From: Macrostomum lignano
Lineage: Eukaryota
Direction: 5' to 3'
Assembly: GCA_002269645.1 (NCBI GenBank)
Contig: NIVC01000757.1
Span: 21,036-85,035, forward strand
Length of the DNA stretch: 64,000 nucleotides
A program made the position numbers and the translations under genes. Positions 1-64,000 of the stretch are shown piece by piece. The notes beneath the pieces are model-generated. The model worked only from the letters and a program-made list of their open reading frames with translations. It did no database searches and had not been told where the DNA came from. Each line of letters begins with the position of its first letter. Within the stretch, counting starts at the first letter, position 1.

Positions 1-764
1 CCCTCCGCCATCCCGCCGTGCTGGAGGCCGCACTTCAGGAGCGGGCGCAGCTGCTGCCGAGCCTCCTGGCCGTCTGCTGCCCGCTGCACCTGCCTCTGCC
101 CGGCTGCCAGCTGGACCCGCTGGCCTTCTGCCTGCTGACTGAGGACCTGGAGTCCGCCCTGCTGCTGCTGCTGGCCGGCGCCTCGCCTGCCTACCTGTGG
201 CGCTGCCATCAGCTGCAGCAGTGGCCCGCCGCTGTGGTTGAGGCTAGGAGAGCCAAGGTATGTGTCCTAGTGTCTGTCTGTGTCTGTCTGTGTCTGTATG
301 TCTGTCTGTGTGTCTGTGTGTGTGTCTGTGTGTCTGTGTGTGTGTCTGTCTGTGTGTGTTTGTGTGCCTGTCTGTGTGTCTGTCTGTGTCTGTCTGTGTG
401 TCTGTGTGTGTGCCTGTGTGTGTGTCTGTGTGTCTGTCTGTGTGTGTGTCTGTGTGTCTGTCTGTGTGTCTGTCTGTGTGTCTGTCTGTGTGTCTGTGTC
501 TGTCTGTGTGTCTGTCTGTGTGTCTGTCTGTGTCTGTGTGTCTGTCTGTGTCTGTGTGTGTCTGTCTAAGTGTCTGTGTGTCTGTGTGTCTGTCTGAGTG
601 TCTGTGTGTCTGTCTGTGTCTGTGTCTGTCTGTGTGTCTGTCTGAGTGTCTGTGTCTGTGTGTGTGTCTGTGTGTCTGTCTGAGTGTCTGTGTGTCTGTG
701 TGTCTGTCTGTCTGTCTGTGTGTCTGTCTGAGTGTCTGTGTGTCTGTGTGTCTGTCTGTTTGTG

Positions 765-829
<65 letters not shown>

Positions 830-1114
830 GACTGTCTGTCTACTCCTGGTCCAACTGTCAGTCAATGTCATTCCCTCGCCCAGGACTCCGTAGCCGAGCG
901 CCTCGATGCGGTCTGGTCGGCGCCATTCTCACTGCGCCATCTGGCGCGCACAGCCGCCCGCCGGGTGCTGACGCCGCCGCAGCCGTTGCGCACCGAGTCA
1001 GACTGGCTGCGCCTGAAAGTGCCGCTGTCCGGCGACGCGAAGCTTCGAATGTCGCTGCTATTCGATCCGGTATTCGCCGACATGTTCGCCCTGCTGCAGG
1101 CTATCGCTTACTGA
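1..1114 (+). CDS. 3' part of a SOCS-box protein gene (possibly ASB/ankyrin-SOCS type); exons <1..257 and 884..1114
   Basis: AAG|GTATGT donor at 258 and CCCAG|GAC acceptor at 883 join in phase 0. The last exon encodes [16 protein letters not shown]...LRMSLLF, a BC-box-like SOCS motif, and ends in TGA at 1112-1114. The gene starts outside the window. Confidence 0.6.
260..842. repeat. Compound (TG)n/(TCTG)n microsatellite filling the intron of the SOCS-box gene
   Basis: Visible GTCT/GT units between donor 258 and acceptor 883. Confidence 0.97.
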
Positions 1115-1496
1115 TGGGCCGGGAGTTCGAATCTTCTGCCGCGGGTGAAATCGTTTGATTAGAAATATTATATATAGATTGCTTAAAACGGTATAATATA
1201 TACGGATAGAAGTGCATTGAATCAAGCTGACCTAAACAGTGATTGTTTAATAAATGCTTTGATTTGGCTTATTGTAAAATCAGTTTCAGCTCCTCTGCTA
1301 CATTTTTATTGTTTTATTCATTTGATTTTATTTTGAATTTAATTTTTAGGTTCAGTCCTTTGGATGTTAGGATCTGTCATTGTGGGCGGGATTTTAGCGG
1401 TTTGGGTTGTATGTGCAACATGCGAAAAGACAGATCGAAGAGGCTTAGGGGCTGTGTGCCCCCTGGCGCACTTTAAGCGACATTGTCCTGCGACTA

Positions 1497-1703
1497 TTGA
1501 TTGTCATTGATTGATTGATTGCATGGTTGGCTGATTGATTGACTGATTGATTAATTGATTGACTGATTGATCAATTGATGGACTGATTGATTGATTGATG
1601 ATTAACTGATTTATTTATTGATTGATTGACTGATTGATTGACTGATTGATTGATTGATTGACTGATTGATTGATTGATCCACTGATTGATTGATTGATCC
1701 ACT
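1497..1703. repeat. (ATTG)n microsatellite
   Basis: Degenerate GATT/GACT tetramer run. Confidence 0.95.
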
Positions 1704-1769
1704 GATTCCAGGAGGCACACAAGCGCGCGGATACGTACGCAGTCATACGCACAGGCACACACTCACACA

Positions 1770-1972
1770 GGAATGTACAGCGACCCTATCTTTATTTTAT
1801 CGTTAGGCATGTACACTTCACTGCACCTTGGGGGTTAGCCCTCAAAGCCGTTAATTGCACGAGCAGAGCCAAGCCGAGATTCCAATTCAGCCCCAAATTA
1901 ATGCGACTGCACTTGGAATCGAGCCTGGGTCGCTGGCACATCAGAGCGCCGCGCTAAACCACTGGGCTACAA
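1770..1972 (-). mobile_element. tRNA-derived SINE family A, copy 1
   Basis: Minus strand starts GTTGTAGCCCAGTGGTTTAGCGCG...GGCTCGATTCC (A-box and B-box like). The body is closely similar to 9063-9260 and partly to 42545-42665. Confidence 0.75.
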
Positions 1973-2228
1973 CCCCCCCCCATTAGGTGAAGCAGGTAAA
2001 TACCAATATAGTAGGTAAAAAAGATAGGTAAATAGAACAGTAAAAACAGGTCAGTAATATAATACTGCATTTATGGCAGATTAATTACTTAACTTGTCTG
2101 TAGCGAGTGCTTACAGACAAGTTTATAGATGCCTTTTATTACCATTTAAAACACGGCTAACATGCAGTAGTATAAAACGCACATTTTGTTGTACTTTTAC
2201 AATACAATGAAGGTCCTTCATTTTTTGC

Positions 2229-5200
2229 ATGTCTACCCCAGACGCCGATCTTGTCGACTTGGTGTCTCGGGCGCTTCGTCTTGAAGAGTCGTCAGCCGAC
2301 GATCCTGAAGACCAACCGTACAAGTCGCGCTACGAAGCTCGGAAACTTCTCAACGAAGCTATTAGTATTGTTAATGCCGAGGGATTATCGTCAGCAGTTG
2401 AGACTAAAGGTTAGCTACTCATAAGCTGCTATTGTGTATTCTATCTACAAAATTCAAATCGATCTTCTTCAACTCTCGGAGAGTCTTCTTCAAATCTTGG
2501 AGAGTCTTCTTTTAAACTCTTAGAGAGTCTTCTTTTAAACTCTGAAAGAGTCTTCTTTTAAACTCTTAGAGAGTCTTCTTTTAAACTCTTAGAGAGTCTT
2601 CTTTTAAACTCTTAGAGAGTCTTCTTTTAAACTCTTAGAGAGTCTTCTTTTAAACTCTTAGAGAGTCTTCTTTTAAACTCTTAGAGAGTCTTCTTTTAAA
2701 CTCTTAGAGAGTCTTCTTTTAAACTCTTAGAGAGTCTTGTTCAAATCTTGGAGAGTCTTCTTTTAAACTCTTAGAGAGTCTTCTTTTAAACTCTTAAAGA
2801 GTCTTCTTTTAAACTCTTAGAGAGTCTTCTTTTCAACTCATAGAGAGTCTTCTTTTAAACTCTTAGAGAGTCTTGTTCAAATCTTGGAGAGTCTTCTTTT
2901 AAACTCATAGAGAGTCTTCTTTTAAACTCTTAGAGAGTCTTGTTCAAATATTGGAGAGTCTTCTTTTCAACTCTTGGAGTCTTCAGGTCTAGGAGAGTCT
3001 TCTTCAAATCTTGGAGAGTCTTTTTTGAACTCTTGGAGATTCTTTTTCAAATCCTAAAGAATCTTCTTCAAATATTGGATGGACTTCAAATGCTTGAGAA
3101 TCGCTTTCAAATATTTTTTTAATCGCTTTTAAATCTTTTAGAAGTTCCCTCGCAGTGTCTTTAAGAGTCGCTTTGAAGTTGAAATCGATATTAGTTACAC
3201 TTTATTAATATTTTTAAACATGACTTTTACTAGATAAATTAGACTCCATTTACCTGCTCCTTTCTGCAGCTGAAGGTGACAGCAGTTCACCCGACCCAGA
3301 GTTCAAATCTCACAGGCGTCAACTTCGCTTGCTATGGTTGAAAATTCGTTTAGCCTCAAACTATTTGGAGACTGATGAAGCTTCGGAAGGATATCGAATG
3401 CTCACTGCCCTACTCGAGGCTGACAACGAAGTTCTCCAGTTGAACGATGGAGGTACCGATCAAAGCGGCGAAGTTGTTGTTGCAGACTCTTCTTCCGCGA
3501 ATCGATATCTTCGCGAAGCGGCCGTTAAAGTTCAACTGTACAACTGGCTGGGCTGCGCGTGCTGCCATCTGAATCGGCACGCTGATGCTATCGAATTCCT
3601 GCAACAGGCTGAGGCAGCCTTTCTGCGCGCGAAACGGCTGCTGGCTGCTGACGAGTCCGCCAGGGTGAGATGATAGCTCTGATGTTTTTGAGAGTAGATT
3701 GCTGAATGTCTGAGACTAGACTGAGGTTAGATTTTGAGGTTAGACTTAGGTTAGATTATGAGATTAGACTACGATTAGGTTTTTTGGGCTGGATTATAAT
3801 TAGATTTCGAGGCTAGACTGAGATTAGATTCTTAGGCTAGACTGAGATTAGATTCAGTGGCTAGACTGAGGTTAGATTCAGAGGCTAGACTGAGGTTAGA
3901 TTTAGAGGCTAGACTGAGATTAGATTCTTAGGCTAGACTGAGGTTAGATTCTTAGGCTAGACTGAGGTTAGATTTAGAGGCTAGACTGAGGTCAGATTCA
4001 GAGGCTAGACTGAGATTAGATTCTTAAGCTAGACTGAGATTAGATTCTTAGGCTAGACTGAGGTTAGATTCTTAGGCTAGACTGAGGTTAGATTCTTAAG
4101 CTAGACTGAGATTAGATTCTTAGGCTAGACTGAGGTTAGATTCTTAAGCTAGACTGAGGTTAGATTCAGAGGCTAGACTGAGGTTAGATTCGGAGGCTAG
4201 ACTGAGATTAGATTCTTAAGCTAGACTAAGATTAGATTCAGAGGCTAGACTGATATTAGATTCAGAGGCTAGACTGAGATTAGATTCTTAAGCTAGACTG
4301 AGATTAGATTCTTAGGCTAGACTGAGGTTAGATTCAGAGACTAGACTGAGATTAGATTTCAGGCTAGACTGAGATATTAGGTTTTCAGGCTAGACTGAGA
4401 TTAGATTTTGAAACTAGACTGAGACTAGATTTTGAAGCGAGGCTGAGATTAGATTTCGAGGTCAGACTGAGATTAGATTTTGAAACGAGGCTGAGATTAG
4501 ATTTCGAGGTCAAACTGAGATTAGATTTCGAGGCTAGACTGATATTAGATTTCGAGGCTAGACTGAGATTAGATTTTGAGGCTAGACTGAAATTAGATTC
4601 TGATACTAGACTGAGATTAGATTTTAAGGCTAGACTGAAATTAGATTCTGATACTAGACTGAGATTAGATTTCGAGGCCAGACTGAGATTAGATTTCGAG
4701 GCCAGACTGAGATTAGATTTTGAGGCTAGACTGAAATTAGATTTTGATACTAGACTGAGATTAGATTTCGAGACCAGACTAAGATTAAATTTCGAGGCTA
4801 GACTGAGGTTGGATTCAGAGACTAGACTGAGATTAAATTTAGAGGCTAGACTGAGATTAGATTTCGAGGCCAGACTGAGATTAGATTTTGAGGCTAGACT
4901 GAAATTAGATTCTGAGACTAGACTGAGATTAGATTTCGAGGCCAGACTGAGATTAGATTTTGAGGCTAGACTGAAATAAGATTCTGAGACTAGACTGAGA
5001 TTAGATTTCGAGGCCAGACTGAGATTAGATTTCGAGGCCAGACTGAGATTAGATTTCGAGGCCAGACTGAGATTAGATTTCGAGGCCAGACTGAGATTAG
5101 ATTTTGAGGCTAGACTGAAATTAGATTCTGAGACTAGACTGAGATTAGATTTCGAGGCCAGACTGAGATTAGATTTCGAGGTCAGACTGAGATTAGATTT

Positions 5201-8200
5201 TGAGGCTAGACTGAAATTAGATTCTGATACTAGACTGAGATTAGATTTCGAGGCCAGACTGAGATTAGATTTCGAGGCCAGACTGAGATTAGATTTCGAG
5301 GCCAGACTGAGATTAGATTTCGAGGCCAGACTGAGATTAGATTTCGAGGCCAGACTGAGATTAGATTTCGAGGCCAGACTGAGATTATGTTTTCAAGCTA
5401 ACACAGATTAGATTTTGAGGCTAGACAGACTAGATTTTGAAGCGAGACTGAGATTAGGCATTAAGACTGCCCGCGCTCTCTCCATCATTCAGGCCTGGGA
5501 TCTATCCGATCTATTCCCATCGGCTGTGAAGCCAGCTAATGAGAAAGAAGAAGCCGCATCAGCTCTAGCGGACTCGTGCTCCCTGGAGTCGCTGCACACA
5601 AAGACCCTGTTCTATTTGGCTCAAGCGTTTGGCAAAGCTGATCGACCAGCAGATTCGGCTCGCTACTGTCAGATGACGCTTAACCGGCAGCTGGCCCTGT
5701 CTGACTATGCAGCGAGCGAATGGGCTGTGAACTGCGCCGCACTCAGTCAGTACTATTTGGGGGTGCGAGACTTTGCCAGAGCGCACAGGTGCTTGTGTGC
5801 CGCATCGGCTGTGCTTGCCGAAGCTGAGGCGGCCAATCCTGAAGCTTTTGTAAGCTTTGATTGATTGCGAATCTTGTTTCTGGGGCATTGGCAGGTTACA
5901 GCTGGGGTAGGGAGAGTACAGCTGGGGCAGGGGGAGTACAGCTGGGGCGGGGAGTACAGCTGGGGCAGGGGGAGTACAGCTGGGGCAGGGAAAGTACAGC
6001 TGGGGCAGGGAAAGTACAGCTGGGGCAGGGAAAGTACAGCTGGGGCAGGGAAAGTACAGCTGGGGTCGGGATGGGGCAGGGAATGTACAGCTGGGGCAGG
6101 GATGGGGCAGGGAATGTACAGCTGGGGCAGGGATGGGGCAGGGAATGTACAGCTGGGGCAGGGATGGGACAGGGAATGTACAGCTGGGGCAGGGATGGGG
6201 CAGGGAATGTACAGCTGGGGCAGGGATGGGGCAGGGAATGTACAGCTGGGGCAGGGAAAGTACAGCTGAGGCAGGAGGGGATACGGGAGGAAAAATCCTC
6301 CAGCCAATCGGGGAAGTCTGAACAGAAATATTTTTCAATTTTTAAGCTTGTTTAAAGACAAATTTTGGTGAAAAACATCCAGGCAGCGCACGATCCCGAC
6401 AGCGAGCTGCAGCACAATCGAGCGAGCATTTCTCGTTGCTGGGTGAAGTACGCGATAGCCTTACTGGAGTATTCGCGAGATCTTGCCCAGCACCAACTAG
6501 AAGATTGTCGGTCCGAGGCCGACTACGAGGATTTGTTTCCTAGCGTCGAGGCCGGTCATCACGCTGACAAGGTGGCGTACGTGCCGGCTGTTAATTTTGA
6601 ACAGGTGTGGCGCATCTCTGATTTCATTAGTGAGTTGGTAGATTCCATTAGTTAGTTGGTAGATTCGGTTAGTGAGTTAATAGATTCCATTAGTGAGTTG
6701 GTAGATTCAATAAGTGAGTTGGTAGATTTAGTTTGAGTTGGTAGATTTAGTTAGTGAGTTGGTAGATTTAGTTTGAGTTGGTAGATTTAGTTAGTGAGTT
6801 GGTAGATTTAGTTTGAGTTGGTAGATTTAGTTAGTGAGTTGGTAGATTTAGTTAGTGAGTTGGTAGATTTAGTTTGAGTTGGTAGATTTAGTTAGTGAGT
6901 TGGTAGATTCCATTAGTTAGTTGGTAGATTCCATTAGTGAGTTGGTAGATTTAGTTAGTGAGTTGGTAGATTTAGTTAGTGAGTTGGTAGATTTAGTTTG
7001 AGTTGGTAGATTTAGTTAATGAGTTGGTAGATTTAGTTGGTGAGTTGGTAGATTTAGTTTGAGTTGGTAGATTTAGTTAGTGAGTTGGTAGATTTCATTA
7101 GTGAGTTGGTAGATTTCATTAGTGAGTTGGTAGATTTCATTAGTGAGTTGGTAGATTCCATTAGTGAGTTGGTAGATTCGGTTAGTGAGTTAGTAGATTC
7201 CATTAGTTAGTTGGTAGATTCGGTTAGTGAGTTAGTAGATTCGGTTAGTGAGTTAGTAGATTCCATTAGTGAGTTGGTAGATTCGGTTAGTAAGTTGGTA
7301 GATTTAGTTAGTGAGTTGGTAGATTTAGTTAGTGAGTTAGTAGATTCCATTAGTGAGTTGGTGGATTCAATAAGTAAGTTGGTAGATTCGGTTAGTGAGT
7401 TGGTAGATTCGGTTAGTAAGCTGGTAGATTCAATAAGTGAGTTGGTAGAATTGACGGGTCAATCAGTACACTCAGTGGTTGTATTTAGTAGATTCTATGA
7501 GTCGGTTCAGGATGATGTTAAACTCCGTTTTACCCCTCCAACCTCTACTTCGCAGGCTCGCGCAATCTTTCTATTCGCCCAGCGGCATCTGACATCGGCT
7601 AAAGACTTCTTCAGACTAGATGAGCACTGCACCGACCATGCCGAGCTAGTTCGCGACCATTCCCGTGCTTTCCTGCACCTGCTGCAGTTCGAGCTGGACA
7701 GCGATCGGCGTGCTCGAATGCACAAGCGTAGAGCCGATATGCTCAGAGAGCTGCTCAGCCAGCTGAGTCAGCAGTACTACTTGCTGTTGTGCCGGCAGAT
7801 AAGATTTGAGCTGGGAGAAACTCTGGTTAGTGCTCTGGGATGCTTTATTGATGTTAGCTGTCAATCAGCTGACTTGCGGCAGTTTACAAGGCTTCTTGGA
7901 AACTAACTACCTAAATCTCACCCCCGATACTTAGTCAACCATAATGATCCCATACCCTGTTATTTGAAGTCAGCCATATGGTCCATCGATGATCCCATTC
8001 GACGATAGTCTCATCCAAATGATCCGATCCATCCAAGATCCCATCCATCAATAATCCGATCCATCGAAGATCCCATCCATCGAAGATCCCATCCATCCAA
8101 GATCCCATCCATCAATAATCCGATCCATCGAAGATCCCATCCATCGAAGATCCCATCTATCAATAATCCCATCCATCGAAGATCCCATTCATCAATAATC

Positions 8201-8935
8201 CCATCCATCGAAGATCTCATCTATCAATAATCCGATTCATCGAAGATCCCATCCATCAATAATCCCATGCATCAATAATCCCATCCATCGAAGATCCCAT
8301 CTATCAATAATCCGATTCATCGAAGATCCCATCCATCAATAATCCCATCCATCGAAGATCCCATCCGATGTTTGACGTCATGAATTTATGATTGTTGATA
8401 TAGCCTATCCTAGATTTGCAGAAGATGTCTCATTATAACTTAACCAAACGATGTCCTGTCCTGACCCCCTCCCCAACCGACCCCCCCCCCGCTGCCCCAG
8501 GTGGACCTCTTGGACATCAAGCTGTCAGCCCTGGAGTCCCAGGCCGCTGCCGGCCAGACCCCCAGCCCGGCGGCCGTGGCCAAAGCCAACGCCATCGGCC
8601 GTGACGCGGTGACCCAGTTCGACTTATTTGTCGATTCGTTTCGCCTACCGCCGCCCGAGTCGCGCCTGCCAGACCGGCTGGAGGCCTTGGACACCCGGCC
8701 GGTGCTGCTGGCGCTGTTCCACTCCGCCCGGGTGTCTGCCCGCCTGCCCGAGCCGTCCAGAGATCGTCGATTGGCCAATCTGCGTCGAGCCGAAGCCAAT
8801 TACCGGCAGGTTAGCGAGTACTGCGAGCGGGTGCCCGAGGCTGCCAGCGTCATGTCGCCGGAGCTGGATCTGATTAGGGACATGCTAGCTTTGATGCCCG
8901 TTAAAGTGCAAACTGTTATGGACAAATTCGCCTAG
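2229..8935 (+). CDS. KIFBP: KIF-binding protein (KBP/KIAA1279); exons 2229-2409, 3270-3664, 5493-5849, 6383-6604, 7556-7825, 8501-8935
   Basis: All five introns are GT-AG and phase-compatible (1,0,0,0,0). The spliced CDS is 1860 nt = 619 aa. It contains recognisable KBP motifs: PYKSRYEAR, HTKTLFYLAQAF, WAVNCAALSQYY, ISRCWVKY, RMHKRRADML, QQYYLLLCRQIRFE, ELDLIRDMLALMP. Confidence 0.93.
2465..3030. repeat. ~23-bp minisatellite (CTCTTAGAGAGTCTTCTTTTAAA) in KIFBP intron 1
   Basis: More than 20 visible tandem units that degenerate toward the 3' end. Confidence 0.95.
3700..5455. repeat. ~24-bp minisatellite (GCTAGACTGAGATTAGATTCTTAG / TTCGAGGCCAGACTGAGATTAGAT variants) in KIFBP intron 2
   Basis: About 70 tandem units, with variant types changing along the array. 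Confidence 0.95.
5895..6270. repeat. G-rich minisatellite (GTACAGCTGGGGCAGGG core, 18- and ~29-bp units) in KIFBP intron 3
   Basis: Tandem units visible directly. Confidence 0.95.
6622..7450. repeat. ~21-bp minisatellite (TTAGTGAGTTGGTAGATTCCA variants) in KIFBP intron 4
   Basis: Tandem units visible directly. Confidence 0.95.
8010..8367. repeat. Minisatellite (ATCCCATCCATCAATA / ATCCATCGAAG) in KIFBP intron 5
   Basis: Tandem units visible directly. Confidence 0.9.
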
Positions 8936-9062
8936 TGACTTGTGTACTTTTACCTGTTGAACTGTTGTTTGGATTGCTGTTGTAGCCGGGTTTAATCTGG
9001 GAGCAGAGTAGCTTCACAACCGGCGAGAGGTATTACCCCCGATTCCACCGACTCCCCTGAGC

Positions 9063-9260
9063 AGGCACACAGCGGCCCTGACTTTATTTATGGTTAGGCA
9101 TGTACACTTCACTGTGTCTTGGGGGGTTGGCCTTCAAGGCCGTTAATTGCACGAGCAGAGCCAAGCCGAGATTCCAATTCAGCCCCAAAATTAATGTGAC
9201 TGCACTCGGAATCTAGCCTGGGCCGCTGGCACATCAGAGCGCCGCGCTAAACCTTTGGGC
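9063..9260 (-). mobile_element. tRNA-derived SINE family A, copy 2
   Basis: Shares long identical blocks with 1770-1972, e.g. GCCGTTAATTGCACGAGCAGAGCCAAGCCGAGATTCCAATTCAGCCCCAAA. Confidence 0.75.
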
Positions 9261-9348
9261 TCCTGCCGCAGCATTTTCAAAAGAAATCAGTTGATAATTA
9301 GTTGTGCTCAATGTACGTCTCGTTTTACTAATAATGAAAAATATTGAT

Positions 9349-9612
9349 ACCTGCGCCCTAACGACCAGATGTGCAACCGACAGCTCAGCCGCAGCTACTG
9401 CGCGGCACGTCCAAGGACTGGGGGTGGGGGTCGCCACACACAGTCTCAATTACCCCAGCTAATGGTGGCACCCATTTTACAGCTCTGGGTGAACTGAAGC
9501 AATGCAGAGTTAAGTGTCTTGCTCAAGGACACAAATTATTCTAAGTGGGTCGAGAATCGAACCCCCTCCTTTCAGTCGTGAGTCTGACTTTCTTACCACT
9601 AGGCTACAACCC
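9349..9612 (-). mobile_element. tRNA-derived CORE-type SINE family B, copy 1 (internal deletion)
   Basis: Aligns to the copies at 28635, 31203, 54031 and 54960. Has a tRNA-like head plus GTGTCCTTGAGCAAGACACTTAA...CTGTAAAATGGG. Confidence 0.85.
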
Positions 9613-10190
9613 CTATTTTCTCATTTTATATTACTTAAAGTAGCACCATTCCTTCAGGGCTGCTTTTTCCGTTTTTAATGTCAATTTTTGGCCTTTATAC
9701 TCGTATTAATACTAATAGTCGTAAATGGCTGTAGTAACGGTGACTTAAAATTTATACTTCATTTGAAATAAAGCAAACCGTAAAAGGACCGATTATTTAT
9801 TCATCTTGACTTTAACATGGCGAAAAAAGGGTATATTTCTGTCAAATAACTGTTCTTGTTCTATTGATAAAATATAGCAACATAAATATTGTATAAAACC
9901 GGATAAAATTGTGTACACTTTTATTTCTTGATTTTAAAAAATAGTTTATTCTTGTCAGTTAATAGTTATTTTGGTACAAGAACCTAGCCGTAGGGATATT
10001 AAAAAGGACGAATGTCAGACTGACATATCGGATCGCATGCATAAAACGGAATAGCTGCTGTTTTGTAATTTTTATTATTTAAATAGCACTCTTACCTAGC
10101 ACATTGACTTTATGCATGCGACCATACAATTCTTTATAAATAAGTCTTTTTTTAATTAGAGAGTTCAGTTTGGTTGCAGACCCTCAGGCT

Positions 10191-12143
10191 TCACAGCTGC
10201 GTCTTGTGCCCGCTCGCCGAATTCTCGTACTCGTTGTACAAGTAAGCTTTGTTATCCTGCGGGCCGGCAGCTGGCACCTTGTCCGCTCCGTCCGTTGGCT
10301 TCGGGAAGCCGTCGCCTCCTAGCTTGCTAGCAGCTACACCCAGAATAGCTATGATTATGATGAAGCCGAGGCAGCTGCAAACAATAATAATGATAAGCAG
10401 GTGCTCGGACTTCAATCCAGTGTAACTCGAACCCAACACCTGGTTTGTAGTCGGTGTTGTAGACGCCGAAATTGTGGCAGCTTTCTGGTCTAGCGTCGAC
10501 AGCATGGCAACCTCCTGTTGGCAGAAGCTCTGACCGTATAGTGTCTTAATAAAGGTCGGCTTGCGTGACTGATTTATCAGATATCCCGTGGCCATTGTCT
10601 CGGTCATCTGAAGCGCTCGCTTCGGATCGTAGCAGGCGTTCGACGGCCACAGGGTGTTGTTGAGATAGTCACGGCATTTTGGATTGCAGCCGGTCTTGGA
10701 GAAGCATCCATTGGCTGTCATTTCGGCTGATACCTGTTCAGTGAGGTTGCCGTTTCGCATGTCTGTGATGTTGCATTCCCGCTCTATGTGAGGCTCGATG
10801 CCGCTCTGCACCCAGCACATGTTGATTCCGGAGACGGCGATGCAGCTGCCCAGCTTTTCAGAATTCGGCTTGCTGACATTGTTGGGATAATAGGACAGAA
10901 ACGACAGGCACATTTCGTCACTAGTTCCTTCGCCGAAGTAAATTGTTTTATTGGACTTTAGAGTGCTGAAGTAGCATTCAGTTTTAACTTCGTCACCTCT
11001 GCGGTATTCGATTGGCGGATCGAACATGTTCATTTTAGGCGAGTTGTAATCGTAGGCCTGCAGCGGATGCAAATCCTTGACGAGAGTTCCATTTCGCCAT
11101 AGCGAGATGCGGCCCTGCACTCCGTAGCCGTGCATGTGGATGCCGGCTCCGGTGATGTAGCGCGTCTCCGTGTGGTACTTCTCCGTGCACACCGACGGGC
11201 AAGTGTGGTTAAAATTAACCACTGGCTGACGCGGCGGAAGCACGAGATTGCCTTCGCCGTACATTGCAGTGCCCTGGTCGTATTTTCTCAGGTTGGGGGT
11301 GAAGTAGAGCGCCAAGCCAGATGAGTCTGTATATGTACTGAGCTTAGCCGGATTGTTCCAGTGGAGCTCCAGCATTGCGTAGCGATAGCCCTCGCCTCCG
11401 ATGCGATAGCCGGTGTTGTTGTTATAGCACTCGCCCTCGAGCCCGAATGCCCACAGATTGACTATCTCATTGCAGTCCGAGCGGGCCATAAAGCACTCCT
11501 GCGGGGCGTCGAAAAACGTCTGATTCGGCTTCGAAGAGCAGGCGTACATGATCATGTGGTGCATGACGTTCTTGTTGTCAATGATTGGCTTTGATCCGAT
11601 CAGGTGAACAGGCGTGGCGGTGTTGTTCAGCTCGAACGCCTGACAGACATACGTGGTTTCCTTCGCTGGAACCGGGGTGTTCTTGTTGATGGTGAAGTTT
11701 CTCACGGTCACACTGGGGTCATTCATGGCTGGACAGCTGAATGCTTTTGGGCACACGTTCCACGCGTTGCTGCATTTTGTGGAGCCGAACTCGCAAATTC
11801 CAGGGTGGGACAGTCCAGTCGTACGCGCCGGAGTGGCTCCGACCTTCCACACGCAGTCGGGGTCTCCGAGCTCTTGGCCGTTCGTGAGTCCGTCGCCGTC
11901 CGAGTCCTTGCGGCACAGGTCGACCGTCCACTGGAGCCCGGCCGCCTTGAAGTCTAAACCGAACTTGTTGCGAGTGTCGGCTCCAACCGCACTCTCGTGC
12001 CCCACTCCGGCCCAGATGGTGCCCACCTGGCACGGGTTCGGGACGCGATCTCCGTTGGGTATCCTCGACTTGAAACTTGAGTAGCCGTGTACAGTCTGCA
12101 GCACAACGGCTGCAGTCGCTATTAAGCTGATTCCAAGTTTCAT
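10191..12143 (-). CDS. Temptin-domain copper type II monooxygenase, paralogue 1 (intact, 650 aa; signal peptide, temptin domain, Cu-monooxygenase N and C domains, Cys-rich domain, TM helix, cytoplasmic tail)
   Basis: Single-exon ORF; the first ATG is at 12143 (the ORF track starts at an upstream GTG). Temptin motifs: RIPNGDRVPNPC, FGLDFKAAG..WT..LC..DSDGDG..NGQELGDPDC.W, SHPG. Copper ligands: VMHHM, ELHWNNP, IHMHG, DEMC. Hydrophobic TM segment EHLLIIIIVCSCLGFIIIIAILGV. Confidence 0.88.
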   Translation of the reverse strand: MKLGISLIATAAVVLQTVHGYSSFKSRIPNGDRVPNPCQVGTIWAGVGHESAVGADTRNKFGLDFKAAGLQWTVDLCRKDSDGDGLTNGQELGDPDCVWKVGATPARTTGLSHPGICEFGSTKCSNAWNVCPKAFSCPAMNDPSVTVRNFTINKNTPVPAKETTYVCQAFELNNTATPVHLIGSKPIIDNKNVMHHMIMYACSSKPNQTFFDAPQECFMARSDCNEIVNLWAFGLEGECYNNNTGYRIGGEGYRYAMLELHWNNPAKLSTYTDSSGLALYFTPNLRKYDQGTAMYGEGNLVLPPRQPVVNFNHTCPSVCTEKYHTETRYITGAGIHMHGYGVQGRISLWRNGTLVKDLHPLQAYDYNSPKMNMFDPPIEYRRGDEVKTECYFSTLKSNKTIYFGEGTSDEMCLSFLSYYPNNVSKPNSEKLGSCIAVSGINMCWVQSGIEPHIERECNITDMRNGNLTEQVSAEMTANGCFSKTGCNPKCRDYLNNTLWPSNACYDPKRALQMTETMATGYLINQSRKPTFIKTLYGQSFCQQEVAMLSTLDQKAATISASTTPTTNQVLGSSYTGLKSEHLLIIIIVCSCLGFIIIIAILGVAASKLGGDGFPKPTDGADKVPAAGPQDNKAYLYNEYENSASGHKTQL

Positions 12144-12211
12144 GATTCGGGTCGGGTTCAAAGCTGCAGATTTGCGGCTCTGTCGTTCATTCTTTTCCAC
12201 GCATCTTTTAT

Positions 12212-12219
12212 TTTATATA
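12212..12219 (-). promoter_or_regulatory. Candidate TATA box of monooxygenase paralogue 1
   Basis: TATATAAA on the minus strand about 70 nt upstream of the ATG at 12143. Confidence 0.45.
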
Positions 12220-13147
12220 GGCGCCTTGTGCGTCATTTCTGCGTTCTCAGGTTCTCAGGTTATGTTTGTTTATGGTGAATGATTAACTTAGTAATTCTTA
12301 TTTGCATTTGAATCCATGCCCCGACTGGCCGTGTTCTGCCTACCGCACTGTTTGCCAATGTCGTGAGCTGCTTGGTTTCCAAAAGGGCAGCAAATGACTT
12401 GGATAAATATTGCTCATTGTTTGCTTGGTTACCAAGTACACGACAGACCTCGAAGAATCTACATACATGTTTATTTAAAGTGTTTTCAATGAAGTCAGAG
12501 GCAAACTTAAGATGATAAAGTTTTAGACGAGTTCTTTTTACGAGCTAAAATATACAGACTTTAACCCGTAAAAGTACTCGTAGCTCCTAAGGTGCCCAGA
12601 ACATAAAGTTCAGATCGTGTAAAACTCGACTCGTGTAGTGGCGCCGAAATGCTTAAATACCTGCGACCACAGATAAGAGTATTCCTCACATTTTCTATTG
12701 CATTAGCTGGCATTCTTTCATTCCGGGAAGGCAATCGGTAGATCGTATCTATAAGCCAAAACGCTAGAAGTAAAAATTGAGACATATTTCGACCGTCAAC
12801 GCAAATGTCCTAATGCTTAGTGTTACACAAGTCCAAACTCCTGAGTGAAACGTTTTATTATCATGGCTTTCCCCATAAATGTTTCCTTCTGCCAACAGTT
12901 CAGAAAGACAACGAACAATGGACCCGATGGTACTTTCTCTGTGTGATCTCTGGAGTCACATTCTCAAACTTCTGGCGAGGATCGTTCCTCTGCAATCAGT
13001 ATATTTTATAAGCTAACACACTGTACCACAGACCAAGTAATATAACTAGACTGCGCATGCCGGTATTCCCCACACTAAGGGGTGCATGTCTTGTTTGTCA
13101 TAGAGGAAATGGCACCCTCAGTTTTCCTCCCCCCGATCGATAATGGA

Positions 13148-13446
13148 ACAGTGAGATAGTGCGGTGCCCTGGTCCCCACGAACTTCTACCATTTTAGCGC
13201 CGCAGGCACTCATTTTAGCACCGCAGACACTCATTTTAGCACCGCAGACACTCATTTTAGCACCGCAGACACTCATTTTAGCACCGCAGACACTCATTTT
13301 AGCACCGCAGACACTCATTTTAGCACCGCAGACACTCATTTTAGCACCGCAGAAACTCATTTTAGCGCTGCAGGCACCATTTTAACGCCGCAGCCACTCA
13401 TTTTAGTGAACTGCGTGGGGACCGGGGCACCCCACTATCCCACTGT
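13148..13446. mobile_element. MITE-like element: 33-bp terminal inverted repeats enclosing about 10 copies of a 21-bp repeat (CACTCATTTTAGCACCGCAGA)
   Basis: ACAGTGAGATAGTGCGGTGCCCTGGTCCCCACG (13148-13180) is the reverse complement of 13414-13446 with 3 mismatches. No clear TSD. Confidence 0.7.
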
Positions 13447-13581
13447 CTAAAATCTGTCTAAAATCTCATCAAGCGCACATATGGTTGTACTGACTGCTAA
13501 GTAAAAATGAAAAAAAATATATGGTTGATTAATTAAGAAAACTGATGAATGTGTAGCGAAAAATAATTCAATCAGCATACG

Positions 13582-15020
13582 ATGCAGCAAGCTAAAAAGC
13601 CAGGAAACAGTCACTTCTGCACAGCATTTGTTTGTAGCAACAGGGCCTCAAGTTCGTCAGCAATCTCATTTCACTCCTTCCCGAAGGACAATGATGTTAA
13701 GAAAAAATGGATAGCTGCTCGCCGCCGCAAAGATTTCAAACCTTCAAAGCATTCCAAGGTGTGCTCTGAGCACTTTATTCCAGAGTGTTTTGTGCAATCT
13801 CTAGAAGGATTTCACACCGGATTTGGTGTTGGAATCTTTCTGGACGGGAGGGTCATCGCTACCCACGCTCAATACACTGGGGTCAACTCCAGTGTCTTCC
13901 AAAATGAAGTTCTGGCCATCAGCTCCTGCACTGCAGAGCTTCTCGCCACTGGCGTTACTGGTAAGAACATCATTTTCCATTCGGACAGCCAAGCTGCCTT
14001 GCACGCCATCAGTGGCTGCTGCACCAATTCTGCTACAGTCCTCGATTGTATCAGACTCCTCAACATGTTGGGTTCCACCAACAAAATTACCCAAAATAAC
14101 AAAATTTCCCTCTTACTGACTTCCACCAACAAAATTAACAAAATTACAAAATTACAAAATCACCCACTAACAAAATGAGGGTTCCGGGGCATGTGGGGAT
14201 CCGAGGGAATAAGTTGGCCGACACCCTTGCAAAAGTTGGTGCCTCCGGCTCCTCTCTCGGTCCCGAACCTCTTGTCCCGATTCCCGGCTGTGTCATCGAC
14301 TCGCGCATCAAAGCGTGGATCAGGACTCAGCACCGCTCGACTTGGGCGAACTGCACCACCTGCAGGGAATCCAGAGGCGCTGTCCCTCAGCCCTCTCACC
14401 AGCTCCGGAAGCTCCTCTTGCGCCTCTCGCGTAGAGACATCCGGGCTGCCACCATGACCCTCTCAGGTCACGGCTGCTTCTCTAGGCACCAGTACTTGCA
14501 GGGCAACGCCACCAACGCCATCTGCAGTTTCTGCAACTCAGGTGACGAAACCGCTGAGCATTTCGTCAGCATCTGTCCCGCCTTTACGTGGGCCAGACTC
14601 ACTTACCTCGGGCCACACACATCTATTACTGAAGCGTGCAAACCCGAAAACTTTAACCAGCTCATGCGCTACCTTCGGGCCACCCGCAGGGCTGAACTCT
14701 CCTTTCCAGAGAGCACTATAGCTGCTGGCGACACTGGGGGATTCCCTGGGCGGCGCCAACCCTCCGTCAATAGCGACGCGTCGGCCGTTCAGGGATTAGA
14801 GGAATGGGCGCCCGCGCCTTCCCGCTGTGTCAAGTGTCCCCTCCGGGACAGCCCTGCAGCTAAGTCAAAGTAAGTCGTATTTCGGCCATTGGAACGGAAG
14901 CGACTCTATCCAGAAGCAGTGCCCTCCATTTTTCCCGGCTTTCCGAGTCATTTGAGTGACAGCATTCCTGCGAAGACGAGAAAGACAATGACTTGGAGGC
15001 TTAATAGGCAGTGTCGGCCA
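13582..15020 (+). pseudogene. THAP zinc-finger domain gene (probably transposon-derived), disrupted by a LINE insertion
   Basis: CTAFVCSN...FHSFP...W...VCSEHF (C2CH signature) lies before 13813 and RKRLYPEAVPSIF (AVPxIF box) after 14883. The two halves are in frame once 13814-14883 is removed. Confidence 0.8.
13814..14883 (+). mobile_element. 5'-truncated non-LTR retrotransposon (RNase H + CCHC end; LOA/R1/I-group-like)
   Basis: RNase H motifs SVFQNEVLAI, IIFHSDSQAAL, (W)VPGHVGIRGN..AD.LAK; CxxC..ETAEHF..C knuckle; TAAGTC-type tail; ATTTC repeated at both junctions. Confidence 0.85.
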
Positions 15021-16910
15021 GAGGTGGTTCATGCATCATGCGAGGGTCGCATGGCTGGGCTTCTCGCTCGTCGATCATCTGGGCTATTTTTAGGCTTGCA
15101 GGTCTTTTTCATCTGGGGGAGTTGCTGCCAAGGCTATATGCTTGTTCACGCATCACGCGCGTGTCGGCTGATTTCTCCCAACCTCTTGCTAACGGAACTT
15201 TCGCTTCACTTCAAGAGTACCCAGCAATATTGGCTATTTTTTATATAATGGACACTAAATAAAGTAAACAAGTTGTTTTCTAAGAAGACGCTAAAGTGAA
15301 GTTTTTTCTGACTATGCATACGCTCGTATAATGAGTCCAAAAAGTGACTATAGCTTTGTCTGTTCTTGTCTGCTCTTGGCGCTTGCGTCAACTTTGCTTT
15401 GTGGACAGTTTAGAAAATAGGAATCTTCTGCTGATTACACTTACGCAAAGGCATCAAAAGCACCATTAGAGATCGATGGCGATACGCGTTTAATGATTTA
15501 ACTGTGCGACAGTTGCGATTTGTTGCTACAATTTGCATTGTTATTTAAAAAGTTCTGATGTTCAAGCCAGTTTAATAGTATCCATACTTAATATTCCATT
15601 ATCCAAAATGTTGTCACTTCGAAGGAAAGTTTCTGCAAGAAAAAATGATAGAAATTTAAAAGCAAATTACTAAACTCTATCAATTACGATTTTCCTCATA
15701 GTACTGCTTGTGGTTTTATAGGAAACTAGCAGATTGGTCCCTCATCGGGGAGGTGTAAAGCAGGAGTTTATTAACCTTGATATATCGTATCAAGCTTTCT
15801 TGTTAAAGACCCCTTCTACGAGCTAGCAATCGCAACTCCCCTTGATCCTTTTCATTCCAGCAACTCCTTAAGCCGTGGCATCCTATAACTCAGCTGATTA
15901 AAAGTTGACCATTTTTTTAAAAAATCGTCTATATTATTATTTATCACACTAGTACTAGTACTTTCTGCACTAATTTTTCCGATTCTAAGTTTAGCTAGCA
16001 AGCTCATAAAATGCGGAGTGGACGATAGAAAACTGTCAGTTGCATATTGTTGTCCAGCTACGTAGGCTCTACGTTTCCTAGCTTAGGCTCAAAAAACAAT
16101 AACCGTCATTTGAAACTTTGTCCACTTCACAAGCACTGGCTACTCCAGCGCAGCCCCAAGTACTTATTCAAGCGTAACGCCCTGCTCTTGTTATCTTTGC
16201 CCGTCGAAAATTTGGTTATTTTCTTTTCTCTTTTCCATTTTCTTGCCCATCAGTTTAATTATAAGCCGTGCTCCATTTGATGCAAACAGAATAGACAATG
16301 AAAGCCGTGCGATTAAATTTCCTAGCTTTCGGTTAAAATGAAATTTCATGCACAATGCAGCTCAGCGCTGCAAGATTTACATAGATCAGTGTAAGCAAGT
16401 CTATTCAATGGCGATTTTTTCGACCCCTACAACCTGCATCAAATGATTCACAAATTATTAGCCTACACGAATTCGGTGAGACGTGTAGGTTATTAAGATT
16501 ACCACACGCTTTACTATGATTAATTTATATAATACACCTGAACTTTTCTACCAACGATGCTCTCTACCAAACGCTAAATAAGTATATAATCACTGGAACT
16601 GTCTGGTATGCCAACAACAAGGTTTAAAATTATGACAGTCTATACTATTCTCGTTAATATTCTTGCAAAAACTTTCTCACGATTTCGAGTGTCTATTTAG
16701 AGTGTACTCTTTGTGACGCCTCAATAACAACGGCATAAAAAACACTTCTGGAAAGAACGAGGTCTGAGAATACGAGACACACCAATTACTCGTAGATGAT
16801 GAATTCTAGAAAAAACCATACTCTAAGTGACAGCATAAACTTTCTGGGCGTTTTCATTGGTCCAGCGCGTCATCTATTTATTTTTAGCATTCGATGAACT
16901 CTCAATAAAA

Positions 16911-16918
16911 GTATAAAA
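16911..16918 (+). promoter_or_regulatory. Candidate TATA box of monooxygenase paralogue 2
   Basis: GTATAAAA about 70 nt upstream of the ATG at 16985, the same spacing as in paralogue 1. Confidence 0.4.
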
Positions 16919-16984
16919 ACTCTCAGAGCAGACAGCCGATGCAAGTTTTCAACTGCAATAACCTCAAGCTGCTGAAAAATAACA

Positions 16985-18909
16985 ATGAAAACGACTATGC
17001 TGCTGCTTTCTGTGGCTCTGGCTGCACTGCTCAGCTGCTCTCACGCGCACAAGTCGTTCCAGTCCCGAATCCCGAACGGCGACCGCGTCCCGAACCCGTG
17101 CCAGCCAGGCGCCATCTGGGCCGGAGTCGGACACCAGAGTCCCGCCGGCGCTAACGCCAGAAACCCATTCGGCATGGACTTCAAGGCGGCCGGGCTCCAG
17201 TGGACGGTCGACCTGTGCCGCAAGGACTCGGACGGCGACGGACTCACGAACGGCCAAGAGCTCGGAGACCCCGACTGCGTGTGGAAGGTCGGTGCGGCTC
17301 CAGCGCGAACGACTGGACTGTCCCACCCTGGCATCTGCCCGCTCGACTCCGCGACGTGCAAGAACTCGTGGACCGTGTGTCCGAAGGCCTTCAGCTGTCC
17401 AGCACTGGACGGTGCCAACGTGACCATGAGAAACCTCACCCTCAAACCGACTCCCGTGCCCGCCAATGAGACCACCTACATCTGTCAGGCGTTCGAGCTG
17501 AACAACACAGCCTCTCCGGTTCACCTGATCGGATCGAGGCCGATCATCGACAACAAGAACGTCATGCACCACATGATTATGTACGCCTGCAGTGTCAAGC
17601 CAGAACAGACGCTGTTCGATAATCCAAAACAGTGTTTCATGGCTCTTGGAAACTGCACCGAGATGTTGAACCTCTGGGGTTACGGAGTCAAAGGTGAGTG
17701 CTTCAACAGCAACGCGGGGTTCCGAATCGGCGGTGATGGCTTTCGGTACGGAGTTTTGCAGCTTCACTGGAACAACCCGGCGAGGCATTCAGGCTACACC
17801 GACGCTTCTGGCTTTGCTCTTTACTTTACACAAAACCTGCGACCATACGACTTGGGAACTGTGATGTATGGCGAGGGAAATCTCGTTCTCCCACCGCGAC
17901 AGCCGTTGATCAGCGTGAACCACACCTGCCCTTCGGTGTGCACGAACCGGTACCACAATGAGACTCGCTACATCACCGGGGCAACTATCCACATGCACAC
18001 CTATGGCATTAAAGGACGCATCTCGTTGTGGAGAAACGGAACTATGATTAAAGACCTGTCTCCTCTTCAAGTGTACGATTACAACTCACCGGAGATTCAT
18101 GCTTTCGACCCACCGATCGAATACCGGAAAGGTGACGAAGTAAAGACCGAATGTTATTTTAACACACAAAAAACCAACGTTACTATCTTCTTTGGCGAAG
18201 GTACTAGCGACGAGATGTGCCTTTCATTTCTATATTATTATCCTAACGATGTCTCCGTGAGCACCGACGATAAGCTCGGACGCTGCATCGGTGTGTCGGG
18301 CATCAATTCGTGTTGGTTGCGGAGCCGCATCACTCCTCAAATCGAGAGGGGTTGCAACATCACCGCGATGCGAAACGGTGAAATCCCAAACCGAGTTTAT
18401 TCTGAAATGGCCGCCAACAAGTGCTTCTCTCGAACGGGCTGCGACCCGCTGTGCCGCAACTACCTGGAGAACACTCTCTGGCCCAACAATGCCTGCTACG
18501 ACCCGAAGCGTTCGCGTCAAATGGCCGAAGTGTTGGCTCTGGGTTTATTTCAGCTCAATTCAGCTGTTACTCTGGCCATATCGTCTACTCTGTTCGGTCA
18601 GCGATTTTGCGAGCAGGAGATCAAAATGCTGGCAGAGATGGACCGACCGGCTGCTCCAGATCGTACAACAACCACCGCTAGGCCCCCGCTACTCCAACGT
18701 CGCAGAAGGGCGGCCTGAGCTCGGAGCACCTGCTGATCATCATCGTTGTGTGCAGCTGCCTGGGGTTCATTCTGATTCTGGCTCTGCTAATCTTTCTGTC
18801 AATCAAGTTGAAGGGTGCGAGCTCGGCTGCCGGGCTCAGCAGCGGACAGCAGGGCGCTCCGGACAAGTCGAGCGTCTATAAAGTGTACGACAATGAAGCG
18901 AGTGGCTGA
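16985..18909 (+). CDS. Temptin-domain copper monooxygenase, paralogue 2 (1-bp frameshift at the C-run 18683-18687; 577 aa as given, 641 aa with TM and tail if one C is added)
   Basis: All six Cu ligands are present (HH, H, HxH, M). The shifted frame continues ATPTSQKGGLSSEHLLIIIVVCSCLGFILILALLIFLSIKLKG...VYKVYDNEASG to TGA at 18907-18909. Confidence 0.85.
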
Positions 18910-19379
18910 TGAAGAATCGCTGGTTGGATTCAGCTAACTTTAATCAAAAAGACCAGCTGTGACACGGTGGACGATTGATCAGAGTTTGCTTATTTTTAAG
19001 AAATTTAGGTCTCGAAAATCTTTTTTTAAATGAGCTGTTTAAAAACTATCGATTTTTCACAACACAATTTTTACAAGCGTATATGTGTAAACGGTTTTTA
19101 TTGAATGAAAATTAATCTGGAACATTATAATTTTTCGTATATTTTTAATTTTAATTTGCAAAATAGTTTTTGTCTTACTGATTAAATATACCGCAAAAAC
19201 ATTGAAAATGAAAAGATACGAGTACTACTAGCATCGAATAACTACTTGATCAAAAAAGCTTGTCACTGTTGATGCTGAATCTGTTGATGCCATTCGATGG
19301 ATGGAGCCACCCTAGCAGCGTACATTGTCATTGTCACTGATGACACTGATTGTCACTGATTGTCACGTACATTGTCACT

Positions 19380-19450
19380 GAAGATTTAATCGCCAGTGCG
19401 TTCAGAACCTTCAAGCCTTTCAAATCTCCTGGACCCGATGGTATCTGATT
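19380..19450 (+). mobile_element. Small LINE reverse-transcriptase N-terminal fragment
   Basis: Encodes RTFKPFKSPGPDGI (19419-19445 = FKSPGPDGI), the conserved KSPGPDG motif upstream of non-LTR RT domains, followed by a stop. Confidence 0.55.
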
Positions 19451-19639
19451 TCATGCGAGTTGACAGCGATTCCCAGCACGCCTTTCGTACCGGTGTTACC
19501 GTTTAAAATCTCCGGGGCTCCTGTCAGTTTCGGGTCGCCGAAATGAAGGCATATGATCTAACAGTGTCTGCTACAGTATAGAAGTATGCACTATAAAATA
19601 TACATGATTCTCTGTATAATTACTTTCGTATTATTTACC

Positions 19640-20320
19640 TGCCCAGCGAGAAGCCCGTCACCGAATGTCGGCGGCTGTTGTAGGCGAGTTGAAAATCATT
19701 CAGCACGGAATCCGAGTTAGTTGGTTCCTCAGAATCACACCGCTGTCTCAGTAGATTAATGCACGTTTGGTTGAGGCACTGAGTTTCACCGTTTGTCTGG
19801 GGAAAGTTAGTGATCTGCTCGTACTTAACGACATGATGCTCTACAGAATATTAGAAGCATAAAAGATTACTGCTAAGGTTACCTGTGGTTGGTAAGCGCT
19901 GGTCACTCTTTTTGTGTTTCTCCGGACTGCAGCAGGGCGTCCAAGACAAAGTTGCAACACTCGCGTCCCTGATCACTGAGAATCACCATTAGTCAGCCGA
20001 AAAGCGCAAAAATACTCTTTAACTCGGCTGCGATAGTCAGCGCTTTGATGTTCGGCAACGCCCGAAAAATGGCAAACTTTGTAAACTTGCAGCATACAGT
20101 CAGGGTATACTTGGAACCGTTTGGTGTGGTAGTCGGCATTGTGATGCAGTCCGTGCACAAAAACCCGAAGAGGCGCTCGCATTCCTGGGAACTTCAATGG
20201 GATTCGGTGTTTTGCTCTGGCAATCGGTGTTACAGGTATATCGGCATAGTACCTTGCCGTGAAAAGACTTACGGTGCTTTTCACGCCAACATGGCTTCCT
20301 TGAGAATGAAAGCTCAAGAC
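19640..20320 (-). mobile_element. Degenerate Ty3/Gypsy-type integrase remnant
   Basis: Minus-strand translation across frameshifts gives SHVGVKST..LF.ARYY, DQGRE..N and PQTNGETQCLNQTCINLLRQ...DSVL.DFQLAYNSRRHSVTGFS, matching the LTR-retrotransposon integrase core. Confidence 0.7.
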
Positions 20321-20479
20321 ATTTTCTGTAGAGTATTATATCTCCCAGAAAAGTTATTTAAAATTGTTAACGTACTACTTAAATAGTAGTAATTTGAGGA
20401 GCATGTATAAGGATATGCGCTGAACCATACATATATTCGAATTAACCAATATAAAGAGAGAAATCTCGAGCATGCTAAT

Positions 20480-20860
20480 TTTAGAAATCACCCAATCACG
20501 TGCGACCAACAACTGTCAGTTCAAACCCCACCTTCAAGTCATCATTTGGTTTGCACTCGGGTTGCACCCGGATGAACCAATCAAAGTCTACCAGCTACGG
20601 TAACCAATCATGCGCTTTTACAGTAGACTAGTTGCGCAACTTTCTACCCTGTCATGCTTGACAGCCACCGAATCGTGACCCTTTGACATTTGCGAAGACA
20701 GTGATGTACGACCTCGAGAGAGGTCTGAACGCCTATAAATACAAGTGGTCCGGAACGGACCCGGAGCCACAATTCCTCCGGAAGGAGAAGAGCTCCGAAG
20801 AGGAAGCCACAGTCGGACTTCCTGGACCAATACTCGGTCGGTTGTTGCGGTAAGCCTTCC
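20480..20860 (+). promoter_or_regulatory. LTR-like promoter module 1 (CCAAT boxes, TATAAATA 20734, short leader, GGTAAG donor 20849)
   Basis: Motifs read directly; the LTR origin is an inference. Confidence 0.4.
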
Positions 20861-21739
20861 TTATTTGCGCCTGTTGTTGTTAGAGACGTCTCGCTCAAGT
20901 CCAGTGTGACTTGAGTTTAGTTTGAGTCTGTTGAGACTCTTGAGTCTGTTTAGACTCCACTGGTTGCAGTCTCCAGAAGGACTGCCCCTGATAGATCTTA
21001 GAAGACTATCAGTGGTTTCCGGAGCTATTCCTAGAGTGCATAGAGGCACTGCTAGAAGAAGGAGGCTTAATTAAGACCGCAGTTTGGCGCAGGGTACCCA
21101 TTGTTAATTTGGAAGCTTCCTATTGGTCCGAACGACAGATTCCGGCCGGAAATACTTCTAAAAGAGAGAAGAAGGAAACTCGGACCCGATCGACACCTGA
21201 AGACGTCTAGAAGTCTACGAGATCTACTGAGAAATCTACAGTTGAGAACGACTCAAGAACGAAATCTAAGAATCCGGATTAAAGGTAATTGAATACCTTC
21301 ATTTGATTACTGGGTTGCCTAGCTACAGAGCTAGAAGTGATTGTTCCTTGATTACAGTTGAGGACTGGTAATAAGGAACACATCATTTCTTGCACTTCCT
21401 GCTCAGTAAACAGCACCTTGCGCTTGTCTTCGGGCTGCATGCGCTTACTGCCATCGTTATTTCTCACCATGTAATACAATTCCCCATTGTGGATGCTAAA
21501 ATTTCTGCTCTTTCCCTGATATGACTTTTCAAATTGATTTTTTCTCTCTGGCGTTTAAGTCGACAGGGATTTGTGCGCAGTCACTGTATAGAAGAATGTG
21601 ATGTAACCACGCTCTGGTCGCGGGATAGGGCATGGGAACTTTTTCGAAAGTGCCTCCTATCCCGTGCACCCTCTGCACAGAGCTGTCGAGACTCGGCCAG
21701 GTCTCCGACCGGGCCTGGAGACTCCCGCTCTGCTGCACC

Positions 21740-22400
21740 CCTCCTGCTGCCTTGGTCCCGTCTCCCCTGCCGCCACACCTGCCTTTCCGGAGCCCCCTAC
21801 CCCTTTCTGTACCTCCCCCTCTACCCTATCTCTTCTGTTTTCCGCCCTATTCTTCCTGTACTTTCCCTATCCCCCTCTTTTTGTCTCCCTCTGCACTCTT
21901 TTCCTGCGCTGCCCCCTCTTTCTCTGTGTCTACTTACAGTATTTTGTGTGCTCACCGTCTCCCCATCCCCTCTCAAACTCCCAAACGGTGACGCAAGTCG
22001 TGTGACCCCCTCTCCCCCTCGGTGACTCATCGATGACTCATCCCCCTCTCTTGCGCAACCTTTTCTCATGCCATTGTTCTCCTCCCCAAATTTCTCATGC
22101 GACACCCACCCCACCTCCGCTTCTATTGTTCTCGTTTTTGATTCTTTTGTTCTCTCGACCCCACCAATTATCACATTTTCTCCGATTTTCTCTTTCTTTT
22201 GTTCTCGTTTTCGCACCTAATTATCACCTTTTCTCCAATGTTTACTTTTCTATTGTTCTCAATTCTCCCCAATTATCCCCGTTTTCCAATTCCTTTGTTC
22301 TCGACCCCAGCCCTATTGTTCTCAATGGTTGCTTGTGCAATACTTTCGCGACCACCCGCTGCGCCAATTATCCCCCACCCCACCTCCGGATTGCGCAATT
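21740..22400. repeat. Pyrimidine-rich low-complexity tract
   Basis: Strong C/T bias on the + strand with no consistent unit. Confidence 0.7.
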
Positions 22401-22439
22401 TCCCGATTTCTCATGTTGCTATGCCGGTCTCATGCTTCT

Positions 22440-22862
22440 CATCATGACTCATTCTGACGTCATTCTGCCGGCAGCCAATCAGAGAGAGGGAGCCATGGTA
22501 ACGACCTTGAGGAGGCGGCTGTGAGGTGTATAAAAGGAAGCGATTTCGGCATGAGAATCCTCAGACTCTTCCTCTCCTCGTCCTTCTTTGGACTTGCTGT
22601 CAGATTGAGTTCTGACCCATTCGTCTCTAAGACGAATCCCTGCCGGTCCGCGGTCTGTTACCGCCAAGTTATCCTTAGCTCCCCAAGTGAGCTCGCCTAT
22701 CGGCCAGCGGTCTGATACCGCCCAGCATCATCAGCATCGCCTGATCTACATCAGCGCCTCGTCGCTCCAGCGCATCGCCGCTTCACTGTCTGCCTGACTG
22801 CAGCCTACAGCCGCCACCGGTCACTCCGCCTCTCTCTCTCTCTGTGCAGCTGCCGGTAAGTT
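22440..22862 (+). promoter_or_regulatory. LTR-like promoter module 2 (TGACTCA 22445, TGACGTCA 22455, CCAAT 22475, TATAAAA 22529, GGTAAG donor 22855)
   Basis: Motifs read directly; function is inferred. Confidence 0.4.
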
Positions 22863-24703
22863 CCTGTTACTAATTTGTGCTCTAATTGTCTTTGCTTATC
22901 CGGGGTTTGCCTATTTCCCATTGTCTGATTAGAGAGCTGAGCCAATTGTGATACCGTATCTTTTGCTGTATTTTACTCAATAGTGAAGCCGCCTAATTGC
23001 CTAATTATTCGCCTAAAGGCCTAATTACTAACTACTAACTAACTTCATCATTATTCGATCTTTCACCATCATTTAACTCATGGCTTGCTAAGCCTTTCTC
23101 CCGGGGTGGCAAAGCATAAGGAAGTTTGGGTAAGCTAATGGCCTCTCCCCGTGCAAAGCCCGCCTGTGAGTGCGTGCTGCGGGGCCGCGTGTGCGTGCAG
23201 TAGAGGGATTAGCGAGTCTTGGCACAGAATGACAGTAGGAAGGTTGCAACCCCATGCTGACGCGTCCCTTCGCCCTGAGCAATCTAAACTAGAGACAGTA
23301 CATGTTCGCCTCATACTACTCTTAGTAATCAAAGTCGCAAGTCAGCCTCGCTCACAGCCACAAAGGATCCCCTGCTGAGAAATCCTCCAGGATTGAGCCC
23401 AGAGTTCCCGATCATGCCCCAAGCAGAGTCCCTGTACTCGGCTGCATGCGTCTCCCCTGTTAGCCTAAATCCCCTGGTAACCATTCCAGACGGGGCTCTA
23501 GCCTCGAGAGGTCTGGTAGAAAGATCCAGGTGCGCCAGGTCACATAGAGTGGTTGCAGCCACTCGGTCATACCATGACCGAGTGACCAACTATTGCACCT
23601 TGGCTACAGGTGGGGTCCATGTGGGTCCTTGGCCCTCTGGTCACGAAGCGCTACCAAAGCTACTAATCATGTGGGCGGGACAGTCTGGTGCTGGAGGTCC
23701 GTCAGGTCATTGCCCGGTCATAGGCAGCCTACGGTCATTGCCCCCTCTAGCCAAGCGTTCGTCTCTCAATAGGAGCGGACAGGCGACAAGGGCGGTTACA
23801 TCAAATATTTGATTCAAAGCAGCCATTTGACCAGTAGAAAGTAAGAAAATCGCAAACTGACAATTGCTCATCATATGTTTTTCACTACTTATATGACACA
23901 ATCAAAACATTCGAAATATGCACAGAGACGAAGAATGATGCACAAGTCTGACCAAACCCTAAAGTTAGCCCTCTGGGGGCATGTGAATGAACAAATGTTC
24001 TAGATAGATGAACTTATCGAAAAAAAAGTTTTGCAAGCTAGACTACTCACGTGCTGAGTATAGCTCTTATTTTCTAAGATAATACTCCGCAGAGTCTAGC
24101 ATGGCGGCGATCTCTAACCTTATCTTATGTCATGGTTTTTGATATCCGTGCGGGAGATCGTGAAGAGTTCAGGAGTGGTGATCAGTCACTCGAAAACTCC
24201 CACTTCCAAGACCGCAAGTCTGGGAACAGAATTTAGTGATCACTTACGGTTGCGGCTTGCGGGCTCCTCTTCTTGTATTCCTGTAGCGCGCTGTTCCTGT
24301 CATGGGCTTCTTATTTTCCTCAGGAGTGGATTTCGTCAAGTCTGAAGTCGGCTGTATGTGAGAGCAATTTTAATAAACGTATCAATTCGAATCATCGGCG
24401 TTAAAGGATTCCTCGAGCTCGGAACTCAATATCAGAAATGCGCCCTCACAATATCTAATCAACTCAATAACTATAAGGTCTTCCAAGGAAGGGCGTCTTC
24501 TTCTAGAAATAACGGAATCAGAGTCGTGTGCCCCTGGGTATCAAAAGTCAACGAACGTCTAAGAGTATCGGAATCGGTTAAGTGGATCCTATCCAATCCC
24601 TTAGGAATAGGGACACCTTTAAACTCGTAATTCGACAAGATTAATCGTTAAACAACCGCCGATAATAACTCAGCTCTCAATATGAAATAACAAAGACGTC
24701 TTA

Positions 24704-25200
24704 GAAGGCTTACCAAACGGCAACATATTTCCTCTTAGAGATGTAGTCCCGAGGTGTCCAAACGGTTCCAATTTCTTTGGGACTGCTCAGAGTCTGCGGT
24801 TTTCCAGTCTCGCAGAACGCTTGTATTTATGCACAAATTCATGTAAACCGGTTTTCCCGGTTTAATTGATGAGGTGAAACGGTCAGATTTTAGGAGTTTG
24901 ACCCTTTGACAGTTGTGGTTTGAAGAGTAAAGGCTTGTTTATTTCATTGTACGCCTGTACTATTACCCATGCTTCGCCAATCGCAACTGCCCCCCTCCGC
25001 GCCTCACACCACCTTTTCTCACTCCCTCCATTTTGATTGGTTATACCGTACGAGTACATTGAAAGTCATTCACACTTACAACCCTCCCGTTGTTGATTCA
25101 TTGGTTACACTATAAATGGTAATAATGATTCACCCCTTCGTTATAAATAGTATCATGAGTCATTTCTTCTTTATAAATAGTAACATGAGTCATGACTCAT
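24704..25200 (-). promoter_or_regulatory. LTR-like promoter module 3 (AP-1 sites, CCAAT boxes, ATAAATACAAG, GGTAAGCCTTC donor)
   Basis: On the minus strand it shares two exact 11-mers with module 1 at nearly the same spacing (116 vs 114 nt). Confidence 0.4.
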
Positions 25201-25599
25201 ACTTTAATTTTTGCTGCGCGTGTTTGCGTTGCTCTACTTACAGTAGCATTTTATGAATAAATTACCCTCTAAAATATCTCCTTTTTACGAAAAATTCGTC
25301 CCGAATTTAAAATGGAAGGTTGAAAGGTATAAGAACTTGAGCATGTGTTTATAAAAACTATTTTTAACAAGTCTTGTGGGTATTTAGTTATGGGTAGTTA
25401 CGAGCGTAGGTTATAAAAGTTAATTAAGACTAAGTTGATATACGCATGCAATGTATAATCCCAATAATCAGACTTTAGTTATCACGGAGGGTCATTCAGT
25501 TATGATTCTTTTTTATTTCGGCAGTTAATCTCGCGGTTGGCCATGGCAAATTTTAAATGGGCTCGTATTCTGCTGATTCAGTTGCGTCTAGGAAGTCTA

Positions 25600-25960
25600 A
25601 GTAGATCTCTTCAGGCGTATTGTTCTTCGACGAAATCGCGTATTGGCATGCTGGTTTTGCTGCTAGAAGTCGAGCTGATACACTAGAAGTCTTCGGTATG
25701 TCTCGCTTTTGCCGTTTCATGGCTTCTTCTCAAGGATAGGTTCCATTTACCACTTTCAAGAACATACCTTTATCCATAGGCTTAAGCACTATTGGTATCT
25801 CTTGGTCGGATAGGATTAGTTCTTTTTGCATTTTAAGTGTGTGTAACTCGGTTGCTTAGGAAATGTAAGAGCTAGGTCTCCTGAGTCGGCAAGGAAGGTG
25901 TTGGATAGCAGTTTTCATTGAACAGTGTGGTATTTTTGTTGTTTGCAGTCAATTTCCGTT
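25600..25960 (-). mobile_element. Possible degenerate pogo/Tigger-type DDE transposase remnant
   Basis: The minus strand gives KRKLTANNKN.TLF and IVLKPMDKG (compare the pogo LQPMDQG motif), with many stops. Confidence 0.35.
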
Positions 25961-26459
25961 TTAACCTCCTATGTGATGAAATTGTAGTGATCCGCTAGTA
26001 ATCGTTAGGCGTCCCACTCTGTCAGCAGTTGCCCTCGCCTTCGCTCTCGCCCTGGGCTGCTGTCTGCCGCTGGGCAGCTTCCCGTCCCTTTGGTCTGTCT
26101 GCTGCTGCTCCCCCTTTCTGTTCCTCTTACTTGACTTACTTGACTTAGCTGCAGGGGGCTCCGTGCGTCCGGAAACAGCGAGGAGGCGTTGCCGCCCATT
26201 TCGCTAACCCCTGGCAACTTTCTGTTCCTCGTTGTCCCTTCGTTTCGCAGCCCCCAGCTTCTCTGCTGTGGGCTGTCCTTGTTTCGTCAGTCTTGTTCTC
26301 CCTTGTCATGTGAGCTAGTCACATGACAGTGCCTTGCTTTCTTGGAGTCCTAAAGTGCAGTAAACAACTTTACTGCCTTTGCCGGTCCTGTTTACCGGGG
26401 AGTCACATGCTTTCGGTACACTCCCTTCTCTAAGGAGAGGAGTGTGCACTCTGCCGGGG

Positions 26460-26875
26460 GACCCCAAGTGACGTCAGTTCTAAAAAATAGAACGAGTCAC
26501 GGGGTCCCGAGTGCAAGGGGACTCTGCCCAGAGGCCAGGAGTGACGTCAGTTCTAAAAATAGAACAAGTCACGAGATCTTGTGCAATGGGTCAGAGGTGG
26601 ATCCCGCGCTATAAATAGGACCCCTCTCCCCCTTGTTTCCGTTAAGGGTCTTCTTTCTGTCCAACCTCGAGTTCTACATCCGCGTGTGACTAAGTCCCGA
26701 GTGTCTGAGTCTTTGCGTACATTGAGTCTATTCCTATTGGTCCGACTGAGACCCGATCAAGCCGGGAAGCTCACCTCATCGAAGGCCGAGACCCGAAGGG
26801 ACTGGTGGCAGCACTACCTACGCTACTGCGCGCTGAGAGGACTTCCCGCTGAAGGGGCACGAGGCTTAAGGTAAT
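26460..26875 (+). promoter_or_regulatory. LTR-like promoter module 4 (duplicated ~33-bp CRE-containing unit at 26468 and 26541, TATAAATA 26610, AAG|GTAATC donor 26871)
   Basis: GTGACGTCAGTTCTAAAAA(A)TAGAAC(G/A)AGTCACG occurs twice; TATA and donor read directly. Confidence 0.4.
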
Positions 26876-26904
26876 CCGCAAGGGCCTAATCCGGGAAGCA
26901 AACA

Positions 26905-28040
26905 GCGTGTACTTCAAAATATTTGCGGGTTCGGCTCGGCTCCTGATATCGGGAGTCCGTTTTGTGTTCGACTATTGTTCACTAGTAGAAAACGCTGAAA
27001 CATAGGGCCTTTGCAGCTATACGGCAGAGACAGCGCCTTCATGCAATAGACCAGATGCCTCGGAATCATTCTAGACCACCTGGTTAAACTGCTCCTTCCA
27101 CGTGAAAGTAAAAGCCAAGCAGGCCATCCCAGCCCAGCTCCGGCGAGCACTTGGCACTTTCTGGGGTTTATCACCAAAGCGTCTTTGGTGGATCTACATT
27201 TTTGTGTTTATACCTGCCATTGCGTACGCTTCTGTTGCCTGTGTTAGCGCCACCCAGGTCAAAACCCATGCAGAGTTGCTCAACACGATCCAGGGTGGAG
27301 TGTGTAGGCTTATCTGCAACGCCACTAGGTCCACGCCTTTTGCAAGCATGGGGGCCTTCCTTGATTTACCGCCTCTCGACCTCTTCGTCAGGGGTGAGGC
27401 GGCTAGAACGACGCGGCGTCTACTAGATGCCGTCGTCAAATTCCTCTACATGAGAGCACCTGCTAAGCGGAACCTCGTTCAACGTAGTGACCTGTGCCTC
27501 AATATTCTTAACGAGTGTCAGGCCTATCGCGTCTTCACCGAGGCATTGACTCAAAGCTGTATCTGAGACAACGCTACAACAAACAAAATTACCCTTTAGT
27601 GGGTTCTGGGGCACGTGAAGATCCGAGGGAATGAGCTGGCAAAAGTTGGCGTCCCCGGCTCCTCTCTCGGGCCCGAACCCCTTGTCCTGATTCCCGTCTG
27701 TGTCATTGATTCGCGCATCAAAGCGTGGATCAGGACCCAGTACCGGTCACCCAGCCCTCTCACCAACTCCGAATGCTCCTCTTGCGCCTCTCGCGAGGAG
27801 ACATTCGGGCTGCCACCATGACCTTCTTGGGTCACGGCTGCTTCTCCAGGCACCAGTACTTACAGGGCAATGCCACTGTAGTGCAACTGTAGTTTCTGCA
27901 ACTCAAGTGATCAAACTGCTGAGCATTTTGTCAGCATCTATCTCGCCTTTACGCGAGCCAGACTCACTTACCTCGGGCCACACACATCAATTACTGAAGC
28001 GTGCAAACCCGAAAATTTTAATCAGCTGCATCAAACGGAC
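26905..28040 (+). mobile_element. Degenerate second copy of the RNase H-bearing LINE family (RT thumb/connection region to CCHC end, internal deletion)
   Basis: RRALGTFWGLSPK..WWIY...IPAIAYA...NATRSTP......LDLPPLDL is the typical LOA/R1-group post-RT motif. 27580-28035 aligns at DNA level to 14150-14670. Confidence 0.8.
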
Positions 28041-28212
28041 ATCGACGTCGTGTTGGCTGCAGGAGACCTTCGTAACCATCATGGTTTTTCTTCGATCTTG
28101 TCAAAGGCGTCAGGGACTACCGCATCTGAAACTGCTACCTCAGATGTATCTGGGGTGTCTCATTCCAGCCGCTTTGGCTTGCCACTGACGTTAAGTGATG
28201 CCGTGGCACTCA

Positions 28213-28540
28213 ACACATGTAGAAATTCGTCGAAGGTACTTCAGAGAGTGAAAAGTTGGCTAGTAATGTTTTCACTACATAGATCACCGCTAGATTCCCC
28301 CACCTTCCAAATAAGGTGAGTGAATTGAATCATGAACAGCTACGGGACCTGTTGCCGCGATTCTTCTACGAAGTTCGCAAACAAAATGGAGAACGCTATC
28401 CGGCGGGATCGATTGTCTCCATCGCCGCAGGACTACAATGTATGGCCTGTACCAGCAGTAGACAACCACCTGTGGACTTCTTTTGTGGCCCGGACTTCAA
28501 AGTAATCACGGACTCAATAGATGCTGCCAATCAATATTAT
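28213..28540 (+). mobile_element. Crypton/DUF3504-like tyrosine-recombinase transposon remnant
   Basis: ELNHEQLRDLLPRFFYEVRKQNGERYPAGSIVSIAAGLQ resembles the conserved L..F..EVRK.NG..Y...S....GLQ block of Crypton-derived DUF3504 proteins. It is truncated. Confidence 0.6.
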
Positions 28541-28634
28541 CTCCATCAAATTCAAGTCAATCAAGACTCTCTCTGTAAAATTGAGATCTATAAAGATATG
28601 CTTTCTACTTGTCTAGTATATAATGTATATAATA

Positions 28635-28960
28635 GGGAGTGTAGCCTACTGGCTAGAGCGTCGGACTCACGATTTGAAGGTCGGCGGTTCGATTCCCGAT
28701 CCCACTGGAACAATTTGTGTCCTTGAGCAAGACACTAAACTCTGCATTGCTTCAGTTCACCCAGCTGTAAAATGGGTGCCAGCATTAGCTGGGATGATTG
28801 AGGGTGTGTGTGGCGATCCCCCAGTCCTTGGACTGAACAGCTCAGCCGCAGCTTTCAGATGTGCTGTGCAATAGCTGCGACTGAGCTGTCGGGTGCACAT
28901 CTGGCCCAATTGGGAACAGGCGTAATCAATTATTATTATTATTATTATCATTATTAGTAT
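28635..28960 (+). mobile_element. CORE-type SINE family B, copy 2, with (ATT)n tail
   Basis: tRNA-like head TGTAGCCTACTGGCTAGAGCG...GGTTCGATTCCC, then the CORE-like block, then an ATT repeat tail. Confidence 0.88.
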
Positions 28961-29661
28961 CAAAAATTCAAGGTAGAGGCGTCAGTGGTTAGGGTTATTA
29001 GGGTTAGGGTTAGCCTTATTTGATCGTTCTTTCATTTCATTGAATTTAGCATGGTTTGAATTGAAGAAAACGCAAGGCGGCTTTGTGTAATATTCAAATA
29101 TTATATTTACAAAGGCACACTCCATCCACAGTAAGGAAAAGTTTTAAATTAAGAAGAAAACAAATTAGTGGAATCTAGTAACGCTTATGAAATTGACATA
29201 GAAAATGCAATAAGGAGAACCAATAATCGACTTCTTACCGACGATCGACACCTACATGTATAATGCACGTTGCTACTTAATTTTTAATTGTATATTAACC
29301 CGCAACCCCACCAGCAGAGACAGAAAGAAAAAGCGGCGGCTGGCAGCGAGCACGAAGCAGCAATGAGAAGGGGAAGTCAACTTGAAAGCCCCCGTCGTGC
29401 GGCGGGGGAGGGCGTGAGGGAGAAGACGGCGCAAGTGGGGTGGGGTTAACACACTTGACACTGAGGCCCACGCAGCAAGCCTAGAGTAAAGTAGGCATCC
29501 TTTAAATCAACTATGGTCTCCACGTGGCTTGCTCGTCATTGCGCCCTAATTTCTTCTCAAGCGAAAGCAGTTAGACTCAAGCGATCGCCTCCATTTAAAG
29601 ACACTTACGCCTTACGAATTATTAGACTTAAAAGGACCACCAATATAATTAGTGTATTATA

Positions 29662-31125
29662 ATGCTGCTGCTTCCTGTGGCCCTGGCTGCACTGCTCAGC
29701 TGCTCTCACGCGCACAAAATTTTCCAGTCCCGAATCCCGAACGGCGACCGCGTCCCGAACCCGTGCCAGCCAGGCGCCATCTGGGCCGGAGTCGGACACG
29801 AAAGCCCCGCCGGCGCCAATGCGAGAAACCCCTTCGGCTTGGACTTCAAGGCGGCCGGGCTCCAGTGGACGATCGACCTGTGCCGCAAGGACTCGGACGG
29901 CGACGGACTCAAAAACGGCCAAGAGCTCGGAGACCCCGACTGCGTGTGGAAGGTCGGTGCGGCTCCAGCGCGAACGACTGGACTGTCCCACCCTGGCATC
30001 TGCCCGCTCGACTCCGCGACGTGCAAGAACTCGTGGACCGTGTGTCCGAAGGCCTTCAGCTGTCCAGCACTTGACAGTGTCAACGTGACCGTCAGGAACT
30101 TCACCCTTAAACCGACTGCCGTGCCCGCCACTGAGACCACCTACATCTGTCAGGCGTTCGAGCTGAACAACACAGCCTCTCCGGTTCACCTGATCGGATC
30201 GAGGCCGATCATCGACAACAAGAACGTCATGCACCACATGATTATGTATGCCTGCACTGCAAAACCCGCAGAGACACTTTTCAACAGTCCACAACCGTGT
30301 TTAATGCTCATTGAAAACTGCACCGAGTTGATGAACGTCTGGGCCTACGGACTTGAAGGTGAGTGCATCAACAGCAACGCGGGGTTCCGAATCGGCGGTG
30401 ATGGCCTTCGGTACGGAGTTTTGCAGCTTCACTGGAACAACCCGATGAAACATTCAGGCTACACCGATGCATCTGGCTTTGCTCTTTACTTTGCACAAAA
30501 CCTTCGACCATACGACATGGGAACTCTTATGTATGGCGAGATAAATCTCGTTCTTCCACCGCGACAGCCGTTAATCAGCGTGAACCACACGTGCCCTTCG
30601 GTGTGCACGAACCGGTACCACACTGAGACTCGCTACATCACCGCAGCATTCATCCACATGCACGCTTATGGCATTAAAGGACGCATCTCGTTGTGGAGAA
30701 ACGGAACTATGATTAAAGACCTGTCTCCTCTTCAAGTGTACGATTACAACTCACCGGAGATTCATGCTTTCGACCCACCGATCGAATACCGGAAAGGTGA
30801 CGAAGTAAAGACCGAATGCTATTACAGCACACTAAAAACCAACGTTTCAATCTTCTATGGCGAAGGCACCAGAGATGAAATGTGCTTCGCATTTGTATAC
30901 TACTATCCGAACAATGTAGCCCAAAGTAACCATGACAAGCTCGGACACTGTGTCGTAGTATCTGGAATCAACCAGTGCTGGGTGGAGAGCGGCATCACTC
31001 CCCAAGTTGAGAGGGGTTGCAACATCACCGCGATGCGAAACGGTGACATGCCGAAACGAGTTTATTCTGAAATGGCCGCCAACAAGTGCTTCTCTCGGAC
31101 CGGCTGCGACCCGCTGTGGCTCTAA
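29662..31125 (+). CDS. Temptin-domain copper monooxygenase, paralogue 3 (487 aa, 3'-truncated, no TM)
   Basis: Signal peptide, temptin domain and all six Cu ligands are intact. Homology stops after GACCCGCTGTG at ~31119; TAA at 31123-31125 is followed by AATAAA at 31133-31138. Confidence 0.82.
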   Translation: MLLLPVALAALLSCSHAHKIFQSRIPNGDRVPNPCQPGAIWAGVGHESPAGANARNPFGLDFKAAGLQWTIDLCRKDSDGDGLKNGQELGDPDCVWKVGAAPARTTGLSHPGICPLDSATCKNSWTVCPKAFSCPALDSVNVTVRNFTLKPTAVPATETTYICQAFELNNTASPVHLIGSRPIIDNKNVMHHMIMYACTAKPAETLFNSPQPCLMLIENCTELMNVWAYGLEGECINSNAGFRIGGDGLRYGVLQLHWNNPMKHSGYTDASGFALYFAQNLRPYDMGTLMYGEINLVLPPRQPLISVNHTCPSVCTNRYHTETRYITAAFIHMHAYGIKGRISLWRNGTMIKDLSPLQVYDYNSPEIHAFDPPIEYRKGDEVKTECYYSTLKTNVSIFYGEGTRDEMCFAFVYYYPNNVAQSNHDKLGHCVVVSGINQCWVESGITPQVERGCNITAMRNGDMPKRVYSEMAANKCFSRTGCDPLWL

Positions 31126-31202
31126 TACTGGAAATAAAAGTTAGTTATAGATAGAGCCACAGTGAGAGTCCTAGAAGACTACGGCAAAGTTCAATATTTA
31201 AC

Positions 31203-31438
31203 ACCGACAGCTCAGCCGCAGCTACTGCAGCTATCTGTAGGCTGCGTACGGCTGTTCAGTCCAAGGTCTGGGGAGTCACCACACACAGCCTCAATTACCC
31301 CAGCTAATTCTGGCACTCATTTTACAGCTGAGTGAACTGAGGCAATGCAGAGTCAAGTGTCTTGCTCAAGGACACTAATTATTCCAAGTCGACCTTCAAG
31401 TCGTGAGTCCGACGCTCTAAGCACCCGGCTTCAATCCC
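31203..31438 (-). mobile_element. CORE-type SINE family B, copy 3
   Basis: Aligns to the other family B copies, with deletions. Confidence 0.82.
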
Positions 31439-32299
31439 CCATCTAGGCTACGAGTAAAAAGCATTAGCCTAATTAAGAATTAAAGCCACCTGTAAGAGAA
31501 GAACTGCACTTTACGCATGAAAAATAAACTATTATGACAATTATTATGACTATAGTCATAGATGAACTTATATGGCAGCTACGGTAGGGCAGACTTGTGA
31601 ACCTAAAAACGTAAACGTAAACTTCAAGTTTATTTTTTTCATAAAACTTCCGCGACTCATGTGAAGTTATTTACGAACTAGCTAGTTTGGCCTAATTACT
31701 AATAAGCATTAACAGTCTCTTTAAAACTGTTTTCCACTAACTTTTTGTACATGTAAATATGATAGGTAAATTAAAAAAATCACGATTATGGTTCGCAAAT
31801 TAAAATTCGGATCTTGTCAAAAAAGCAAAAGTTCGACACTGTATTAGTTTCAGCTCTCATTCTTTTGCTTTTTTATATTTAAGAAAACCGTTTCTTCTTT
31901 CTGCCACCTAATGTTAACTTACATTTAACTTTAACATTACTCTTTGTGAATTAACTTTGAGACATACTGAGAATCCCTACTCAAAAGTTCAGACTTTTTA
32001 ATTTTACTGTTGGACTATTTTCAATACAACTCGTACACTAAAACGTTTGCATAATCCCCTGACCAGTAATGCAACTGCTGTATTCAAAGCATTAAGTAGC
32101 CCGCTCTCCAATCAGTTAAACCGCGAGTCGTGTTGTATGCTATTTTTGAGAGGAACCATAAGCCACAGAATAGACACAGAATGGCGAATCGGCAGTTCTC
32201 TATGAAAGCGAAAATAAATGCACTTGCACTACTAACGTTGTGAAGCTGATAAGTAGCTGCATTTTTTTGACGCAAAGTTGAATTTAAAAGTCTAGCTCA

Positions 32300-32666
32300 A
32301 GACAGCCTTTGAAAGCCTTTGCTGCGCTAACCTTGTAATTAATTTGTTCATAACGGTGCGTGCGCAAAGTCATGAGCAGTCATCAGCGAAGTGCTGGCTG
32401 CAGACGCACGCATTCTTCTACTTTGCCTCGTTCTTCCTGCCCAGCAGGTCAGCTCCGGAGATGCGCTTAGCCCAATCTTTTCATCTAAAACGAAAAGGGG
32501 TGTGGTAACGTAAAAACGCTATTATAATTTTTAAGAATTATCGAGCTGCCACTCACCGCTCTCTGGCTGCTGGAAACCGGTGAAATCTAGTGCCCGGCGG
32601 ACACTTGCCGGCGTAGTTGAGGCATCCGTATGCAGCGCACTGAAGCCTCGAAGCAGACGCAGTCAT
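32300..32666 (-). pseudogene. Second THAP-domain pseudogene with one intron (exon 32666-32557, intron 32556-32485, exon from 32484)
   Basis: Translation MTASASRLQCAAYGCLN...RFHRFP..RER*KDWAKRI...*KNACVCSQHFADDC keeps the THAP C2CH pattern. GTGAGT donor and TTTTAG acceptor are phase-compatible. It has in-frame stops. Confidence 0.72.
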
Positions 32667-33684
32667 GCAAAAACAGTATCACAAAAAACTGCGTATTCAA
32701 ACTCTAGCAGATATGCCTTCGGTATTAGCACTTTTGAAGCCAAACCTTGCTTCAGCAGCACCAGCTTGGGCCATAGAGTATGCAATACAGCAAAGACAGG
32801 CTAGCGCTCGTGCTAGAACGCCCAAGGCATGCTGTCTATGGAACTAACTTAAAGCGCAGAGGCACCAGAAGGCAGGGCCAGCCTTTAAGTAGTTTCTAAA
32901 ATAGCACAGTTTGGAAGGGGGTGGGTTGGTTGGTTGGTGGGTTGGAGGTTGGGTGGGTTCGCTCAATGTAAGCAGATACACGAAGACGAAAAAATACAGT
33001 TGGCGATGGAGCACATCAAAATTCATTTTTTAATTTTGTCATTCGTATAATAATATTACGATAACTTCTACAAGGAGTGGATATAAAAGAGTTTAAAAAA
33101 TATTGCACATTGCAATTTTAAGTAGTGCAAAAACATTTATTGGATTGAGTAGCTATGGCGATCGAAAAGTGTAGCAAATATTTGTGTACCGCGTTTGACA
33201 ACTATAATGCTTAATGTGTGCATAATGTAAGAGGATGACAAGGCTCGTGTGTACGAGCGTAATTGCAAAGTTGTACTCAAATATTAGAAAGTAAAATTAC
33301 CGGTTCCATTGGAGAGTTATAGATCGAATAGTGAATGCTAAATAAACCAAACATGTAAGTGTTAATAAGTGTGGCAATATTAAAGTGTAAAAAAAGAGGA
33401 TAGAAAACGTTGCAAAGGGCAGGACATTTTAGGCCGAATGAATAGTTATAGAGTGAAAGTTATTCTGGAGTGAGGTGTCAAAGATCAGGTTGCTGCTGAG
33501 CCACAGCTGGGGACGAAATGTGCGCCAGCCCTCGGAGGCAGTCCAGGTGGCAGTCAAGCGGCCCATCCTCTCGCCAATTAAGGTTGCAAGCCCTCTCAGC
33601 GCCGATGTGGCTGAGCGAGGTGAGGTTGACGACGGCCAGCAGCTTGTTGAAGCGTGTCGACAGGCCGCAGCACGTGTGATGCTG

Positions 33685-34279
33685 CGCTTCCGGACATTTG
33701 CCCTCCGGCACTTCCCCTCCGGCACTTGCCCTCCGGCACTTCCCCTCGGCGGCGTTTGCCCTCCGGACATTTGCCCTCCGGGACATTTCCCCTCCGGACA
33801 TTTGCCCTCCGGACATTTCCCCTCGGGGACATTTGCCCTCCGGACATTTGCCCTCCGGACATTTCCCCTCCGCACATTTGCCCTCTGCAAATTTACCCCC
33901 TCGCACATTACTCACCTCACCTCCTCCTGTACCCACCCGTCGTTCCTCCAGCACCAACCTCATCCTCCCGCCTCTTGCATCCATCAGGTTCTTCTCCAGC
34001 CAACAACTCATCCTTTTCTAGTAAGCAATATATACCCGCGCCCTACCCTATCCCCAGCCTTACCTGTACTTTTCCAGAGGGGAAATGTCCGGAGGGCAAA
34101 TGTCCGGAGGGGAAATGTCCCCGAGGGCAAATGTCCCCGAGGGCAAATGTCCGGAGGGCAAATGTCCGGAGGGCAAATGTCCCCGAGGGCAAATGTCCTC
34201 GAGGGCAAATGTCCGGAGGGGAAATGCCGGAGGGCAAATGTCCGGAGGGCAAATGCCGGAGGGCAAATGTCCGGTAGCC
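33685..34279. mobile_element. Foldback-type non-autonomous DNA transposon (Mutator/MULE-like), 9-bp TSD GTGATGCTG
   Basis: ~15-bp units CCGGACATTTGCCCT (33690-33890) and their inverse AGGGCAAATGTCCGG (34075-34275) form long inverted arms. GTGATGCTG flanks both ends (33676-33684 and 34280-34288). Confidence 0.85.
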
Positions 34280-34699
34280 GTGATGCTGGCATTCCACCAT
34301 CATTCGGGTGCTCGTCGCGGCGCAGTCCGCTGGCAGTTTGTTTTCGTAGACGAGCCACGTTAAGAAGCCGCCACTTCACAGATGCTCTTGGTGAAGCTTG
34401 CAGGAGGGTAAGATCGATTGGGATGCAAAGAATTGTGACATCCATGAGTCTGCGGCCGGCGCGAATTTCGGTCGCCGTCTAAAGGGCGCGACATTGGTTC
34501 GCACCTCGCAGGTGTAGGTCCCGGTCGCTGGTAGCGCTTTTGGCGCTGCTGCTGTTGCCGCCGTAGGTGCTGATGTTGGCACTGCTGTTTTCACAGGCGC
34601 TGCCGCTACTGTGTGTGTGTGTGTGTCGTCGGAACGAGTAACCGACCAGAGCCACTCCGGGTTTGGCTGACCGAAGGAATCTTAACACCAAGTCCTCAT

Positions 34700-35000
34700 T
34701 ACTTAAGTCCTCAAGCAAGTGCGCATCGAGAGCTCACCGAAGCCAGTCTCACTTAGGGCACAGGAACCAGTGATCTTTGTCTTCAGTACTCCCGCATTCG
34801 GGGAAAGGCTCGGGGGTGCCAGCCCCACTATCTGACTCCAGTAGTTAGTGAGGCGACAGTGTCCCGTGCGTAACTGCGAGAGTCGAAACTTTATGGTTGG
34901 TGGTAATTCTGGCGATTTTTCCTTTTGGTAGATCTTCTTGAGCCTGTCATCATTAGGACCCCAAGTCTGCGAAGCTTTGATATGTCGCCGGGTCACATCG
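34700..35000 (-). mobile_element. LINE 3'-end fragment
   Basis: FRLSQLRTGHCRLTNY..QIVG matches the L.QLRTGH motif before the C-terminal zinc knuckle of non-LTR elements. Confidence 0.6.
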
Positions 35001-35726
35001 TAGTCGAGGGTCAGCTCCAGGTCCTACGGGCAGGTCCTAACGAAGAAGATGTGACACGCGAATGAGCAACGTGAGCAACAAAAATTTGCTGAACTCTTTT
35101 TTTAATATAGATTAATTGAAGTTATTCATCCAGAGGCGCAGGACCGAATGAATAGGTAAAATAATTTCTTGGCCCGAAATTCATAACGCACGTTCCACGC
35201 ATGCGCACAAGCATATTCCCCAACTTGAATGAGTTTATCTGTCACACGCATTATGCCAGTCTACTAGAAAAAATCGATGCTTATCCGGCTGCCGAATGGT
35301 TTCCTACTCTTCCAGCCCCCAACGCATGCTAGAAAAGCAGCTCTGGGCTCACGCAGGCGTTGCAATGCCATTACTCTAAGTTAGACTACTAGGAGGCCAG
35401 TAAATTGTGAATCTCTTTCTTCTTACACCACTGCTCTTCCTGGTGCAGTTCCACCCCCATACAAACCCAATACACTGGGCAATGGGTTGAAGGACAAACT
35501 TGAAACATGCTTGCTGACTGCCCAAACTACTGCTGACTACCCACCTCTTATTATCCATATTAAAACAGCTGTTTCTGTCTACCTCCCTCTTTCCGCACAG
35601 AAATTCTTCTTTTGGTTTCTGTCTTAGAGAGATTAGAGATCATTGACCTCCATCTAAATACTATTAAGTTACGCATTACGCATTTTTAAAATATCCAGAT
35701 ATATACGAGCGAATTAGTATACCATA

Positions 35727-37411
35727 ATGCTGCTGCTTTCTGTGGCTCTGGCCGCACTGCTCAGCTGCTCTCACGCACACAAAATTTTCCAGTCCCGAAT
35801 CCCGAACGGCGATCGCGTCCCGAACCCGTGCCAGCCAGGCGCCATCTGGGCCGGAGTCGGACACCAGAGTCCCGCCGGCGCTAACGCGAGAAACCCCTTC
35901 GGCTTGGACTTCAAGGCGGCCGGGCTCCAGTGGACGGTCGACCTGTGCCGCAAGGACTCAGACGGCGACGGACTCACGAACGGCCAAGAGCTCGGAGACC
36001 CCGACTGCGTGTGGAAGGTCGGTGCGGCTCCGTCGAGAACGACTGGACTGTCCCACCCTGGCATCTGCCCGCTCGACTCCGCGACGTGCAAGAACTCGTG
36101 GACCGTGTGTCCGAAGGCCTTCAGCTGTCCAGCATTCGAAGAGCCCGGTGTTTTCGTGAGAAACTTCACCCTCAAACCGACTCCCGTGCCGCCACAGAGA
36201 CAACCTACATCTGTCAGGCGTTCGAGCTGAACAACACTGCCTCTCCGGTTCACCTGATCGGATCGAGGCCGATCATTGACAACAAGAACGTCATGCACCA
36301 CATGATTATGTATGTCTGCAATGTCAAGCCCGCAGAGACGCTTTTCAATAATTCACAACCGTGTTTCATGCCCATTGGAAACTGCACCGAGTTGCTGAAC
36401 CTCTGGGCCTATGGACTCGAAGGTGAGTGCATCAACAGCAACGCGGGATTCCGATTTGGCGGTGAGGGTATTCGGTATGGAGTTTTGCAGCTTCACTGGA
36501 ACAACCCGATGAGGATTTCTAACTACACAGATGCTTCTGGCTTCGCTCTTTACTTTACACAAAACCTTCGACCATACGACTTGGGAACTCTTATGTATGG
36601 CGAGATAAATCTTGTTCTTCCACCGCGACAGCCGTTGATCAGCGTGAACCACACGTGCCCTTCGGTGTGCACGAACCGGTACCACACTGAGACTCGCTAC
36701 ATCACCGCCGTACTCATTCACATGCACGCTTATGGCATTAAAGGACGCATCTCGCTGTGGAGAAACGGAACTATGATTAAAGACCTGTCTCCTCTTCAAG
36801 TGTACGATTTCAAATCCCCGAAGGTGCACACTTTCGACCCACCGATCGAATACCGGAAAGGTGACGAAGTAAAGACCGAATGCTACTACAGCACACTAAA
36901 AAGCAACGTTACCATCTTCCTTGGAGAAGGCGCCAGAGATGAAATGTGTTTCGCTTTGATATACTACTATCCGAACAATGTAGCCCAAACTAACCATGAC
37001 AAGCTCGGACACTGTGTCGCTGTATCTGGAATCAACCGGTGCTGGGTGGAGAGCGGCATCACTCCTCAGATCGAGAGGGGTTGCAACATCACCGCGATGC
37101 GAAACGGTGACATGCCGAAACGAGTTTATTCTGAAATGGCCGCCAACAAGTGCTTCTCTCGGACCGGCTGCGACCCGCTGTGCCGCAACTACCTGGAGAA
37201 CACTCTCTGGCCCAACAATGCCTGCTACGACCCGAAGCGCTCGCGTCAAATGGCCGAAGTGTTGGCTCTGGGTGTCTTTCAGCTCAATGCGGCTGTGACC
37301 CGTACCATCTCGGCTACTCTGTTCGGTCAGAGATTTTGCGAGCAGGAGATCAAAATGCTGGCAGAGATGAACCGACAGGCTGCTCCAGCTCAGACAAATA
37401 CCATCGCCTAA
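35727..37411 (+). CDS. Temptin-domain copper monooxygenase, paralogue 4 (1-bp frameshift at ~36189-36190; 561 aa if repaired; TM eroded)
   Basis: ORF 35727 carries the signal peptide and temptin domain; the overlapping frame from ~36191 carries all six Cu ligands. GTGCCGCC here corresponds to GTGCCCGCC in copies 2, 3 and 5. Confidence 0.8.
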
Positions 37412-38379
37412 CCTCTGAACACCATCATGCGAATAGTTGTGACATTCAAGTTGAACAACTGGTCGTTGGTCCGTGCAGTCGAACCAAGTGTTACTTTTTG
37501 GTTGCGGTTTATAAAACATTTGACTGGTTTACGCTTAACTGGTGGAGTATTTAACTTTTCAAATAACGTTTGCTTGTTTTTTGTCTGAAATTTAATTGAA
37601 TGTTTCAATAAATATTAGTTTTATGATTAGGCATTACACTTAAACTATAGTGACTATTCTTTCTCCTTCCAAGACAGAAAGGTATTTCTCGCAGGCCTGG
37701 CTCCTACGAAAGTTTCAAACAGAATTCCTACAACAATTTGCAAGCAATCGAGATTACATGTAAGCCCATTGCCAAGATTCAAGAAATCAATGTTTTCAGT
37801 TTGTAACATATTAGTTGTAACGCTGACGAATGTATGCTTTATATTCTCACAACATTTATCGCATCCAAGTAAGCCTTGGACTAGTTGAAATTACATTGAG
37901 CAGTCCTGAAGACGTAAGAGTGCACTGAGCGACTCGCTCTAGGAAGGAGGAGCACTGAAGTTGCCCCCCCCCGAGAGTTTCCCGCAATACTTTAATTTTT
38001 ACTGCAGTGCAGTTAGCTTCACGCGGATTTTGTCTGCATTGCATTTTGCCCCCAGTTTTTATGAAAATGCTGAAAAATTCCTTAAGTCGGAAAATTGTTT
38101 GACGCTTCATAAGAAAATACAGCTCATACATATAGGAAACCTCTGTTTTGAGTTATTACCACAACCTAGTTATGCTATGGTCAACAATGGTTGTCTGGGC
38201 AGAGCCGCATGGTTCAAAGTATAATTAGTGATTATCTGCTCATCAGTAGCCCTTTAATCGTTGCTACATCGCCAATTTGTTGTTCTTCTCCTGTATTGAT
38301 CACAAAACTAGCACTGCTTAGATGCAGTTGTCGTGGCTGAAGTGAGCCAATGGCTTCAACGATCCTTTAAAAGCCTTTA

Positions 38380-38960
38380 ACTGGCTGGCCGATGATTTTT
38401 CCCTCAAAAGCCACAAGATACGGACAAGCTGAAGGAATTTCTAATGAAGGAAACAAATACAATCGCATAGTCAAGACTTGGCCTATCGGTACGCTTTCCA
38501 CCATCTGAAGCAAGAAGCAAGAAGCAAAAGCAAGTTTGTATTTAGCTTTGCCAACATGGAGACTGTCAGAAAGCTTCTGACCGAAAAAAGGAAGGACCTC
38601 ACTCGGGAGAAGGTGACGTCCGTGGCCAGTGCATGTGAAGCCGCGACGCCAATGTGAAAGAAAAAATGAAAGAAGTGACGCTTTTCTGATCAATAAAACG
38701 GCTCCACAACACAAGCTGGATACAAGACAGAAAGATCACAAAACATCCACTTTAGTCTCGTCGGAAGTATAACCAACGGAATCAAGGAGACCAAGTAAAC
38801 TGCTTCTGCTGTGACAGGAACAGACACCACAAGGACGTGTGCCGACATCGTTCGAAAATGTGCTTGACCTTTGGAAAGACAGGTCATTTCAAAGCTGCGT
38901 GCAGATCAAGTATCTCCAGAACAGTTGAAGTGGAGTGGAGTTGAGACACTTTGAGGAAGG
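38380..38960 (+). mobile_element. Degenerate LTR-retrotransposon gag remnant
   Basis: RYAFHHLKQE (38487) followed by paired zinc knuckles CFCCDRNRHHKDVC and CLTFGKTGHFKAACRS (~38797-38908). Confidence 0.6.
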
Positions 38961-40779
38961 CACGGAAAGACACTATTGATACTAAAAAGAGAGAAACGTA
39001 ACTGAAGTATCTGGCAGAACTGAATAGACAGAACTGACTGAGATCAGAGTCATCAGAGAGATGATCGCAGTCAGCGCACATGAAATGCAACTGACTGACT
39101 GCGCTATTCTACCCCTAGGAAGACTAGGTGACACACGAACTATTGCGAACTCTTGGACGGTACCAAGGTCTATTTGGGAGGAGTGTTTGACGCCTTGTAA
39201 GAATAAAGAGCTCATATGCTAAGTTATCCATTTAAGTTATTCCAACGGCCTAGTTAATCTATGGTTAATAATGTGTGAGCAGAGCCGCAGGGCTCAAAAT
39301 ATAATAAGCGTCTGCTCAAGCTACATCACCGCTCAAGCGTATTAGTGATGTAGATATGCACGAGTGTATAAGCACTGGAAAAGCGCTTACATCGGAGTGA
39401 AAAAAACAACGACCTCTTCTCGTCTCGAACAGAGCTATCCAAGCAGACCAGCTCCAGGCTAGCCGATCTCAATGCCCAATAACGAAGCAGTAGAGGTTTG
39501 AGGGCCAATCCAGCAGCCTGCATATGCGTGACAAAGAAAACTGGCAGCAAATGCTTGGGGAAATTGATGGTTGCCTAGCGCTAAAGCCTTACCCCGCTAA
39601 AACAATTCAATTTTTTTTATATGGTGCCTGCGTTATTTTTGACCATAAAATACACTGCCTTAAATAGATACTCAGTTCTGCGAATTTTGAGATGTGAGCC
39701 TCACCTCACCTCACCTTTGGAGGCCAGTGCGTCTGAAAGTCTTTCTGTCTTGTATGCATATAAGATAACAGAAAAATAAAACCTGTTATAAAACCTGATG
39801 ATAGCTTTTGCTGGAATAGAAGAGTTTTTGGTAATAAGTAGAAACTGGGGGAAGAGGCAAACCTTTAAAGAAAGACTCAATTTTTTACTTTTGGCTCATA
39901 ATGTACTTCATTTTCATGCTATAAGAGTAGCGTTTTGAACAACATGCTGGTTACTAGAAGTGGAGTTGACAGTTTTAGATCCGGCAGCACTTAAATCGGC
40001 TCTGCTTCCATCGGACTATCAGGGTGAATCTCATCACTCTAATAGAGACAGTGTGAAGTTTCTTCGTCGAAAGCTTTTAGAAGCCACTAATCAATGTCTG
40101 TCTCTTAATTCGCCTGCTAATTTCAGATATTCTTAGACAGACAGGTTAGTACGCTGGTATTGTAGATTTAGGGGTAGTACTATAAAGCTGTCGTAGCGTA
40201 AGTTCGATCGCACGTCAGAACTTTTACACTGCGGAGATCGGACCTAAGAACGATCTTATCTTACGATGGCTTTATAGAACGAGCCCTTAGGGTTCTTGAT
40301 CTTGTAGCTAATTTATGTATCAATCTATAAAAATCCATTGGTATTTTTACTATACTGTTTGCCTTAAATTTACTGTCCTTTCTTCTAAGCAACCGACAAA
40401 TACAGTTAAATCTTACATTTAAAGCATTGTTTTTTATGGTTCGCGCACCCATGCATTGATGGTATTGCTGCATGGCATTGTACCAGGACGCGCAATAAGC
40501 GCTATTGTGAAAGCGTGCTTAAAAGGCTTGTGATCACGTATTGGCTAGTGTAATGTTGTGCACTAGAAATTTAGCTACAAATATCGTGATTACAATATAG
40601 CTTTTTGCAGCCCATTTAGGGCTTACGCCCATTGAATTTAATCCAAGATACGTTTTTTAGTGCTATGGAGTTTTGTCCATGGTAGCTCGTAGGTCGTAGC
40701 ACAGCGGATATTAATTCGGTCCAACGAGCATCAATTTAGTCCGTAGCTTCATTTGCAACTGCTGCGGAGGAGCAAGATC

Positions 40780-40930
40780 AGCCCCAGAATTGTGGACCAC
40801 ATGCTAGGCTGTCGAACTCGAGCGAATGCCATAATCGGCGCGCTTGACGGAGATGAACACCCAAAGGACATTGCAAGGTTGTTGAATGTAAAAGAAAAGA
40901 TAGGTTTACAGCATCCATCAGCGCGCTTAA
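40780..40930 (+). mobile_element. Possible Tc1/mariner transposase HTH remnant
   Basis: RANAIIGALDGDEHPKDIARLLNV resembles the N-terminal HTH of Tc1/mariner transposases; no catalytic domain could be recovered. Confidence 0.3.
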
Positions 40931-42544
40931 ACTACTGCCAGCATAAGTCGCCTGCGAAAGGGTAGCAATCGCCAAGGCAAGTTGCTGGAGCCTCAGGTCC
41001 AATACTCAATGGAATTGAGAAACCCTTTGTTGACGCTGTAGAAAATACAGTAGAAGTTAATTAGGAACAGCTCCAGTTGGTTATCAGATTTCGACTATCA
41101 GCAGAGCTCTGGAAAAGTGACTGATAATTGTTGTTAGAGACGCTGAAATTCCAGCGTTACGCGACAACCTACTGACGGTTGCGAGAAGGCAAGAGTTCGC
41201 CAAATGGCTCACGGACGTTTGGACCAAATTGTTGTTGGACCAAATTAAATGCCGCGGTCATCAACGATGGTAATCACGCACTGGAACATGGATGAAGTAA
41301 TATCATGGATTTGCTCATCTGGGAAATGTCTCCCCCCCATCTTGGGTAGTCCCCCGCTTCAATTGCATTGGCTGAGTGAGTCTATAAATACTTTCCTCGT
41401 TTCAAAGTTATTGGTTTTAGCTTGGGTTGGGGCCACAGACAATTTGCAGATGAACAATCCATGCATTTCCTTAAACTATGGGCTGTAGGCAGGATGGGAG
41501 GTCACTAGGTGCATTTGCTTGGGTGAATTTGGACAATAGCGCGGAGGTTGGGGTGGGTAGGGAATGAGTCATCGGGGGGGACCTGAGTATCGGGTATCGC
41601 TGGTTGGGATCGGGCATGGACGGCGCATTGGGAGAAAAGACATTTAAACTTTTGTAAACAACTGTACATTGATTTGAGCAATCCTGGACCTGCGGAGCTT
41701 TCAGCGGTAATGCTAATCAGCCTTAAAGTGTTCGTTCCTACCGCCATCGAGCTAGCTTTATTACATCAGAGTTGTGTGATTTGATAGCGATGGCTTATCA
41801 ATTTTGGGAAGCAAACATCCGAAATCCGGACGACTCTGATGACGGCAGAGGACGAGAGGACACGGCAGAAGATGCAGCGACAATGCAGCTGCTGTACAAA
41901 AGCAGTTTAAGGATTTTGGAGCAGCCGACCTACCCAGGAGGGTCGACTTTCAAATCGAAAGCAAGTCGTCTGTAGATCCAGCTGTACGTAAGCAACTCAG
42001 GTACTGTTTGGCACGCTGCTACGTTATTATTATGCATATCTACTGTTTTTTTCAGGTGCACTTTACTTCTTTTAATTCCCCATTTAAGGTTTGTAATAGC
42101 GCCGGGTGCTTTATTCATTACTAGGCATTAGACTCATTTTTATCAATGCTCTGCATCATTAAATTGTATTTGTCTAATGTTTTGGCTTAAGATCTACGAG
42201 TAATCTGATCGACCTTGCTAGATCATTTGGTCCATTGGCCAAGTTCCCTTATTTACTGCTTTGTGGTCCCTGTGTGTGTGTTTTCAGCGCGTCATTGATA
42301 ACATGCGTGTTTAGTGATAACCGAAATCATTGGTCAATATCATAAATTCACACTGATTTATACGAGCGTACAGCTTAAATCGACTTAGATACGACAGATG
42401 CGATTCAGGATAGTACTCAACACAAATCCACTTACACTCTACTGTACTGACGTTGAGTTTTAGGCCAGTCTCTGTGAGTCCGGTCTATGATATCCGTATG
42501 CGCGGAGAGCTCTCGTGCACTCTAGGAGGATCGACTCGTATGAC

Positions 42545-42665
42545 TATCGCGACCCCATTGTTCGATTCCGTGTGCGCCCACATTGATCTGGGGCTGTGTG
42601 CAGTTCACAGCCGTGAGGGCCAACCCCCAAGGCTCAGAGAGTGTACATGCCTGACGATTAGACAG
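42545..42665 (+). mobile_element. tRNA-derived SINE family A, diverged copy 3 with internal deletion
   Basis: GCGACCCC..GTTCGATTCC...TGGGGCTG...TGAGGGCCAACCCCCAAGG...GTGTACATGCCTGACGAT matches the reverse complement of 1770-1972. Confidence 0.65.
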
Positions 42666-43925
42666 TCAAAGGGCAGTCGAATGGGCGGAATTGCCTCAGG
42701 AAGAAATTATGAAACGATATCACCGAAGGCGTCCTGCAATTTTTTGTATTTCCTAACAGCTTTTCCCAAGCGCCCAGCCAACTCCAACCCTCTATCTGTC
42801 CGTGCAGCTCAAGAGCTAGAGTGTTGCTCAGTGCATCTTTTAGTTAAAATTGGTTTGACCAAATTGAGTTGGCCGTACGCGCGTTCCTGCCAATAAGGCT
42901 GACAATATCAGTAGGCAATTTCATTTTTAGTATATTTGATTTGATTTCGATCATGGCGTATCCTGCTTTAAAAGCTTTTTAAACTTGGGGTTGAATTGAC
43001 TACAGCGGGGATAGGGATCTATCAATAATATACGACTCGTATATACTTACTCGTAGTAAGGCTCGTGTGTAAGCCTTCACTCGCCACTCCATCAGCAACC
43101 ACAAATGAAAGTCGCAGATCTAATCTTCTTTTTCGTGCTTTAATATTGAGTAAAATTTTTACCAGTTCGACCCTATTTCGTACAGACCATATTTCACAGT
43201 CGTTTGATTTGCTAGATAGAAGAGCAGCTAATCAAGCATCGGGGACTACGACTGTGGATGCACTCTACAAAACAGGGGGTGCTTTTTCTCTAAATGCAAC
43301 GTCGAGATAAATTTTCAGCTGTTTAGCACTAAAAATTCACAATATCTTATCTTCAAGACTTCCGAATTGGAAACAGAGCACGCATCGTACTAATATCGAA
43401 TTATATCGAATTTGCAAGAAAATGTACTCTTAGGCTTACTTTTTGGCGATATACGGTACTTGTAGATAGTCACTACCCAGCTAAGTGAACTAAACAGCTT
43501 ATTATTGCTGAAAAATTTTGATTTATATTTATATAGAAGACTCGCGAAAAATGAAGTAAACATAGTGAAGAATATTTAAATTATTAGCACAAGAAAAGCT
43601 GCATAAATTTAGTAAAAACTACCGGATAGATTTGTTCTCAAGCTATTAATTTGGGCAGTGCAGTCGCAATTGACTTATGGTTTGGTTTTTTCACACGAAA
43701 GGAACAAGCACTAAAATTGAATTTGAATGACAATGCTACAAATAGAGATTAAGGAACGCACCGTAAAATATTTATTAGTGTTAATATTTGAGTCTTTAAG
43801 TCTTCGACTTTGTATTGATTTAGCAAAAATGTTTTTTTGACGTGAGGTGGAAAGTCATTGGTCAGTATACAGTATAGTCGTCTTCTGCGTTAATGGAATT
43901 CTCTATTGTCAGCACGTCTCGCAGT

Positions 43926-45743
43926 TTAGCTTCTGTGGTTGAGCCTGATTGACAGATAGGTTAGCAGAGCCAAAAACAGAACAAACCCCAGGCAGCTGCA
44001 CACAACGATGATGATCAGCAGGTGCTCGGAGGTCAACCCGCCTTTTTGGAGAATCGGCGCAGCCGGCAGCGCCTCGATGAGTTTCGTTGGAGCTGGAGCA
44101 TTCAACAAATTGATCTCCTGCTCGCAGAAGCGCTGTCCATACAGAGTACGGGCGATTGTTTCGTGATTAGATGACGGTACCATGCCCAAAGCCATGGCTT
44201 CAGCCATCTGTCTCGACCTTGTCGGGTCGTAGCAAGCATTTAAGGGCCACAGAGTGAAGTTCAGGTAGTTTCGACAAGCTGGATCGCATCCAGTCCGAGC
44301 AAAGCAGTTGTTGGCGGCCATTTCCGACATCACTCGATTCGGCATTTCTCCACTCCTCATCGACGTGATGTTACAGTCTCGTTCCACATGCGGAACTATG
44401 TTGCTTGCAACCCAGCACAAGTTGATTGCAGCTATAGCCATACACTGGGTCAGTCTCTCTGACGCAGGAACCCTGGCCTTATTTGGATACAACCACAGAA
44501 ATGACAGGCACATTTCGTCATTTTTAGCGGCTCCAGAAAATACCGTCCGGTCATTCTTCAGTGTGGTAAAGTAGCACTCTGTTTTCAATTCATCTCCGGG
44601 TTGATACTCAACCGTTTGGTTCAAGAAAATAACTTTTGGAGAGTTGTAACTGTATTCCTGGAGCGGCCAGATGTCCCTCACTAAAGTTTCATTCCTCCAG
44701 AGAGAAATGCGTCCTCTAATACCGTTGGTGTGCATGTAGATGCCTACTCCTGTGATGTAGCGAGTCTCAGTGTGGTACCGGTTAGTGCACACCGAAGGGC
44801 ACGTGTGGTTCACGCTGATCAACGGCTGTCGCGGTGGGAGAACGAGATTTCCCTCGCCATACATCACAGTTCCCAAGTCGGATGGTCGCAGGTTTTGTGT
44901 AAAGTAGAGAGCGAAGCCAGAAGCGTCGGTGTAGCCTGAATGCCTCGCCGGGTTGTTCCAGTGAAGCTGCAAAACTCCGTACCGAAAGCCATCACCGCCG
45001 ATTCGGAACCCCGCGTTGCTATTGATGCACTCGCCTTCGAGTCCGTAGGCCCAAAGGTTCATCATCTGGGTGCAGTTTCTGTGGCCCATTAAACACTGCC
45101 GTGGATTATCGAACAGCGTCTGTTCTGGCTTGACACTGCAGGCGTACATAATCATGTGGTGCATGACGTTCTTGTTGTCGATGATCGGCCTCGATCCGAT
45201 CAGGTGAACCGGAGAGGCAGTGTTGTTCAGCTCGAACGCCTGACAGACGTATGTCGTCTCAGTGGCGGGCACGGGAGTCGGTTTGAGGGTGAAGTTTCTC
45301 ACGAAAACACCGGGCTCTTCGAATGCTGGACAGCTGAAGGCCTTCGGACACACGGTCCACGAGTTCTTGCACGTCGCGGAGTCGAGCGGGCAGATGCCAG
45401 GGTGGGACAGTCCAGTCGTTCGCGCCGGAGCCGCACCGACCTTCCACACGCAGTCGGGGTCTCCGAGCTCTTGGCCGTTCGTGATTCCGTCGCCGTCCGA
45501 GTCCTTGCGGCACAGGTCGATTGTCCAGCTGAAGCTGGCGGCCTTGAAGTCCAAGCCGAAGGGATTTATAGCGTCAGCACCGGCGGGACTCTGGTGTCCG
45601 AGTCCGACCCAGATGTCGCCTTGCTGGCACGGATTCGGGACCCGGTCGCCGTTCGGTATTCGGGACTGGAACATTCTGTACGCGTGAGAGCAGCTGAGCA
45701 GTGCGGCCAGAGCCGCATATATTATCAGCGCATTTTTTGTCAT
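43926..45743 (-). CDS. Temptin-domain copper monooxygenase, paralogue 5 (intact ORF, 605 aa, TM present, short tail, CuM His replaced by Tyr)
   Basis: ATG at 45743; signal peptide, temptin domain, HH, H and DEMC are present. HxH reads IYMHT (TAC at 44738-44736). TM segment EHLLIIIVVCSCLGFVLFLALLTYL. Confidence 0.88.
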   Translation of the reverse strand: MTKNALIIYAALAALLSCSHAYRMFQSRIPNGDRVPNPCQQGDIWVGLGHQSPAGADAINPFGLDFKAASFSWTIDLCRKDSDGDGITNGQELGDPDCVWKVGAAPARTTGLSHPGICPLDSATCKNSWTVCPKAFSCPAFEEPGVFVRNFTLKPTPVPATETTYVCQAFELNNTASPVHLIGSRPIIDNKNVMHHMIMYACSVKPEQTLFDNPRQCLMGHRNCTQMMNLWAYGLEGECINSNAGFRIGGDGFRYGVLQLHWNNPARHSGYTDASGFALYFTQNLRPSDLGTVMYGEGNLVLPPRQPLISVNHTCPSVCTNRYHTETRYITGVGIYMHTNGIRGRISLWRNETLVRDIWPLQEYSYNSPKVIFLNQTVEYQPGDELKTECYFTTLKNDRTVFSGAAKNDEMCLSFLWLYPNKARVPASERLTQCMAIAAINLCWVASNIVPHVERDCNITSMRSGEMPNRVMSEMAANNCFARTGCDPACRNYLNFTLWPLNACYDPTRSRQMAEAMALGMVPSSNHETIARTLYGQRFCEQEINLLNAPAPTKLIEALPAAPILQKGGLTSEHLLIIIVVCSCLGFVLFLALLTYLSIRLNHRS

Positions 45744-47889
45744 TATTTCTGCGCTATTGCAAGTTAAACTAAAATTGTATTGAGCTAATTAATGCATTAA
45801 ATACTTATGTCAAGATTTAGAGAGAAAGGCATGTGCAGAGCTCTACGTGAAGACCACTGTGAGAAATTAGTAAATTTAGTATACAACGTGCGTAGGCTTT
45901 AAGCGGGCAATTATAAGTAATAATAGTGTGCACAATGAAACGTGCGCAATTTAATTAGATTACGCGGATAATTACGCGGTTAATTAACAAAATTCAGCAT
46001 CAAATGACCAGCGGGGCATCACGCTAACAGTGCAGTCAACAATAAGAGAATATAGGGCATGGTGCATCATTCCAGTGGCAGTTGGCAGATCCGGCTTCAA
46101 AAATCTTCAAAGCAACTAGCAACGAATCGTTTCACCATGAATTCTTTGGTTACCACCTCTACCGTTATGCTTAAAGTAACTTGCCTGACACAGGGCATTA
46201 GCGTTTACACTATTCTTGATTTCAAAAGTAAGTCCAGTACAGTATTGGACTACTGAGCATTTGAAATTTTACTGCCAACTTGACTGATTAAGCATTAGGA
46301 TTTAAACTAGAGTTAGAATTGTGGTGGTAGTAAGAAAATCTATGTTAGGGTTGTGGCCCGGCAGTTGTGTGACCAAACTGTCGAATTCAGCATTTTTGTC
46401 GAATTCAGCAGTCAAAAATAAAAAAGGCAGTCAAATGACATGGAGTCGTCGATAGGTCCCTATCCCAGCTATAGTCAGCCTAAGCCAATTTCGAAATTGC
46501 TCGCTCGTATCCCATTGGCGGTTCCCATTGGGCGGCAAAAGCACGGACGAACTGAAATTGGAGCGCATGACTTCTTTGGCTCGCAATTGAGGCACTGAAC
46601 TGCACAGACATATGGAGGGCAATCGAGAAGGGTTGGGTGGTAGGGTAGTTTGGGCGTTAGTAGGGAAGCGCTGTTAGCTCCTCTGACTTACTGTCTTACA
46701 ATATACCCCGGGAGGCTATTGGAGAACTTTGTGCACATAAAGATATTATATACCAGGCGAAATAACTGAGCACAAGTGGCGGACGGATCCACTCAACGTC
46801 AGCACAGGAGAGTGGGTAGCTAATTTCTAGTTCGCCTCCGAATCGAGACTGTCGCTTGATAACTAAAAATTGGTTATACCAAAATAACCCATTGGTAACA
46901 TATATCCATATATTAAAAATTATAAGCTAATATTGTAATATTCACTGAAAGGGGGAATAAACTTTCAGCAGAATTTGCGGTAAGTTCTTTATTTACTTTT
47001 TATCATACGTGGATCGGTTTTGACCGCAAAATAAAGTAGTTTCTGCATACGATATTGCAAAGGTAGATTTAAACGTACAAGATATCGTTACATACAAAAG
47101 AATGATAAAAAGCATCAAAAGATACGAGTATACATGCAGCCGAACTATGTAAATTACGAGTGTATATACATGTACAGGCAAAAGTTTAGGTCAAAGACCG
47201 AATGATCTACAACATTAGTTCGTTCAATGACCAACGTCATACACCAAGAATCAAGGTAATAGACCATAGACTAAACTACGCTTGTAGTTGCCATATACCG
47301 CAGACCCAGGGTCTTGGACATAGACAATTGTTTGTTTCAGTCATGTTGATAAAATAGCCAGTCAATTTGATAATCCCCATTTCGCTGCAACAACAGTCTA
47401 CTGCTACAGAACTGCACTTGACCATAGACAATACACACAATAAAGCAAATTGATTGGAAGATTTCGTTAAAAAATCACTAATTTTAGAAATCAAGTTGCG
47501 TAGCCAGAATTTATGCTGTGACATTTTTTATTTCATTGTCTTTTTAGTCATTAAATTGCCGATGCATTTATGGAATCACAAAGGAAAAAATTCATAAAAA
47601 TGAAGCTCAGTCATGTAACTGCTCTTATCAATTAGAAAAATCTGCCAGTGGAGTCGCTGAATGGCGTAATAATTGCCCTTTTAACTCGTCATTGTGTCCG
47701 GGTAAAAGTTCTTTACAATGCCAGCCTTTGCGATTTGAAACTTATCTGAACTTTACTATTGACGCTTTAATAAGTTACATATTGTCGAAAGCTCTCTGGT
47801 CATTGATGTTTGAACAGTATATTGCTCTCTCTTCACAGATCATCGCCCTCTCCTCGAGGACCTTGCTACAGCGGCTACAAATATACGCG

Positions 47890-49002
47890 ATGTTACTTTC
47901 AACCCTGTCAAAGGGTCTCCTTCGGCCAGGAACAGTGATAGCCGATGCCGTGGTAATGCTCCTGAGCCTGTACTTGTTCAGCCAATTTCACCAATGCTGC
48001 AATGGCGATCCCCAGCTACTGGGCAGCTCGTTGTGGGGCATTGACAGCGATTCGAAACTGATAGAGCCAACCGTCAGCGACGCTTGTTACCATAGTAACC
48101 TGCTGGATCGTCTAGCAGAGGTGACCGCAGATCAGGCTGAAGTGCGCAGACAGCTGCCAATCAAGCCGGGCTTCTACGCTACGCTGGAAACGCCAGTCGA
48201 CCTGGCCAATCTGACGTCAGAGTCGTGCGCCAAAGCTGTTGCGCCAATAACTGCCAACAGAATTTTGAATGATTCCAACTGCTTCAGGCATTTCGCCAAC
48301 TCAAGAGACATGGCCGAGGTGTACAGGCAGCTGGGCCACCTGTTCTCCAATTTCACCAGTAGGGGCTTGGAACTTTTCCTACTTGATGGTAGCTTGATCG
48401 GCTCGGTGCGGCACTTCGGCCTGGTGCCGTGGGACGACGATTTCGACTTCGGCATCAGAGTGGATCAAAAGTCGCAGGTTCGCTACCTACTCGAGGAGCT
48501 TTCTAAAAGCTCGACGTATTTATTTCTAGACACCGAGGCGCTGAACATGCACTGGAAGCTCGGGATCCGGTGCGACTTGGTGAACGGCACCAAGTCCTGC
48601 CTACTTGCTGTCGACCTGTTTCTAATCCGAAACTCCGGTCGCTGGTTTATCCGACTGGAACAGCCCAGGGTATTTTCTATTGAGGATGTCTATCCGCTCA
48701 GCTGGAGGCCTTTCGGCCCCGGTCTGCTGCTGCCCTCCCCAAGGCGGCCTCTGCGCTTTCTCAGGCGGCAGTACAAATCCGACGTGATGCGGCAGTGCCA
48801 CTATCAGCCTCACACCAGCACCGGGTGCTCGAAGCCCACCATGACGTGTCAGGCGATTCGAGCTCTTGGCCGGCATCCGTTCGTTGAGTTCGTCCGCTTG
48901 CCGGCACCCTCGACAGGCTGGCCAGGAGAGAAGAACATCACTTTGGAGCTGTTGCTATGGAAACGGTATTTGCTTTCAGTGTTTCTGCCTTACGGCGACT
49001 GA
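47890..49002 (+). CDS. LicD/fukutin-family nucleotidyltransferase-fold protein (single coding exon, ~370 aa, type II signal anchor)
   Basis: FLLDGSLIGSVRHFGLVPWDDDFDFGI is the LicD signature. N-terminal hydrophobic segment VIADAVVMLLSLYLFSQF. The ATG at 47890 follows a CTCTCTCTTCACAG acceptor at 47838. Confidence 0.8.
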   Translation: MLLSTLSKGLLRPGTVIADAVVMLLSLYLFSQFHQCCNGDPQLLGSSLWGIDSDSKLIEPTVSDACYHSNLLDRLAEVTADQAEVRRQLPIKPGFYATLETPVDLANLTSESCAKAVAPITANRILNDSNCFRHFANSRDMAEVYRQLGHLFSNFTSRGLELFLLDGSLIGSVRHFGLVPWDDDFDFGIRVDQKSQVRYLLEELSKSSTYLFLDTEALNMHWKLGIRCDLVNGTKSCLLAVDLFLIRNSGRWFIRLEQPRVFSIEDVYPLSWRPFGPGLLLPSPRRPLRFLRRQYKSDVMRQCHYQPHTSTGCSKPTMTCQAIRALGRHPFVEFVRLPAPSTGWPGEKNITLELLLWKRYLLSVFLPYGD

Positions 49003-49482
49003 TGCGGGCTTTGAGGAGTTTTGCGTTTGGCAAATTCTTCAGGTTTATTTCAAATAATTTGCTATAAATTTGTAATTAAATTGCTTTTCCTTGACGACTT
49101 TTGATGCTGTTATTTTCTGTTTCTTTCTGTTTTTTTTCTTTTTATTTGTTTCTTCAGCTGAATCAGTTTTGTCTTGCACTCCTAGTTGTACAAGTTTCCT
49201 TGTTTCCAGTGCACTTTTAACAGACAGCATGTTTTCCTTGAAAAAGTACTTTATTTCATTCATGTACTCCTATTGCAATTGAAACTGGCTTTGAAATGTT
49301 GCAAAATACTTCACTCTGCTCCTATGGCGACAATGTTTAGTATTTAATAAACATAATCTGCAAGCCTAGCTTAATTGTGTAGAATAATAATAATTATTAT
49401 CCTTTTCTAATATCTCAGCATCAAACAAAGCCAGAATTTTTCATTTGAAGGCAGAGTTTTACCACTTTATTTTACTTTTAGT

Positions 49483-50358
49483 GAGACAGGGGCGCCCGCC
49501 AAGAGACAGGGGCGCCCACCAAGAGACAGGGGCGCCCATCAAGAGACAGGGGCGCCCACCAAGAGACAGGGGCGCCCATCAAGAGACAGTGGCGCCCTCC
49601 AAGAGACAGGGGTGCCCATCAAGAGACAGGGGCGCCCACCAAAAGACAGGGGCGCCCACCAAGAGACGGGGGCACCCACCAAGAGACAGGGGCGCCCATC
49701 AAGAGGCAGGGGCGCCCACCAAGAGACAGGGGCGCCCATCAAGAGGCAGGGGCGCCCACCAAGAGACAGGGGCGCCCACCAAGAGACAGGGGCGCCCACC
49801 AAGAGACAGGGGCGCTCACCAAGAGACAGGGGCGCCCATCAAGAGACAGGGGCGCCCACCAAGAGACAGGGGCGCCCATCAAGAGACAGGGGCGCCCACC
49901 AAGAGACAGGGTCGCCCACCAAGAGTCAGGAGCGCCCACCAAGAGACAGGGGCGCCCACCAAGAGACAGGGGCGCCCATCAAGAGACAGGGGCGCCCATC
50001 AAGAGACAGGGGCGCCCATCAAGAGACAGGGGCGCCCACCAAGAGACAGGGGCGCCCACCAAGAGACAGGGGCGCCCATCAAGAGACAGGGGCGCCCACC
50101 AAGAGACAGGGGCGCCTACCTAGAGACAGGGTCGCCCACCAAGAGTCAGGAGCGCCCACCAAGAGACAGGGGCGCCCACCAAGAGACAGGGGCGCCCATC
50201 AAGAGACAGGGGCGCCCATCAAGAGACAGGGGCGCCCATCAAGAGACAGGGGCGCCCACCAAGAGACAGTGGCGCCCACCAAGAGACAGGGGCGCCCATC
50301 AAGAGACAGGGGCGCCCACCAAGAGACAGGGGCGCCTACCTAGAGGCAGGGCGCCCAC
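49483..50358. repeat. 20-bp minisatellite AAGAGACAGGGGCGCCCA(C/T)C, about 43 units
   Basis: Head-to-tail units without spacers. Confidence 0.97.
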
Positions 50359-50429
50359 TAAGATTATTATTCTTTTAGTATCAGGTTTTCTACTAGTATT
50401 GTATTTTGCACTGCAATCTAAGTGAGACA

Positions 50430-51056
50430 TAGGCAAGTTAGGTGTTTTCCGGTCCATAGGTTGTCGGCAGTCCTGTCAGTGAATAAAATTCTGCCGCGCC
50501 TGGCTTCCATCACATTTCGGGCATTCACCAGCAAGCCAGCAAGCCCTAATGTACGTCTCTGGTAGCCATTTTCAGAGCAATCATCATGATGCTCAACGTC
50601 CCGTGCTGCTGTGGGTTCAGAAATGACCCAGCTTTTGAGGCAGTTCTGTTGTAGCCGGATGTGACGTACGGAGTTCGCTGCACAATATGATCAATCGTCC
50701 AGCGTCCATGCAGCTTTTGTGAGCCGGCCTTCTGTCAGCCACGAGTTATTTCATGCATGTGGCCGGTTCCACTGTACTTGTTCCATATCCTGTAAGCAAT
50801 GACACTCCTATCAACCTAAGAGTAAAATTTATCCCTTGAAATCTTAACTAGGAGTTGGGAGCTAGAAATGTAAGTCGCTCCTTCTTTATATCCTTCTAGG
50901 ACACGCGCTCCTAAAATCTACTCTTGAAAACAGCAACTCCTAGCTCCAACTCCCCACTCCTTATTCAATAGCACGCGACAAACCTTAATCTAGAAGCTAG
51001 GAGTTAGGACGCTCTTAAGGATTTAGGAGTTAAGAGTATTCTTTAGCACGGGACCC
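50430..51056. mobile_element. Possible PIF/Harbinger-type remnant with one terminal end
   Basis: The right end reads TTTAGCACGGGACCC after dispersed CTCCTA/TAGGAG motifs, reminiscent of Harbinger termini. The partner end was not found. Confidence 0.25.
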
Positions 51057-51562
51057 ATGCGCTGAAGTCATTTCCCACGAGGGAAACTTTAGTTAAAAAA
51101 GAGTCTGTCACTTTGCCATAGACCGTACGGTTTTGACCATAGACATGCGTATCTACTCGGTACCCGGTATTTCAGATTGCTGGAAAGAAGTGTCTCCCTT
51201 AGCTCGCGAAAACCCTATACTACGCCTAACTTTGGCGTAAGTGTTCTTGCTCGGGCTTGTCACGATCTGGCCGAGTGCAAAGTGCGATTGCAAACAGCGC
51301 GTCAAGCAACGCGTGTCATTTTGACCGACCCTCCCCGCTTGTAGAGCCGCTAGAGCTGCTCTTTATCGATTGTTATTTTTTTATCTATCTGAGATTCGAG
51401 CCCGACCTCTGATACACGCGGCCTCACCCATTGGTCAAATAGGTAGCTAGATTTTGTACCGTTTGCAAAGTGAAACATAAAACAACGTTGTGTTTGAGCT
51501 TTTCCGCTTCTTCTCTCTTTAGACTGGGAATTGTTTCGGCTAGAAGCCACCATTGAGAAACA

Positions 51563-54500
51563 ATGACCACCAGCGGCTTTCTAGGAATCCCGGAGGAGTA
51601 CCTCTGGATTGTGGTGCTGGGGTTTATCATCGCTTTCGTACTAGCCTTCGGCATCGGGGCGAACGACGTTGCTAACAGTTTTGGTACGTCGGTCGGCTCC
51701 AAGGTGCTGACGTTGAAGCAGGCTTGCATTCTGGCAACAATATTTGAGACAGCCGGTGCCGTCCTACTCGGTGCGAAAGTGTCCGAGACAATTCGAAAAG
51801 GCATCATAGACACCGACTATTACGTTGAATTGAATAATAATGGGACTAGTACAACCGGATCTCAGCTGCTCATGATAGGCCAGCTGTCCAGCCTCTCTGG
51901 CACCTGCATCTGGCTGCTGGTTGCTACGTTCTTTCGTGTGCCCGTGTCCGGCACTCACTCCATTGTTGGCGCCACCGTGGGCTTCGCTCTTGTGGCCAAC
52001 GCGCAGACAGGAGTGGACTGGGCCCGGTTGGGCCTCATCGGTAAGTGGTGACAGCTTCCAATTGGGAGATGCTGCAGCTAGTTGCTTTGTCTCAGGGTGG
52101 GAGATTCTTGGGTCAGGATAGGCAATTCTTGGATCAGGATAGGCGATTCTTGGGTCAGGAAGGGAGATTCTTGGGTCAGGATAGGCGATTCTTGGGTCAG
52201 GATAGGCAATTCTTGGGTCAGGATGAGAGATTCTTGGGTCAGGATACGCAATTCTTGGGTCAGGATGGGCAATTCTTGGATCAGGATGAGAGATTCTTGG
52301 GTCAGGATAGGCAATTCTTGGGTCAGGATGAGAGATTCTTGGGTCAGGATGAGAGATTCTTGGGTCAGGATGAGAGATTCTTGGGTCAGGACAGGCAATT
52401 CTCGGGTCAGGATAGGCAATTCTTGGGTCAGGATGAGAGATTCTTGGGTCAGGACAGGCAATTCTCGGGTCAGGATAGGCAATTCTTGGGTCAGGAAGGG
52501 AGATTCTTGGGTCAGGATAGGCGATTCTTGGGTCAGGATAGGCAATTCTTGGGTCAGGATGAGAGATTCTTGGGTCAGGATAGGCAATTCTTGGGTCAGG
52601 ATGAGAGATTCTTGGGTCAGGATAGGCAATTCTTGGGTCAGGATGGGCAATTCTTGGGTCAGGATAGGCAATTCTTGGGTCAGGATTGGCAATTCTTGGG
52701 TCAGGATGAGAGATTCTTGGGTCAGGATAGGCAATTCTTGGGTCAGGATGAGAGATTCTTGGGTCAGGATGAGAGATTCTTGGGTCAGGATGAGAGATTC
52801 TTGGGTCAGGATGAGAGATTCTTGGGTCAGGACAGGCAATTCTCGGGTCAGGATAGGCAATTCTTGGGTCAGGATGAGAGATTCTTGGGTCAAGATGAGA
52901 GATTCTTGGGTCAGGACAGGCAATTCTCGGGTCAGGATAGGCAATTCTTGGATCAGGATGAGAGATTCTTGGGTCAGGATGAGAGATTCTTGGGTCAGGA
53001 TGAGAGATTCTTGGGTCAGGATGAGAGATTCTTGGGTCAGGACAGGCAATTCTCGGGTCAGGATAGGCAATTCTTGGATCAGGATGAGAGATTCTTGGGT
53101 CAGGATAGGCAATTCTTGGGTCAGGATAGGCAATCCTTAAATCACGATAGGAGATGACAGCTTGACAGGAGAACTGACACTTCAATGGCATTCCTTTATC
53201 AGTTTGAAGAATACCCTTGCACGGTTTTAGAGCTTGTATCTAAGCGCAGTCTGATTCAAGCTGTATTCAAACCAGGCTTATCTCATTTCAGCAGCGCACC
53301 CCCCCCCCACCCACTTATTCGTTCGTCATGCAGTTTGGAAAAAGTTTAATTCAACAGTTGAAAACTCAATTTCGAATTGTGCATGTCGGACCAAGCGGTC
53401 TGGAAAATCGCAGGGCTACAGGGTGTTTTGTACCATCTGCAATTTTGGAGCCATGGAGTTCTGAATCAGATTATCTGGTCGGGGGAAGCTGGTTTCTAAT
53501 AAACGCTTAGGTCTTTGCTAGTCAGACTTATTTTAAATTTTTCTCGTATAGCTCTCTGTGCTCTCAAATAGCTCAAATTTCAGCGGATCTTATCGTTTTA
53601 CAGCTTAAAACTTTTTTGTTAGCCAATTGTGTAAGAATTTTAGTTATAGCCAAGTTTTATTATTTTTAGGTAATCATATTGACTTATCCGATTTTCAGTG
53701 GCCTCCTGGTTCATTTCGCCCCTGCTGAGTGGCGGAATTTCCATAGCCCTGTTCTACTTTATTAAAGTCTTCATCCTAACAAAGGTGATTATAAAGCTTT
53801 ATAAATGTATTTTTTATTTGTCTAACTAATAACTCAGCATTGCTCACTCATGAAAATTTTTAAAATATGCTGAGCGGATATGTCTATAGAAGCACCTGCC
53901 CACCCACCTACCTACCTGACCTGACCTGACCTGACCTGACCTACCTACCTACCTACCTACCTACATACCTACCCTCCTACCTAACTACCTATACTGTTTA
54001 CCTACCTGACCTGGCCTACCTACCTAAAATGTTGCAGCCTAGTGGTTAGAGCGTCGGACTCACGACTTGAAGGTCGGGGGTTCGATTCCCGATCCCACTA
54101 GAACAATTAGTGTCCTTGAGCAAGACACTTAATTCTGCATTGCTTCAGTTCACCCAGCTGTAAAATGGGTGCCAGCATTAGCTGGGGTAATTGAGGGTGT
54201 GTGGCGACCCCCCAGTCCTTGGACTGAACAGCCGTACGCAGCCTTCAGATGCGCCGCGCAATAGCTGCGGCTGAGCTGTCGGTTGCAAATCCCATTAAGG
54301 CAGGTGTAATCAATTATTTTCATTACCTACATGTACCTACCTACCTACCTATCTAACTATTTAACTACCCAACTACCTACCTACTATCTATCCTAATTTT
54401 TTTACCAAACCTATTTCCTACCTATCCACCCCACTCGCAGCCAGATGCACTGGAACCTGGACTCCGATTCCTGCCACTAATCTACAGTGTCACCATCGCT

Positions 54501-54858
54501 ATCAACGTATTCTCAACCGTGTACGAAGGACCTGAGAGTGAGTTATTAACATTCTGCTTCTGAACTTCATTAGTGCCAAAGAATAGTCCGAGAAAAACTT
54601 CTGAAACAATTATTAAAAACCCCAGGCCTCTACTTCCACGTGATCCCATTGTGGGGAGCCATCTTAGCCTCGTTTGGCGTTGGAATCATCTGCTCGATTC
54701 TGGTGAAACTGGTCCTCATTCCATGGCAGCGGAAACGAATTATTGGTGAGTATAGTATGTACTAACTAGTTATCAGACTATCTAGCTTGGTAACTATAGC
54801 TGTCTACCTAATTATCTTAGTAACTAACTGACTGACTGAATAACTAGCTAACTAACTC

Positions 54859-54897
<39 letters not shown>

Positions 54898-55305
54898 GAC
54901 AAACAAACAAACAAACAAACAAACAAACAAACAAACATATATATATATATATATTACATATAACTGATTACACCTGCCCTAATGTCCAGATGTGCAACCG
55001 ACAGCTCAGCCGCAGCTATTGCGCGGCGCATCTGAAGGCTGCGTACGGCTGTTCAGTCCAAGTACTGGGGGGTCGCCACACACCCCCTCAATTACCCCAG
55101 CTAATGCTGGCACCCATTTTACAGCTGGGTGAACTGAAGCAATGCAGAATTAAGTGTCTTGCTTAAGGACACAAATTATTCCAGTGGGATTCGGGAATCG
55201 AACCCCCGACCTTCAAGTCGTGAGTCCGACGCTCTAACCACTAGGCTACAACCCCCTTAACTAACTAACTAACTAACTGACTGACTAACTAACTAACTAA
55301 CTAAA

Positions 55306-55347
<42 letters not shown>

Positions 55348-55391
55348 GCTAACGAACCAACTGACTAACTAACTAACTAACTAACTAACTT

Positions 55392-55427
<36 letters not shown>

Positions 55428-55443
55428 GCTAACGAACCAACTG

Positions 55444-55540
<97 letters not shown>

Positions 55541-57670
55541 AACACTCAAATATATTCCCTAACGTTTTCTCAGCCGAGCTCCGCGACAATCCGCCAGAAG
55601 AGTCCGTGGCTGATGCGCCTTCTGAAGCCGGCTCGTCTGTCGCGTTGAGCAGCCATTCGGATTCCACGACTCAGCAGCGCAAGGCAAAGTACAAGGTATA
55701 TTGAATTGGTTTGAATGTAATGGAAGGTGTTTCTGTTAAAAATAAGAAAAAAAACTTTTAGTCAGCCCCTGATTTTTAATGTTGACGTATCCTACAGTCT
55801 ATTAAGAGGTAGAGTGCTGTTTTGCATTGGTTTCATCAGTTAGTGCGTGATTGCTAGATAGTGACGTCACATGATCAGATGGTGACGTCATCTAAAAGGA
55901 CAATGGCGTCACTTATTTATATAGTGGATTAACTCAATTAAATAGTGAAATCGCCACGAAGAGACTGTGGCGTCACCCAACCAGATCATGATGCCACTTT
56001 GACAGTGGCGTCACCCAATTAGACTATGACGTCACTTAGACATTGGCGGCACCCAAATCAGACTATGACGTCACTTTGACAGCGGCGTCACCCAATTAGA
56101 CTATGACGTCACTTGACTTAGACTATGACGCCACGATTAAAAAGGAACCATCTACCAGTTGTTAAATCAGCATAGCAACTAGAAAAACGGCAACAACCGC
56201 CCGCAGCCGATTGAGAGCGCCGAAGACGAGGAGCCAATCCAGTCCGAGCAGCAGCAAGGCGCCAAAGGGGCAAAGCTGATAATAAAAGCAAGAAGGCGAT
56301 CGTTGACCGACCCGAGCAGGCTAGAATTTTTGCTTGGCTGCAAATTTTGACGGCAATTTTTGGAGCCTTTGCTCACGGCGGCAACGACGTTAGCAACGCT
56401 ATCGGACCTCTGATCGGCCTGTGGGTTGTGGCCACCACAGGGGATATCGCCGGGAAGGTCGCCTCCCCGATTTGGATATTGGTCTACGGCGGTTTCGGCA
56501 TCAGCATCGGCTTGTGGATCTGGGGCAGGCGGGTGATCCAGACGCTGGGCGAGGATCTGACCACCATCACACCGTCTAGGTGAGTTCGGTGTGGAGTCTG
56601 GAGTGAGCTCCATCTCATTGTCTATCCTAGTGTCTACTCTATTATCTACACTATACCATTATACATTCCGTCGTCCACATATACCATCCTGTCTACTCAA
56701 TCCTCTATCTAAGTCTCTACTTAATCGTCTAACCAACTGTCTACTCAATCCTCTACCCAACTGTCTTCTCAATCCTCTACCCAACTGTCTACTCAATCCT
56801 TTACCCAACTGTCTACTCAATCCTCTACCCAACTGTCTACTCAATCCTCTACCCAACTGTCTTCTCAATCCTCTACCGATCTGTCTACTCAATCCTTTAC
56901 CCAACTGTCTACTCAATCCTCTACCCAACTGTCTACTCAATCCTCTACTTAACTATCTACTCAATCCTCTACCCAACTCTCTACTCAATCCTCTACCCAA
57001 CTATCTACTTGTAGTCTGGCTTGTTGGTGCGCGTGCACTTAGATGTGCACGTCTGGCTGGTTTGGGGGTTGGGGTTTAGCGCTGCGGCGTGTGCGTGCTG
57101 AGGGTGGTTACACCCACCCCAGCTTTGGCATTAAATATATTGGCGCGAGCCAGTGAGGCCTCCTCACGTTTTGTTATTCACTGCAATTCAACCCACGGTC
57201 TTACATACTCAATCCTCTACCCAACTATCTACCCAATCGCCAGATATCTATACAGTACTCTCTATTGTCCAGCTGTCTACCCCATGGTCTACCAAAAAAA
57301 GCCTACATTATTCTTTTGTCATTCATTGTGTCATCTATTCTAGCTACTAAACTATGTCGTCTGCTTTCTATACATACATCCTGTATACATTGCCAAAAGC
57401 CAAGTCCCAGTCTCCCCACCCCATTCCAGCGGATTCTGCATCGAGCTCGGGGCAGCCATGGCCGTGCTGATTGCGTCAAACATCGGAATTCCAATCAGCA
57501 CAACTCACTGCAAAGTTGGCAGCGTAGTCTTAGTCGGCTTCTTTCGCAGCCGTGACAATGTCGAATGGTCGATATTTCGCAATATCATTATCGCCTGGCT
57601 GGTCACTCTGCCCGCCAGCGGTGCCATCAGTGCGGCCCTGATGGCGGGCCTGAGCAGGCTGGTGCTGTGA
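51563..57670 (+). CDS. SLC20A: SLC20/PiT sodium-phosphate symporter; exons 51563-52040, 53699-53784, 54441-54537, 54626-54745, 55574-55695, ~56207-56579, 57430-57670 (apparent 1-bp deletion near 56267-56270)
   Basis: PiT signatures [88 protein letters not shown]. Intron phases 1,0,1,1,0,2 are compatible. The exon 6 acceptor is uncertain. Confidence 0.9.
52098..53135. repeat. 21-bp minisatellite (GAGAGATTCTTGGGTCAGGAT / AGGCAATTCTTGGGTCAGGAT) in SLC20 intron 1
   Basis: About 49 tandem units of two or three interspersed variant types. Confidence 0.97.
53895..54425. repeat. (CCTA)n/(CCTGA)n microsatellite in SLC20 intron 2, split by a SINE
   Basis: The run is visible on both sides of the SINE at 54031-54322. 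Confidence 0.85.
54031..54322 (+). mobile_element. CORE-type SINE family B, copy 4
   Basis: Full tRNA-like head, CORE-like block and 3' part. Confidence 0.9.
54810..55540. repeat. (CTAA)n/(CAAA)n/(TA)n microsatellite in SLC20 intron 4, split by a SINE
   Basis: Runs visible at 54810-54955 and 55257-55540. Confidence 0.9.
54960..55256 (-). mobile_element. CORE-type SINE family B, copy 5
   Basis: The reverse complement is closely similar to 54031-54322. Confidence 0.9.
55860..56135. repeat. Degenerate TGACGTCA-rich tandem repeat in SLC20 intron 5
   Basis: ~40-bp units GACAGTGGCGTCACCCAATTAGACTATGACGTCACTT; five perfect TGACGTCA sites. Confidence 0.7.
56690..57005. repeat. 24-bp minisatellite (CTGTCTACTCAATCCTCTACCCAA) in SLC20 intron 6
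   Basis: Tandem units visible directly. Confidence 0.95.
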
Positions 57671-57779
57671 AGGTGCTCCAAAATCAGCGCGGTCTGCGGC
57701 CTCCCTGCGAGATTACCTGCGGAACGAAACATTTGCGACAAAAGCAGTTTGTCCTGTAGTTTTGAAGTTTTCACAGGAG

Positions 57780-59035
57780 ATTTTCAAGTTTTGACTGGAG
57801 ATTTTGGGAGTATTGGCTTTAGATTTGGCAGTTTCTACCGCAATTTAGTGAGTTTTGACTGTAGATTTGGGAGTTTTGACTGTAGATTTGGGAGTTTTGG
57901 CTGTAGATTTGTGAGTTTCTACCGCAATTTAATGAGTTTTGACTGTAGATTTGGGAGTTTTGACTGTAGATTTGGGAGTTTTGGCTGTAGATTTGTGAGT
58001 TTCTACCGCAATTTAATGAGTTTTGACTGTAGATTTGGGAGTTTTGGCTGTAGATTTGGCAGTTTCTACCGCAATTTAGTGAGTTTTGACTGTAGATTTG
58101 GGAGTTTTGACTGTAGATTTGGGAGTTTTGGCTGTAGATTTGTGAGTTTCTACCGCAATTTAATGAGTTTTGACTGTAGATTTGGGAGTTTTGGCTGTAG
58201 ATTTGGCAGTTTCTACCGCAATTTAGTGAGTTTTGACTGTAGATTTGGGAGTTTTGGCTTTAGATTTGGCAGTTTCTACCACAATTTTGAGAGTTTTGAC
58301 TGTAGATTTAAAAGTTTAGACTGTAGATTTGGGAGTTTTGACTGTAGATTTGTGAGTTTTGGCTGTAGATTTGGCAGTTTCTACCGCAATTTAGTGAGTT
58401 TTGACTGTAGATTTGGGAGTTTTGACTGTAGATTTGGGAGTTTTGGCTGTAGATTTGTGAGTTTCTACCGCAATTTAATGAGTTTTGACTGTAGATTTGG
58501 GAGTTTTGACTGTAGATTTGGGAGTTTTGGCTGTAGATTTGTGAGTTTCTACCGCAATTTAATGAGTTTTGACTGTAGATTTGGGAGTTTTGGCTGTAGA
58601 TTTGGCAGTTTCTACCGCAATTTAGTGAGTTTTGACTGTAGATTTGGGAGTTTTGACTGTAGATTTGGGAGTTTTGGCTGTAGATTTGTGAGTTTCTACC
58701 GCAATTTAATGAGTTTTGACTGTAGATTTGGGAGTTTTGGCTGTAGATTTGGCAGTTTCTACCGCAATTTAGTGAGTTTTGACTGTAGATTTGGGAGTTT
58801 TGGCTTTAGATTTGGCAGTTTCTACCGCAATTTAGTGAGTTTTGACTGTATATTTGGAAGTTTTGGCTTTAGATTTGGCAGTTTCTACCACAATTTTGAG
58901 AGTTTTGACTGTAGATTTAAAAGTTTAGACTGTAGATTTGGGAGTTTTGACTGTAGATTTGTGAGTTTTGACTGTAGATTTGTGAGTTTTGACTCTAGAT
59001 AGATTTGGTAGTTTTGACTGTAGATTTAGGAGTTT
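57780..59035. repeat. 21/42-bp minisatellite with higher-order structure (TGTAGATTTGGGAGTTTTGAC variants) 3' of SLC20
   Basis: Tandem units; diagnostic variant blocks recur at ~58257 and ~58865. Confidence 0.95.
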
Positions 59036-59404
59036 TAATGACATATTTCAAGGTATCCATAAGCCAGTCATAAAATTATTCAGGTTATATGCAGCGGGTC
59101 CATAATTTAGCTTGCAGCACCCGCAAATGACAGTACGGGAACAAACAGGAAATCGTCTTTTAACGTGTGAGCAGGCTTGCTTGAAGGAATTTACGAGTGA
59201 GGTTACAACTACAATCCCTTTTGTACCAATTTTCAACCTAAAATTAGCTCCGGCAGTATCGATCCATTGCTAAATATATTGGCATTCTGCGCACGGAATA
59301 AAGAGCAACATTTTGTACATTGCGCTTGATTGTGAACAATAATAGAATCTGCTTTTCTGCTCTTGCTACTTTTTCTGGACTAATATTGACGTTCACAAAT
59401 ACTC

Positions 59405-59511
59405 CTGTCTGCCTGTCTGTCTGTCTGTCTGCCTGTCTGTCTGTCTTTCTGTCTGTCTGTCTGTTTGTTTGTTTGTCTGTCTGTCTGCTTGTCTGTTTTT
59501 TTGTCTGTCTT

Positions 59512-59568
<57 letters not shown>

Positions 59569-59615
59569 TTGTTTGTTTGTCTGTCTGTCTGCTTGTCTGT
59601 TTTTTTGTCTGTCTT

Positions 59616-59682
<67 letters not shown>

Positions 59683-59909
59683 TTCTGTCTGTCTGTCTGT
59701 CTGTCTGCCTGTTTGTTTGTTTGTCTGTCTGTCTGCTTGTCTGTTTTTCTGTCTGTCTGTCTGTCTGTCTTTCTTTCTGTCTGTCTGTCTGTCTGTGTGT
59801 CTGCTGTCTGTCTGTGTGTGTGTCTGTCTGTCTGTCTTCTGTCTGTCTGTCTGTCTGTCTGTCTGCCTGTTTGTTTGTTTGTTTGTCTGTCTGTCTGCTT
59901 GTCTGTTTT

Positions 59910-59958
<49 letters not shown>

Positions 59959-59991
59959 GTGTCTGTCTGTCTGTCTGTCTGTGTGTCTGTG

Positions 59992-60036
<45 letters not shown>

Positions 60037-60165
60037 GTCTGTCTGTGTGTCTGTCTGTGTGTCTGTCTGTGTGTCTGTCTGTCTGTCTGTCTGTCTGTCT
60101 GCCTGTGTGTCTGTCTGTGTGTCTCTGTCTGTGTGTCTGTGTATCTGTCTGCTGTCTGTCAGCCG
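59405..60165. repeat. Compound (CTGT)n microsatellite
   Basis: Tetramer run with TTGT, CTTT and GT interruptions. Confidence 0.97.
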
Positions 60166-61126
60166 GCATGTCTGAAAGCAACCCTAAAAGCCGCAACACA
60201 CTGGGAAGGCACTAACAAGTGTTTGCACAATGCGAGTAAAATCTGACGCCAGCCGATGGGTTGGGTTGAAAAATATTCCTTTATATTGTTTGCCGCGGCT
60301 CTGATGCCCAAGCTAATTAGAAATAGAGCGCAGAGGGAAATTCTAAGAAATATACAGGTACAAAAATGAATAATCTTTGAAAACAAAATATTCAATCTCT
60401 GGTCGAACAGAACAAATTTCTGATTTGGTGCCAACAATTAATAAGAGTTAATCCTACACAGAAAATACGCAGTGAACTTTTCTCGCCAACAAAAAATGTC
60501 AATTTGTTCTGCCTAATCGGGAACACCAAAGCACCGAGAGAAAAAATCAGCCAGAAAATGTCGCCAAAAATATAGTTTTAAAATCCTTCAGAGAAAATGG
60601 AATGCGCAGAAACAAACAGTTTTAGCAAAATAAATAATCAAATTTGTAATAAGCGTCAAGGCTTCACAGAGGAACAGTGTGACGACAAAATGAGAGCTGA
60701 CAAAATTAAATGTAAGCATAAATTTTTACATCCATACGCAGCGTACACTACTTACAATATATCAAGTGAGTAGTATGAGTATGACGCAATCGCGAAAAGT
60801 AAATGATAGAAAAATAAATAAATATATCAGAACTATACAAAACAGCCGCAGAAGGTAGAAGGCAATAAAATTCCTGCTCAAAAATTTAAACACCTTCACG
60901 AGACCCATAATTAAGTTATAAAGTTGAAGAGATCAAAAATATAATAGGCACTCTCTACTGCTATAAGGCACTGACATGAAAATGATAAAATATTTTATTA
61001 CCAAAGCGAGGGACGGAAAAAAGATAAGAAAATTTCATACATAAAACAGACCGTCACCTCAGATAATATTTAAATAGCTACTACTAACTACTTAGGGCAG
61101 TAGTGCAAGCGCGTGCGAGTGCAGTT

Positions 61127-63992
61127 TTAGATAATTGAAGAATTCGGCCGGAAAGTCTGCTCGGAGTCCAGCTGCTGGTGACCAGACAGTGTGGCATCGA
61201 ATTCGCCCTCGTAATCCTCGTCTTCGTTGTCGACGTCGCCGTGTAAAACGTCGACTTCGACGTCAAGATCGAGGTCGTCCTCGGATTTCGGATCGGCGGA
61301 GGCCTGCGCGTTGGATGGCCGAGTTTAAAAGGTCATTTGAGGACGCGGAAACAATAACAAATGAGGTATTGAAGGATGAGGAAATGTATACTTGAAAGAT
61401 CGATATTTAGGGACACAAGCAGGGGTCATTTAGGGACACAAGCAGAGGTCATTTAGGGACACAAGCAGGGGTCATTTAGAGACATAAGCAGAGATAATTT
61501 AGGGACACGAACAGGGGTCATTTAGAGACATAAGCAGAGATAATTTAGGGACACGAACAGGGGTCATTTAGAGACATAAGCAGAGGTCATTTAGGGACAC
61601 GAACAGGGGTCATTTAGGGACACGAACAGGGGTCATTTAGGGACACGAACAGGAGTCATTTAGGGACACGAACAGGGGTCATCTAGGTACTCGTACACGA
61701 ACAGGGGTCATCTAAGGACACGAACAGAGATCATTTAGAGACACGAGCAGAGGTCTTTAGAGACACAAGCAGAGGTCATTTACATGTAGACACGAACAGG
61801 GGTCATCCAGGGACACGAACAGGGGTCATTTAGGACACGAACCGGGATCATCAAGGGACACGAACAGGGGTCATCCAGGGACATTAACAGGGGTCATTTA
61901 AAAGGTTAATTAAGGTCACAAACATTAGAACGGCATTACATATTTAGCTACACGTATATAAAGTGGTGTGTCATTGGCTCCTTAAGAAATGTACACAATA
62001 GATCCCTTAACAAAGGTTAATACACTTTCACATCCTGGGCAACCCGTCAGCTCACCGATCGATTATAGCCCAGCCGGGAGTCGCTCTCGCCGTCTCGACT
62101 ATCGTCGTTGCCTTCAGCTAGCGACGCAGCTAAACAAGCGGCCACGTCGGAGGCCGCCGTAGCGGCAGCGGCGGTAGCGGCAGTCCTATTGCACATACTA
62201 CTGCCGCCTAGAATAGCTGGGCCAGTAGTATTTGACAATGGCAAATAAATTTTAACGTCATTGTCGTTGCCAAGCTTCAACTGGGCCAGCCGCTGCTCCC
62301 GTTCGGCGATGCTGTCGCAGACGCGACCCAAACCGGGCCCTAACGACGGCGACAGCGAGTTGCCACCCGTGGCGGCCAGGTGCTCTTGAAGCTCCTGAGT
62401 CAACAGGTCGGTACTCTGCAACAGGTGCATCGGTAGGCGAGCGTTGGCGTAGCCGAAACCGCTGCCGCAACCGCCTCCGCCGTTAACGCCACCGCTGCTG
62501 CTACTATCGGCACTGCTAACGGCGACTGTCTGCTGCTGCTGCTGCTGGTTGTCAGAGCCGGTCGCTCCCGATGGCGGGTATCGCCGACGGCCGGGACGGG
62601 CGCGCAGCTGAGGCTCCCGATTGACGGCACAGCAGCTGGCAGCGGCACTGAGACGCCGCCAACCGACCGTTGCGACTGCAGCGGCGGCGGCGGCTGCTGC
62701 ATCGTCACCTGCACCCAGGCGTCTCTGCGCAAAAGAAACAAATGGTAAAGGGGTCATTTGAGGACAAGAATGTACGTAGGGGTCAATTGAGGACAAGAAT
62801 GTACGTAGGGGTCAATTGAGGACAAGAATGTACGTAGGGGTCAATTGAGGACAAATATCTATGTAGGGTCATTTGAGGACAAAACTGTACATAGGGGTCA
62901 ATTGAGGACAAAGATCTATGTACGGGTCATTTGAGGACAAAGCTGTACGTATGGGTCAATTGAGGACAAATATCTATCTAGGGGTCATTTGAGGACAAAA
63001 CTGTACGTAGGGGTCAATTGAGGACAAATATCTATCTAGGGGTCATTTGAGGACAAAACTGTACGTAGGGGTCAATTGAGGACAAATATCTATGTACGGG
63101 TCATTTGAGGACAAAACTGTACGTAGGGGTCAATTGAGGATAAAGATCTATCTAGGGGTCATTTGAGGACAAAACTGTACGTAGGGGTCAATTGAGGACA
63201 AATATCTATGTACGGGTCATTTGAGGACAAAACTGTACGTAGGGGTCAATTGAGGATAAAGATCTATGTACGGGTCATTTGAGGACAAAACTGTACGTAG
63301 GGGTCAATTGAGGACAAAGATCTATCTAGGGGTCATTTGAGGAAAAAACTGTACGTAGGGTCAATTGAGGACAAATATCTATCTAGGGGTCATTTGAGGA
63401 CAAGAATGTACGTAGGGGTCATTTGAGGACAAAAATCTATCCAGGGGTCATTTGAGGAAAAAAATCTACGTAGGGGTCAACTGTCCTTACCTGGCCGATG
63501 GTTGTGACGGCGGAGGGGGCGGCGGCGCGCCACCCCGTCGGAACAATGCGGCAGCGGCGGCAACGCCGCCAGCTGGTAGCGTCAGCGCCTTTGACAGTCG
63601 CCGATTGGCCCGCCTGGGCCGGCCGCCGCGATCGCCGAGGTCCGGCGACATTGATGACGCCTGTTCCGTCGAAGAAGATTGCGCGCAGAGTTTTTGTTGA
63701 AGAGTCGGTGGCCATCGACGCGGCAGCGCGACGGCGACAGCGGTGTGCGCGTTGGTGGCGTCGAGTAGCGGCTGGTCCAAGACAACGGCTGCCGACAGCT
63801 GCTGGCGGGAGCAGACGGCTCGCAGACTCTGCTGGCAGGCGCGGCAACAGCGGCGCCGAATCATGGAGCGCAGTTTAGCGGAACGATCGCGCTCCGCTCG
63901 GGCCTGCAGTTGCAACTGCATGCGAAGATTGGTCAGGTCCATCTGGAGGTCGTCGACACGATGCAGGCGCTTCTCGTAGTGCTGGCGAATCT
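61127..63992 (-). CDS. MAP3K12/MAP3K13-like: 3' part of a DLK/LZK-like MAP3K gene; exons 63992-63491, 62724-62056, 61303-61127 (one base appears to be missing within the first two exons); the kinase domain is outside the window
   Basis: EIRQHYEKRLHRVDDLQMDLTNLRMQLQLQAR resembles the DLK/LZK second leucine zipper ([20 protein letters not shown]..MLQL). GT-AG sites are visible. The acidic last exon ends in TAA at 61129-61127. The call rests on a short motif only. Confidence 0.6.
61405..61900. repeat. 23-bp minisatellite (AGGGGTCATTTAGGGACACGAAC) in the last MAP3K intron
   Basis: Tandem units visible directly. Confidence 0.95.
62745..63482. repeat. ~29-bp minisatellite (AGGGGTCA(A/T)TTGAGGACAAA + ACTGTACGT/TATCTATCT) in a MAP3K intron
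   Basis: Tandem units with two alternating variants. Confidence 0.95.
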
Positions 63993-64000
63993 CTGGGGGG

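What the first reader, a model, noticed from the sequence alone, without database searches (positions are those of the whole stretch)
10191..45743. Cluster of five intronless temptin-copper-monooxygenase fusion genes: a candidate undescribed secreted chemistry or signalling system
Seen: five paralogues (-,+,+,+,-) in 36 kb. Each has a signal peptide, a temptin-like domain with a DSDGDG..NGQE Ca-binding-type loop, and a type II copper monooxygenase core without an intervening DOMON domain, followed by a Cys-rich domain (partly truncated in copy 3). All are single-exon, whereas the flanking housekeeping genes are intron-rich. Established: temptin is an Aplysia water-borne pheromone component, and DBH/TBH/PHM/MOXD enzymes use HH..H (CuH) and HxH..M (CuM) to hydroxylate amines or peptides. 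Similar fusions may exist in molluscs, so the architecture itself may not be new. Inference: a lineage-specific expansion of extracellular hydroxylases with a pheromone-type module, possibly making or modifying secreted cues, mucus, adhesive or defence compounds. The intronless state suggests a retroposed founder amplified in a TE-rich island.
Basis: partly seen in the sequence, partly recalled or inferred. Interest (0 to 1): 0.75.

Follow-up and report, generated by a model that had tools for sequence, protein, structure and literature searches.

The report
Flatworm temptin–copper monooxygenase gene cluster
Five neighbouring intron-less genes of the flatworm Macrostomum lignano encode copper hydroxylases of the dopamine-beta-hydroxylase type that carry a 'temptin' module instead of the usual DOMON domain; the architecture was described in 2009 and the enzymes have never been assayed, so this is a real local expansion of a known, still unexplained enzyme family.

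Summary
Exactly five paralogues (-,+,+,+,-) lie at 10191-45743, each with signal peptide, Temptin_C, Cu2_monooxygen, Cu2_monoox_C and an 8-Cys C-terminal domain, and no DOMON. The window is Macrostomum lignano. All five are single-exon, whereas a Lottia homologue has at least 8 coding exons.

- Copies 1, 2 and 5 end in a TM helix and tail, so they are type-I membrane proteins. Copies 3 and 4 are the TM-less, secreted type.
- The window has 1-bp homopolymer differences that break copies 2 and 4. Both are intact on other public contigs of this locus.
- Copy 3's 3' end is deleted in this version only.
- Copy 5 has Tyr at a CuM histidine.

All copies show purifying selection (dN/dS 0.14-0.37). The family grew by DNA-level duplication and was reshaped by gene conversion.

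The architecture is not new. Takahashi et al. 2009 described the 'Temptin/mono-oxygenase hybrid', and hundreds of homologues exist. I found no functional study.

New here: the hybrid also occurs in diatoms, fused to cytochrome b561. The temptin module also occurs fused to b561 alone and to NOX-type ferric reductases. Its overlap with DOMON's known partners points to a redox or metal accessory role rather than a pheromone role.

The parts
10191..12143 (-). Copy 1 (650 aa): signal peptide, temptin module, CuH and CuM domains, helical 8-Cys domain, TM helix (10320-10409) and cytoplasmic tail. Intact. The oldest lineage in the cluster.
   Evidence: ORF. Pfam. Identical to database protein P0004. 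All six Cu ligands present. AF2 model pLDDT 87.8 with a TM helix at residues 579-608. TM translation. Sister to a transcript-like contig of another macrostomid.
16985..18903 (+). Copy 2 (641 aa when read through). Temptin_C 17042-17335, Cu2_monooxygen 17435-17788, Cu2_monoox_C 17876-18247, Cys-rich domain about 18260-18664, TM 18730-18807. The window has a C5 run at 18683-18687 where another contig has C6, which shifts the TM and tail out of frame.
   Evidence: P0123 (Mlig017064g4, 641 aa) is identical up to the run and continues with exactly the peptide found in the window's other frame.
29662..31125 (+). Copy 3 (487 aa). Complete through the Cu core and cut inside the Cys-rich domain after 31118. 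A dispersed repeat of about 300 bp follows at 31203-31419.
   Evidence: On contig NIVC01000861.1 (L005) the same gene runs on to '...QTNTIA*' (TM-less form), and its 3' flank matches copy 4's at 81%.
35727..37411 (+). Copy 4 (561 aa when read through). Same modules, no TM, so it is the secreted type. The window has CC at 36189-36190 where contig NIVC01003975.1 has CCC, which splits the gene into two frames.
   Evidence: In L003 the ORF is intact at 561 aa. The 2-kb region differs by 0 mismatches and 3 gaps.
43926..45743 (-). Copy 5 (605 aa). Has a TM and a very short tail. The first CuM histidine is Tyr (YMH). It is a mosaic: the 5' 325 codons are 85-99% identical to copies 2 and 4, while the 3' half is old and divergent but still constrained.
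   Evidence: One residue differs from GenBank PAA49104.1 (BOX15_Mlig007919g2).
13582..14873 (+). Transposon-derived ORFs between copies 1 and 2: a THAP domain, followed by an ORF that looks RNase-H/LINE-like by eye.
   Evidence: Pfam THAP, E 4e-13. The second ORF has no Pfam hit, so its assignment rests on my reading only.
20328..23803 (.). About 3.5 kb present in the window but absent from the otherwise collinear contig L005. About 1 kb of it (20327-21387) recurs at the unlinked P0001 locus at 88.6% identity, so it is a repeat or TE insertion.
5415..8935 (+). Flanking multi-exon gene for a KIF1-binding-protein-like product, with at least 4 coding ORF segments separated by repeat-filled gaps. 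It serves as the intron-containing contrast to the cluster.
   Evidence: Pfam KBP_C, E 1.6e-38, covering only profile positions 132-227 within one ORF. ORF segments.
47692..49002 (+). Flanking LicD-family (fukutin-like) ORF on the other side of the cluster.
   Evidence: Pfam LicD, E 2e-9.

Best explanation
What it is. The cluster is a Macrostomum-specific tandem expansion of the 'temptin/mono-oxygenase hybrid' family. Each gene encodes an N-glycosylated protein of the secretory pathway with these modules, in order:
- a signal peptide;
- a disulfide-rich temptin module built around an EF-hand-type Ca-binding loop (DSDGDGxTNGxE);
- the two-domain, two-copper catalytic core of the PHM/DBH family (CuH: His195, His196, His261; CuM: His336, His338, Met411; copy 2 numbering);
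- a helical 8-Cys domain;
- then either a single TM helix with a short tail (copies 1, 2, 5) or nothing (copies 3, 4, soluble form).

How it most likely works (inferred from the family). O2 is activated at CuM and a C-H bond of the substrate is hydroxylated. Two electrons from ascorbate enter through CuH. The reaction takes place in the lumen of secretory compartments or at the cell surface. The substrate is unknown. It is not a glycine-extended peptide, because the three PHM residues that hold the peptide carboxylate are replaced by hydrophobic residues. A small hydrophobic or aromatic compound is therefore more likely.

The temptin module. It replaces DOMON and packs on the core. I infer that it is an accessory module tied to electron or metal supply, not a pheromone, because in protists it is also fused to cytochrome b561 and to NOX-type ferric reductases.

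How the cluster evolved. It arose from an intron-less founder by segmental DNA duplication. Repeated gene conversion then homogenised parts of the coding sequences. Copy 5, and the unlinked paralogue P0006, have altered or lost copper ligands yet remain under purifying selection, so part of the family may have moved to a non-canonical or non-catalytic role.
For: Identity and architecture:
- Pfam domains in all copies.
- DBH (4zel) is the best solved relative by sequence (6e-30), then PHM (about 1e-16).
- The AF2 model of copy 1 has pLDDT 87.8 and pTM 0.78. Foldseek gives DBH 2e-25 and PHM about 1e-20 over about 300 columns, i.e. the catalytic core only.

Catalytic competence:
- All six Cu ligands are kept in copies 1-4 and in 117 of 118 homologues.
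- All core Cys are invariant.
- dN/dS is 0.14-0.37 for every pair, and 0.05-0.33 within the CuM domain.

Topology:
- Signal peptides, 8-12 NxS/T sequons and one TM segment in copies 1, 2 and 5.

Not PHM-like in substrate:
- The positions of PHM R240, N316 and Y318 hold G/T/F/L, L/F and F/L. Across homologues they are mostly hydrophobic or aromatic (L/F/W/I, F/Y/L, F/I/L).

Temptin module:
- pLDDT rises from 75 alone to 83-97 in the full-length model.
- There are 2,688 cluster representatives.
- Of the top 136, 57 have the Cu core, 9 have cytochrome b561 and 3 have Ferric_reduct plus NAD_binding_6.
- Single chains carrying temptin, the Cu core and b561 occur in the diatoms Entomoneis and Chaetoceros. 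The Chaetoceros protein is from a genome assembly. They keep all six ligands and the temptin core motifs.
- From established knowledge: cytochrome b561 is the ascorbate-driven transmembrane electron carrier that supports DBH and PAM in secretory granules.

Evolution:
- All M. lignano members examined are single-exon, against at least 8 exons in Lottia.
- Copies 3 and 4 share 3' flank. P0001 and P0006 share upstream sequence.
- Synonymous divergence of copy 5 from copy 2 jumps from about 0.2 to 1.0-2.2 along the gene.
- P0001 is 99% copy 2 apart from a P0006-like 5' end.
Against: - No enzyme of this architecture has been assayed in any species, as far as the searches show. Activity, reductant and substrate are all inferred from the family.
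- No expression data for the five genes were available. The only hint is two transcript-like contigs of about 2 kb from another macrostomid.
- The role proposed for the temptin module rests on domain co-occurrence only. Its model has no structural relative in the PDB.
- The stand-alone temptin of Aplysia and Biomphalaria is reported to act as an attractant (PMC10075465).
- The NJ tree does not resolve whether the animal and diatom hybrids share one origin (support 55%).
- Retroposition of the founder is not shown. No parent copy with introns and no poly(A) or target-site remnant was seen.
Confidence: 0.7

Rival explanations
1. One reading: the temptin part is a pheromone-type signalling module. 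On this view the proteins make, modify or present secreted chemical cues (mating or aggregation signals, mucus, adhesive or defence compounds).
For: Stand-alone temptin is part of the Aplysia attractin pheromone complex, and recombinant Biomphalaria temptin is reported to attract snails (PMC10075465 and PMC5685644). Copies 3 and 4 lack a TM and would be secreted. The snail temptin shares the full core motif with these enzymes.
Against: Three of the five proteins are membrane-anchored. The module occurs in diatoms and other protists fused to b561 and ferric reductases, where pheromone signalling of the Aplysia kind is not a plausible role. In the full-length model it packs confidently onto the catalytic core rather than behaving as a free ligand. 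Papers on snail temptins themselves note expression patterns that are hard to reconcile with a role in attraction alone, and a role in shell formation has been reported (Peng et al. 2021, cited).
Confidence: 0.15
2. They are the flatworm's ordinary amine-transmitter enzymes (tyramine or dopamine beta-hydroxylase), as automatic annotation names many mollusc homologues.
For: DBH is the closest solved relative. Many homologues are named TBH-like, DBH-like or MOXD1-like by NCBI.
Against: The DOMON domain that characterises DBH, TBH and MOXD is absent. A preprint on bivalve monoamine genes separates one true DBH from several 'DBH-like' paralogues and reports expression of the latter in the larval gut. 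At least seven paralogues in one genome, including forms with altered ligands and secreted forms, do not fit a single conserved transmitter enzyme.
Confidence: 0.07
3. The proteins are mainly non-catalytic: copper- or calcium-binding matrix or receptor-like proteins that only retain the fold (pseudoenzymes).
For: Copy 5 has Tyr for a CuM histidine. The unlinked paralogue P0006 has lost five of six ligands, yet both evolve under purifying selection. Temptin and 'DBH-like' genes appear in lists of mollusc shell-matrix and mantle candidates.
Against: Copies 1-4, and 117 of 118 homologues across phyla, keep every copper ligand and every core cysteine. That is hard to explain without catalysis.
Confidence: 0.06
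4. The cluster is decaying (pseudogenes) or an assembly artefact.
For: In the window, copy 2 and copy 4 have frameshifts and copy 3 is truncated. The locus occurs on several contigs of the same assembly.
Against: Both frameshifts are single-base differences in C-runs, and the same genes are intact on other contigs. The copy 4 region shows 0 mismatches and 3 gaps. dN/dS is well below 1 for all copies. The five copies differ from each other by 10-37% in protein sequence.
Confidence: 0.02

Closest known systems
Temptin/mono-oxygenase 'hybrid' gene of Lophotrochozoa (Takahashi et al. [quoted passage not shown]
   Same: Same order of modules: an N-terminal temptin sequence in place of DOMON, followed by PF01082 and PF03712. 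The window genes align over 66-96% of their length with mollusc, brachiopod and bryozoan members at 36-46% identity. All invariant Cys and Cu ligands are shared.
   Different: Here the gene is intron-less, tandemly amplified to five copies (at least seven in the genome), and diversified into membrane-anchored, soluble and ligand-altered forms. The 2009 paper held the hybrid to be restricted to Lophotrochozoa. Diatom genomes and transcriptomes carry it too, extended by cytochrome b561.
Dopamine beta-hydroxylase / MOXD1 / tyramine beta-hydroxylase (DOMON-type copper type II monooxygenases; human DBH structure 4ZEL, PMC4846438)
   Same: Two-copper catalytic core with identical ligand sets. Best sequence and fold match. 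A luminal glycoprotein with a further helical, Cys-containing domain after the core. Membrane-bound and soluble forms both exist.
   Different: There is no DOMON beta-sandwich. The N-terminal module is a small, mostly irregular, disulfide-rich domain with three short helices. The C-terminal helical domain did not align with DBH's dimerisation domain in Foldseek (about 300 aligned columns only). Anchoring is by a C-terminal TM helix rather than an uncleaved signal anchor.
Peptidylglycine alpha-hydroxylating monooxygenase (PHM domain of PAM)
   Same: Same fold and same copper ligands. PAM is also a type-I membrane protein with a short cytosolic tail (my knowledge).
   Different: The residues at the positions of R240, N316 and Y318, which bind the peptidyl-glycine substrate, are hydrophobic here. 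There is no lyase (PAL) domain.
Temptin (Aplysia and Biomphalaria water-borne protein pheromone)
   Same: Same domain (Pfam Temptin_C, E about 1e-38). It shares the IPNG, GVGH, DSDGDG..ELGDP and HPG motifs and the disulfide Cys.
   Different: Temptin is a stand-alone secreted protein of about 110-130 residues. Here the domain is the N-terminal module of a 560-650 residue enzyme, followed by an extra Cys-rich linker.
DOMON-cytochrome b561 proteins (CYBDOM; e.g. Arabidopsis CRR and HYP1 ferric reductases, PMC10784552, PMC10784544)
   Same: This is an analogy at the level of domain partnership. DOMON pairs with the DBH-type core and with b561. The temptin module pairs with the same two, and in addition with NOX-type reductases.
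   Different: No sequence or fold relationship between temptin and DOMON was detected. Whether temptin carries a redox cofactor, as CYBDOM DOMON domains carry haem, is unknown.

Membership tests
[quoted passage not shown] | Two-domain beta-sandwich catalytic core (Pfam PF01082 + PF03712) | tested here: met
   Both Pfam domains score above their curated cut-offs in all five copies. Foldseek of the AF2 model gives DBH 2e-25 and PHM about 1e-20.
[quoted passage not shown] | CuH site: three histidines (HH ... H) | tested here: met
   H195, H196 and H261 (copy 2 numbering) are present in all five copies when aligned to DBH and PHM.
[quoted passage not shown] | CuM site: HxH ... M | tested here: met
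   Met in copies 1-4 (HMH ... M). Not met in copy 5, which has YMH ... M. The unlinked paralogue P0006 has YMQ ... T.
[quoted passage not shown] | Ascorbate- and O2-dependent hydroxylation activity | not testable with these tools
   Needs recombinant protein. No published assay of any temptin-type member was found.
DBH / TBH / MOXD subfamily | N-terminal DOMON domain (Ig-like beta-sandwich) | tested here: not met
   No DOMON hit at E<0.01. The N-terminal module is Temptin_C, modelled with three short helices and almost no strands, and has no PDB fold match.
DBH / TBH / MOXD subfamily | C-terminal helical dimerisation domain with inter-chain disulfides | tested here: inconclusive
   A helical domain with 8 invariant Cys follows the core. 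Foldseek aligned only about 300 core columns to 4ZEL, and there is no Pfam family for the domain.
PHM / PAM | Peptidyl-glycine binding residues R240, N316, Y318, and an associated lyase domain | tested here: not met
   The equivalent positions hold G/T/F/L, L/F and F/L. No further enzyme domain was found.
Temptin/mono-oxygenase hybrid (Takahashi et al. 2009) | Temptin sequence at the N-terminus directly followed by the two monooxygenase domains, with no DOMON | tested here: met
   with the definition taken from PMC2762978.
Temptin (pheromone) | Temptin domain with the DSDxD Ca-binding loop and conserved disulfides | tested here: met
   Pfam Temptin_C, E about 1e-38. The motifs align with Biomphalaria temptin.
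Temptin (pheromone) | Small stand-alone secreted protein with attractant activity | tested here: not met
   The domain is part of 560-650 residue enzymes, three of which are membrane-anchored. Attractant activity is not testable here.
Retrogene (processed copy) | No introns, where orthologues or the parent gene have them | tested here: met
   All M. lignano members examined are single-exon. Lottia P0024 has at least 8 coding exons over 9.3 kb.
Retrogene (processed copy) | Poly(A) remnant, target-site duplications, or an identifiable intron-containing parent | tested here: not met
   No A-tract remnant or shared UTR was seen downstream, and no intron-containing paralogue was found among the database hits. 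These features may have eroded, so this does not exclude an old retroposition.

The most novel reading that the evidence does not exclude
The temptin fold is not primarily a pheromone. On this reading it is an ancient eukaryotic extracytoplasmic module, functionally analogous to DOMON, that works with electron-transfer machinery: cytochrome b561, NOX-type reductases and the CuH site of DBH-type monooxygenases. Its two invariant histidines (GVGH, HPG) may hold a metal or cofactor that relays electrons or delivers copper. The animal temptin-monooxygenases, including this flatworm cluster, would then be self-contained hydroxylases whose diatom relatives still carry their own b561 electron supply. 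The mollusc pheromone temptin would be a secondarily freed copy of the module.
Probability: 0.3. Interest if true: 0.65.

Novelty: new member of a known kind. Interest (0 to 1): 0.42.

Why it matters
The DBH/PHM family makes noradrenaline, octopamine and all amidated peptides, yet several of its branches, such as MOXD1/2 and the many invertebrate 'DBH-like' genes, have no known substrate. The temptin-type branch is large: hundreds of genes in molluscs, and at least seven in this flatworm. It is routinely mis-named as DBH, TBH or PAM by automatic annotation, which can mislead studies of invertebrate monoamine and peptide signalling.

Macrostomum lignano is a tractable model with RNAi, transgenesis and in situ hybridisation. 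An intron-less, compact cluster with membrane-bound, soluble and ligand-altered forms is a practical entry point for finding the substrate and the role of the temptin module.

The link seen here between the temptin module and b561 or ferric-reductase partners in protists gives a concrete, testable idea for what the module does. It also bears on the long-open question of what DOMON does in DBH.

Tried and rejected
1. Fold search of the isolated temptin model against the PDB gave no match (best E 5.2). The profile search of PDB sequences gave only sub-threshold hits to calmodulin EF-hand loops (E about 1). These support the Ca-loop reading at motif level only.

2. The first two literature searches with 'temptin' matched 'tempting' and were useless. 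They were repeated with whole-word matching.

3. A search for the M. lignano gene identifiers in papers found nothing. No expression data could be linked to these genes.

4. I considered that copies 2 and 4 are pseudogenes. I rejected this because both frameshifts are single-base C-run differences and the genes are intact on other contigs.

5. I considered that homology confined to the CDS means independent retroposition of each copy. I rejected this for at least c3/c4 and P0001/P0006, which share flanking DNA. The abrupt changes of synonymous divergence along the genes point to conversion tracts instead.

6. I considered an N-terminal histidine brace, as in LPMOs, because several mature N-termini would start with His. 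I rejected this because the position is Tyr in copies 1 and 5 and is not conserved in other taxa.

7. The NJ tree could not place DBH relative to the animal and protist hybrids (55% support). Single versus multiple origin of the fusion stays open. DOMON-type sequences from the same species were not available to me.

8. Model coordinates are not exposed, so distances between the temptin histidines and CuH could not be measured.

Full report
**Observation.** The window holds five long ORFs with the reported coordinates and orientations. Pfam assigns Temptin_C, Cu2_monooxygen and Cu2_monoox_C to copies 1, 2, 3 and 5 (E 1e-15 to 1e-39). It assigns the two copper domains to the main ORF of copy 4. 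The signal peptide and temptin part of copy 4 lie in a second frame at 35727-36230. No DOMON domain is detected. A tblastn of a full-length relative against the whole window finds exactly these five loci and nothing else.

**Organism and state of the copies.** The closest database proteins are from Macrostomum lignano. GenBank PAA49104.1 (BOX15_Mlig007919g2) differs from copy 5 by one residue, and copy 1 is itself in the database.
- The locus is present on several contigs of assembly GCA_002269645.1.
  - L003 (NIVC01003975.1) matches window 34667-49907 at 99.1%.
  - L005 (NIVC01000861.1) matches 10543-20327 at 99.8% and 23804-31118 at 98.6%.
- Copy 2: the window ORF stops at 577 aa because a C-run has 5 Cs instead of 6 at 18683-18687. 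P0123 (Mlig017064g4, 641 aa) is identical up to that point and continues with the TM helix and tail that sit in the window's other frame.
- Copy 4: the split is CC against CCC at 36189-36190. In L003 the gene is an intact 561-aa ORF, and the 2-kb region differs by 0 mismatches and 3 gaps. I regard both frameshifts as most likely homopolymer errors, or at most null alleles.
- Copy 3: the window diverges after 31118, and a dispersed repeat of about 300 bp follows. In L005 the gene runs on through the whole Cys-rich domain and ends like copy 4 without a TM. L005 has a TAC ATC to TAA TCC shift at about codon 160 that may itself be a consensus error.
- In its complete form, the cluster encodes three membrane-anchored proteins (1, 2, 5) and two soluble ones (3, 4).

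**Anatomy of the protein.** Across 118 homologues the following are invariant or nearly so:
- In the temptin module: IPNG, GVGH, RNpFG, DSDGDGxTNGxELGDP, HPG and seven Cys.
- All nine core cysteines.
- Eight Cys in the C-terminal domain, which has no Pfam family.

The DSDGDGxTNGxE stretch has the spacing of a 12-residue EF-hand loop. The only resemblance to solved structures, below threshold, is to calmodulin loops.

An AF2 model of copy 1 built on 68 homologues is confident (pLDDT 87.8, pTM 0.78). The temptin module reaches pLDDT 83-97 in the full-length model against 75 when modelled alone, which suggests that it packs on the core. The C-terminal domain is helical, and a TM helix spans residues 579-608. 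Foldseek returns DBH and PHM over about 300 columns, i.e. the core only. The temptin model alone has no PDB relative. Each protein has 8-12 N-glycosylation sequons.

**Catalytic residues.** Aligned with DBH and PHM, copies 1-4 keep all six copper ligands, as do 117 of 118 homologues. Copy 5 has Tyr for the first CuM histidine. The unlinked paralogue P0006 has lost five of six. The PHM residues that bind the substrate carboxylate (R240, N316, Y318) are replaced by hydrophobic residues throughout the family. These enzymes are therefore unlikely to be peptide-amidating.

**Evolution of the cluster.**
- Protein identities are 63-71% (copy 1 against the others), 74-75% (copy 5 against copies 2-4) and 84-90% among copies 2-4.
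- dN/dS is 0.14-0.37 for all pairs.
- DNA similarity between the copies is essentially confined to the CDS. This is not evidence for separate retropositions.
  - Copies 3 and 4 share 3' flank at 81% in the untruncated version.
  - P0001 and P0006 share 215 nt of upstream sequence.
- The genes are mosaics.
  - Copy 5 is 85-99% identical to copies 2 and 4 over its first 325 codons (dS about 0.2) and far more divergent downstream (dS 1.0-2.2, omega 0.14-0.25).
  - P0001, at another locus, is 99% copy 2 except for a P0006-like 5' end.
- These patterns show DNA-level duplication followed by gene conversion.
- All M. lignano members examined are single-exon. Their neighbours have introns, and Lottia P0024 has at least 8 coding exons. 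An intron-less founder is therefore likely and retroposition is a reasonable cause, but no direct trace of it was found.
- In an NJ tree of the core, the Macrostomum sequences form one clade. Copy 1 is sister to a transcript-like contig from another macrostomid.

**What is known.** Takahashi et al. [quoted passage not shown] They noted that temptin replaces DOMON and proposed the hybrid as a lophotrochozoan synapomorphy not found elsewhere. Later papers mention 'temptin' and 'DBH-like' genes in lists from work on shell formation, mantle, larval gut or infection response. I found no functional or biochemical study of the hybrid. The architecture itself is thus already known. The flatworm cluster is a new, expanded member.

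**What the wider search adds.** An exhaustive HMMER search with the temptin module of copy 1 finds 2,688 cluster representatives.
- Among the best 136, 57 carry the copper core, 9 carry cytochrome b561 and 3 carry a NOX/FRE-type ferric reductase.
- Individual scans show several architectures:
  - temptin + Cu core + b561 in one chain (Entomoneis paludosa; Chaetoceros tenuissimus GFH49968.1, from a genome assembly; marine metagenomes);
  - temptin + b561;
  - temptin + Ferric_reduct + NAD_binding_6.
- The diatom proteins keep all six copper ligands and the temptin core motifs, including both invariant histidines.

Two conclusions follow. First, the hybrid is not restricted to Lophotrochozoa. 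Second, the module's partners are a DBH-type core, b561 and a transmembrane reductase. The first two are the partners known for DOMON (DBH, MOXD and CYBDOM proteins). Cytochrome b561 is, by established knowledge, the electron supplier of DBH and PAM in secretory granules. This is why I read the temptin module as an accessory of electron or metal supply rather than a pheromone. That step is inference from co-occurrence only.

**Verdict.** The finding is a genuine gene cluster, correctly described in outline. Its architecture has been published and is widespread, so the claim of an undescribed system does not hold. The function remains unknown everywhere. The most likely mechanism is ascorbate-driven, two-copper hydroxylation of a non-peptide, probably hydrophobic, substrate in the secretory lumen or at the cell surface. 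Interest is moderate. The value lies in a tractable model organism with a compact, diversified set of these enzymes, and in the new lead on the temptin module.

Noticed in passing
L004 10001-11902 (M. lignano contig NIVC01000723.1; protein P0006, BOX15_Mlig002911g1): An unlinked, single-exon paralogue has lost five of the six copper ligands (RH, gap, YMQ, T). It keeps all Cys, the temptin module and the TM, and evolves with dN/dS 0.26-0.35, so it is a likely pseudoenzyme.
   Followed up: partly
L001 10001-11923 (contig NIVC01000362.1; protein P0001, BOX15_Mlig027408g1): A dispersed paralogue is 97% identical in DNA to copy 2 from codon 23 to 7 nt past the stop. Its signal peptide and 215 nt of upstream sequence are P0006-like. 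This looks like an ectopic gene-conversion tract covering almost the whole CDS.
   Followed up: partly
proteins P0210, P0233, P0240, P0181, P0231 (diatoms Entomoneis paludosa and Chaetoceros tenuissimus; marine metagenomes): Single polypeptides combine temptin, the DBH-type copper core and a C-terminal cytochrome b561 domain. I did not find this architecture mentioned in the searchable literature.
   Followed up: partly
proteins P0211, P0265, P0261 (marine metagenome or Logan assemblies): A temptin module is fused to a NOX/FRE-type ferric reductase (Ferric_reduct + NAD_binding_6). P0206 is temptin + cytochrome b561 only.
   Followed up: partly
window 16964-17788(-), 29605-30294(-), 35771-36301(-), 45156-45767(+): Long antisense ORFs (176-274 aa) overlap the 5' halves of copies 2-5 and are similar to each other. 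They are probably a by-product of the codon composition of the sense strand.
   Followed up: no
window 260-1114, 49445-50425, 51764-53191, 57749-59002, 59320-60246: Very long short-period tandem arrays give spurious ORFs in several frames. The arrays around 50-53 kb differ in length between the window and contig L003, where a PHO4-family gene model is annotated across that region.
   Followed up: no
window 33689-33909 and 34073-34274: Two arrays of a 15-bp unit (TCCGGACATTTGCCC) lie in opposite orientation about 160 bp apart between copies 3 and 4, forming a large imperfect inverted repeat.
   Followed up: no
window 9069-9614, 28634-28967, 31203-31419, 54031-54317, 54951-55255: A dispersed repeat of about 200-300 bp also occurs several times at the unlinked locus L001. 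One copy sits right after the copy 3 breakpoint.
   Followed up: no
window, 60-75 nt upstream of each ATG (e.g. 12205-12220, 16910-16925): Each copy has its own TATA-like element at a similar distance upstream of the start codon, although the upstream regions are otherwise unrelated. Copies 3 and 4 show faint similarity there.
   Followed up: no
L003 19600-20032 and the database proteins P0122, P0124: Public annotation calls short 'temptin-only' products (136-145 aa) at copy 4 even where the full 561-aa ORF is intact. Some 'temptin' entries for M. lignano in UniProt are therefore fragments of these enzymes.
   Followed up: partly
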